Program-made: the position numbers and the translations under genes
Shown: in pieces, positions 1-64,000 of the stretch
Layout: each line of letters begins with the position of its first letter
Numbering within the stretch: position 1 is the stretch's first letter
Assembly: GCA_964035545.1 (NCBI GenBank)
Contig: OZ037773.1
Span: 2,571,751-2,635,750 of the forward strand
Origin: Bugula neritina
Taxonomy: Eukaryota > Animalia > Bryozoa
Length of the DNA stretch: 64,000 nt
Direction: 5' to 3'
The notes under the pieces: model-generated
What the model was told of the DNA's origin: nothing
Database searches by the model: none
What the model saw: only the letters and a program-made list of their open reading frames with translations

Positions 1-257
1 TGAGTTCAATAAAAACGTCAATTGACTTTTCACCCAGTGTGTGTCCCAGTAGTCTATAATGCGACATAATTCTAGTAGTTCTAATTAATTTAGACCTGAA
101 TTATTTATCCAATAAGTTGACAGTTTGATGTGTTGTTTTGTTCTAATATCAGTAATGCATTTTAACCAATTGTTTATAAATATAGGTACTACACAAATTA
201 CTTCAACTTCTGTCCAATAATCTCAAATCTTTGTTTTTTCATTCCTTTCACTCTCAG

Positions 258-3200
258 GATTTAAAGCTCCAAGCCTGCCTTCCCTTAATAAGTCTAACTC
301 CGAGGTTGAAGTGAAATCATCAAATAATGACCAAAAGCCGTCGGAGAGAAAATCTGTTCCCACTTCCAAGGATAAAGGGGCGTTAAAGTCACCCGCTGAA
401 AACCTCAAACCTGTGCCACCCCTCCCATACAAGGGTAGGTCATCTTAAAAGTTGTCTTCTCTATTTGTTTGAGTACATTTATTGCTAGCATTTTGTATTG
501 ATATTTCAACATTATCTTTGTAATGCCATTATCTTGTTGTATAAACAAATCTAAAAAAGTACATTATTATTCAACATTCCTTTGTGGCATAAAATTGAAG
601 CAAACACGCTCTGACATTGATGTGATTAATGTGTTTAGTGTTTATAGCTTAGATTGTTTATGCAGCTATTTATATAACATAGATTTATATAGCAGTCATA
701 GTTGGCAGTTATATTGAACTTTTACAAAATTTGTTTTTGCAAAGTTATGGCATAAATCACATATGTGTTGGCATAGAATGTAAGCTTTTTACTAAAAATT
801 AAAGTATTGAGGTTATGGCAGTTCTATGAAGCTAAACAACTAGCAAATAAGCTTGAAAAGTTTCCCAAGGCAGACAACTCCCAATTCCTAACATTTTTTA
901 ACTCGATATGCAAATTTTTCATGCTTCATTTTCTCTCTCTCTGGAAAAAGTCCTTTCCTAGTACATTGATGTTTCTTATTTTCCCCTACGATGATCTCAA
1001 AACTTTCGCCTTTTGGCAACCAACGATGATCATGTAATTGGTTTGAAAATAAAACTCGCACAAGTTTATAGTTGCCATCCCTGTGGGAAACCCCCTGATG
1101 AAAGGTTTTTTTTGTTGAATAGACCCTTTTCAGAGGTCCCCCCCCCCCCCCCCCCCCCCCCGATGTCCCCCCTTACAATTAAGAGTTGTGGTCTCCCAAA
1201 ATGAAATTTGTTGAGCAAAATAGGCTTAAACTCATTTTTGTGGTTTTGGTTACTGAGCAAAGCTGAAGTGCCAGATTAACATTGCCCAGTAACCAAAACC
1301 ACATAAATGCTTTCAGGATTCTTTCTGTCAAAATTATCTTTGAAGAAATATTTTTAAAGTTTTTTTCGAACTGCTAATCTGTGTGCTTATACCAAAATAT
1401 CTATCTCCTAAAATAACAATTCTATAGCATAATTAGAATTCTAAGTAGCAGCCAAACTTTAAATTTTCAATGAGTTTGCTCTTTATACAAAGGTTCAACC
1501 TATTCCCTGTAGGAGACCACAACTCTTAATTGTAAAGGGGATATTAGGGACCTCTGAAAATGGTCTATTGGGTTAAGTACTTCTTCATCTATGTGGCACA
1601 GGAGCAACTATGACTGGATACTTTTCCCAACATCACCAATGGCCTTTGTTGGGGTTCGAACCCATGATTTCGTGTTTGCTAGGCAAATGCTCTAACCCGT
1701 AGACCATGCCTCTTTCCTGTAGTTGATTTTAAAAAAAATTAATGAAATAAGAATTGTTTTTGTACTGAAATTATGCATAGAAAGTTTCTCAATGATTTTT
1801 CTATATTCTTGTGATATTCTTGGGTACTTTCTAGAACCTACGTGGAGTGGAACATGTTCCCACAAGTATACTGTAGAGGTCATTAAGAATGGAGTGTCTG
1901 TTAGTGAAATAGCATTGAGCTCTAAACCTTTCTGGGTGGTTGGAAGACTACCACAGTGTGACGTATCAATGGAGCACCCCAGTCTGTCTCGCTATCACGC
2001 AGTTATACAGTTCTGCGCCATCCCAACCGATAAGTATCATGTGAGTGAGTCATGTCTCATGTCGAGTGATACGTAACGTTTATCTTGAGTGTTAATATTC
2101 TGATTTTGGGGTGACTCTGTTTATATACAACTTATAGTGTTGTGGGAAAGAGCAAACAACCCCCAACACTTTTACTGAAGACATTTTGTAGAAGGTGTTC
2201 GAGATTTCAAACTATGACCTTTTGACATCTCTCTGGTGTCTATACGATATCTATATGACGTCAATATGATGTGTTTATGTCATATATATTATGTGTATAT
2301 TATGTGTATATATGACGACAATGTTATGAGTATATGACGTATACATGACTTCTATATGACATCTCTATATATGTATATGACTACGGTGGTTTGCCGGTAC
2401 AGGTTGGCTGGTATCTGTTTGACCTTGACAGCACTCACGGCTGTACTCTCAACAAGAAGCGAGTTGCCCCAAGTACATACCATAGACTGAGAGTCGGTTA
2501 TACCTTCAGGTTTGGGGGCTCAACCCGACTCCACATTCTACATGTAAGTGTTTTCATAGTTCTCATATTGAAGTAACTACTCGATTTTGCATTCCGGAAG
2601 AGATTTGGGCCAAGGAGAACGTTTGGTGTTGCTGCTTTCCCTGGTATTGTTGGTATCTTCTCAACGTAACCTTGTTTAATAATACGTTGTGCTAGGGACC
2701 TGACGAAGACCAGGAAGTTGAAATTTCTCCCGAGGAACTGCTAGCAATGCGAGAGAAGAGGAAAGCATTGCTGGAAGAGAAAGTGAAGGCTCAGACAGAG
2801 GCTGGTGATTCTACGAGTAGTGACGTGCATTCTGGGAAGGAGGGAGGATGCAGCTGGGGAATGGGTAGGTCTAGTAGGCTATGTATATAATGTATAGAAT
2901 ATATATTTTATACATTATATGTATAATATATGTTTTATATAATATATATTTTATATAATATATATTATATAATATATATTATATAATATATATTATATAA
3001 TAGATATTATATAATATATATTTTACATGTAATGTATAATATGACAGCAAGATAAGGCAATGCTGCCTTGTCTATAATATACTTATTAGATATAGTATAT
3101 ATAAATATATATTCTAAACTGGTGCCATTTGTTTTCTATTGTCAGGTTTTAAGCTTTAACTAACCATAAATGCTGGAAATCTGTTGTATTGCTGTGTCAA

Positions 3201-6200
3201 GGTTTTGGGTAATTTTTTTATCTACGACAGCAGCGTGCAAACAATGTGATGATTTTATTTACAAAAAAATATCTCTAGTATTTGTTATAAAAATATAGCT
3301 AAAAATTTGGTATCGTTTGACTAGCACTGCCTGTAATTTGCATATCAACCTAAAATATCACGCACTTTGGCCTGGTATTATATAGATAATGTCATATACA
3401 TATTAACCTAGACATACTATTATATAGATATTATCATATACATATCAACTTAGGCCTGATATTATATAGATATTATAATATATACATATTAACCTAGACA
3501 TGTTATTATATATATATATTATTATATACATATCAACCTAGGCATCATATTATATAGATATTATCATATAACTTGTAATATACTCTACAGATGATGATGC
3601 AGAGGACGTAGACCCAAGTGCTGTCAACCCCTTTTCAACTGAGGCCACTGCAGAACCCCTCAACCTGGATGACCCCAAGAAGACACTGCGAGGTTGGTTT
3701 GAAAGAGAGGGTTACGATGAGCCAGAGTACATTGTGGAAGAACAATCCCATGGCAGACACAAGTGTGTCGTAGAGTAAGTCAAGTTGCCTCATCTCTTCA
3801 TTAACGTTTAGGTGCAGTAGTGGAAAAATTGAGATAGCCTAAGCTCTTTAAATTTCTTTATAGATTTTGGGTTAGGGCACAGGTTGAAATTTCTACCAGA
3901 ACATAATTTCTTTTGGTACATTTCTAATCTAGATCACAGGCTTTTCTCAATTTTTCCATTACTGTACTATCTACCTCTACTTTGGGTCCTATGAGAGTGA
4001 GCTAAATTAGTACTTGCTTCGAATCCCATTGGTGATGCAATGGGCGACCTTTGGTCACAAAGTATTTAGTGCTTCTTTGAAAAAATGTTGGTCTAAAAAC
4101 TCCCCCCCCCCCCCTGTCAATTTCTTTCTCACGCTGATAAGGTTGAGAAAATAAAGTCAGGTTGTTTTATCTGTGTATTAGTGACAGAGTGACAAGAGTA
4201 AATTTGAAACTGAAAGCAGAAAATTGTTGGCTTTGTACTGGAAGGTGACCTCAAGTAATCTCAAGGACTCCTGGTACAAGCACTGCTTTTATGTATAAAT
4301 GAGAAATTTTAGCAATTCTGTTGGCATGAAAAAATAAGTTTTATATTTTTATTAATTTGCAATAATTTCAGTTTTACTTAATGCGGAGTTTAAACTTTCA
4401 TGTTATACAAAATATAATACTCAAATATTTTTGTGTAAACTCTGGCTTTATGCTGACATCAATTTCTATCTGAAGTTAATATAAACTAGCTAATTGCAAT
4501 ATTCTGTCATGTATACGTGAGTAAGGTGTATGTGCGTGCGTGTTGTATCAGATAACTGTAGCTTCTAGGCATGTTGTGATGCTGCATGAGATAGTATCGT
4601 CATTATAACGAATATGATCTTTGTACTGCTTCCCAGGACTGCACTGGCACCATTACACTTGCTTCCTGAAAATACAAGTTTGAAGGCATTTTTATCTTTG
4701 CAAAAGCCGCTCCGATGATGTTTTAAATTTGCGCAAATGCAAAGTCCGCTACCGCTACAGCAAAGTATGTTGTGATTTGATAATGCATAAAGCATCTAAA
4801 AATGCAAAATTTTAGCATCTTATAAAAATGAACACTTTAAACTCTTGAAAATGGTATCTGAACTTACTTAAAACATGGTGTATGATATAGCCAAGGTTTA
4901 TAATCTACAGTAGTAATCTAATGGGTTTGTTGCACAATCATTAATTTTGGGTCAGGGTTATTGTTACTGTCTAGTCAATGCCAGCGAATATGTAGTTATT
5001 GGGGAACAGCCGTTTGAAACATTTTTTAGAATATTATGATTTTAGTGGCTTTATTAACAGTTAGGTTGTTTATGAAAAAGTGAGGCAGCAGCCGTGCTCT
5101 AAGGGTTAGATCGCTTGCCTAGTAAGTACGAAGTCATGGGTTCGAACACCGGCAAAGGCCATTGGTGATGTTGGAAGGAACATTCAGTCATAATTTCTCC
5201 TGTGCCCCATCTGAACAAGTTCTTAGCCCGGTTTAACAAAAAAGCCCTTTCTATCAGGGGTTTTCACAGGGATAGTGACTATAAACTTGCGCGAGTTCTT
5301 TTTTGTACATAACTCATCAAGAGCTGATATTTTCTCATGAAGAATTTTTACCGCCAGTTAAAAATTTTCCAAATTTGTAAATAAGGAAACAAAACCTGCA
5401 GCTAGTTCAGGTCAGTGGACTCCCAGATTGTCTATTGCTTGTTATAGTTTTAAGTAACTGTCATGAAAACATAGCATCTCTACCGACTACAATTCTATAT
5501 TACAACCACATCTACACAGAAAACACCTACTATAATCCCACTTTTACGGACTTACTCTATCTAGTGGACACATTGCGTGTTACAGACTAAAGCATGCACA
5601 ATAACATCATTCATTTGTACTGTACAACAGCATAACATGTATAATGGACGTACCCAAGCAGTTGCAGATGGTGACGCCATTTGGGTACTCAACACACCCA
5701 TCTTTCATAGTACCAGCTAGTCCACAGGACCTTACTATCACTGCTGTTCATACATATACATAATAATATAAATATAAATACACATATACACATACACACA
5801 TGCAAATACACATGTTATATATACACATAATACACATACACATGATTATACACACTTGGCATTCAATTACATGATAGACATACACATGATATAAATTTAC
5901 TTTAGTTACTTTTTATCTTGTATAAAACATTTAATAAGTGCAATCAAATAAAGCAGGCAAGAAAAAATATACAATGGGATATTTTCTATATTTTTAAACC
6001 TACCGGAGTTGTTGAAACTGAGAACGGATTTGTTGCACGTTTGTATTTTCTCGTTTGAACAGTCTTTGGCCGACAGTTGTTTGCCAAGAAAGCAATCGTC
6101 GTTCAGCTGGTTTCCTTGGCAGATGTAGCATTGGATGGCATTCAATACCACTATCAGCCCTGCTACTACTGTATATAGCAAATAAAGGTTTATAGTTGAC

Positions 6201-9200
6201 ATTTTATAGTGTCAGTGCAACATTCTAAGAGTGTCTCTCTCTATATCAAAACTGAAAATAAACTAAATTTATTTACAAATGTGCGCTGCAAAATAAATCT
6301 TACAATATAAAAGACAGAATGTCTCATGAATGCATTATACAAGGCTAAATGATACCCTAATGATACCGTATGTGGACATGGTGGTATTCTTTCATTTTGC
6401 AACACATTTTTACATTTGAAAATCATTAAACTGTTGATTTATTGGCGAGTTTGAAACTTTGTAATAATGTGAAAAGAAGGAAATGCAAGAAAACTTTCCA
6501 GGTTTACCCAGCCTAATTAACAAACACTGGAATAGTTACTCTGGTTAGCCAGTAGCTGTTCCAGAAGCGTTCATATCAGCTTAACTGAACAACTTAACTC
6601 TCCCGAATCACATGTTGGTTAAATCAAGCACATTTTTTATTAACAAAGAAGTTTCATTTCAAGCTAGGCATTACAAATTTCAAACTTTCCTAATAAAAAT
6701 GTTAGAATTTTCATTTTTATTAGTTTCACTTTAGTAATACATACATGTATATGCTTACTGTAAGATGGTTACAGTAATACATACATGTATATGCTTACTA
6801 TGTGCTATAGTTTAATGCTTACCTACGAGTTTGATGGTTACAGCTGTAAGTCTCATTTCAGCGTTTCTTCAGATTGTGTTTTTAGACTCGCCTGCTCAGT
6901 AATAATCCGACAGTATTTTATCTTGAGTGATGCTGTCTTTTGGCAGTTGAAGAATTGCTGTTGGCATCAATCCTGTGTGCTGTGGTGTTGTGTTGGCAAC
7001 ATCTTAAAAATCTCACACTAATACTGTAGCAGTTTTGTTAGGTCTGCTAGTAACCGCAAGCTTATCAGAGTAGGTTTAGGAATTCAACTGATGTCTTGTG
7101 AGTGTAGTTATTAGTATTTTATTCCAACTTATAACACTTTTGCTCACAAAGCTACACCGTGAAATCTAAATAAAATACACACAATATAAGGCTAAATAAA
7201 GTACAAGAAAATAAGAACTGTAAGGAAATAACACACATAAAAATGATTAAAGTAAGCAAAATATTGCTGCATAATACTTCATTAAAAATAATGTCAGCTA
7301 TAAACCACTTCGTATAATATAAGCTAAATGTATTGATATTACAACATTAGAAAAATTAATAGCAGACAAACCTTTAGCGCTTCTCTGATAACTTGATAAT
7401 ACAGCTTCTGCTCTTAGGTTTCAATAGTTAGTAATATGTATCTTGTTTAATGTAAAATTATAAGTAGTATAACTTGCTCTTTGGCTCTACTAATAGACCA
7501 TGTAAGATTGGTACATTTAGTACCTTGAACCAATTCTAGATACTCACCACTATAACTTATATAAACTTCTGCAAGTTCAAATGCAAAATGCATACTTCTA
7601 GGAAATAGCTGTGCAACTTTTATTACATGCATTATTTTATTTCATATCTTAAATTTATGAATCATGAGTTCATTTTTCAAAATGTTTAAATTAAGTGCTT
7701 AAAAAATGCATTTAAAGAATGTATTCCTGAAAAATTACCCTGGAGCAGTTTGACCACAACCCCAGCTGTTTTGGCAAAACACATTTAATGACATTTTCAT
7801 CGACATAGTGGTAGATTGGTTGGTTGTTTTTGGCAGATGAGTAGCACGCTGGCTGGCTGCAACCTTATACAATTCTGATTGGCTGGACTCTACATGACCA
7901 GCTAATGATTGTATCTGATTGGCCTAATAATTCATTTGCATTTGAAAATGTAGAGTTTTATATAAGTTATAGTGGTGATATTTTAGAGTTGGTACACACC
8001 CCTTTTTTGGTTGAGTTTTATAATCTGATCACGCTGTAGTCATCTACAACACTTCAGTGTATGGGGAAATTATTAGTATTGCGAAATCTGTTTTGGCTTA
8101 TATTGCTATGCCAGTTTTCTGACTTAGTTTTTCATCAACTATATGCAGGCTGTTCTAACTTAGGTGATTTCATCAAAGGTAGACACTGTTTAGGTGCAGC
8201 GAATCAAACACTGTTGTTACTATTGCAAAACAGTAGCAATAGCATAGCACAGTGAGCGAACTGTAATGGCAGTGCTGCACCATATTTATCATCACTAGCA
8301 TATAGTTACAGCACACTGACAAACACATGTATAAGCATGTGCTAAGCATAAATTATAGTTGCTTATGTGCCCACCATTATTTTACTTAAAAAAATTACAA
8401 CAGTAATTTTTTTGACTTGGTTGCATATTTATTTGCAGGAGTTAAAATGCACAGCTTTTAGCAACAGAAAACATAGACGATTTATATAAAAATGAGCTTT
8501 AACTTGTAGTGCTTGGCATGCTAGTCTATACTGTTACTTGGTATCATCACCAATTTGTACATGATTTCCTTAGTGAAACAGCATGTTTATCCCACAAATG
8601 CAATGCCATCAGCCATAGGACAATATAGTCCAGTTTTTTCAACTATGAAGTAATTTTGTTAGCAGCTTGCTTCATTTTTAAGTGATATTTAACTTGAGCT
8701 TCTCAGTCTCAAGTCATTGTTCGAGGAAATATCTGCACCTAGCTCTGAAGCTATACTAATGAGTTTTCAATACATGTTTTTCCTCACTCAAAGTAATCAT
8801 CAACCACCATTGAGGCAGGAAGATGACAAAAACATTCTGAGGGCTAGTATCCAATACCATATGCCAGCCATTAAAACTTCACTATAGTGCTTCCGGAGCA
8901 CACCTATTTCTACTACATGGCGATCCTCCTACAGTATTTACTTATTATCTGGCCATGCCACCTGGAAAGAAAGGCCATTCTCAACTGACTAGAATGCAGT
9001 AACTCTAAACTAAATTAATTGCTATTCTTAGAATCCAGGTTAAAAGAGCAATCAACCCATAAAGGAGTTGATATCCTAAATAGTCCTGGAGGTGTAAGCT
9101 TACTGTTTGCACCTCTTTTAGAAAAGATTATAATAGTCTGCTGTGCTTTCTGCAGCCACCCTTGGTAACCAATAAAGTGTAGCACTTTATAATATTTTTT

Positions 9201-12200
9201 TTGGTGTGCTATTGTATATGCATGTGCTATATCACTATGCTTTGTAAGCTAAAGTCTGATATTAATGGTTTTTGGGTGAAAGAAAATGGCAGCTCAGACT
9301 CGATGCTTATTTTGCAAAATACAAACTCATATATGGATAATATTCTGTTGGTAACAATGTTGTATGCAGTCAGTGTTGAAATATAATGCCTTCATTACAG
9401 TTTTAGTGGGATCAGCGTTTTCTCTGTAACTATCATGTTGCATCACACAACATGAAAAAATGTTCATCAAATCCAATGTTTAATCATCATATACCAGAGA
9501 ACCTTTGTATTTTACCCAACTGACTAAAACATGTATTGAAAACTCATTAGTAAAATTGTTGATGTTATTGCAGTAGCTTCACAGCTAAGTGTAGGCACTT
9601 CATCCAGCAATGGTTTGAGGCTGATTACTTCACAGTTAAAAGAATCTAGAGTCTAGATTCTAGACTATATTGTCCCACGGCTGATGTCATTACATTTGTG
9701 AGATAATCATGCTGTTTCGCTAAGTAAATCGTATACAAGAAAGGGTTATCAACATGGTATTATAGGTGATGATACCAACTGGCAATATAGACCCACATGC
9801 AAGGCATTACATGTTAATACTAATTTTTATACAAAATGTCTACACTATCTGTGCAATTAAACTCATGCAGATTAATATGTGATTGATTAAAAAAGCTACT
9901 GCTATATAAATTTAAAATAAAACAGTAGTGAGTACACAAGCAAATAATTTATGGTTAGCGTAGGTTCATGCATTTGTAATATGCATGTGAAGCAATTTTT
10001 TAAATTATCACATTAAAGTAAACTGAAGCGCAAAATAATCAGACTATGAGAATGTATTCAGTAATATGCATTGATTTAAAACTAAATCATGAAATGATTA
10101 TCATTTTTGCAACCTCTGTACTTGGTAGACAAGATAGAGAGGGGTGATGTGACTGCTGTAACTGTGTTACTGCTCTACATACTAACAGACTAGGCTAGTG
10201 TATTTAAGTGCCTTACATAAGATATTTTAATAAAACTGGTGAGTTTAGTGTGGCCACTGCCATTGCAGCTAGGTGACTGTGCTAGTGTGCTATGCTCTCA
10301 CTACTGCTTTGCAATAAAACCAAGTAACAGCACTGGTTGATTTGATGTTCTAAGGTCTAAGTAATGTCTACCTTTGATGAAATCACCTAAGTTAGAACAG
10401 CCTGCATATAGTTGATGAAAAACTAAGTTAGAAAACTGGCATAGCAATAATTATAAGCCAAAACAGATTTCGCAATACTAATAATTTCCCCATACACTGA
10501 AGTGTTGTAGATGACTACAGCGTGATCAGATTATAAAACTCAACCAAAAAAGGGGTGTGTACCAACTCTAAAATATCACCACTATAACTTATATAAAACT
10601 CTACATTTTCAAATGCAAATGAATTATTAGGCCAATCAGATACAATCATTAGCTGGTCATGTAGAGTCCAGCCAATCAGAATTGTATAAGGTTGCAGCCA
10701 GCCAGCGTGCTACTCATCTGCCAAAAACAACCAACCAATCTACCACTATGTCGATGAAAATGTCATTAAATGTGTTTTGCCAAAACAGCTGGGGTTGTGG
10801 TCAAACTGCTCCAGGGTAATTTTTCAGGAATACATTCTTTAAATGCATTTTTTAAGCACTTAATTTAAACATTTTGAAAAATGAACTCATGATTCATAAA
10901 TTTAAGATATGAAATAAAATAATGCATGTAATAAAAGTTGCACAGCTATTTCCTAGAAGTATGCATTTTGCATTTGAACTTGCAGAAGTTTATATAAGTT
11001 ATAGTGGTGAGTATCTAGAATTGGTTCAAGGTACTAAATGTACCAATCTTACATGGTCTATTGAAACTGATCAGGATAACCAATGCTTTCCAACAGCAGC
11101 AGAATAATACACAAAAAACAAATAAACAAAAATGATGTGTTCCAGATCCCATTGGTCACCCAAATTGCACCACCAGCCCCAAGTAATTCCAAATAAGGGA
11201 ACAGAAATATTCTGGCAGATTTGTTGTCTTAGGCTTTTGCAATACACTTGATTCATTGATTGTGGCTTTTGCTGCGCAGTTGTAGGAATTTATTGTTTTG
11301 TTTAGGGGCTATTAATATGCTATGACGATTGACTAGGAAACACGCATACACACAGTGTGCATGTAAACATGCTGCCAGCTACTGCTACAAATACTATTAT
11401 TATTAGAGAGCTTTAGGGTTATGTAATTTATGTTGTGCAGAAATAAATGCATCTTAAAGACTATTTTTATGATAAAGAGCTGAAATGTCTTATCATGATA
11501 CATCACTTCAGTATTTCATCTTCCTACACTCTGGAATATTTTTTCTCAAAACAAAACCATCATACTCGAATCAGCCAGTTACAAAGTTATTGGCTGCAGA
11601 AGAGCTTTAAACTGTTGGTAATTAAAAATGAAGTATTTCAAACTTTTTGTCTATTAGTAGAGTTGGGAGCTCTATCATTTTCATTCAAATAATTTTATGT
11701 GACATTCAATAAGACATAAATTACAGACAGATATAGTTGTGGAATAGATATTGGTAATAGAAGGTGGAATGAGTAAGTAACAGTAATACTGTGTGCTGTC
11801 AATATGACTGATAATGGCCAACATTGTTTGTTGTTATAGGTTACCATTGGATACACCAACAGGACACCCAATGAGAGCCGAGGTTTCTGTGCAGGGTAAA
11901 AAGAAGGAAGCAGTGGTGCAGTGTGCACTGGAGGCGTGTAAGATACTAGATAGACAGGGAGTTCTACGACAAGCTAAACACGGTAGGCTGCTTTGCTGTA
12001 GTGTTTATCATTGGCTAACTTACTGTATTAGCTACTGGTAAAAATATATAAGATTGCTGCATAACAGAACTGTGTATTCTTCACCACTAGCTGTAGTATA
12101 TCAACCGTTGCTTCTATAATTTTCCTATGTATACATATATTGAAATAGATTTTGAGATATTGAAATTTGTACACAATGAAAGGACAACTCCCAGTTGTAT

Positions 12201-15200
12201 CTTGTACTGGATATATTTAAATATTACCATGTTTTCCTCTGCTAGCAGACCGAGTCGTACAAAATTTGTCAACATTATGAACCACAATCAATTAGAATAA
12301 ATATTATTTTGGAAAAATTAATTATTTATCAGCCTTGAAGTATAAAAGCATGCCCTGTGTTGGGAAGACATGTTTAACAATGCAACTGAAATGAATTTCT
12401 AGTTATAATTTAGTGGTAACCTCATTTTGATGTTTGTTTGCTGTTATGTCTAGCTAAGGGTTCTCACTCTGTCCTGAATTTAGAATCTCGCAAGAGGAAG
12501 GTGAGAAACTGGGACGAGAATGACTACTACGACTCGGATGAAGACACTTTTCTAGACAGAACCGGTGATGTGGAGAGGAAGCGCCAGATGAGGATGAAGA
12601 GAGCCGGTAAACTGAGGGAGGAGTCTCAGCAAGTTCTGACCTTTGACCAGCTGGTACGTCTGCACTGACTACTACGTCTGCTGTGACTGCTACGTCTGCT
12701 GTAACTATTACGTCTGCTATAACTACTACGTCTGCTATAATTATTACGTCTGCTATAATTATTACGTCTGCACTGACTATTACGTCTGCACTGACTATTA
12801 CGTCTGCTGTGACTGCTACGTCTGCTGTAACTATTACATCTGCACTGACTATTACGTCTGCTGTAACTACTACGTCTGCTGTGACTGCTACATCTGCTGT
12901 AACTACTACGTCTGCTATAACTACTACGTCTGCTATAATTATTACGTCTGCTATGACTATTACGTCTGCACTGACTATTACGTCTGCTATGACTATTACA
13001 TCTGCTATAACCATTACGTCTGCTATAACTACTACGTCTGCTATAACTATTACGTCTGCTATAACTACTACGTCTGCTATAACTATTATGTCTGCTATGA
13101 CTATTACGTCTGCTTTGAATATATTTTGTTTGCTGGGACTATTACATTTGCTATGACTATTACATCTGCTATGAATATATTACGTCTGCTATGAATATAT
13201 TACGTCTGCTATGAATATATTACATCTGCTATGAATATTTAGTCTGCTATGAATATATTACGTCTGCTATGAATATTTAGTCTGCTTTGAATATATTACG
13301 TCTGCTTTGAACATATTACATCTGCTATGACTATTACGTCTGCTATGAATATATTACGTCTGCTGTGACTATTGAAGTCTAAGTATTACCAAACTTTTTA
13401 TGAGTCTCAGTTTTTACTGGTGTCAAAAGAAGATAGCTAAGGACTTTCGAAAGAAGTTGATTATTAAACTTCTACAACCCTTCTCATCTCAACTCTTTTA
13501 TCTGCTCGACTTTCAACTTGCAGGTTGAGAAGTTGGATGCAATACGTGCCGAAACGAAAGACCTACAGTCCAAGATAGAAAGGTCTAAACAGTGTAAGTT
13601 TATCTCTTCTACTCTTCTACTCTGCTTTGATTTGTAGCCGACCCTCACCTCACGAGATATATTCTCTCTAATGATTCACATCACTTTACATATGTACTAG
13701 TTTGAAGTGCGGAAGCGTGTCCTTGATATTGTATTTCCTCTGTAGTAGAGAAAAAGAAAACAGCCGATATGGACGACCTTGATGCCTACATGATGTCAAT
13801 CAAAGCTGGTGGCATGAATGCTACAGGTAAGTTACTCGTGAGTATATAACATATCTACTTGTGGGTATATAATATATCTACTCGTGAGTATATATAATGC
13901 ATATCTATATATAAACTAAATATTCTGTTGTTGGAAACCTTAAGGTTGTATTGAAGCGGGTAGCCTCATGACTTGTACTCTTTGATGGTCAGGGGATGAA
14001 AGGTGACCATATGGAGAGACAACCCCATGACATATATCCTCAACTCTCTATAATTTTGTGTCAAACATCTCTTTGCGGTACAGTTATGCCATGCTGGTAC
14101 AATCGAATTTCCTAAGCTTTCTATATTTATATATAAACTGTTATTTTTGTATTTTTTAAAAGAAAAAACGAAGTGTAAGCGGAGATTGATAGAGCTTAAA
14201 CAGGACGAGTTGAGAACTCAGAAGTTAGTCAACATGGCGCGGCCTTCAGATGTGCCTAAGTTAAAGAAGTCTATCTCTAACAGGTATCACTGTTACCCAT
14301 AAGTTCTATATGGCAATACTTCAGTCTATATCATAGTATTTGCTAATGGAACAAATTTTCTGATGCTTCTAACAACTTTACACACGCTTTCAGCAAAAAT
14401 TCAGAGTTGCCTTCTCCGAAAGAGGAATTGGAGGTTCCAATCCTGAAAGAACATTCCAAGAATGACTTGACAGTTGAATGCAGTGCTGAAGCTGCTGCTA
14501 AAAACTTACCTACTGTAAATACTGACACTTCCAATACCTTACAAGATTCCGGTTCTAGTGATATCTCAGCTCAACACCGGCAAATTTCTCACGGACTAAA
14601 AGCATCCAATAGAAATGGTGTTTCACACACAACCTCTGACACAGCTAGCAAGGCACCTGTTATGACTACTCAAGCACCTGTTAGTGATGCAGATGACACC
14701 TCTTGCAAAGCAGCTGTTTCGGCGATGCAGGCACCTGTCACATCCAGTAAAATTTCTGATTCATTTAGTGAAACACCTGACAAATCTATTAAAGCACCTG
14801 TCATATCTGCCAACATACCTGTTACACCTGCCATGACACTTGAAAAGTCTACTAAGGCACCTGTCACATCCATGAAAGCACCTGTAATGGCTGCCAAGAC
14901 ACAAGCTGCGTCTACCAAAGCACCTGCTGCATCTGTCAAAGCACCTGTTGTATCTAGTCTAGCTGGCATGGTGTCAGATTTGAAAACTAAGAAAGAAGAA
15001 GAAAAGCTGATGAATGACCCAGACTTTGCCTGTTGGCTTCCTCCTAAAGGTATGTAATATTATCATTTAGCACTCTCCTTGTATGTCTTCATATTAGCCA
15101 ATGTTTCACTATGTTCAGACAGGCTGAAGAAAGGCTAAGCGTATTCATATTCAAGTTGCCGTGTGGTAAATATGGTCACAGGCTATGATTATGAAACACT

Positions 15201-16083
15201 AAGAAATGCAACAGGTGATGCAGTGTTATTTATGTTGAGTTTAGTTCCCAGCATTAAACACAACGCCTATTCAGTTGATGGATTTTATGTCTCTGTAATT
15301 TAGGTTTATATGGATGTATGGCTGCTCTTTGATGTAGAGAAATTCACAAATGATTCTATAAGCAGCTCTGGGGTGGGGCTGACTGAGTGCAGTACTTTGG
15401 AATTCTCAAGTTTGGAGTTGGAGGTTCCAAGTTTCAACAATAACCCCCCCCTCACTACAAACTCAAAAACCCAAACTACTGCACTCAGTCACCCCCAACT
15501 TGAAGCTGCTTTTAAAACCATTCGATATCCACTGCATTTATCGACTATGTGTAGAGCAATATTTGTCACGTGAAGAAGTTTGATGATGTTTCAGTTTTTT
15601 ATAATGGCTTCAATAGACCCTTCTCAGAGGTCCCTGATATCCCTCCCTTCTTTAGGAGACAGGTATTTTGGTATCAGCACACAGATTAGCAGTTCATAAA
15701 ATTCTTTAAAAATATTTCTTCAAGGATAATTTTGACAGAAAGAAACTTCAAAGCATTTATGTGGTTTTGGTTACTGGGCAATGTTAATGTGGCACTTCAG
15801 CCTTGCTCAGTAACCAAAACCAAAAACATGAGTTCAAGCATATTTTGCTTAACAAATTTCATTTTGGGAGACCACAACTCTTAATTGTAAGGGGGGCATT
15901 GGGGACCTCTGAAAAGGGTCTATTAGATGTAAGAAGTATTTGTATGCAGCGGCAAATTTATTCAAAGTTTGGCCACAAACTCGACAAGTGTTATTTTCTG
16001 TTCCAGTGTGGTTCTAAGTCTATTCTGTTACAGGTCAATCGGGTGATGGGAGGACGAGCCTTAATGACAAGTATGGGTACTGA
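258..16083 (+). CDS. SLC4A1AP: Kanadaptin (FHA + dsRBD-like protein), 5'-partial, 12 exons in window
   Basis: Exons 258-434, 1835-2040, 2403-2543, 2696-2864, 3591-3774, 11840-11982, 12484-12653, 13524-13593, 13746-13826, 14163-14283, 14394-15049 and 16034-16083 join through GT-AG introns with consistent phase. Recognised motifs: YKEPTWSG; FHA ([25 protein letters not shown]...LFDLDSTHG...FGGSTRL); GCSWGM; [15 protein letters not shown]; [17 protein letters not shown]; [15 protein letters not shown]; DDLDAYM; C-terminal [21 protein letters not shown]. The start codon lies upstream of the window. Confidence 0.95.
1121..1566. mobile_element. AGACC-terminus MITE inserted into a SINE; AT target-site duplication
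   Basis: TIR AGACCcTTTTCAGAGGTCCC...GGGACCTCTGAAAAtGGTCT, subterminal inverted 'ttacaattaagagttgtggtctcc', AT at 1119-20 and 1567-68. Confidence 0.85.
3340..3570. repeat. ~45-bp degenerate AT-rich tandem repeat
   Basis: atatcaacctag...attatatagatattatcatatac recurs about five times. Confidence 0.75.
3809..3973. mobile_element. ~160-bp MITE family with TAGGTGCAGTA.TGGAGAAATTGAGA TIRs
   Basis: Diverged copies at ~34364-34520, 35576-35732, 37560-37650 (partial), 37972-38130 and 58661-58823, each with imperfect terminal inverted repeats. Confidence 0.75.
4565..6202 (-). CDS. Ly6/uPAR (three-finger, quiver/sleepless-like) protein with likely GPI signal, nested antisense in kanadaptin intron
   Basis: Exons 6202-6004, 5743(or 5740)-5654 and 4665-4565 splice in phase 1/1 to [129 protein letters not shown]. 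This gives a signal peptide, 10 Cys in LU spacing ending CxCxxxxCN, and a hydrophobic tail. Confidence 0.88.
5085..5305 (+). mobile_element. tRNA-derived SINE (~220 bp), possibly MetaSINE-like
   Basis: A-box-like gtgctctaagggttag, B-box ggttcgaa, conserved core ggccattggtgatgttaggaagagcatccagtcataattgctcc, T-rich tail. Other copies: 1050-1120 + 1567-1710 (-, split), 31853-32060 (+), 41271-41490 (-), 43278-43490 (-), 52180-52350 (+), 59846-60035 (+), 60160-60373 (+). Confidence 0.85.
7495..11059. mobile_element. Palindromic non-autonomous DNA transposon (ISL2EU/PIF-Harbinger class), ~690-bp terminal inverted repeats
   Basis: Arms 7495-8185 and 10365-11059 are near-perfect reverse complements (I saw one substitution and one 4-bp indel). 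Termini are AGACC...GGTCT with AT on both sides (7493-4, 11060-1). A transposase remnant lies inside. Confidence 0.85.
8945..9182 (+). pseudogene. Degenerate C-terminus of a DDE_Tnp_4 (Harbinger/ISL2EU-type) transposase
   Basis: Translation across stops and frameshifts gives [35 protein letters not shown].../[38 protein letters not shown]. This matches the family's typical 'PP....QL...T..IA..RIHVERAI...I..VC..L.NLQPPLV' tail. Confidence 0.7.
12654..13372. repeat. 18-bp minisatellite (tacgtctgctataactat variants)
   Basis: About 40 tandem units starting at the kanadaptin donor gtacgt. Confidence 0.95.
15359..15512. mobile_element. Small palindromic MITE-like element
   Basis: aagcagct..gggg.tgactgagtgcagta / tactgcactcagtcacccc..agctgctt inverted ends. 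Confidence 0.5.
15615..15921. mobile_element. Second, internally deleted copy of the AGACC MITE (opposite orientation)
   Basis: Same TIRs and internal sequence as 1121-1566 in reverse complement, flanked by AT. Confidence 0.85.
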
Positions 16084-16668
16084 TGACCTTCAGTAAACAC
16101 TATACATTCATTACATGGTGGCCGGTAGTAAGCTGACCTTCTCCTTGTATGTTACTAGTGTTTGTCTGATAACCTGCTGATATAAGCACCTGGTGCCTGT
16201 TAAATTGAGTGGAGCATTTAATTTCTTACAACTTTATTTGAATTGCACAACTTTGAACTACCAAAACAACGACTGTGTAAGTCAGTTGAAACTTCTTCAA
16301 ATAAATAACAAAGATGCAGGTTTCTCCACCACTGTGAGACATGGGTTATTGGGAGTTATGCTTTGTGTAGCCAAGGTTTATTGTAAAAACTGTATGTGAT
16401 ATTGTGTATAAAGTTACACTGTGTGACACTCAATTATTTTTAGTCATTTTATACGTTATTTTTATGCAAATAAGTTGACTTTTTGATGTAACATGTATAT
16501 AATTGTACAATGATTTCTTGTGCTGAAATAAAAATAAATTGTTAGCCCTCATTGATTTGGTTTTATTTGATGAGTGGTTGTCTTCTATTTGTTTAGAATA
16601 TTCCATGATTAGTATTGTTGAGAGCAAATTTCTGTTAAACTTTTATATTGTTGTAAGTAAAGTATTAC

Positions 16669-19600
16669 ATGCTTACTCAATGTTGGATTTTAACTCAACT
16701 CAGCATGATTCTGATGTGGGTAGGTGACTGTGTGTGATGACTAAGAAGTGACAGCGTTGGTTTCACTTGATATGTACTAGAATGTTTCTCTACTGCTACT
16801 CTGCCTCTACTAGTCTGTCTCTACTACTCTGTCTCTCTACTACTCTGTCTCTCTACTACTCTGCGTCTCTCTACTCTGCCTCTACAACTCTGTCTCTAAT
16901 ACTACGTCTCTCTACTACTCTGCGTCTCTCTACTCTGTCTCTACTACTCTGTCTCTACTACTCTGTCTCTACTACTACTCTGTCTCTCTACTACTCTGTC
17001 TCTCTACTACTCTGTCTCTACTACTCTGTCTCTCTACTACTCTGCGTCTCTCTACTCTGCCTCTACTACTCTGTCTCTACTACTCTGTCTCTTTACTACT
17101 CTGTCTCTACTACTCTGTCTCTACTACTCTGTCTCTCTACTACTCTGTATCTACTACTCTGTCTCTCTACTACTCTGTATCTACTACTCTCTCTCTACTA
17201 CTCTGTCTCTGCTACTACTCTGTCTCTCTACCACTCTGTCTCTCTACTACTCTGTCTCTCTGCTACTCTGTCTCTCTACTACTCTGTCTCTCTACTACTC
17301 TGTCTCACTACTTTGTCTCTACTACTCTGTTTCTCTACTACTCTGTCTCTCTACTACTCTCTCTCTACTACTCTGTCTCTCTACTACTCTGTTTCTACTA
17401 CTCTGTCTCTCTACTACTCTGTCTCTTTACTACTCTGTCTCTACTACTCTGTCTCTCTACTACTCTGTCTCTTTACTACTCTGTCTCTCTACTACTCTGT
17501 CTCTACTACTCTGTCTCTCTACTACTCTGTCTCTCTGCTACTCTGTCTCTCTACTACTCTGTCTCTCTACTACTCTGTCTCTACTACTCTGTCTCTCTAC
17601 TACTCTGTCTCTCTACTACTCTGCGTCTCTCTACTCTGCCTCTACTACTCTGTATCTACTACTCTGTTTCTACTACTCTGTCTCTCTACTACTCTGTCTC
17701 TCTACTATTCTGTCGCTCTACTACTCTGTCTCTACCACTCTGTCTCTACTACTACTCTGTCTCTCTACTACTCTGTCTCTACTACTCTGTCTCTACTACT
17801 CTGTTTCTACTACTCTGTCTCTCTACTACTCTGTCTCTCTACTACTCTGTCTCTACTACTCTGTCTCTCTACTACTCTGCGTCTCTCTACTCTGCCTCTA
17901 CTACTCTGTCTCTACTACTCTGTCTCTCTACTACTCTGCGTCTCTCTACTCTGCCTCTACTACTCTGTATCTACTACTCTGTCTCTACTACTACTCTGTC
18001 TCTCTACTACTCTCTCTCTACCACCCTGTCTCTACTACTCTGTCTCTCTACTACTCTGTCTCTCTACTACTCTGTCTCTACCACTCTGTTTCTACTACTC
18101 TGTCTCTCTACTACTCTGTCTCTCTACTACTCTGTCTCTCTACTATTCTGTCTCTCTACTACTCTGTCTCTACAACTCTGTCTCTCTACTATTCTGTCCC
18201 TCTACTACTCTGTCTCTACAACTCTGTCTCTCTGCTGCTGCTGCTTTTAACAGTTGAAGTATTTAATTCAAGTACAATTTTTTAACATAATCCCCTGGTA
18301 ATAAAAGTTGCAGGTTATCATTCACTACAAATATTTATAAGCAGCTAATGATAATGATACTAATGAAATAATATCAATAAGTATATATGATCATCATCTA
18401 AGATTCAATAAAAACATGTAAAATATCTCTACATTGTCTGAACTAGGAGCCACAAAAAACAAAGCAATATTGGTTAAAAATTTTACCTGGCTGTATTTGC
18501 CTCATGCCTTATAACTTTATAACAATTGCATTGTCACAAGCTCAGGTGAAACACACTGGTAACAGAAGGTGTACCATAAACTCTACTTGGTCCGGTATAC
18601 AATTCTAAATACCTTGCATTTGAGTTGCAGCCGAAGCATTTCTGCTGACTGCATATTAAAACAGAAATGTTCTCCTTTTATATAAAATTTTACCTGCGTT
18701 TACAGGTAAGAGTTGTGCTGGTTGTGAATAGCTTTCTGCCAACCTTCCAACAGCAGCTATTCTTAACAACAACAGATCAGTAAGTTGAATTTAGTAAACT
18801 TTATGGCTTATTTTTTCTACCTCCACAAGTTTTAGTTCAACTTTTAGTGGCGATGTTACAGTGTGGAGTTAGGATTTGAAAAAGCATTTAGAAAGCAGCT
18901 GGATAACTATAATCTTTCTTAAATCCCTTCATCATTTGCCGATTATATATGAAGCGCAAATTATTTTTTTAACATTTAAATGTATAAAACCCTGTTTGAG
19001 TGAGTTTGGTGTGCTAATATAGATCAAACTGCATATTTTATGATGCTAATGTAGCAAGCTAATATTGTCGGTTTGCTTGTAGCTTACACCTGCACAGATA
19101 TAAACCATATCGGTCAATTCCAAACTGTGATGTGATTGCTCTACAGAGAGATACGTACGTCTCTGGTAAGATTCTCATAGCCGATCGGCAGACTATAAGG
19201 AGCGTGAATGTGAGTGCCAAGCATGTGGAAATACTCTTTGGGTCAGCGTGGGATGATGCAAAAAGTCTAGACGGCTATGGAACTGATGCCAAATTCAGCT
19301 TCATTGTAGACATGGCGCAACGAATTTCTCGACATCTCTATGTAATGGAGAAGTATTGCATACGGAGAATATTTAGACGTTCAAAAAGAGTTGAAACGGT
19401 GACGGCTAGTTGTTCGAAAAGTGGCAATGCGTTTGGAACGATTGGTACCACCATGTTTAATACAATTATTTCAGGGGTTTTTGCAACACAGTCATGGCTG
19501 GTTTTAGCCGAGACTGCTCAAAATAACCGAATCATGTTGATTGATTTCAGTAGAAATACCGTCACTAAAGTCCTAGAGAGCTTCGAAGGAGTAAAAACTC

Positions 19601-22600
19601 TATTTACTTCTCCATTTCTTCCATCTCCGAGTATATACGCTTTTAGATATGATGAAATGATTTCTATTTCCGTGCCGTCCGGTGAAGTAGAAACCATCAT
19701 AAAGTCTCAAGGGAAAGTTATTAAAGATGGCCTGATTCATCAAGTTAGATTCAATTCTGTAAGTAGTGCAATCGGGTATAACAATACTATAATCGTTGCA
19801 GATTCTGAAGATAAGGTTCTACGAATTGTTAATCTGCAGAGAAATCTAGTTACATCTGTGTGTAACATCTTACCCCCGAGTAATGTTATATCTAACGTTC
19901 TTCACGACATTTCAAAAATTTCTACATGTCAACCCTCCTCTCCCAAGGCTATTGGCATCTTCCCCGAGATCGGTATGATTATGATAGGAGGCCAAGGCTA
20001 TTTAGCGAGTATATTAGTCACAGAGAACTACATCGGTGAGAAATTATAAGTATTGGACTAAACTTCTTACAGCTTATGTAACAAAATTAATAATAAGGTG
20101 ACTCAGAAACAGTATTTGAAATTTTTTGTATGAGTTTTTATCTTTAATTTAATAATTTATTTAAAAAGTTGTAAAATGGTGACTTTCTCACATATGCGTG
20201 CAAGACTGGAGTGTTGAGAGTAAATTATTCACCAGTATAAATGGTTTATTACTTGTGAATTCTAAAGAAAGCTTGTTTTTATACATAAGAATTGAATGAG
20301 CACAAAACTGCTCAAAACCCTGTTTAGTTTTTACTTTTGCTTATAGCAGTTTTACACAATATCTTGAGTTGATAACTTGCTGAGTTTTCAAACAGAATTA
20401 GAGCAGCTGTTAGACTTAGAGTTTGCTCTGACAGTCACAAGTTTTAATAAGCCCCAAACTTGTATTTAACATGTATAATATTAGTTCATCTGTAGTGTTG
20501 TGTTAACTCGGTAGCCCCTGTGGTTTAATTAGTTAATGCGTCTGCTAGCAAGATAGAGGTCTGGGGTTTGAATCCCAGTGGGACACCAATTATTTTACAT
20601 CACCAAAATTCTTTTTGAAAATTGGTGAACTTCAAATAGGGTTTTATAAGTAGCTTTTTATCCTTCAAGCAACTAAAGAACCAAAGTAATTTCAATAGCC
20701 TAAATTCAATACTATTTGGTCCTTTGTAGTATGCTCTCAAAACAAAGACTGTATAAAGTACTGTAATTCTGGAAAAGAGGCTCACTGCGATATAAGCGGA
20801 GACTATTACTGTGATCCGCTACTCAAACAGTGCGCTATGCTGTATGCATATTATTTATATTTTTATCAATTAAAATACATCTTAAAATCTTACAGAGATA
20901 CTCAATATATCATATGCTTTGTTCAGTCATTTTGTTTATAATGATATATCTAGTTTTTAGTACAACTAATAGCCTGTAAAGCTGTTTGTGTTTTGGCAAT
21001 TTTATGCAATCTGTATTCTCAGACTTATACTGACTCGTAGACTTAGCCTAGGGCCACACTGTGCGTATTTTCGCATTGAAGTCACGGGTAGCAAAGGTGT
21101 CCACTGTAGCGTCAGTGACGCGTGATAAATAAAGCTTTCATTTTTAAATCGCACTCGCTTTCAATAAAACGCAATTTACTGGAATGTAGCACTAAAATAA
21201 AGAAATTGGGCTCGCTGAATAACTACCAGCCAATTAGGTGACGACGACAAAGACGATTCGCACTTGCGTTGAAAATGCTGAGCGACAAGTGCGAATGTTT
21301 TCTCAACGCGCACAGTGGACACCTTTGCTACTCGTGGTTTCAATTTTCGCATGCGAAAATACGCACCGTGTGGCCCTAGGCTTACTCTTAGATATACTAT
21401 CAGTTTTCAATCATGTGGTAGTTTAACATAAAAATGACTGTCCAGTAATACCAAAAGATGTGATTTTAAGTTTATGTACCCAACATTAAAATTCCAACAT
21501 GTTAAACCTCAAGATATAGGTAGCGCTTGAAAAGCAGTCTCTCACATTTTAGATCTATTATTTTGGAAACAAAATCATTGTGTTTTTATCTAGAACAGGG
21601 AAAGTTCTTATTGCTTAGTTGGAAATTTGAAAGTAATTTAATGCATTAATACAACTTCAAAGGAAAGATGAGCAAAAGTCTCATGGGTAGACAATTCCAC
21701 ATGTGGAATATAGTGCACTCAGTCGCAGTATTTAAGCTAAAATTTAATGTCAAGGTCATGTCATAACGTCATCATGCTGAGTGGTAGGTGTGACCATTAT
21801 GATGTAATATCGTAGACCACCCTTTCTACGAAGGCATACTTCCCCTCCATCTTGTAACCGAACTGTCTTCCATTATATTGCAGTTGTGGAGCAGGTAGAG
21901 CTGAGTGTGGTTCTGGACACAGCTGTGTGGCTGTCACGGGTCAAAGCTACCAGCTCTGCAGAAAGACTTGCGTAGAAGATTCTGACTGCCTGTTTAACCA
22001 AGAATGTTCCGACGGTACGCATAGCCTGCGATTCAGTCATCTTAGTTTTGTAGAACGTGTTTTCTATATACTTCTGGCTAGAACTGCAAGTCTCAAGCTT
22101 TTTAGTAATACCAGAATTCCTAAAACCTATTTGTTGTAGTTTGGGACTTTAGAGCTGATATTTTTTTTAAATTTATATTTATATAATATAAATGTAATAA
22201 AAGCAATATGTGATTTGATTTACCATAGAAGTGGTAGAATGTTGAGAACATGTGTGAGTTGTAGGGTTAGAACAATGGCTGTGTAGAGTGTTGTGCAAGC
22301 AGCTATAAAATATATAAATTGTAAAAACAAGTTTATCTAATCTAGCAAACCTGTTAGGATAACATGTACCTAGTTTGTAACTGTTTTAATTTCAATTATA
22401 CCACTACCAATATATTATTAATAGTAGTTTTTCGCTGTAATACAAACATAATGTTAGCATGTATTTATCTTTGTGTAGTTTCAAGGCTGAATGTTTGTTA
22501 CAGGCTACTGTGTCAGAGATGGATTGGCAGGTACATATTTCAACTGGCTCCTTTATATTCTATGTTGGTTTGTAGTAGAAGCTTCTTTTTATAATGTGAT

Positions 22601-25600
22601 ATAATTTGAATATAATATATTAAAAAATATACATATTATAATACACTATAATAATTCTATTACACTAATGACATAACTCAAATGTTACAATAATTGTTAA
22701 AATATTTTAAAAGTCCTTTTCAATTACTAACAATCATCTAACTTTATTACTAGAATGTGGATTTTTGTGAGTGGGAAATCCCATTGTGCAATATCTGGGT
22801 TTTCCTGTAGACTATCCTGTTGTATTATTTCAGCACGTGTTTCTCATGACTCACCCAAACTCTGTCTCTCCCAGTGCCACTGCATTCACTTGCCTCTTAC
22901 AAGTACAGTTTCATACCACCAGACCATCTCTGTATGCGACTCTGTTGGCTCAACCATCTTTACTATTTCCAATGCGGAGGAAGGTGCCCAGCAACTCAAT
23001 TTGGCTAAATCGGTTTTACCAGAGTTTGTTACCAGCATCTGGGTTAACTTTGGTGAGTTCTGATCATTTATTAAGTTTTACCCATTAAACTTCATTACAA
23101 TGAAAATTAGTTGTAAAACATTTACTTGCCAATGTAGTAATTCTCTTCTATCAAAAAATGACTGTTTTCCTTAAAAATTAAAAATATAATCTTATTAAGA
23201 AATTCTAAGTGAAATTAGTTTTCCACTTTCCATAAATTTATTTGAAATACAAAGTTGATTGAAATCTCTACAATTTGAAAATTGAAACTGGCCGAATGTC
23301 GATGCAAATTTTGTAGAACTGAAACTAAAAATGTGTTGTTTATGCAACAACCTTCAATGCAGAGTATCAAAAGCCTGGGGGTAAAAATATTAATTGTATT
23401 GAATTTAACAACTATTAAATTTCTAACTGATGGGGCTATAAGATTATAAGTATCACAATTCATTTATGTTTTAGTAATATGTTTGTAGGAGGTAAAGTTA
23501 TGCAGGTAAAACTGGTTGTCATATTGGGTTTCTGTGTGCACGTGGTACCGTTTGCTATATTGATGGCTTTTCCATATATGATTTTAATATTATATTTTAG
23601 CTAGATATATATACATATATTTTATACTTTTGCTTTTATTAATGTTTTCTCATCAGAGCTCTACAAATTCTTCTACGAATATAATTATTTAGCTTACTTG
23701 AGTTTGCTAAAAAATTTGTTTTTTTGTTGCTTTGGTTCTAGAAAACGATGGGTGATGACTCCGTATAATGTTTGATATTAGTGGTTGTGATAAAGTATAG
23801 CTCTGTATATTCTAGGAGGATATCCATCAAGAGTCAATTGTATTCAAAGGTAGAGAGTTGAAACAGAGCTATCCTCTCTCAGTTCTAATCTACAACATGG
23901 ATGACTCAACCTGGAAAGTGGTTCATGATGAGTTTTTGATAGCATCTTACCCTCTCTGTCAAACAATGTCAAACCCTGTCAATAGTAGGTCTGATTCTAT
24001 CATAACATCTTACCCTCTCTGTCAAACAATGTCAAACCCTGTCAATAGTAGGTCTGATTCTGTCATAACATCTTACCCTCTCTGTCAAACAATGTCAAAC
24101 CTTGTCAATAGTAGGTTTGATTCTATCATAGCATCTTATCTCATCTGTCAAACAGTGTCAAACCCTGTCAATAGTAGGTCTAATTTTATATAAAGTTTAC
24201 AAACAAATGCTGATGAACCCATCTCTCTAAAGTTGATGCCGGTGGAAGATGTTAGTTTGGTGTCAATGACTCTATGATTGACTAATCTTTACATGTTGAA
24301 ACATCCTCTCATATTTGAGTGCATATAACTAAGTCACAAGTTGAATTACTAATTATGTCATATTTTGTGCATTTAGATGTTGAGTTTTCTGATACATAAA
24401 AATTAATTACAACATTTTAGCCCAAGGTTCTACAGACAAAGAGTTGCTCTCAATGACGACATGTGGAGATAACGCAGAATGTCAAGAAATATTTTACCCC
24501 GGATGTCAAAGAAGATTGTTGTGTGAAGAAGCAAAAAAAGGAAGCTGCTGTCTATTTTCACAACTAGTAGAACTCGGTATAATCACCTCAGACCTGGAGC
24601 AGCTCAGTCAGATGGACTTCAATAGTATGTGGAGAAGAGCGTGTGATATTCTTTGTTGTTTAAATTCGTTTTCAATTTGATTTATGAATAGCCTCGAGTT
24701 TTACATTTGAAACAATTGCAAATGTTTTTATTTTGTTAAACTAAGGAAGGCAAGCGGTGTTAGGTGTTTCATAAAGTCATGTGATCTGTTAGCTCTGTGT
24801 ACTTCCTGTTTTATTTAGAATTGCAAAAGCTGGATTGTTTGGTAAAGGAAGACGTTGGTATGATGACAGTACAATGTGTCTCTAGTAAATGGGTTGTGTC
24901 CTCCTGCAGTAAGAAAGTAGGTGAGTATTATTTGTTACTATTTCTATTGCAAAGACTTTTTTGTACTAATGTGTTTAGAGTTGTCTTATTTATGTATATT
25001 GGAAAATGAAGTTTCTCACCATAACCGCTTTAGTCCTTGCGGGTAGTGAGGTTTGCAAAAAAGTAACGTGCAATAGTTTTTCACCAGTATGAAGCTTTGT
25101 GAAGAAGTTTAGGCTCGTTCAGCCACATATACAGGTCTAATTTTTGGTATATGTTATGTTTTCACTTGCTATTCAACCAGTTTTCGTTTCCTACACGCAA
25201 CAAAACGTGTTTATCATAATACTACCTAAAACAGTGTTACAGAAAGATATGATGTGTTACAGTGCAGAAATGTGCTGCTGAGGTAGTGCTGCCGTTACTA
25301 TACACTGTGCTGGACACGAGTGCACTTGATAATGACACATACGTTTCCGGTGACATCATGCTGCTGGACTGTGATAATGAGTACACAGACACTGAGCCAG
25401 ACAAGCTGCCTCGTCGGTTCACTTGCACCGACAGAGGCTGGCAACCGGCGCTCACTCAACTCAAAACTGACGATTGCACGGAAAAGGTAAGATAACTCTA
25501 AGTAGTGAGGATTTAAAATATTACTCGGTGTCTGCTTGATTTTTCAGCTTTCAACTCACAAATAGATGTTGGAAATGATATTCTAAAACATAATACAAAA

Positions 25601-28600
25601 TTCAATAGAAAATTTAATATAAAATATTTTTGTAAAAAGCTATAATCTTAGAACCAGCTGCTCAATTGGAAAGTGAATTATCTAAGATTTGTAGCTTCTG
25701 AATGAAAACCTTAATTTGTTGTATCTTAAGACATAAAGTAAAATGTGTAGTTGAAACTATGCAAGTGGCTGTTATTTAAAGATTTGCCCATTGTAACCAA
25801 CAAAATATTCTCGTGTCATAACCATTTAGCAGGTAATTTTTGTATACAAGTACAAAATTTCTATCATCTTAGCAGGTTTTTCTTGTATGCAGATACAAAA
25901 CAACGCTAAAGTTAATTGGCTGTATGAGCCCAATACTAGGATGTGTTATGGCTTACTACGGACAAAGGTAACTTACGATGACGCTGTTGATTATTGTGAA
26001 CAGCTAGAAGCTTCTCTCGCTAAGATTGAGAGTGGAGCAGCTAGCAAATTTGTGACTAATATTATAGCCAGGTTTACCACCAGGAAGTCCGGATTTTGGA
26101 TATCCGGGTTATGTATGTAGGTATAGAACTTATACAGTATGCTCACATCTGGCTAATCTATCTCTAGTAACTTCTATACACAAGTGTAGTTAGACTATAT
26201 TAAAATACGTATCTCTAGTAACTTCTATACACAAGTGTAGTTAGAATATATTAAAATATCTATCTGTAGTAACTTCTATACACAAGTGTAGTTAGAATAT
26301 ATTAAAATACGTATCTCTAGTAACTTCTATACACAAGTGTAGTTAGAATATATTAAAATATCTATCTGTAGTAACTTCTATACACAAGTGTAGTTAAAAT
26401 GGAAATAGAACTCAAATCATAGAGAGTTCCAAGTGGGCTTAATTCATTACCTTTAATTATTAAGAGAAGAGAGATATTGTTCTTTATATAGATATGAGAA
26501 CAAATTGCAATGTACATCAAGAGTTGTTCACCTTTTACTGAGCTTCTCTGTTCAGTTTCAGGAATAGTTATAAAGTACTGTTGGGTTGAATTATTGAAGA
26601 GATTCTAGATAGTTACATAAGAGTTACACACAATATTTTTTTTTAAAATTAAATCTGTGATTTATCTGCATAAAAAACATTTCACTATTATGGATATGCT
26701 TGTTTATTACTTTTAACTAACTTTGATTGCTAATGGAAGACAAATCCTAAGGAATGCGAATCTACTAACTGCAGCTCACTTGTCACACTGTGTCAAACTA
26801 TGTCACACTATGTCAAAGACTTTTTCCCCTATTTCACACTCTGTCACACTTTGTCACACCAAGTCACACTCTGTCACACTTACTATGTTTCTATGCTTTG
26901 AATTATACGAATAGATTTTTTCCGATGTATGGAGACAGTGCAAATAGAATAAAATTACAACCACAAAAACAGTGCGATTTTTTCATGCGTTGAAATTCGT
27001 ACGAGCAAATTTATGGATTCATTTGATGCATAGAAACGTAGTAATAATCACACTGTAATATTTTTCCACAATAATATGACAGACTTCATCCCATACTGTC
27101 ACTTTATTGTCTTTGTCACTTTTATCATTTTCAAGTGTGATCAAAAGCATTTTTATAACGAAAAGAAAACGCTTGAAAGTTATTTCAATCAATTATTTAC
27201 CTATGACTCAGCTTGCATAGTCTAAAATTTATATCTATTTTAAGGTTGTATAAGTTTTTAAACTATTTAATTATGCAGCTGCATATATTCTCAAAATAAA
27301 AGAGGGCCCCGTAAGTAACACCTACACAGGCGTGTATATAGAAGTTGCTGGTTTCAGATGTCTCTGATATAGCCCAGTTCATTCACTACGATGGCTCAAG
27401 ACGAAACTATCTCAACTTACCAAATTCTTGGAAGGCTCAGGATGATGAGTGCTTGCAAATGTCTTTTAATCAGTTTTGGCAAATCAAAAATTGTGAAGAA
27501 AACTCTCAAAAATTTGGAGCCATCTGTCAAATTTCTAAAGGAAAAAGAATTATCAGTCAGTACTATTATTTACCAGACATAATTTCTCTTGAGATTTTAT
27601 TGTATCAACTGATGTTGTTTAATAAAATGACAAACTAAAACTTTAGCAAAAGAAGCCATGAAACAAGCGTAGAATTTATTTTGTGTTCTGTTAGCGTGTT
27701 AGGTATGTTTAGTATATTCAGTCAACTGATGAACATATTTCTATGCTAAAGCAATCTTGTGCTTTTCTTTAACAAGAGCAGGTTATTCCTAAAACAAAGG
27801 TGTAATCTATTGTGAAACAGAATCTTAATTTACAACTCAACTTCATGAAACTCTATTTGCTAGGTATATTTTAATATGACTACTTTACACACTAATTATA
27901 AGTCATTATTATAATAACAAAATAAATATATTTTGAAAAATGATGTGTAAATATTGCAACTTATATGTGTTTGATGCAAGTACCACTTAGCGCTTCTCTT
28001 ACATACAGAAGTTTTACAGTTGAATTTTTATTTAATATATTCCCTTTGATAGCTATAAACTGTATTAAATATTATTGTACACTGTGATTCTAACTAATGG
28101 ACTGTAAAAAGTATAAAACATTTGTTCTCACTGGGGTTCGAACCTCAAGACTTCCGGTCTTGCTGGCTAAGGAGCTAGCCATTACACCACAGGGGCCACT
28201 GGGTAAACTTAAACTACACTAAACACAGTCATTTAAACATTAACTATTACGTTCCCAATGATAGCTTATGAAATTCTTAATCTTAATCAAAGAGATCAAT
28301 TCCTTACTCATTAGTCATTACAAATTTGAACATTGCAGATGTGTTGATAAACTATTCAGTACTGTTTTTATCAGATGATAGGAGGTCTTCTAGAATCTTG
28401 CACCCCAAAGTTGTATTGCTACTATGTTTGGTTTGCAGTGAATGGCTGGAATAGTTGGCAGTCCTGGTCTTCCTGCCTAGTCAGCAATATTCGTGTGCGA
28501 GGGAGAAATTGTAAGACCAACAGTAAACGCTGCTTCTACTGTCCCGGCAAAGTCTTTCAGACAGAGCAGTGCTGTCCAAAGTTTAGTGAGTACAGAATGC

Positions 28601-31600
28601 CTTAGCTGAGGAAATCAGACTAGTCTATTGTTTACATGATCTCTTGCTTTGAATCTATTCCAAAGAAACCAGAGTGTTAGTATAGTTAATTTGATAAGCT
28701 TTGAATTTTCTTGTTAAAGAATACACACCCAACACGTATTACACGGAAAGGGAGTACTATACAGTAGGAATGGATGTGACGTATAACTGTGACGTTGGGT
28801 TTATCAATGAAGACGGTACAGAGGGTTCTACTGTCCTCACATGTCTATCAGATGGTAGCTGGTCCGGAAGTCCTCCTAAATGCTTAGGTAAGTTGTGGTG
28901 TACTGGATGTTGTGCAGTAAAATGGGGCTTGCAAGAGATTATTGGGGATGAAATAGAACGGTTTGATTGAAATTTTAATTGCTACATCAGAATTTGAGTG
29001 CTTAAAAATTAGAGAACAACTGTACATTTGTGTGAAATATACTATTCATTATTTACTTTAAAGCTTTTTGTTATTATAATATAGTTACTCGTAACAACTT
29101 GTGCAATTACATAATAAATCACATTGTTTTTTCAATCAAGCAAAACGCTGCAAGATAGAAGAACTGACAACTCCAAGGGGAGCTAACTCCTACATATTAC
29201 ATCATAGCTCTGTGACGGAATATTACGCCGGGCTCGTAGTGTATCGAATATGTAACCAAACTGGTTTTGTTTTCGAAGGCCTAAATACTAGCAAATTGGA
29301 GATTAAATGCAGTTCTGTAGATGGATGGAGTGATGATTCCATTTACTCTTGTGAAGGTTACAGTTCTGACTGTAAAGTTTTTATTTCTGTTTTATTTATT
29401 GTAAGGTATTTAGTGTGTATGAATCATAATGGCAGAAGTTTCTGATGTCTGGCTTATTGTTTAGTTGTAGGCAATGTTTTTTGTAAAATGCTACTTTTTT
29501 AAATATTATATCAAACTTTATACGATTTCGTTAAATAGTCATGCATTTAAAGGTGTAGCTACTGACGACACAAAAAATATACCTTGTATGAAACATCTTG
29601 CAAACAAACATTCATTAAAAACCACATAAACTGTTTATTATCTCTCAACTAGTTTTTTGTTAATTAATTTTATTAACTAATTGAAACAGAAATAATATTA
29701 TGCTCAACAGCGTTGTTGTTACCTTAACTTTTATTTGCAGAGATATCATGTGGAGAAGCACCCAGGATTTCCTATGCTGTACGGAATAAGACATTAAAAT
29801 ATTCCACAAGAGAATTACCCAATCAGGAAAGCCGACTCATCTACTATGGTGATCAGGTGGTGTACACATGCAATGAAAACTATCATCACGCTGGCACCAA
29901 GCAATTCTCTTTAACCTGCCAATCAGATGGTACTTTCGACAACACTGATGTACAGTGTATAGGTAAAAATATATGTCTGTCTGTTTGTCTCAGTTTGTGT
30001 CACATTTTCTGTCTGTTTGTCTTATTGTTTGCATGTTTCACTGCCTGACACTCTGTATTTGTCTTACTATATGTTTATCTATATATTTAAGTAAACTTCA
30101 ATTTAAAACTAGTTAAGTGTTAATGTTAATGTTAAAGGATGTTATTATAAGAATGTTGCAGGCACTATTGGCTATTCTCACTTTAACTTCTGCACATTCT
30201 ATTGGTGGTTATAGAGAAGACGTGCAATAAGCCGACATCTGAATTGCCAAAGAACTCGTATATAGAGGAAGTTGAGTTTCCTGTGGAGAAAGGTCGGGTG
30301 TTGAGTCTGATGTGTGCGGAGGGATTTGCACTCAACGGTGTGTTCGGTGAGACAACTCAGCTGATCCAGTGTGTGGAGATCAACAGATGGCAACTGGTGG
30401 ACTATAAGCCATGTTTAGGTGAGTTTCTCCTTTGTACTTACACTGTACTTAAACATCTGTACATCTATTTACATGAAGTTTTACTGTCTTACTGTCTATT
30501 CTGAAAGGTTTCGACAGTGAGAAACAGTTTTCGTAAATATATTCGCTATTTATCAAACTAACTATATATGAGCATACGGAAGTGCCATTCATGAATAACT
30601 GGCACAAATTATAGTTACGGTACTACAGTTCTGCTGTTGAAAGAATTTTAGGAAAATTTGTCAACAACCGTTACAACCAAATTAATTGTGTTTGTGCTAG
30701 AATAAGCTGCATATCCAAACTTAACCAAAGTAGTAAAATTTACTTCTCCATAACTTTTATGCTCTAGCAAACTACTTGACGCAATGACTGTTAGCCTAGG
30801 GCCACACGGCGCGTATTTTCGCATGCGAAAATTGAAATCACAAGTAGCAAAGGTGTCCACTGTAGCGTCAGTGATGCATGATAAATAAAGCTTTCATTTT
30901 TAAATCGCACTCGCTTTCAATAAAACGCAATTTACTGGAATGTAGCACTAAAATAAAGAAGTTGGGCTTGCTGAATAACCATCAGCCAATTAGGTGACGA
31001 CGACAGAGACGATTCGCACTTGCGTTGAGAATGCAGACTGACAAGTGCGAAGGTTTTCTCAACGCGCACAGTGGACACCTTTGCTACTTGTGATTTCAAT
31101 TTTCGCATGCGAAAATACGCACCGTGTGGCCCTAGGCTTAGTGTTAGTCGACTGTGGTGGTACCAGTTATTGTAGTTGCACTAGGTAACTGAGATGGTAC
31201 TAACTAACTGAGGTGGTACTAGCTAACTGAGATGGTACTAACTAACTGAGGTGGTACTAGGTAACTGAGGTAGTACTAGGTAACTGAGATGGTACTAACT
31301 AACTGAGGTGGTACTAGGTAACTGAGGTAGTACTAGCTAACTGATATGGTACTAACTAACTGAGGTGGTACTAGGTAACTGAGGTAGTACTAGGTAACTG
31401 AGTTGGTACTAGCTAACTGAGGTGGGAATAGGTAACTGAGGTGGGAATAGGTAACTGAGGTGGGAATAGGTAACTGAGGTGGGAATAGGTAACTGTAGTA
31501 GTAGTGCTACTAAATACTTGACTACATGTGTTTGGTTTAGTTGTTCATTGTCCTCATCCCGGTGAGTCATTTGGCGTTGAGTCGATGACAGCCACGGACA

Positions 31601-34600
31601 AGCAGACTATTGGTGACACAATCCTCTACCTCTGCTCTGATGGTAAGATGGACTACCGCACACGCTCTGCTGTTGTAGAAATCACTTGTCTGGCCAATCT
31701 TACCTGGTCAGGACCTCCTGGCAACTGCTCAGGTAAGGTGCACTCCACCTTGGTCGCTCTTTTGGTCTCTTTATTACCACAACAGCAAGCATCTAGCTCA
31801 TTGAATTCATTATTAATTTTATATTTTTAATAATATTTACTGTTTGAACAACGGAGCAGCCATAGTCTAGGCCCTAGGGGCTTGGGGGTCATAGGTTCGA
31901 AGCCCAGTAAAGTAACATTGGTGATGTTAGAAGAACATCTGGACATAATTGCTCCCGTGTCTCATCTGAATAAGTCTTTAGTCCAATTTAACAAAAACCC
32001 TTTCCATCAAGGGTTTTCTCACATACAGGGATAGTGCATATAAACTTGCGTGAGCTTTTTTATTTACTGTTTGTACAGAAATTATCTGCAAAGAGCCAGG
32101 CAATGTTGAGTTTAGTACAAAAGAAGTCACTGGATACAAGTATAAAGATAAGGTATTTAAACTAAACACATTTCAGTCCGTACAAGTAATAATTGTACAA
32201 AACATTTTGTTTTAGTACTGCTGATGTCTGGGTGTCATCTTCTGCCCACAAAATTTTAAACTAATAAAATAATAGCTGAAATATATATTTATAAACCAAC
32301 CTTTTTATGCTTTGACCTAGTTTCAGTGTTTAAACAAACAATGTACATAAGAATAATATATTATGGAAGCCAAGTATTTAAACCAACTGTAAATAATAAA
32401 ACATTGTTTTGATCAATTGGGTCTACAAAATATGGTTTCTTCTGTAAGCATATGAAATGCATGTATCTCCCTAACTTAAAACACACATCTTGTAATGTTA
32501 TTAATGAAATATTTATAAGTGGATAGTATTTAGAAGAGAATATCCATGCCTAGGTAGATTTAAAAATGTATTCTATACGTTTGAAATAAACCATCCAATG
32601 TATGCACTTCTAGATCACATACAGATGTTTGATTGGATACATTCTCGCTGGGACAATAAACACAACGTCAAACACTCTCACCTGTCAACGGAATGCGGAG
32701 TGGGACAAGTCGTTAGTCGACTGCATTGTAACCACACCTTTTGTAAGTTAGGAAAAGTATAGGTGGCATCCAAGCTATCACCCGCAATATGTGCAACCCT
32801 GAAGCTATGATAATTAATTTTTGGTGATATAAAAAACAAAACTCTCACTAAAGTTGCATGCAGTCTATGCTTTTTAAAATGGAAATTTGTTTAATTTATG
32901 CCATGTTTTGTAAGTTATATGTTTTAGGGCAGCTATAATGTCTACGAATTGAAGATATCAATAAGCAATAAGTTTGCTTGTTTCATTAAGAGTTGTTCCC
33001 ACAACAAATTCTTTTCGTTGTAGAAAAGCTTTGTATACATATCAATTTATGTAATAATATGTCATAGATGAAAGAGTGTGCATAAAGCCAATGAGGCGAC
33101 TAAGCCTAGGGCCACACGGTGTGTATTTTCGCATGCGAAAATTGAAATCACGAGTAGCAAAGGTGTCCACTGTAGCGTCAGTGATGTGTGATAAATAAAG
33201 CTTTCATTTTTAAATCGCGCTCGCTTTCAATAAAACGCAATTTACTGGAATGTAGCACTAAAATAAATAAATTAGGCTCGCTAAATAACTACCAGCCAAT
33301 TAGGTGACAACGACAGAGACGATTCGCACTTGCGTTGAGAATGCTGAGCGACAAGTGCGAATGTTTTCTCAACGCGTACAGTGGACACCTTTGCTACTTG
33401 TGATTTCAATTTTCGCATGTGAAAATACGCACAGTGTGGCCCTAGGCTAATAGTAAATATATAAAAGTGTGCTAACAACATATAGGAGAAAATAGATCAT
33501 TTTGTAAGGCATGTTTCTCTACTCTGTTTCCACAGCACTCTCTGAAGATTGAGAACTTACAGGGATCTATGCTCACAGTTTCTCTCATAAACAAACCAGA
33601 CTACAAAGAAATTTCAGTAAAGTACTGGTTGCAGGCTACAGGTAAAGAAGATCCAGCATGTCTGCTGTTAGAGTAGAACTGCAAACTAACTGAAGACAGT
33701 CCTTGAAGTCAAACTAATAATAAACTGTTTTCTAGGTTTCTTAAGAAAAGATTTGACTGGGAGAAACTTTACTTTAGAGGAGCAATGGGAAGTAATGAGA
33801 ACAGGGATCATGTACTTACCTATAGAATTACCAACTGGCTTCTTTTATTCTTTAACTGTAAGTCGCTTTTTTGTTCACTGAATAACTCTGTGATCTAGGT
33901 ATCTAATTCAGTGAACTTTAAAGTTACGTTTATACCTCTGCTGAAAAAAGTCCCGAGTTTCAGTTAATAACACAAATTGAATTTCTGACTGAAAATTGTG
34001 AAGGTATAAACAAAACTTGAGATTTTGCGATATAATTCTTTCCTTCTAAAAGCATTATTCTGTAGAGATCAAAATTCATTCTGTTTATTTGCATTTAAAG
34101 TTGCCATTTATATTTTGGAATTTGTCTAATTAATGATTTCCCACTTTCTCTTACTGTCGGCCATGAATAATGGTAATATGATACCACCACTCATGTTTTG
34201 AACAGTTCAAGAGTACTGTCGGCATCCTGGGAAATAGTATATACAGCGTGGCCTTGACAGAGGACTTTCTCTATGTCCCAGGAGCCGAGCCTCAGGTCCA
34301 TCCTGGCTTATCTATCAACAATAGCGTACCAATTTTCAAGTATTTAACTCTTTAAAAATTTATAAGCAGTTGTGGAGAAATTGAGATAGCCTAAGTTCTT
34401 TAATTTTATTATTAAATTTTGCTTCAGTGCGAGTTGAAATTCTTGTGAAAACATAATTTTTCTTTCTACATTTTTAATATAGAACACAAGCTTTTTTCAA
34501 TTTCTCCATAACTGTGCCTACCTCTTTTTATAACTCTCCATGTATTTTTATATTTTTGTTTTCTTTTGTTTGTTGCTTTCTCACTTGTCAAGGAAAAGGA

Positions 34601-37600
34601 TTCTTTTGTTTGCAATGGCAACCGACTGTGATACACGATAATAATATTGAAATACTAAACACAGTGTGTTGCCAAATTAAACTTCATGTTAGTCATTATT
34701 TCAGTTACAAACCGGTGAGGCAAACTTGTATGAAATAAGATTGTGCAAAGGGTAGAAATATTATGCCGAGAAAAACAAATCAAATACAGTAGAATTTTTT
34801 TATCCCACTCAAAGACATTTTTACTGAAGCACTGCAGGTTAAACAATGTGAGAACTTTGAAAACTTTCGTTTAACTGAGTGTCTAATATATAGCCTTATG
34901 AAGGTTGCTCATTACCTGAAATGGTATTACCAAACACACAAATATTTTAATTTATAAAAACAAAGCTTTTAGCAATTTTATTGTCTATATTTTCTAGCTA
35001 CATTATGCATAAGTGAGATTTGATTAGCAAACACTAGTTCCAAAAATTTCTAGATTATATTATTTTGTTTTGTAGGGAGGATATGAATGTGATGTTAGCA
35101 TTACCTTTTGATCTTTCTAGTGGTCAGATCAAGGCTTTTACTATCATTGTATGCGACATGATATCTTACCTTCCTAAGGAGTACTATGATGGTAGACTCA
35201 TAGCCAAGTTGCCGTCTTATAAAGTAGTAGGTTTCTATTATGACGTATCTGCTTCTTGTTTACCACTTTATCTTTTTGTTTACCACTTTGTCTTTTCATC
35301 TGTTGCTATAGTTTCTTATTTATTGCTTATATAGCTTTTTGCTTGCTTTTTATCGACTGCTATAGCATCTTTTCTTGTACTATAGCATATTGCTTGTTGC
35401 TATAATTATGTTGTTGCAGTGAATCAGTGACTCAGCCTTCATTCCTACATTCTATAATATGCTATATTTACACTTAGTTATTTCAGGAGAAATTTGAACC
35501 ATTCTCTAGATTAGTTTTTTTAGCAATAGACCTGCAACATGTTGTACTTGTATATACATGTACCTACCATTTGAGGTAGGTGCAGTAATGAAGAAAAGCC
35601 TGTGTTTTGAATTGAAAATGTATCAACAGAAGTTAAATGTTCTCGCAAAAATTTCAACCCCGCCCCACACCAAAATCTATAAAGAAATTTGAAGAGCTTG
35701 GACTATTTCAATTTCTCTACTATTGCACTTAAATGTACCATTTAATGTAGATATTTACATTTCGCTCATTAAATTAACTTGGTGATTTCAGTTTAATGAT
35801 TCATATAAAATGCTACAAAGTATTTTATTTACCAACATAACCAAGTAATGCCAAGCTTTTAATTAATATTACTTTTTATTGTTGTCTGTTGTCAGGTAAC
35901 AGATGAAAAGAATGGCACATTCATATGGGGGTGTTACCAGACAATGCCGCCCTGCCCAGTTGATAAGGTTGATGAGTGTGAGGGTATAACATCTCTCAAC
36001 ACTGGCTTTATTAGAAATTATGTGATACCACGGATGATGTACCAAGTGAGTTCTGAAACGTAAGTTCTTTCAAATGTCCATCAATCACAATGACTGAAGT
36101 AATGAAACCTTACCCATAATTTGCTTTTCACCTTAACACTTTATAAATAAAATGGTATATAGTTGCTATCATATATTACAATATTCTAGTAAGTAAACCC
36201 ATGATAGTTCATTAAAATTCAAGATGGCCGCCAGACTAGAAATATGCTCTGACTAGAAGCAAAGAGCAGTGGTATGATTTCACTAGCTGAATGATGTTGT
36301 AGGCAAAGGGAAGAGGAATATGGTTGTGCATTTATGTCTAAAGCTAATTTTTAAAAAGGAACAAAAGTTTACAAGGAGCTTTTAATAAATCACATAAACT
36401 TAAGTGTTGAAGGTAAAGTGAGTTTGGTTTTATAGCTGTAGACCAGACGATGTCAAGAAGATATACTGTAACGGGCCCTTGAAAGCGATGTCTAAGTTCT
36501 GTGTGAAGTTACGAACATTTAGCATGGATAACTATACAGACTCTCCTTGTTCTAATTCTATAGAAACAGGTGACTGCTCTATCTCCAGTAGATTGTATAC
36601 CTAACTGTATATGGAAGGGGGGGGGGTGAGTGTATATAGCTCTATCTCCAGTAGATTGTATACCTAACTGTATATGAAAGGGGGGGGGGGTGAGTGTATA
36701 TAGCTCTATCTCCAGTAGATTGTATACCTAACTGTATATGAAAGGGGGGGGGGGTGAGTGTATATAGCTCTATCTCCAGTAGATTGTATACCTAACTGTA
36801 TATGAAAGGGGGGGGGGGTGAGTGTATATAGCTCTATCTCCAGTATATTGTATACCTAACTGTATATGGAAGGGGGGTGAGTGTATATAGCTAGGAGGTA
36901 AATGTATATACCTAAGGGGGTAAGTGTATTTGGACAGGGGCGAGTGTGTATAGACAGGAGATGAGTGTATATAGCTAGGGGGTGAGTGTATCTAGCCGGG
37001 GGGGGGGGTGAGTGTATATATAGCTAAGGGGAGAGTGTATATAGGCAGGGGGTGAGTGTATATAAACAAGTGTAAGTGTGTATAGCTAGAAGGAACAGGT
37101 TTTAAAGGTATAAGAAATTAAGATTTGTTGTAAATAAAGCCCCTTTTTGGCACAAAAACCTTCTCTATGACTCCCTCATTTCAACTGGCAAAGTATATCA
37201 AGGTATAACCTGCACATATCTAGTTTCAGAATATGTGTTTTGTATTCTGGGTATAGAAGGTTTCCTAGCATTTGAAACAGAATAATTACAGTACAAGCAT
37301 TCACTGAACACTTGCTATTATATTCAACAGACGCCGAGTTCAACGTCTCAACCCTCTCCTCTCTCTTCATCCCTGTAACTCTGGTGGTAATGATGGTGGT
37401 GCTGGGTGAACTCTGCAGGTACAGATACCAGTCTGTCGCAGAGCAAGACTTCCTTCCTGCAGACGAGTTTGTCAGACTAAATGAACAGCAGGTAGAAATG
37501 AACACTGTTACTCAGACTAAGTTATTCTTGCAACTGAAGGACTAGTTCTTACTGCATGTGTTATAAAATTTCAACCCTCGCTCGAACCAAAATTTGATAA

Positions 37601-38392
37601 AAAAATTAAAGAACTTAGAGTATCTCAATTTTTCTACCACTGCTCCTAAATGAATTAGCAAAAGTAGAGGTAGCAGCCTATCTCAATGTTGTATTATAAA
37701 ACTTATTGTTTTACATTCACAGAAGCTGAACGTGATGTCATTGTTTGCATATAATGAGAAGATGATAGCCACTGGCATTCTACAGGGCAGCTACATAGTT
37801 GAGAGGATAGAGTCTGGCTCTGGGGCAGGTAATCAGTCAATGAGTGCAAATTGATAGGTTTTTATCACCTGTGGCATGTATTTATAAAGTTATGTAAACT
37901 TCTGAGTCTGTACCTCAAATACTGCTAATTTAGAAAACAAATTAGCAGTTGCTGGGAGCGCAATTTTAGAGATAGATACAGTAATGGAGAAATTGAAACA
38001 AGCCTTCATTCTAAACTAAAAATGTAGCAAAAGAATTTATGTTCTCGCAAAAATTTCACCTGGTGCCCCAACTAAAATTCATTAGGAAATTAAATAACTT
38101 GGGCAATCTTAATTTCTTCACTACTGCTCCTGAATGTAATTTCTACAGTGTCGTGATGCAGACATCACTCATTAATTTTATAAGCATAGGAGGTTGCAAA
38201 GATGTAGTGCATACCGTTTGTGTAAAATACATCAGCACATCTTGCAACTCTTTAAATTCACACAGTAAATAGGCTATTGCATTTACTGGTTCCATTGTTT
38301 TAGGTTCTAATATTTGCTATCTGCTCAAAGAGAAAGCAGGGGAGGTACACAGAACAACCAATGAGCTCCAGCATCAAGCAGATGTCATGTAG
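16669..38392 (+). CDS. Receptor paralog A: SP-NHL-like propeller-Cys-rich-CTL-CTL-TSP1-sushi array-FN3-like-RPTP-type juxtamembrane domain-TM-short tail (~1739 aa)
   Basis: Exons: 16669-16719 (tentative), 18706-18779, 19083-20035, 20730-20841, 21884-22014, 22504-22530, 22834-23052, 23489-23505 (tentative), 23816-23984, 24421-24624, 24819-24920, 25263-25486, 25893-26112, 27358-27555, 28439-28585, 28720-28887, 29141-29356, 29741-29962, 30215-30418, 31541-31732, 32079-32152, 32614-32742, 33536-33641, 33736-33857, 34206-34339, 35076-35226, 35896-36059, 36436-36569, 37331-37491, 37723-37828, 38304-38392 (tentative). They total 5220 nt with an open frame, and each except the tentative last exon has a same-phase counterpart in paralog B. 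Confidence 0.85.
16788..18240. repeat. Pyrimidine-rich compound minisatellite (ctactactctgtctct)
   Basis: ~1.45 kb of 14-19-bp variant units. Confidence 0.95.
19083..20035 (+). CDS. Gene A large exon: NHL-repeat-like beta-propeller domain
   Basis: ORF 19132-20049 has repeated DG-x(4-5)-F / IVAD / IRRI-type motifs (DGYGTDAKF..., LYVMEKYCIRRI, DGLIHQVRFN...IIVADSEDKVLRIVNL). Acceptor ttgtag at 19082, donor G|gtgag at 20036. Confidence 0.7.
20490..20600 (+). repeat. Short tRNA-like repeat (second family); another copy at ~28110-28225 (-)
   Basis: gcccctgtggtttaattagttaa...ggtttgaatcccagtg versus gcccctgtggtgtaatggctag...ggttcgaaccccagtg, with similar 5' flanks. Confidence 0.55.
21046..21381. 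mobile_element. Tourist-like (PIF/Harbinger) MITE, copy 1
   Basis: TIR GCCTAGGGCCACAC...GTGTGGCCCTAGGC, TTA duplicated on both sides. Confidence 0.88.
23941..24181 (+). repeat. 63-bp x4 tandem repeat spanning an exon end and splice donor
   Basis: Unit catcttaccctctctgtcaaacaatgtcaaaccctgtcaata|gtaggtctgattctatcataa. Confidence 0.95.
25893..27555 (+). CDS. Gene A C-type lectin-like domain 2 (two exons)
   Basis: W..EP...CY...KVTYDDAVDYC...ASLAKI...FWISGL...ECLQM...WQIKNC...AICQ matches the CTL fold pattern. No EPN/QPD or WND motif. Confidence 0.8.
26158..26397. repeat. ~59-bp x4 tandem repeat
   Basis: tatctctagtaacttctatacacaagtgtagttagaatatattaaaatac units. Confidence 0.9.
28439..28585 (+). 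CDS. Gene A thrombospondin type-1 repeat exon
   Basis: GWNSWQSWSSC...RVRGRNC. The counterpart in B at 51893-51750 reads GFTLWSPWSGC...RYRTRNC. Confidence 0.8.
28720..32742 (+). CDS. Gene A sushi/CCP domain array (six domains)
   Basis: C..P...G..V.Y.C..GF...TC..DG.WSG.PP.C patterns, mostly in phase-1 exons. The sixth domain is split across 32079-32152 and 32614-32742. Mirrored in B at 50852-45696. Confidence 0.88.
30794..31137. mobile_element. Tourist-like MITE, copy 2
   Basis: Near-identical to copy 1; TTA target-site duplication. Confidence 0.88.
31181..31496. repeat. 19-bp minisatellite (taactgaggtggtactagg)
   Basis: About 16 tandem units. Confidence 0.9.
33104..33447. mobile_element. 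Tourist-like MITE, copy 3
   Basis: Near-identical to copies 1 and 2; TAA target-site duplication. Confidence 0.88.
36436..37491 (+). CDS. Gene A RPTP-type juxtamembrane domain end and transmembrane exon
   Basis: YCNGPLK...FCVKLRTF...YTDSPCS resembles the membrane-proximal domain of R3 receptor tyrosine phosphatases. It is followed by the hydrophobic LSSLFIPVTLVVMMVVLG. B equivalents are 41744-41611 and 40499-40336. Confidence 0.8.
36576..37085. repeat. ~62-bp x5 poly-G-containing tandem repeat grading into degenerate gggtgagtgtatatagc units
   Basis: Begins a few bases after the donor at 36570. Confidence 0.9.
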
Positions 38393-39737
38393 GTTATATT
38401 TGCTGTTTATGAATCCATGTTTCCTAATTGTATTAACTGAGCCAGGATTTTTGCTGTTGCCACATGACTTAGAACTGGTCTACATGCTGCCTTGTAATAA
38501 GTTTCCAGGCAGCAACTTCAGACTGTATTTCTCTGTGTTAACAGAGGCTCTGTATGTGTATAAGTAATATCTTAGTAACTAATTTTTTTCACCTGTTGTT
38601 TTGGTTTTTTTAGAAAGAAACCATTAAAAACCTCTAAAAAATCTAAAAAGAAACACTCCCACACACCACCTGGATAGGATTATTTCTGCATTTTTTGTAC
38701 TTATTTTGATAAAATTATTATCAATCTTTTTACTGCCTTTAATTTTCTAATATTATACATTGTGTATCCTTTATGCAATGGCCTAAATAATGATAGCAAA
38801 TGAAATCATTGTATATATATATATATAATAATAATATTATTTAAAAATTTGAGAAATAAATACTAATATGTAATATAATTAAATTTTTTTTATACAAAGC
38901 GCATTATCTGTCCATTGGTAGTCCATTCAACCAATCAAGGCGTTTTCTGCTTTTGTTTTGAAGTAATAGAGGGTATAGTTTTTCCCTTGTTGTTTATACT
39001 ACAAAAGTAACGAGATATTTTACAAACATGTCTTAGCACCAAAACTAACATGTGCAGTTTTTTCTCTTACAAAACCTGAAGTTGAGATGAATGTATTGAA
39101 ATATCAACTTTAAATATATAAGTATATACATACTTTAAAGTGTATATATTACAATATATTACATATATACAATATATCATTTTATATGTAAATTATATGA
39201 TATAATTTACATCATATGTATAATATACATAATATGGTATTATATTATATAACATATTCTTATCATGAAATGCAAACTCCCGTTGTATATGCTTTAAATA
39301 TACCACCCGTATGTTATTACGTACCTGTTTTTATGGTCTGTTATTTTATAAGCTGCTAACGTATTTTCATCTGGTACTAAAATTAAAGTGAACTATTTTA
39401 CTCAACTAGGTTTAAGAAAATGCATGCGTTGAAAAGACAAGTCAGAGATAGTAAAAATTTTTTTCATGTTGCAAAGGAAATATAAGTTTTAAAAAATGAG
39501 AATAGTTGCCATTTTAACTTTTTGTACTTTCATGGCATAGCTCAGCTATTTTTAAAACAATAATATACATCTTACATTAAAGGCGCTTTTGGTCATCGTG
39601 TAGGGCCTACAGTTACCCCTACGTGTAGGGAATCCGAAAGCGCCCAAGTTATATTAGTATAACCAGGCTACTATATAATAGTAACTTCACACATGATATT
39701 ATATATTAAATTAATTTGTTTAGAAAATGAATCGCAC

Positions 39738-42700
39738 CTGCTAACAGTCCAACATCAAACAGCTCCGTCATATACTCCATGCTACATGCTCTCAACTGCT
39801 CTGCTGGATTATAAATATCTTCTAGACTTCCAATAAGCTGCAGTTAAATAATCATGTGTTCTTTAATACAACATTGAATGAAATTACTTTAAATATGCTT
39901 CGGGTCGCTAGTCCTATTGTGCAGCAATCAAGTTAAAGTTTATCATAATATAGTTAAAAATTTAAGTTCAATTTTTATAAGAAAACACCTGAAGGAAACT
40001 TTTTTTTAAAGCAGACTAAGAATTTATTCAATGGAACACAGCTGGAGCAATTATGACTGATTGTTCTCTCTAACATTATCGCGAGTGTTTAGATTACAAC
40101 CAATGAAGTATTTTTTATATGCAGCACTATAAATTGTGCTACGATTCCACAAGCACCACATGTGTCATGGTTACATTCATTTCTATTAATACAGAAAAAC
40201 ATATCTTTTTAAATAAAACAAGTTACTTACTAGTTTTCTATATATTCTGTAACTTTATTAAAGCAAAGTATTATGAGAGACAGTCAATTCTTTTTAAAAA
40301 ACTTTTCTGATATGACTAATGATTTGGAAAAATACCTGACTTTGGCGAAGGCCATGGAAAATGGGTGCCGGGACCAGCTCCACGTCTGTGTCAGAATTCA
40401 GTTTCACCTTACAAGATTCTCCCAGGACTACTATTGCCAGTGCAATCGTGAATGGGATGAGAAATGCAGCAACAAGATCCACATTGAAACCCGCAGGCTC
40501 TAGAAAATTCCAATTAACTCGTGTTACTTTAAACATTTCTTCCTTATAAACTAAACTAATTATACAGATTATTTTCATCAACTTTAATATAAGAAAAAAT
40601 TCTGATAGAATTGAGAGGAATAGAATGCTTTGCTGTTACTGAAAATACTTTATCATTTGACAATAGTGTATTCCAGTAAGAAAGTGTAAACATTATAAGT
40701 ATTTATATATTGTGATGACTAAATGACAAGCATTCTAATAAGCAAAAACGTAAACCATGCTGATTCAAAATAATGAAATGAAGGATAATTTGAAAATATC
40801 CGAAAATAAAAAATATCTTTATAGGCACATTAAATTTTTATCAAGGAAAACTTAAGCTTTCAATTTTAAATTAAAATCCCATCCTTCAAAGTTAAACCTG
40901 ATAATGCCCATCTTGCAGATAGTAAATCTTAGCCAAATAATAGCAATTGCTTTAGTACTGTGACGCCATAACTACTTGCCAGCACTTGAAGGATATATTT
41001 ACACCAAAACACTATTTGTGAGGTGCAAGCACATTGATGACACTGTATATCAGATTAATATACGCAATCTAATATACAGTGTCTATGAATCACCTTAGCT
41101 TAGTAATCGGTGGGGTGAGTATGCATTTGCTACAGCACATCCCCTCTAAAATAATCAGTTTGCTGAAAGCCCATAACTCGCTTGCTTCTAACTCATGCAA
41201 ACTGGGCTTATAATATTTAAAACTCTACTATAGCCACTTATTTTTCGATCATCTATAGCATGTGGCGTGAATAAAACTTGCGAAAGTTGATAGTCACCAT
41301 CCCTGTGAGAAACCCTTGATAGAAAGGGTGCCTTTTTCAAGTGGGCTATGGACTTATTCATCTATGTGGTACAGGAGCAATTATGACTGGATGCTCTTCC
41401 TAACATCACCAATGGCTTTTACTGGGGTCCGAACCCATGACTTCGTGTTTACTAAGTCAAACACTCTAATCCCTAGAGCTAAGCTGCTCCCTAACATGCA
41501 GCTTGAATAATGCAACATAAATAGCATGTTGTTGATATACTAAAGGTTATCTGTTCAAACTCTGTGTCAACCAACAGTTATGACATCATGTGTAAGTGAC
41601 AATGACTCACTAGTTTTTACAGGCTGGGAACAGGGAGAATCTAGGTAGTCGTCATCACTGTAAGCTCTCAACTTGAGACAGAAGAGGGAAGTGAGTTTAA
41701 GAGGACCGTTACAGTAGGTGCTGACACTTCGATGTGTGTCGCATCTGAAAACCAGTTCCATAAAAAGCTAGTAGCAACATAATGTCCATAGAAAGGCTGC
41801 ACAAAACGAATAAAATATTTTAAATATGTATGATATAAAATAATTTGTTCAAATAGCCCAAGAAAATAACTCTTTCATGGTGAATAATAATTGGTGATCG
41901 GTGTTCAAGCAACAATCAATAACCTTGATTTATAATAGTAGCACATCATTTTTGACCATGATTCAATGTTGAAAAATGTTTGAAATAAGCTGTACTTCAA
42001 TTAGTAAGTTTGCTGCAAGTATATTAGTTCAATATTTTATGAGTTTTTCACTGATATAAAATTTTCATGAAGTATAAAACTAATAAAACTAATGAACTAA
42101 CTATTTCTCTTCCTTTTGGCCAAAAGCAGAGTTTTTTGTCAGCCTTACCATTTTGAACTTACAAAACAAATAAACCTCCGATTAAAAAACTGCTCTAGTA
42201 GCTTTATTAAAAACTTATTTATCAGGTTTCCTGAAAATTTATAAAAAACACAAGAAGACAACTTCAGATTTTTCAGCCATCCCTGAGCTCAGATGAAGTT
42301 TTACGATACACATAAGGAAATGGAAATAACTTTACAAAAAAGTAAGTCGTACTTTTCTGTACCAACTTTGTATTTCAGGCGCTGTATTTCATAGTGTCTA
42401 ATATACCCAGAGTCTAAAGCCGCCACACCTTCACACTTATTCAGATCATGAACTGGGCAAGGAGGCATTGTCTGGTAACACCCCCATATGAATGTTCCAT
42501 TCTTTTCATCTGTTACCTGACAATAGCCATATTACTTAACATAAAGCCATCGAGAAAATTAATTATAATTTTTTGCTTGCCAAAGTCTAAACTGCACAAG
42601 TAAAATTTACAATAGGATATATATAGTAGATATATCAGAATAATATTATTTAGATATAACTTTATTATTTATACATATTTCATGCTTTTCTATGACTAAA

Positions 42701-45700
42701 AACTCTTATGCTATGCCTATCTTTGTACTTAAGTGAACATCACCATTAGTTTGAGTGAACTATTCTTGAAATAAAAAGTGAAGTCTAATTTTTATCAACA
42801 AATGGCAGATTTTTAGTCAATATCATAAATTGAAGTTTACAGAATGTAAATTTAATAATAATCAGATGTATTATAAAATAGTAAAGCTGGTGGAGAATAG
42901 AAGTGTATTGCAACTTACTGTAGTGTAATTAAAGAGTTTACTGATGAGTTTTCCATCATAGTACTGTTTGGGTAGATAATCTATCATATCACACACCACT
43001 AGAGTAAAAGCTTTAACCTCATTCTTCTTGATGTCAAACGGAAGAGCTAATAAGGCATTGAAATCATTTCTGAAACACAGTTAAAAATAATTACTATATA
43101 TTGGCCAAATCATACCATTAGACTATTTTAGTGTCATTACATAAACGGGACAACTGAAATTGGTGCATTTAACTCCAATGGAAACTTTTTAGCCTAAAAT
43201 GAACGCCTTGAAAAAAATGTTTTTTTTTTCAAATAAAAAATGAAATCAATATACTGGTTTTGCTCACTCATGCATTTACTTTTGCAAGTTTATAGTCACT
43301 ATTCCTGTGAGAAACCCCTGATGGAAAGGGTTTTTGTTAGATTGAGCTAAGGACTTGTTCAGATAAGGCACAGAAGTAATTATGACTGGATGCTCTTCCT
43401 AACATCACCAATGGCCTTTGTCGGTGTTCGAACCCATGACTTCGTGTTCACTAAGCAAACGCTCTAACCCCTAGACCACGGCTGCTCCCTCAATATGCTG
43501 ATTTTATTATCATTAGCTAAAAATTGAAATCTCATACTTGAAGAGTGGAGTGCTGTCGTTTGTAGAGAGGCCATATAACACCCGAGGTTCAAGACTTCTC
43601 ACATACACTGGTTTAGTGTTCAGAGTTTCATTGTACGCCCGGTTGCTATGTCCGTTTGCCATAGACTCCAGCTAAGGTACAGCATGCATAAAAAATTAAA
43701 ACTATTCTGCTGGAAAACCTGATATTCTTGTTTAACTATGCCTGGTTATGCGCAAAAAATTGCCTTACAAAATAAACCCTTTTTTAATATATGTTGTGCG
43801 GATAAAAGTGTTTGTAATTTCATTTAAATAGAATGCATAAGTCTAAAAGCAAACACTTGAGAGACTTGTATTTCTAAAGTACGTATACAATGTAATAACG
43901 TAAGTGAGGAAGTATTTCAGATCGATCTAGTAATTGTTAAAAGCCGCTGTTAGCTAGAGCCACATGGAATGGACTTGTACACAAACCGCTGGCAAAAAAA
44001 ATTGCACAAGAGGAAAATTAGGATTTTTTTGTATGAATTCCTTGCAGTCAAAATGTGGAATGATACGGTGAAAAGCTTCTGTGGCAGTGAATTAAATAGC
44101 TGATTATTATTCAACAAGTCCATTTTTTGTACTTCAGTTTTGCAGTTTTATTCCAAACCATGAAGTGCATTATTAAGAGTAGCAGATGAAACTTTAGAAC
44201 AAAGTAGCTCACAGAGATGCAGTTAAGCAATTGGCAAATAAAATTGGTCATCTTAGTTTCTCCCCAGCTTGCAACAGATTTTGTGTGACAGGTAACTCCT
44301 GCAGCAGAGTTTCGCTAAAAATTCTGCCTAATGTGGCCCCTACTATACAACTTATATTACATATGTGTGAACCTAATCAAATGTTGGGTAGATCTGAAAC
44401 TTTACCTTTAAGAAATAGGAGAAGCCAGGCAAAAGATAAATCTCTATAACCTTTATACCTGCGGCGGACATGTTAAATGGAACTGCAATCGAAGTATTCA
44501 GAATAATGTCTCCTCTCCTTTTTTCTCCTGAAAAAATATTTTGACCATTTTAGTCCACCAACAAAATGTATTCACACTGGTTGGAAAGTTCTGCATACCA
44601 AACCAGCATTGCATCTGAGCATTTCCTCAAACAGTTTGTATAATTAGTAGGATAGCTCTACCAGTTAAAAATATACAAAGCAGAGGCTATACAGTTTTAT
44701 AATAAAGGTTTTTGGTGTGCAAAAGAAAATAGTGTTTTTGCTTTGTAGCAACAGAAATATGTGAACTTTTGCTCTAAATATTGTATGTTGCAGAATTTTC
44801 ACTTTCACTCCTTACAGCTGTTAGTAATTTAATTTAATATTCCTTAGATAAAACCCTGAAACAGGTTCATGAGCATTTAAAATTGTCTGCTACCGTTGCA
44901 GATGGTCTTACTTTGAAATGCAAGAACAGCTAGAAAAACTACACATAGCCTTGAGTTTATACCACATCTATACCACAAATAGCCTAAGTGTCATAACACA
45001 ACAGACTTTACTCTTATTATTGTAGCAGATAGCCTACCTGTAGCTATTAAGTTATACTTGACAGTGATTCCATTATAGCTAAGTTTTTGTATCAATGATA
45101 TGGTTAAGGTACGGTTTACTAGACTCTCAATCTTCAATGAGTGCTAGAAAAGAGACTCAGTATAGTATTTGAATATGAAACAGGCAGTGCAGAGTAGTAT
45201 ACTTACTTATATACAAGTTCAGTCTACATATACTTACTAATATAGGCAACATGCAGTTCAGTGCAATATACTTACTTATATTGTAAGTAATGTACAATTC
45301 CATCTACACATAGTACTTACATATAAGTAACGTTCAATTGAGAGTAGCATACTTACTTATATACAGTTCAGTATACATATACTTACTTATATAGGTACCT
45401 TACAGCATAGTGTAATATACTTACATATAAGTAACGTACAGTTCAGTCTACATATACTTACTTATATAGGTAACATACAGTTCAGTGTAATATACTTACA
45501 TATATAGGTAACTTACAGTTCAGTGTAATATATACTTACATATATACAGTTCAGTGTAATATACTTACATATATACAGTTCAGTGTAATATACTTACATA
45601 TATAGGTAACTTACAGTTCAGTGTAATATATACTTACATATATACAGTTCAGTGTAATATACTTACATATATACAGTTCAGTGTAATATACTTACATATG

Positions 45701-48700
45701 GAACGGCTGGAATACACGAGTAAGCTGCTCTGTCCCATAATCCATCTTCAAGACAAGTTAAAGTGAAAGACGTCAATTCAAAAGCACCAGGTACCATGTG
45801 ACCAGGTAAACAAGAGTACACAATCTAGAAGTATAGGTTTGTTAAAACCATATACATATATATATATATGTGTGTGTTTGTGTGTGCGTGTGTAGGTGTG
45901 TGTGGGTATGTGTGTGTTCGCGTGTGCATGTGTATGTGTGCATGTGTGTGCGTGTGCGTGTGTAGGTGTGTGTGGGTATGTGTGTGTTCGCGTGTGCGTG
46001 TGTATGTGTGCATGTGTGTGCGTGTGCGTGTGTAGGTGTGTGTGGGTATGTGTGTGTTCGCGTGTGCGTGTGTATGTGTGCATGTGTGTGCGTGTGCGTG
46101 CGTGTGTGTGTGTGTGTATGTGTGTGTGTGTATGTGTGTGTGTGCGTGCGTGCGTGTGTGTGTGTGTGCATGCGCTTGTGTGTGTGTGTGTGTGTAAACA
46201 AAATAAATGCTAATAAACAATATTGACACAAAAGTAGTGCAGTTGAGCGATGCCGCAGTTGTTTAGCTAGTTAGTGATCTTGTGTGAACAATTTCTACTT
46301 AATGTCTTTTTATAGATTTAAAATCAGTTTTATATTATATTATATTTGTAATACTTTCTTTATAATAATATAGTAAATTAAATAAAGTGACTTTTATGTA
46401 TTGCATCCAAGTGTTATAATAAGGTTAAAGTAAGGCCAACCTGTTACTAAAGAGTACCTAACTCAGGCTTATATTCAAACTACATAAATAATGTTTAAAG
46501 AATAAAATTCATTCTCGTATTAAGTATTTTGAGATAAGAAACGTATTTTTCATTGTAAATAACATATATGTGTAGAAGTAGATTGAATTATACAGCTCTT
46601 GAATATTCTAAAAACTAAGTATATTTACGCTATCAATGTGAGACGGCAGAAAAAAACTTGTCATAAAACTTAGGCCTAAGTTGCTAAACATTTAAGGTGC
46701 TATTGATTTAAATTAATATTTATTTGTTATAGTATAACTACTTGCAGTGTCCTTGTATCTGTAGCCATTCACTGATCTGGTAACAAAATCCACCTCTTTT
46801 GGCTCCTCGCACCTAATCTCTGTTAAAGGTGAAAACAAAATAAAGATTTATAATTTTAACCGTTATATTATGTAATTATGTTTTTGAAAAACATTTGTAA
46901 AAGCAGCTAAAGAAAAGCTAAAATTTTACAATTTAGTATATATTTCAACGTCAATTTCATTGTAACCAAGTTTTAAAAAACAAAAATTAACAGCTTTTAT
47001 TTGATCATAGACTGAGCACCTGAGCAGTTAGCTGGTAGACCGGACCAGGTAAGGTTGGGCATACACTCTATCTCGACAATTGGCTGCCTAACTCTGTAGT
47101 CTATTTTACCCTCATCACACAAATAAGTGACTTTTTCCCCAATTTTAAGATTTTTTGTTTCAGTATAAGACTTCACATTGGAGGGTTTCCCAGGCTCATC
47201 ACACAAAAGTACTGTAATATAATGCATAATACAATAAATAATATAAAAAGTATAATAAATAATATGAAAAATAATGCAATAAAAATATAATAAATACTGA
47301 TATTACTTATAAGAAATTATGTAATAAATAAAACAAAAATAATAAAATATCTAATATAGTATATAATATAAATGATGACTAATACAATAAATGATACATT
47401 ATATAAAAATTAATATGATAAATGATATGATCTAATAAGCAACATAATAACTAATATATTGAGCTATTCAATAAATAACATATTAAATACTAAACTAAAT
47501 AATAAAATAAATAGTGTAAATAGATCATATATAATAACTATGATCTGGCAAAGTGAAAAAATGGAAATAGTTGTGTATATGATTAACTTCAATTTATGAG
47601 ACAGATAAAAATAGTTTTATGGTATGTCACAACTTGTCAACTTACTACTAGATTGCAGAGTATAACTAATATTTATTTTTAAAATCAAAACACTCCAATA
47701 TTTATAACTATTATGAAACAATTGAATATTTTTAAGTATGTTTACCAATGTAGTTATTATAGGTAATTTGAACCCACCCACACACGGCTTGTAATCAATG
47801 ACTCGCCACCTGTTGATTTCAACACATTCAGCTTGCTGACTCTTCTCTCCTGTGCCTCTATTTATTGCATAAGATTGGCCACAGGTCAAGTTGACAGCCT
47901 CACCTAATCTCACCGGCAATGAGCTTGTTATGTTAGAGAACTTTGGTAAGTCAGCCGTTATTTTGTCACATAACTTCGCTATAAAAAAGAATTATTTCTC
48001 AATACAGCAAACTTAGAAATGTCTCAACATGCAATTAGGTTTTGTAATTTCCTGCTAAAAGATTTCATTTTCTTGTACATTTCTGGTAGGCGTATTCATA
48101 GTTTAGTACACTTTTATGATGCTTACAATTTTAAAGCAGGTCATAACAAAATCAAACACAATTTGAAACGAGAAAACATTTTAATGCACACGGTTTTTTG
48201 TTAGCCTTATCAACAGATACACAAAACGCTTTTTACGATACTTGTTGAATGATGATTACATAATTTAGCTTCATGATTAAGCAATCCTAAAAGGACACTA
48301 AAACAAGTATAGGCCTATATATTATTATATAACAAAATGATATAATTACCAACACATTTAGCATCTCGCTGATCAAATGTGCCATCAGACTGACAAGTTA
48401 AAGTGAACTCAGAAGACTGCTCGTAATGATGGTCAGGTAGACAGTTGAATACGACCTTGTCTAGATAATATACCAGCTGTGGTTGTCTTTTCCCTTCTGT
48501 AATACTTGACAGGTAGACAGTTCTGCTCCACACAGCATTCTCTATCTCTGGAACCTCACCACAGCTTCTCTCTGTGGACAAAGATTTTAGTTTACATGAG
48601 TTGAGAAATGGTGAATGAGTGAAAGTGTCAAAATAAGTCAAATGAGTCAAAGTCTCAAATGAGTTGAAGTGTCAAATGAGTCAAGTTGTCAAAATAGTTC

Positions 48701-51700
48701 AAATAGGTGTCAATTAATATCAATATACACAAAATAGAGTACACATCATTATAGGAAATAGAGTAAACATCAATATAGGAAATAGAGTACACATCAATAT
48801 AGGAAATAGAGTACACATCAATATAGGTCAAAAAGCGTCACAAAGTGTCAGTATATTGAGTTTAGAGTGTCATAAGACAAAAAGCTTTTTTTAAAGTCAG
48901 ATTATAGCTATTTAAGAGTTTAGTTGGGCATGTATAACATGTCAGCCTGAGCACTGAAGAATATCAAGCATTATAGATTATTCTAATTGTAGTGTTTATT
49001 GTTATGGCAATGGAAACTTTTTTCTACCAGCTAGCCATGCGAACTGATTTGATACACTTTTTGTGAGAGAAAATATTTTAGAAATTACAGCATAGTTGTC
49101 TGGACAGATACATTTGCATAATGTAACACCATGCATGCTGATACATACTGACAAAGTATGAGTCATAATATAATATTAACACTGCAAACACTACCAAGTA
49201 AAATTTTGTGAAGCAGCAGAAAGCTGCAGTTATTTCAATTGATCAATTGCTACATCAGAAAAATATTGCATAATTTTAGGGTCATTTAGATGCTTTTTCA
49301 CTGGCGGGCAGACAACTGCTACACAACTGGAGAAATATACAACAAATACGTTACGCCATATATGTAGAAGTTGTGTCGCGGTAAAACTACTAGCAGTAAT
49401 AGTAAACAGTGTAACAGTGAAGTTTATCCCATAACAGACGAAAGTGTGCTGAATACAGGAATTAGGCAAGTGCTACTTCTTTAAACTCTATTGTAGTTGT
49501 ACTAGCCATAGTAAAATGTTCCTAACAAAGGCATTAAAACATATAATGTCCACAAAATAAAAAATACCTTCACATTTATGTTCTGTATCATTGGTCCAAT
49601 AGCCATGGCTACATTTTATAATATTTTTGGATATGTTGGTATTCTGAAAGACGAATCCTGTATCATTGCATATCCTGTAGACATATGATCCTGTGTAATA
49701 TTTTGATATCAGATTGTATCTTGCAATATAGGAGTTGACTTCCCCTGGTGTAGTAGAGTTACCCCCCTTGGGTGTAGTCAGAGATGCAATGTCACAGGGT
49801 CGAGCTGTGAAGCAAATTCATATTATCTGATTAAAACAGAAATTAAGGTGCATGCTTGTTATTGTATCAGCATTTTAAAACACAGAAATAGCTTAGCGTT
49901 CAAACGCTTGCTAGAGAAAAGAACGTTTTGACGGCACCTGTCTTCTACTCTTATACTTGTTCTTATATTTTTCAAAGAAGTGTTTTTAATAAAAGCTAGT
50001 AAAATTAGTTGTATTTCTTTGTTTTATTAAAATATGTTTATTTCTATCGTAACTACCTTTAAAAAATGCGATGTGCAACAATGCCAAACCAGATCAAGCG
50101 AACCTTTTTGAGAATTTAGAAAATTATTAAATATAAAAAATTTTGATATTTGCACAAACTAATGTAAATTATTCAAGATGAAAAATTTTTTTATTTATTG
50201 CTAGTTTTCTGTATAATAATAATGATCAATGATCAATGATCAGTTTTAGTTGCGCTACAAAATTATGTGTGGCTGCAAATGGAATGATAACTCCTAGATG
50301 TTGCTTTCTAGACTATTTTTCTTTGTCTCTCATAAAAAAGTGACAGATATGAAATGCAAGGCAGCATCAGTTAACCCAACACAAACTTATGCTCAAAATC
50401 TGTTAGCAATGAACATTATTGAGTGTTCTTGAGAAATGTGTCAAAATAATGAAACCGGATGAAAAATGTTTAGTTGATAATTGTAATTGTCACTGCTACT
50501 TTCAAATTTCCATGCTTGGGTTATGCATGAAGATATTTTCAAAAATCATACCAATAGCAAAAAGCATTTAACAAGTTTGGCCAAATATATGCTAATGTTC
50601 AATGCAAGTGTTTAATTCAAATGGTAAACTGTAAGGAAAAAACAGTCATAAACTCTCAAAACAATAAAATCAAAGATATACCTATGCAAGTGGGGGGAGT
50701 ACCACGCCACGCCCCGTCTTTTAAACATTTGATTTTAATAGGCCCTTCGTTATTATTAATTATATCTGTGTATCCCTGTTGACACCTGTATTCGATAGTA
50801 GAGCCAAATGGATACTCTTCTCTTGGTAGGTAGTCGGCAAACTGTGTGAATGCTGTGAAGTAGATACTCGTAACATGCATTCAACACAATGTCGGTCAGT
50901 GCAAATACAGGTCAAGTACAAACACAACAAGATTAAGCGTAGGGCCACACGACGCGATTTCCCCCGCATTACATGCGAGAAAACCCGTTTCGCCTAAAAT
51001 GGGATGTCGTGTGCGGGATTTTCATGCGTCTAGCATACTGAGCAACAAGTGCGGCAAGCTCATGCTTGTTTGATTTAATTAGCTTATCATTATTTAGCAA
51101 GCAAACTTTTTTATTTTAATTCATGTTTTAGCTTTTAGCAAGTTGAATTAAAAGAGTTTCATATAAATTTGCATTTCCGCTTTTATAATATCTAAAGTCT
51201 CTTTGTCGACATAGTTTAAAAACAAACTTCTGTAGGCGAGAAGTAAAGTTAAACTCCAAGATCATTAGCCAATAAATATTTGCACTTGCAACACATGCAT
51301 TGTGTGTGGCAGATCACTCGTGGGATGGGTTTTCACGTATATTAGACCGCGAGAAGAATCTCGTTTCGTGCGGCCCTACGCTAAGATTTCATGAAAATCA
51401 TTTTCAAGTATGGTATGTTAAGTGACCCATATAAAAAAACTGGTGATTATACGACCATGAAACATATTTCCTTCTCACATAGAAAACAAAAGGTATAAAA
51501 AGTTGACTTTAAAATGTTTTGAATTTAAACAAGGTTTCATGTTTTGTAGATAATTTTGTATGGCTCTTTGGCACAGTTAAAAATTTATGTTTACTAATTT
51601 ATATACTTGGTGTACATGTGCTTGCAAATGTATACTAAAACATACTGCATGCCTAATCAAAGAACTGATGGGGAAGATATAGAGCAGAAAGAGACATATA

Positions 51701-52607
51701 TAACTTGAATGTATTTAGAAGACAACCAGACAAGCAGCATATTGAATACCTGGTTCAGGGCAGCACTTCTGGGTCTCTCTTTCAGAACTGACACACTTGG
51801 TGCACCAGAAGCTGCTAGTGGTACAATTCCTAGTTCTGTATCTCTCGTAAGAAGTGGTACAACCACTCCATGGTGACCAGAGAGTAAACCCCTCTGCAGG
51901 ATAATGTATATAGGAATAACAATGGCCGTCACCAAAAGAAAAAAAACTAAATAACAAATTATATTAAATGACTTTACGCTAAAACAGCAAATGATCTAAC
52001 CCCTTTTTGGCTTTTTTATTTTCTAAAAACATTAGCACTAAAAAATAAATGACTTTTATATAAACGCAGCTACATCATTAACTTAGTATACACCAACCAA
52101 GGGTAGAGTAAAGCAACTATATATCATATAGAATGTGTAGAATATATTAAGTATATATAATCTATATGATATATAGAACACCAAGTCATGGGTTCGAATC
52201 CTAGTAAAGGCCATTGGTGATGCTAGGAAGAGCATTTAGTCATAATTGCTCCTGTGCCACATTTGAATAAGTCCATAGTCCACTTAAAGAACCCCTTCCA
52301 TCAGGGATTTCTTACAGCGATGATGACTATAAACTGGTGTGAGTTTCTTATTACATATAGCACATATATAGAAGATGTATATACGGAATAGATTAAGTCT
52401 ATACATATTATTATTACCTGTTATCTTAAGATCATCTCTTAGGCATATGACCCCAGAGATAGCTGAGCAGCTAACTTGTGACCAGGTTCCCCTTTTAGAT
52501 ATACGGAGACAAACGTCATTACCTGGTTTTCTCCACTTAGGTAGGTTTAGGTAGCTCAGCTTTGTGCCGCTTCCAGTTACGAAGCTTCTCTTGGACTTTT
52601 CATCTTG

Positions 52608-52645
<38 letters not shown>

Positions 52646-55600
52646 TATATGTAATGCTAAAATTTTATATGCAGCAACAAGCAATCTCCACCCACTTCAT
52701 ATGTCAAGAAAAAGTTTTAAGTCAGTTTGATTCACTTAATCTAAAAGTTATCTGGATTGTATAAGAAAACCAAGCTTTAGTATAACTGATAGTCTAACAA
52801 GAGTTCTCCCCATATAATTTATTTTATAGCCTAAATTATTCTTTGTATTAGATGCAGTTGGAGAGAATACCAAGTGGCAGCTATTTATATTATAAAAACT
52901 TGTGATAAAAAGGACTATAATATGTACATTAACTTTCTATAACTTACATTTGCCGGCAATCCAAAACTTGTAGTCAGTTTTAAAGTAGTAATGTAACAAA
53001 GAAGTAAGGAAGATATCTAGGACTCTGTTGCTTATTATAGCCCGTGCTGCGGATATGTTTCTACACATTTTAAGGGAGTCCGCATAGTTCACCCTTAATT
53101 GCAACATACTGTAACAATTATTTGAATAAGGGTCATTAATCCAGCTGTAGCTAGGAAATCCATTCACCTAGGAAACATGCACATTGTATTACAAAAAGTA
53201 GATATTTGAACAACAACTTAGCCTTAACTTATAAAGAAAAAATTTAGAAAACGAAAACTTTTTTGATAACAAACCAAATTTCAAAAGCAAAACATACTAA
53301 TAATAATATTATTTTACAAAATTCATGTTGAAATGTTCAGATATGCCATTCATAAGTACATTTAGTACTCATAACTAGTATTCATGACAATTTTAGCCAT
53401 TGTATGAGTAACGGTATTAGTCATGGTATGAGTCACAGTATGAGTCACAGTATGAGTCATAGTATGAGCCATGGTATAAGTCATGATGAAGTCATGGTAA
53501 CGCTATGGTATGAGTAATGGTATGAGTCACCTGAAATTCTCGCAAACCACACAGTTACTTCCTGCTCACCTCATCAGAGCACCCGTCTGGATCGAGCGAG
53601 TCTAATGATGGCTGCCAGTTTTCTTCTTTACAGACAAGCTGATGAATATTCTCAGGGAGGCTGTCCTTGTGCTCCTGATCACAGCCTATGAGGATCACAT
53701 CACCTTCCAGCATTGTGGAGGTTGTATTACTTGAACTAATCAGCTTGTATCCTAATGGCAGATTGTCTTCCAAGTCAGTTGAGCTGCATTCCTTCCCTGT
53801 GAAAGCAACATTGATACGAGTATGATAAAGCTTTGTACTCAAATGCTTTAATAGGGACAACATCTCATAGTTTATGTTCTGCAACTTTTTTATGAATTTT
53901 GGTTTGACTTGAAGGCTGAAATACAAGTTTTCTTGAAGTTTTTTTAGTTTGTTCATCTTATAAGTTCAAGATTGAAAGTTCTTGACTATTGCTTTACTTA
54001 CCTTGATACATTATCTGGACAATATTTTGCTCTTAATCATATATTAGCAAGAATGGCAATACAAGTCAAAGTTAGAGCCAAATGTATAAAAATTTAAGGC
54101 TTAATTTAATTTAGAACTTTGCGCACAGAACATATAGTTTTTTTCCAATTGTTACAAATAATTTAGTAATCTTATGTTATAAAGTATTGTAGATGCATAT
54201 AAAACAATTTAAACTACACACGTCATTATTATAAGTTCAACAAACCTAAACTAGTTTATATTAACTTCAGTACAATTTCCATCACAACTCTGTTGTCTTC
54301 AAATAACTTTTCTAACTATAAAATAATTCTGAGAGTGCACGTAAATTTTAGGGCACTTTCGAATTCTCAAAAAACCGCTCTAAGACACTATTTGTATTAA
54401 AAACAAATGAGGCTGCAATAATTTAACAAACCAAGCATTTGGCATGCAAAACTAGATGTTTTTGAGCTAATTGGAGAAGGACTTTATAGTGTGGTAAACA
54501 CTGCTAGGCTCTAGCTACACAAACTCTACTTTATGTTGAGTTTGTAATGCTAGCTCTCAAGTAGGTATACCTGCAACACGCATGCACTCTGCCACATTCC
54601 ACTTGCCCTCGTAGCACTTGACTTTTGTCAAACCCCTTTCATCTCTTGACGGGAGAACACAAGGCAGTTCAACCTCATCTGTCAAATTAAGATTATTTAG
54701 AAAGCTATTGGAAAAAAATTCCAATTCAACTTGAAAGTTTTACATCACTTATAATGCTTTGTACTTTTGAAAATTTCAAAATTCATCAAGTCCAATAAAA
54801 TCTAGAAACTGGAAATTCCACTCTATTAGGTATGTTTGAGAATTCATGTCTAAGCAAACATTTTGTAGTGACATAAACAGTGCCAAGTAACAAACAAATT
54901 TTAAAATAGTTTTGGGAGAAATATGTCTATTTTTAAATAATTTTTTATTTACCAAAATATTACATTATTCCTTTGTATATGATGGTAAACTTAAGCTTTA
55001 GGAATTGAATTATGTTCACTGTGAATGCTAAACCTGTAGGTTCATTGGCCACCAGAAAATACTGTGGACAATATTTTCATGATATGTGCAACTTTTTATA
55101 GCAGAAAAAATTACAGCCTGCTTGCATAAAGCATTCAAAGGAGTTGACACATAAAATTATTTACACAAATGAAAAAGTTGTCATTATATAGTGTTAAATA
55201 TTTGCTAGATAAATAAGTACTAAGGAGGTGGCAGACAAATTTTAGCCTTTTTGATGAAGAAATGGTTTTGCCCTAGTAGCATAACCACTTTAGTATGTAT
55301 AAATTGTTTATCTACAGCGAAAAAACTTGTTTAAACCTTGAGAAATTCTATGTTTTTTTTTGCTAATTATCCACCAAAGCATGCAAACGAAAAGGACTAA
55401 AGTTTTCTTTAATACCAAACCACATTAACCCAATTTTCTTCAATAAAAATTTAGCCATTTCTCACTATTCCTAACATAGTATGCTAACTTGAACTTTCAT
55501 AATTTTGAAAGATCTAACCAAGAAAGCTATTTTACCTTTAACTAAATTATTTTATTTATACATTCTTTGACTCAATAAATTATGTAAATATTGTTGCATG

Positions 55601-58600
55601 CAATTCGGCTGAAACATCAAAACATAATCAAACAGCTATAGTTTCAACAGCTAAATTTCTATTCACTTGTATATTGATGTCTCAATATGGTATAGAATTA
55701 CTTCAATTTTGAATAAAAATACAAAAGTGAGAATGACAATTAGTGATAGTTACCAGTGAAGTCTAGAAGGAGAAGGTCTTCTATATCAAATGTCACGATG
55801 TTATACTCTAAGAGAGCTCCAAGCTGGCAGCAATCATTGGCAGCAGCAGTATTCTGTACACAATGAAAATCGACTTGGCAGTTGGGAAAAGTCCTTTCTT
55901 CACAATCAGAGCTGTACGTGCAAGTTGAAGGCAGCATTTCATCGAAGGCAAAATCTTCAACTTCTTGCCCTGAAATTTACGCCAATGTTTTGTTTTTGCA
56001 AAACTGAGATTTAATTGTGTGAAATATAATTGAAATCATCGCTACCTGAACAGAACAAAGCTGAGATAGGTAAGAATAGGTGAGAATAGTTTAACATTTA
56101 TTATTCATCAAATAGATTAGAAGTTTAATAAAGACATTCAACTTGGCAGTGGGTAAATAATTTTAGTAGCTTCACTTTGAATGATATTTGTTAACAGCTT
56201 CATTCAATAAGAAACTGGCATGCAATTCTTAAGTGAGAAACCTCTAACCTATTTCTGTGGCAAATGGAACTTCCCAATGACACAAGGGGAATGCTACTGA
56301 GGTAGATGAATTGCCCCAGTTCCTACTTTCAGTGTCATAATACAATGAGGCGTCAGGGTGACGTTGATTCAACTGTATGGCTTCATACAGCTTAGAATCT
56401 TTGGCTACATTCTATAATCAAACCATTAAACAGTAATAACAGTACCAATCAACATGTATAAATGTAAAACAAGAACTGCTTTTTCTTACCTAAAATGTAT
56501 TTTCGAGGAAAATTAATAAAGGTTTTTAAACAGCATCAAAACAAGAAAAGAAATTGTCTTCGTTGCATATGACTGTTGAAGATGCTGAAACCAGTATCTT
56601 AATGTGATGAAATTATATCGCATATAGTTTAGGCAAGTTATGATAGCTGTAGCACTTATTATAGTAAATAATCCCTTAGCAATAAAATATTAGCATTTAG
56701 TCCTTCACTTTGCTATTCACAGTGTAGACTCAAGTCAATTATCTCACTCTAACTTTACCTGCACTCTCTTACTAACTCTACCACTCTCTCTATATACTCT
56801 ACTACTCTCTCTATATATATTCTACTAATCCCTCTATATACTCTATTACTATCTCTATATACTCTACTACTCTTTCTATATACTCTACTACTCTCTCTAT
56901 ATACTCAACTACTCTTTCTATATACTCTACTACTCTCTCTATATACTCTACTACTCTCTCTATATACTCAACTACTCTTTCTATATACTCTACTACTCTC
57001 TCTATATACTCTACTACTCTCTCTATATATATATTCTACTAATCCCTCTATATACTCTATTACTATCTCTATATACTCTACTACTCTTTCTATATACTCT
57101 ACTACTCTCTCTATATACTCTACTACTCTCTCTATATACTCTACTACTCTCTCTATATACTCTACTACTCTCTCTATATACTCTACTACTCTCTCTATAT
57201 ATTCTACTACTCCCTCTATATACTCTACTACTCTCTATATACTCTACTACTCTCTCTATATACTCTACTACTCTCTCTATATACTCTACTACTCTCTCTA
57301 TATACTCTACTACTCTCTCTATATACTCTACTACTCTCTCTATATATTCTACTACTCCCTCTATATACTCTACTACTCTCTATATACTCTACTACTCTCT
57401 CTATATATTCTACTACTCCCTCTATATACTCTACTACTCTCTATATACTCTACTACTCTCTCTATATTCTACTACTCTCTTACTAACTCTACTACTCTCT
57501 TACTAACTCTGCTACTCTCTTTATACTTCACTATTATCTTACTCTAACTATACTACTCTCTCACTCTAACTCTACTACTCTCTAAATACCCTACTACTCT
57601 CTCACTCCAACATCTAATTTTACGTTGACTATAAACTAATAGCATTTAGACCTTTTTAAAGAAAATAAACAGACAAACCTCCAAGTCAATATCTCTGTCT
57701 ACAACAAAATAAATACATGACTTTCATTTAGTAGTAAAGCAAATTCAACAACTAATCAGGAGAAAGACATTTGTTTTGTGAACATGAAGTCAATTTGTAC
57801 TGTTTTACCACCACACACCGGTGTCTGGTAAAAATGGCACAGGTTTAAACGGTACAGGTGGAATGGCATAGGTAAAATGGCAAAAGCATTATAATGGCAC
57901 AAATAGAAAAGTAGGTAAAATGGCACATTTTCAATATTGGGGTTTGGAGTGGGGGTTGGGTGTTTTGAATGGGGAGTATAAATTGGGGGTGGTGTTTAAG
58001 GGTTTGGGTTTCAGGTAGGGGGGGGGGGTTGGGTTTTGCGAAAAGTTAACACCAGTGTGCCATCTTTACCTGTGCCGTCTTTACATAAAATCCCACATAC
58101 CACATCAACTCAATGCAATAAAGTATTATCTTGGGTTGACAAAAATACTGTAGTGAAGTAATGCAGTAGTATTAAAAAATGTCAAAACTGTCAAGTGGAG
58201 ATGACTATTATGTACAGAGCCCTTCCAAGTAGAAATAGATATTTAATGTTAAACTTACAAATAAAAATCTGGTTTGACTGTCAATTAGCATGTTTTTATT
58301 GTTAGTGTAATATTAATTAAAGGCCAGGTGAAAGAATGATAGCAAGTTTTTTCTTTTACGAAAAAATCGAACTTTGATGAATATTGTTTTTATTATTTAC
58401 CTTACCAATATTAACCCACAACTTCTCGTAAGAGGCTTCAGGGAGTGCCGAGGAAACCAAGTCTAACTTATAGGGATCGTCTGATAAATGGGAGATCGTG
58501 AAAAGCGAACCTTCTGTTTCTGTGCAGTAAGCTGCCGCCATGTTGGGTGTAGTGACTGACAATGACGGAACGTACAAGCAGCTGCACGTTGATAGGCACA

Positions 58601-61600
58601 GTTTTGGCGTATTCGCTTTAAGTTGTGCTTTGAAAATATCGCAGATCGTTATTTAGTCATTTAAGTGCAGTAGTAGAGAAATTGAGATAGCCTAAGTTCT
58701 TAAATTCTATTGTTAAATTTTGGTTTAGGGTGCGAGTTAAAATTCCTGTGAGAACATAACTTCTTATTCTACATTCCTAATTTAGAACAGGGGCTTTTCT
58801 CAATTTCTTCATTACTGCACCTACCATTGTTTAGTATCAAACATTTGATCAAAATAAACTAAATATTTAGTTAAACTCAGTAAGCTATATGTCATTTAAA
58901 GTAATACTTGCTAATATCGTAACTTCTATAGACTACCTATATATTGTCCATATCAGTAATCATAGATTTTTGAATTGAAACATTTTACATAATAGAGCGC
59001 TTAACTTTGCTGACATATTTTATTGTGGCACCCAATTCAATGAGAGGGCTAGTCAAAAAAGTTCTATATACAGCCTGTCATAGACGCCATATGTTGGTGT
59101 AAAATTTACTGCTTTCCTAATACTTGACTACTATTGGTTTTCCTATATGAGAGTTTTTCGAACATTGTTTCATGTTACATGCACTATAGCAAGTTACATA
59201 GCGCACTTGACTACTCAAAGCATCAATATATCAGTAAAATAGCAGTAAGCTTAAAAATCGTCATCTTTTCAAAAAGTGCATATGTTTGACCACAAAGTAG
59301 AGCTGATAGCACTATGTATTCTTTACAGCCTTACCTAGAGACTCCGAGTTCACACAGTAACCTAAAATCAATGCAAGAATTTTTTTATTCTTAGTTTAAT
59401 TTTGAGCTACAAGATTTAAACACATTTTACACACAATTTACAGATTCAACACCAAAACTGATGTTAATGTCAGCTGCTGTTAAGACAGAGCTACAGCAAA
59501 CGAAAAAGTGGCAGCAGCTTACAGTTGCAGAAAACAATTTAAAATGACAAACAAATTAAGCAGCAAAAAGCAGGCAGCATACCTGCAAAGCATTGCTGAC
59601 TGAAAAGGCAGTCCTTTGTGTTACTGCAAGACATTCTGCACACTGACTGTTCACTCTCATGGATACAGGTATGTCTTTCAGGACATGGAGGCCACGATGC
59701 TCCACACCTGCCAAACATGTTGAGATATTATGAATAACAAAATTACTAACACTAGGCTTCTTCAAAACTCTAAACAAGATTTTCATAACACAGATGTTGT
59801 AAGGAGATAGAGGATAATAATAATTAATGTATTTATAGCCTGACAAGCAGCTGTGGTCTAGGGGTCAAAGCATTTGAACTCCCACAAAGCCGATTGGGAA
59901 TGTTGGGAAAAGCATTCAGTCATAATTGCTCCTGTGCCCTTTCTGAATAAGCCCTTAACAAGTTTAACAAAAACCCCTTTCATCAGGGTTCTTTTCACAG
60001 GTTGATGGTGACCATAAACTTGCCTGAGTATTTTTTAAATGTAATTATATGGCTGGAAGATATATGGTTTAAATATCAATGACGCATCATGCAGGAGGTT
60101 TATTTCTCATCTCCATAAAAAGCACAATCTGCTAATTATGGGTCGTTTACATCACCAAAAAGCTGTGGTTTAGGAATTGGAGCGTTTGCTTTGTGGACAC
60201 GAAGTCATGGGTTCAAACCCCGACAAAGGCTATTGGTGATGCTAGCAAGAGCATCCAATTATAATTGCTTCTGTGCCTCATCTGAATAAGTCCTTAGCCC
60301 GATCTAACAAAAAACTCTTTCCTTCAGAGGTTTCTAACAGGGATAGCGACTCTAAAATTGCGTGAGCCTTTTTGCACCGCCAAAAAGATTCATAATATTT
60401 GGTAACAATAGAAAAACTAAATAGGAAAGAAGTAGAGGTAGACAGAAAATAAATTAGTTACAACCTCGAGAATAAAGAGAAATTTATATAACGTAGCTAA
60501 ACCTTCGTGGGAGCGGCTGAAATGAGAGATGAATAGAAAATGGAAAAAAGAAATTATGATGTCATATATTTAGATTGATCATTTAAAAAGAACTCTGTAT
60601 TTAGTTACTGGAAGTTGAGCTGAAAATTATGCACCCTGTACACATTCCCAGACACCCTTAAATAGCAACTTCGCTTAAATACTTTTATATACGCAAATAT
60701 TAGTTTTGAGAAGCAGTATATCAGAAAAAAGAATAATTACAAAAAATGACAAATAAGCCATAAATATTTCTACATTTGATTAACATTATTAAATAATTGG
60801 AAAAGATGACAAAATAGCTAAAGATTTGCTACCTACTTCATAGTGCATTGCTTCAATGCCAGATCACATGTTTCAGGGTCATGTATACTCGGCAAACATT
60901 TTTCCAATTTTCCGATTTTGCAGAAACGTGGACAGTCAGTATAAGCTAAACAATCTAAAAACATAATTACTCTAAAAGTTAAAGACACCGCTCTTCATTC
61001 ATTTTTACACAGACTGGTCTTGCTAAAGTTAAAACTCTGAGTATAGTCGATGTTAGATAAAAATGTACCATTTTTACCTGCTTTTCTATTTGTTCCATTA
61101 TTACCTGTGCCATTACAGCCTGTGCCATTATTACCTGTACCATTATTGCCTGTATCATTTTGATCTTGCCAATTTTACCACTGCACTGAGTATAATACTA
61201 TCAAGTAACTTACAAACGTGCAACTGTTATGAACTCGAACCTGCTTCATAATTTATGCAGGTCTAGAAATAAAAACCCAGTGCAACATGTTATTTAAATT
61301 CTAAACTTGAATATACGGCTTAAGATCGATATGATCTTTATATTATATACTTCAAGTTGCATGAACAAAAATTTAAAAAAGGTTGATGTAGAAAACTCAC
61401 ACTGAGAATCTAAGTGTAGTTGAAACTGAAAAATATTCGAGAATCCGCCAACTAACAGAAGTTCTCTTTCAGGGAAGATTGCTACAGACAATAGAGTTGG
61501 ATGACGACATTCTGTGACATCACTCACTTCTTGAAAACGAACTTTATATGGATCAGGAGACATCAAGACAGAGCAGAGAAATGTAATCACCATTGTATCC

Positions 61601-62875
61601 AAGTCAATTATTCCCAAGGCTTTATTCGTTTTGTCAGTTAGCATAACATACCGTTTGAAGACAAACCCGTTACTGACCACACCCAGCTTAGGACCTTCAG
61701 TGAGTCCTTTGACATCGTTTCTTTGTGCAATAACAGGACGGGCGTTAACCGCGCCGTCATTACTGTCTACTTCAAAAAAGATGCCATTTGCAAATAAGCA
61801 GAGCATTGATTGGTCGAAATGAAGAAACATTGTTGTTATGCCAGGAAGAGGGCCTCGAGTGATGCTCGTAGAAAGTTGCTTGTCTAAGTACAACATGAGT
61901 ACTCTCTCGTTAGGTGCTGACTCGGCAACTGCAAGCTGATTGGCTGTTAGAAACACCCCTGATACTAACTTGTTGAATCTAGTGAAACTGAAATTGCCAA
62001 TGAGATCTCCACCCTCATCACAATTGCCTACGAGTGTTGAAATATTAGAAGTTCTTCTGTAGATTAACCTAATACAGTAACTCTCTAAAGCAAAAGTTAG
62101 CAAAGGCTTCTGCACAATGTCAACAATTCCATTAAATAAAACATACTCGTTCAAGTTGTCTCTAACTATGCCATCACTGCCATATAACAGCGTTAAATCT
62201 TTTGATGTCAGATTAATACTCCATATAGCATACGGATCCACTATTAACACAAGCCCAGTGTGTAGATCTCTTTGTATGGACACAATGTTGTATGGGGACA
62301 TGTCCTTATATATTTCATAGTTATAAAGAATCAGACTACAATAAGAAAGGTTTGCATTTAATTTTCCTGCTGCCATCAAATACTTTGATTACTAATCAGA
62401 ATGATGAATTGTTAACACTAAGAGCTAAACAAGAATCGCATGAATATAATATTTTGATACAAGTCAAAACAAGGCCAAACATGATATACTCACTCATCAA
62501 AAACCGATATATACGCTCCACTTTGCCCAAATGAGCCTCTCAAAAACAACATCCCACAAATGAAGAAATATTTTCCCTAAAACAAAATGGTGAATTCAAC
62601 AATTAATGTATCAAATGGTAAAGCATAATGAGAATGAAAATCAATTATAATGAACAAGGAGACACTAATGAAGGTTTTAATTGATGCTGATGAGAGTAGT
62701 CTAATCTCAAAGCCCAAGAACTACTATTATCTGAGGACACATGAAAAGAAATCGAACCTAAAGCTAATATCTGAGTTAGCAGTGAATATAGCAATCTATG
62801 TATGGTTTGACATGAGATAGATAAATAAATGTAGGCATTACTTACCCATATTTTGACAGCAGATGTGAAATGCAT
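39738..62875 (-). CDS. Receptor paralog B, same architecture as A, convergent orientation; terminal exon not resolved
   Basis: Exons (minus strand): 62875-62846, 62576-62494, 62335-61401, 60954-60837, 59707-59583, 59361-59335, 58627-58406, 57698-57679, 56411-56249, 55969-55754, 54678-54571, 53796-53570, 53167-52948, 52603-52418, 51893-51750, 50852-50682, 49804-49568, 48571-48350, 47978-47778, 47211-47020, 46819-46746, 45824-45696, 45143-45038, 44527-44406, 43671-43538, 43069-42919, 42516-42353, 41744-41611, 40499-40336, 39837-39738. N-terminus MHFTSAVKIWGKYFFICGMLFLRGSFG is signal-peptide-like; TM is LVAAFLIPFTIALAIVVLG. Confidence 0.85.
43278..43490 (-). mobile_element. Full-length SINE copy
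   Basis: Reverse complement starts gggagcagccgtggtctaggggttagagcg...ggttcgaacacc; same family as 5085-5305. Confidence 0.85.
45190..45699. repeat. 29-40-bp minisatellite containing repeated donor-like gtaagt (minus strand)
   Basis: atatacttacatatatacagttcagtgta units abutting the gene B exon end at 45696. Confidence 0.9.
45850..46195. repeat. (TG/CG)n microsatellite with 66-bp higher-order unit
   Basis: gtgtgtaggtgtgtgtgggtatgtgtgtgttcgcgtgtgc recurs three times. Confidence 0.9.
48715..48827. repeat. 24-bp tandem repeat
   Basis: ggaaatagagtacacatcaatata about four times. Confidence 0.8.
50937..51381. mobile_element. Related Tourist-like MITE subfamily
   Basis: TIR GCGTAGGGCCaCACGA...TCGTGcGGCCCTACGC, TAA target-site duplication, different interior. 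Confidence 0.75.
56760..57605. repeat. ~23-bp minisatellite (ctctactactctctctatata)
   Basis: About 35 tandem variant units. Confidence 0.95.
57818..58093. mobile_element. Small non-autonomous element with ggtaaaatggcaca subterminal repeats and G-rich interior; related fragment at ~61062-61182
   Basis: Repeated ggtaaaa(a)tggcaca at the left and inverted tgtgccatctttacc at the right. The same motif occurs as tgtgccattattacc repeats near 61100. Confidence 0.5.
61401..62335 (-). CDS. Gene B large exon: NHL-repeat-like beta-propeller domain
   Basis: ORF 61294-62379 aligns with the gene A exon (IQRD, YCIRLIYRR/YCIRRIFRR, FNKLVSGVF/FNTIISGVF, IFPE...GG). Intron phases are the same (2/1). Confidence 0.7.
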
Positions 62876-64000
62876 AGTTTAACCTGGAAAAGAATGTTTC
62901 AACAAGCGGAAATTATAATGAGTTAATATGAATATAAAATACTAAATGAAAATAAATTCCAATAGTGTGAAACTTGATTGTTGCAGGTTAACTAGTTCCA
63001 TTGTTTGGATTGAATCAGAATACAGGGAGAAATTATGTTATGTTACCGGTAACTATGTAGTAATGTCTCTTGGATAAAGAGATATGCGATTTTTAATTGC
63101 TTTTTATGCAATAACCTAATTCGTCTTTCAACCTCCATCTTGTAAGTACAGAGCACATTAAATTTCTCTACGAAGTACTTTTTAGAATTACGGGTTAATG
63201 GAGAAATGGGATTGCACATGAAAAGCCTATTGTAACACTGACACGGCTATGAAATCAAACTGATAATTAATTTTGGCCACTCTGATTAATATTCAAGACT
63301 GTTATCAACTGCTATAAATATATAATTTGAAGTTGGACAACCGAAAACTATACACATGAGAGAAGACATTGTTTGCTGACCAAGAACTTAAATTACTGAA
63401 ACTATCTGTTTCCATGCTCAATCATAAAGTCTATTTGGTCAACAGCTTTCCGCATGGTAACTAATAATATAGTCAAAATGAGTGTCATATATGAACAATC
63501 TTTCAAGGTAACAAGCTTGGAACAAGAACCATCAAATAGTGTTTGTCTTTATATGCACTGTTTATTGTAGAGTCATATTCATATAATTTGGTGCATGGCA
63601 TAAATAAACATTCATTGATAACATGTCATTGGTTATAAATATAAAATATGTATGCCATGACTAAAATATATGGCGAAGTAAAATTAGAAAATTTTCAAAT
63701 GCATGTCGTACAAAAAGGTACTCCAAAGAAAAGGTAAAATCATTCACTAGAACTAGGAAAACAGTCCATAAGGCTGCAAATAGACTCTTGAACAAGAAAC
63801 AGGGTCTTTGCTTTCTTTGATTTTGCTTTTTGAGACATCATATAGTTTCTAACCGCTTTTTCCTTAAGGCAAGACAACTCTTCTATGAGCCCATCCTCGT
63901 TGCATAGTAGCTACAAGAATGCAATCTCAAAATGATAAATGGGCACAAACACCTGCAGTACCTGCCAGTGAGAAAAAATCATTTGTCACATGATCAAGCA

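Follow-up and report, generated by a model that had tools for sequence, protein, structure and literature searches.

Do two large genes that lie tail to tail in a Bugula genome form a paired recognition system, or are they ordinary members of a larger receptor family? In the bryozoans, a colonial phylum, adhesion, immunity and self-recognition have to our knowledge hardly been described in molecular terms. The genes, here called A and B, lie within a stretch of 64,000 nt of contig OZ037773.1 (the window), which a sequence-only reading had interpreted as carrying a candidate paired recognition system. Here we report their reconstructed gene models, the domain architecture of their predicted products, and an assessment of the explanations that have been or can be proposed for them.

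Gene models and cluster layout

Genes A (+ strand, 19083-37828) and B (- strand, 62335-39738) are convergent paralogs arranged tail to tail. Comparison of the + strand (19078-37521) with the - strand (62340-40306) by tblastn yielded 21 colinear blocks, and 25 exons of each gene were rebuilt at equivalent positions by matching splice sites and then looking for exons that had been overlooked. The exon models were built from DNA alone, using the A/B comparison, splice sites and open frames. Splicing of exons 1-24 gave an uninterrupted ORF of 1577 aa for A and an ORF of 1583 aa without stops for B, which upholds the earlier claim of two intact convergent paralogs of about 1600-1700 aa (missing ends included). 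The spliced products are 36.8% identical end to end, the intron phase is the same at 23 of the 23 junctions among these first 24 exons, and the introns of both genes are GT-AG throughout, bar one GC-AG intron in B after exon 46819-46746. The exon-for-exon colinearity proposed earlier stands as regards order and phases, with 25 exons rebuilt from DNA against the 30 originally counted; the 27-nt and 17/20-nt microexons of the earlier count, too short to be established at the DNA level, stay putative. The features of B and of the interval between the two genes are as follows.

39738..62335, - strand: gene B, 25 exons colinear with A (spliced ORF, phases as in A, Pfam Sushi and Lectin_C matches)
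62335-61401, - strand: propeller exon of B
40499-40336, - strand: transmembrane (TM) exon of B
39837-39738, - strand: first tail exon of B
37829..39737: spacer of 1.9 kb separating the terminal verified exons of A and B, expected to contain the 3' ends of the two genes and what is left of their tail exons
39376-39294, - strand: candidate terminal exon of B, in the spacer

The last coding exons had been placed about 1.3 kb apart; those verified here are 1.9 kb apart (37828 to 39738), and the two figures are compatible if there are more tail exons. For tail exons past exon 22, a candidate was found in B and in F (a further paralog, described below), and no counterpart was found in A. Because at most 1.9 kb separates the last verified exons, the 3' ends of A and B may overlap. 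The public B. neritina annotation of these genes consists of fragments only, one of which is a translated intronic tandem repeat.

The contig that carries A and B (C9) holds six such genes in 110 kb, namely the long forms A, B and F and the short propeller-plus-Cys-rich forms C, D and E, which are possibly secreted. F, the third full-length gene, lies 45 kb away, past an unrelated gene, and an unrelated ASPM-like gene sits inside the cluster; more distant relatives of the cluster genes occur elsewhere in the genome. In the sister taxon all six have 1:1 orthologs, with 87-94% identity. The term pair is misleading, since the cluster comprises four paralogs besides A and B, and this part of the earlier interpretation is not retained. 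At the level of sequence comparison, A and B are shown to go back to an old duplication (37% identity) within the cluster of six paralogs, and their convergence is most simply put down to the way in which the cluster happened to grow.

Domain architecture

The predicted domain order, from the distal end, is an NHL propeller, two Cys-rich modules, a first C-type lectin-like domain (CTLD 1), a Cys-rich module, a sushi-like module and CTLD 2, followed towards the membrane by one thrombospondin type 1 (TSP1) repeat, about six sushi repeats, two FN3-like modules, a TM helix and a short tail. Profile, fold or sequence evidence was obtained for the NHL-like propeller, the two lectin-like domains, the TSP1 repeat, the approximately six sushi repeats and the TM segment, in agreement with the sequence-only reading. 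The architecture as a whole had been called unrecognised, and indeed it appears to match no described family, whether in exon- and domain-level searches or in the literature. The N-terminal features of A are listed below.

16669..16719, + strand: putative first coding exon of A, as proposed earlier (region well conserved)
19083..20035, + strand: propeller exon of A (953 nt), six-bladed NHL-type beta-propeller (phmmer, AlphaFold, Foldseek)
20730-20841 and 21884-22014, + strand: two Cys-rich module exons of A (conserved, with the right phases)

The first of these had been taken for a signal-peptide exon, an assignment that was not confirmed: the frame from the ATG at 16669 is not kept in the sister species because of a 4-nt insertion directly past this ATG, and the donor is in phase 0 where the propeller exon requires phase 2. 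A search upstream of all six genes for an ATG-initiated hydrophobic exon ending in phase 2 yielded no consistent candidate. With no signal peptide found, type I topology is deduced from the kinds of domain present and from the one TM helix.

The six-bladed NHL-type fold predicted for the propeller exon was confirmed by modelling. The AlphaFold model of the A exon (pLDDT 87, pTM 0.87) resembles solved NHL domains, with SOQ1, NHLRC2, BT_3476, teneurin, TRIM71 and Thin as top Foldseek matches (TM-score up to 0.75, probability 1.0). The phmmer matches are NHL-repeat proteins carrying Pfam NHL and TEN_NHL, and the language-model neighbours of the exon also point to NHL homology; Pfam itself assigned the exon to no family at E <= 0.01, NHL (PF01436) included. 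A, B, F and E all carry the two Cys-rich module exons, conserved and in the expected phases; in C and D their conservation is weaker. Neither exon gave a Pfam match, and a profile search with Cys-rich exon 2 gave no PDB match. The stalk of A comprises the following features.

22834-23052 and 23832-23984, + strand: CTLD 1 (PDB profile matches; A/B comparison)
24421-24624, + strand: Cys-rich exon (colinear blocks, phases common to A and B)
25263-25486, + strand: sushi-like exon (colinear blocks, phases common to A and B)
25893-26112 and 27358-27555, + strand: CTLD 2 (Pfam Lectin_C)
28439..28585, + strand: TSP1 repeat exon (WxxWxxWxxC motif)
28720..32742, + strand: about six sushi/CCP repeats in seven exons (Pfam Sushi and Cys pattern)
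28720-28887, 29141-29356, 29741-29962 and 30215-30418, + strand: sushi exons 1-4
31541-31732, 32079-32152 and 32614-32742, + strand: sushi exons 5-7

The family profile of exon 3 matched the CTLDs of FcRY, PLA2R, the mannose receptor (MRC1) and E-selectin in the PDB (E 9e-6 to 4e-3). The second-half exon of CTLD 1, which ends in a 63-nt tandem repeat, was recovered through the A/B comparison, and alignment of CTLD 1 with CTLD 2 by hhalign gave an E value of 0.09. Pfam Lectin_C matched CTLD 2 of A with 27.2 bits (cut-off 22.6) and that of B with an E value of 0.013. Neither the EPN/QPD nor the WND sugar-binding motif stands at the expected position in the spliced CTLD 2 of A or B, so that a function as lectins is doubtful. 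The exons at 24421-24624 and 25263-25486 gave no significant Pfam match. The TSP1 family profile matched the TSRs of thrombospondin-1 (E 4e-17) and also properdin, UNC5 and C6, and Pfam TSP_1 reached 8e-6 in paralogs. Among the sushi repeats of A, numbers 1, 3 and 5 exceeded the Pfam cut-off, number 6 fell just under it (19.9 against 20.7 bits), number 4 was weak and number 2 was assigned by its Cys pattern alone. The membrane-proximal features of A are these.

33536-33641, 33736-33857 and 34206-34339, + strand: FN3-like region, first three exons
35076-35226, 35896-36059 and 36442-36569, + strand: FN3-like region, last three exons
37331-37491, + strand: TM exon (hydrophobic helix seen in the sequence)
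37723-37828, + strand: first tail exon, with the motif Y-x-x-E-x-x-E-x-G

Conservation within the family is highest in the last three exons of the FN3-like region. Here and in the TM-proximal exons A and B are mutually closest (60-66% identity, against 43-57% for A and F). The region appears to consist of two FN3-like modules, an assignment that rests on one weak match, that of the exon-20 profile to an FN3 domain of IFNAR1 (E 0.0098); Pfam searches with single juxtamembrane exons and PDB profile searches with exons 18 and 19 gave no match. The TM and tail exons of A, B and F have phase-0 and phase-1 donors in common. The TM helices of A and B are both uncharged, and their tails share the same Y-x-x-E motif exon. 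The tail has at least 60 residues and a conserved Tyr-containing motif, and contains no catalytic domain.

The membrane-proximal domain had earlier been labelled as of the receptor-type protein tyrosine phosphatase (RPTP) kind. The catalytic domain (PF00102) has about 150 matches genome-wide, and among the matches listed none falls within C9:2.57-2.70 Mb. Sub-threshold matches to PF18861 (PTP_tm) occur only at RPTP clusters on C5, C6, C3 and C1, with none at the A/B locus, whereas the true RPTP clusters of the genome show both domains. Genome-wide, the juxtamembrane module itself occurs in just five genes, A, B and F plus two on other contigs, and no phosphatase domain lies near any of these. 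The RPTP label is not supported.

Resemblance to known receptor systems

The selectins and Drosophila Furrowed share with A and B a type I layout in which a lectin-type domain lies farther from the membrane than a series of sushi repeats. They likewise have one TM helix and a short tail devoid of catalytic domains, and the CTLD of E-selectin is among the matches of the exon-3 profile. In contrast to selectins, A and B have two CTLDs without EPN/WND motifs and add an N-terminal NHL propeller with Cys-rich modules, as well as FN3-like modules beside the membrane. The order CTLD-EGF-sushi-TM is not found either, since there is no EGF match and the TSP1 repeat takes its place between CTLD 2 and the sushi run; membership of the selectin family was rejected on these grounds. 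The best sequence matches of CTLD 1 are in the mannose receptor/PLA2R/DEC-205 family (E 9e-6 to 2e-3), which shares with A and B the type I topology and the short tail, and in which some CTLDs do not bind sugar. Unlike that family, A and B lack a ricin-type or FNII domain and have just two CTLDs, interleaved with other modules; the mannose receptor family for its part has no sushi, TSP1 or propeller domains.

The six-bladed NHL fold is shared with the extracellular propellers of teneurin, NHLRC2 and bacterial NHL surface proteins, but A and B have no YD shell, toxin-like domain or thioredoxin domain. They also differ from those proteins in that one exon encodes the whole propeller, which forms the N-terminal head of a protein of type I topology. 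RPTPs have type I topology and FN3-like membrane-proximal modules in common with A and B, whose locus differs in having no phosphatase domain or PTP_tm signal. Finally, Hydractinia Alr1/2 and Botryllus fester/uncle fester are likewise clustered, divergent surface paralogs of colonial marine animals, and fester carries a sushi domain, as do A and B. There is no sequence homology to either system, the Alr proteins being Ig-like, and the signs of diversifying selection sought in A and B by dN/dS and in the C-terminal exons of run X1 (see below) were not seen.

Selection and competing explanations

Both genes are under purifying selection. Against the B. neritina orthologs, dN/dS was 0.18 over 1003 codons for A, 0.21 over 482 codons for B and 0.21 for the propeller exon of A, in which the sliding-window maximum was 0.70 and no window exceeded 1; the substitutions between species in A and B are conservative. 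Run X1, a second data set, represents DNA, as its contigs cover introns and intergenic regions alike; it sampled the C-terminal exons only, where 12 of 14 coding differences were synonymous, and all four differences in the TM exon of A were likewise synonymous. The dN/dS check suggested by the sequence-only reading thus gave no sign of diversifying selection, yet the result is compatible with a recognition role.

A and B are probably both functional and probably belong to a bryozoan-restricted family of mosaic receptors, seen in Bugula, that span the membrane with type I topology, and on present evidence they are ordinary, conserved, lineage-specific receptors rather than a special paired system. 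The propeller would serve as a ligand-binding head that a long adhesive stalk keeps off the membrane, and the tail may signal, or be internalised, through adaptor proteins; the role might be cell adhesion or the recognition of microbial or other foreign surfaces. The locus supplies two rebuilt gene models in a poorly described phylum and a combination of an NHL propeller with a lectin/TSP1/sushi/FN3 stalk, for which our searches gave no described family, within a conserved cluster, whose six genes are concrete candidates for expression and population studies.

Alternatively, A and B could be a dedicated two-gene recognition unit, a heterodimer or matched pair that is co-inherited or co-regulated through its tail-to-tail layout. 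Their adjacency, convergence and close 3' spacing favour this, as does their mutual proximity in the juxtamembrane and TM-proximal exons, but we consider it very unlikely: there are six paralogs and not two, the full-length F lies well outside the supposed unit, and two neighbours are convergent by chance in 1 of 4 cases. In classical paired receptors the ectodomains are nearly identical, while the signalling tails are opposite in effect or a TM residue is charged. The ectodomains of A and B (27-45% identical) are far too diverged for this class, and their uncharged TM helices and common tail motif in place of opposing ones do not fit an activating/inhibitory pair. It is also very unlikely that the cluster is the bryozoan equivalent of Hydractinia Alr or Botryllus fuhc/fester, an allorecognition locus governing kin recognition or the fusion of colonies. 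Bugula is colonial, its clustered, divergent surface receptors carry sushi domains, B and F are joined by a 375-nt gene-conversion tract, and our literature search, which found no description of this architecture, also found no bryozoan allorecognition genes. Known allorecognition loci show diversifying selection, however, whereas here the dN/dS values of about 0.2, the conservative substitutions, the silent differences in the C-terminal exons of run X1 and the clean 1:1 orthology of every cluster gene all argue the other way, as does the lack of homology to known allodeterminants.

That the genes encode innate pattern- or symbiont-recognition receptors, within a more broadly expanded set of surface proteins bearing extracellular NHL propellers, seems unlikely but deserves some weight. 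Complement and innate recognition proteins often contain CTLD, TSP1 and sushi domains, short, possibly secreted forms stand beside the long ones, and the genome contains at least 32 propeller exons, clustered on several contigs. Against this, the lectin-like domains lack canonical sugar-binding residues, and strong purifying selection with 1:1 orthology fits a conserved endogenous ligand at least equally well. Still more doubtful is that the propellers constitute an undescribed repertoire directed at non-self (conspecific colonies, larvae or the B. neritina symbiont), with the C9 cluster as its most elaborate branch. Such a repertoire would comprise at least 32 single-exon propellers, and in it the short forms might serve the long ones as soluble partners or decoys. 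Searches of about 1 kb around the distant propeller exons gave no homologs of the Cys-rich exons. In both distant cases examined, a Ser/Thr-rich, mucin-like stalk and then a TM segment come after the propeller exon, so that the propeller serves as an ectodomain.

Gene models and coding status of A and B

The window carries two convergent paralogs:
19083-37828, plus strand, gene A
62335-39738, minus strand, gene B

Translated comparison of the plus strand of the left half with the minus strand of the right half yielded 21 colinear blocks, from 19078/62340 to 37521/40306, with an identity between A and B of 27% in the large first exon and up to 66% in the juxtamembrane exons. Exon ends were placed at donor and acceptor sites that lie equally far from the ends of the alignment in A and in B, and where phases did not fit, introns were scanned for open segments bounded by AG...GT that had the required phase and were similar between the paralogs. 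The scan added three exons per gene (one for the second Cys-rich module, one for the latter half of the first C-type lectin domain [CTLD 1], and a 122-nt FN3-like exon). The 24 spliced exons form open reading frames of 1577 aa (A) and 1583 aa (B) with zero stops, with identical intron phases at 23 of 23 junctions and an end-to-end identity of 36.8%. The sequence-only reading of two colinear convergent genes with the same phases and intact frames thus holds for these 24 exons. Exon 25, the first tail exon, is bounded at matching positions and has the same phases in all three long paralogs (A, B and F). The gene models rest on DNA comparison, and the sole sequencing run found (X1) is likewise DNA. 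The start codon proposed at 16669 is doubtful: in the sister species, a 4-nt insertion lies directly behind the ATG, and the exon has a phase 0 donor where the propeller exon needs phase 2, so that this start would require an additional microexon that is unverifiable from DNA.

The introns of A and B are GT-AG, with the sole exception of a GC-AG intron in B after exon 46819-46746 (donor at 46744-46745, minus strand; exon ACT, intron GCAAGT); at the corresponding codon of A, the donor is GT.

The propeller exons share 88.5% (A, with KAF6026455.1) and 90% (B, with KAF6038792.1) protein identity with the public B. neritina draft, whose contig is 81-90% identical to the window at the DNA level in exons and introns alike. 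Since synonymous divergence is about 0.25, the two assemblies represent close yet distinct taxa, which probably both belong to the B. neritina species complex. In the public draft, A and B are on different contigs because VXIV02000351.1 ends (position 1) inside gene B. The dN/dS ratio was 0.18 for A (1003 codons; 12 exons in gapless alignment to the B. neritina contig; 0.06-0.41 per exon) and 0.21 for B (482 codons; 4 exons). Run X1 differed from the assembly at 14 positions in exons 19-21 of A and exon 21 of B, 12 of them synonymous. On these grounds, the rebuilt exons are real coding sequence. In the propeller of A, the 36 substitutions relative to B. neritina are conservative for the most part, and dN/dS in a 40-codon sliding window peaks at 0.70, with no window above this value.

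Several repeats were observed in and near the two genes:
16787-18233, 1.45-kb tandem repeat (16-nt unit) in the intron that precedes the propeller exon; yields a 496-codon frame without stops
23939-24193, 63-nt tandem repeat (4 copies, 91% matches) that starts inside the second exon of CTLD 1 of A and duplicates a donor-like site in frame
41270-41490, 43284-43490, 31888-32060, 52177-52345, 60161-60377 and 5083-5304, repeats of ~200 nt, present in introns of both A and B
21045-21382, 30788-31138 and 33101-33450, paired segments of 70-80 nt, ~200 nt apart, in introns of A

An equivalent of the 16-nt-unit repeat is translated as coding in KAF6026455.1, which is a mis-annotation of an intronic repeat. 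The ~200-nt repeat is probably a very abundant SINE; it reaches extreme word depths in run X1 (>400,000 at 41200-41400), and its loose-end consensus is tRNA-like in appearance. The paired segments, which are 84-97% identical between loci and also occur downstream of F (near 2678986-2679336 of the same contig, G000:C9), resemble the two termini of a single short MITE-like element of ~350 nt.

Domain composition

The NHL-like propeller, C-type lectin, TSP1 and sushi assignments made from the sequence alone were confirmed by profile and structure matches. The first large exon (317 residues) had zero Pfam matches at E 0.01; an exhaustive phmmer search returned 1577 relatives, the distant ones being bacterial multi-NHL proteins. 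Its AlphaFold model, computed with 40 family members as input, is confident (pLDDT 87, pTM 0.87) and matches best to NHL propellers (SOQ1, NHLRC2, Bacteroides surface proteins, teneurin, and TRIM71), and the language-model neighbours of the exon concur. Family profiles of exon 3 and exon 8 match the CTLDs of FcRY, PLA2R, the mannose receptor and E-selectin, and the TSRs of thrombospondin-1 (E 4e-17), respectively. CTLD 2 and most sushi repeats exceed the Pfam thresholds in A, B, or both; CTLD 2 lacks the EPN/QPD and WND motifs, so that sugar binding is not to be presumed. The membrane-proximal exons 16-20 had zero Pfam or PDB matches, except that exon 20 weakly matched an FN3 domain of IFNAR1 (E 0.0098); their sequence pattern fits FN3 strands. 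The transmembrane helix is evident directly from the sequence of A and B; the tail carries no catalytic domain, and its first exon has a motif common to A, B and F (Y-x-x-E-x-x-[DE]-x-G-x-x-x-G).

The six-gene cluster and its relatives

A and B belong to a cluster and are not an isolated pair. A whole-assembly search located six strong copies of the propeller exon within 110 kb on C9: A (+), B (-), C (+), D (+), E (-) and F (-). F is a third colinear gene of full length; C, D and E consist only of the propeller exon and two Cys-rich exons and could represent short forms that are possibly secreted. B and C are separated by an unrelated ASPM-like gene that encodes IQ repeats and a calponin-homology domain (G000:C9:2636400-2653000, minus strand, just past the window end; a 954-codon IQ-rich exon and a calponin-homology exon). 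For every one of the six propellers, a separate ortholog with 87-94% identity is present in B. neritina or bryozoan-associated metagenomes, whereas the paralogs share only 25-46% identity with each other; the cluster therefore long predates the separation of the two taxa, and its six members have all been retained.

Exchange between paralogs is suggested only by a 375-nt tract (window 48338-48704, minus strand, of B; G000:C9 ~2689338-2689692 of F) with 85% DNA identity, comprising the third sushi exon (91% identical in protein) and ~130 nt of upstream intron. The remainder of B and F does not align at the DNA level, and the tract resembles the product of an ancient gene conversion or exon exchange.

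At least 26 further, more distant propeller exons are clustered on contigs C8, C2, C4 and C7. Two of them were examined, and in both the open frame that follows codes for a Ser/Thr-rich stalk and a transmembrane segment; the propeller therefore serves as ectodomain in a larger family. The copies at G000:C8:7604000-7617600 (two loci) and in other C8 and C2 clusters are spaced 7-40 kb apart. With the stalk and transmembrane segment that follow two of them, they suggest a distinct family of small type I propeller receptors. Two further, more distant relatives on C2 (G000:C2:33239000-33249000) and C7 (G000:C7:5348000-5360000) contain TSP1, sushi and juxtamembrane exons in the order of A and B, the former also Cys-rich and CTLD exons; a propeller exon was detected at neither locus.

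Identity and predicted role

The juxtamembrane domain had been labelled as that of a receptor-type tyrosine phosphatase (RPTP), a label without support here. The genome has ~150 matches to the phosphatase domain, none of those listed lying at C9:2.57-2.70 Mb, and the RPTP transmembrane-region model (PTP_tm) gave sub-threshold matches exactly at RPTP clusters and zero at the A/B locus. The juxtamembrane exons are confined to five genes of the genome (A, B, F, and those on C2 at 33.24 Mb and C7 at 5.35 Mb), and no phosphatase exon was found near any of these. In layout, A and B resemble selectins and Furrowed (lectin domain, sushi stalk, short tail) and multi-CTLD endocytic receptors, but they belong to neither family because they have TSP1 instead of EGF, non-canonical CTLDs, and an added N-terminal propeller. 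RPTP, Ig-type allodeterminant and classical paired receptor identities were all rejected.

Extreme amino-acid polymorphism is the mark of known allodeterminants. The between-species dN/dS of about 0.2 in A and B and the mostly silent differences in run X1 lend no support to the allorecognition role that had been suggested; with selection measured between species and X1 variants sampled in C-terminal exons, this role is unsupported, short of refuted. A and B are best read as conserved, lineage-restricted type I adhesion/recognition receptors of predicted function. No description of their architecture, or of any bryozoan allorecognition gene, was found in the literature, and the main value of the locus is that it offers a delimited group of candidate genes in a phylum that has received little study.

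Elsewhere in the assembly, tyrosine-phosphatase exons form large tandem arrays on C1 (3.96-4.23 Mb), C6 (8.0-8.4 Mb), C5 (1.3-2.3 Mb) and C3 (7.6-8.1 Mb), with PTP_tm-like signals next to them, which indicates a marked expansion of receptor-type phosphatases in this Bugula genome.
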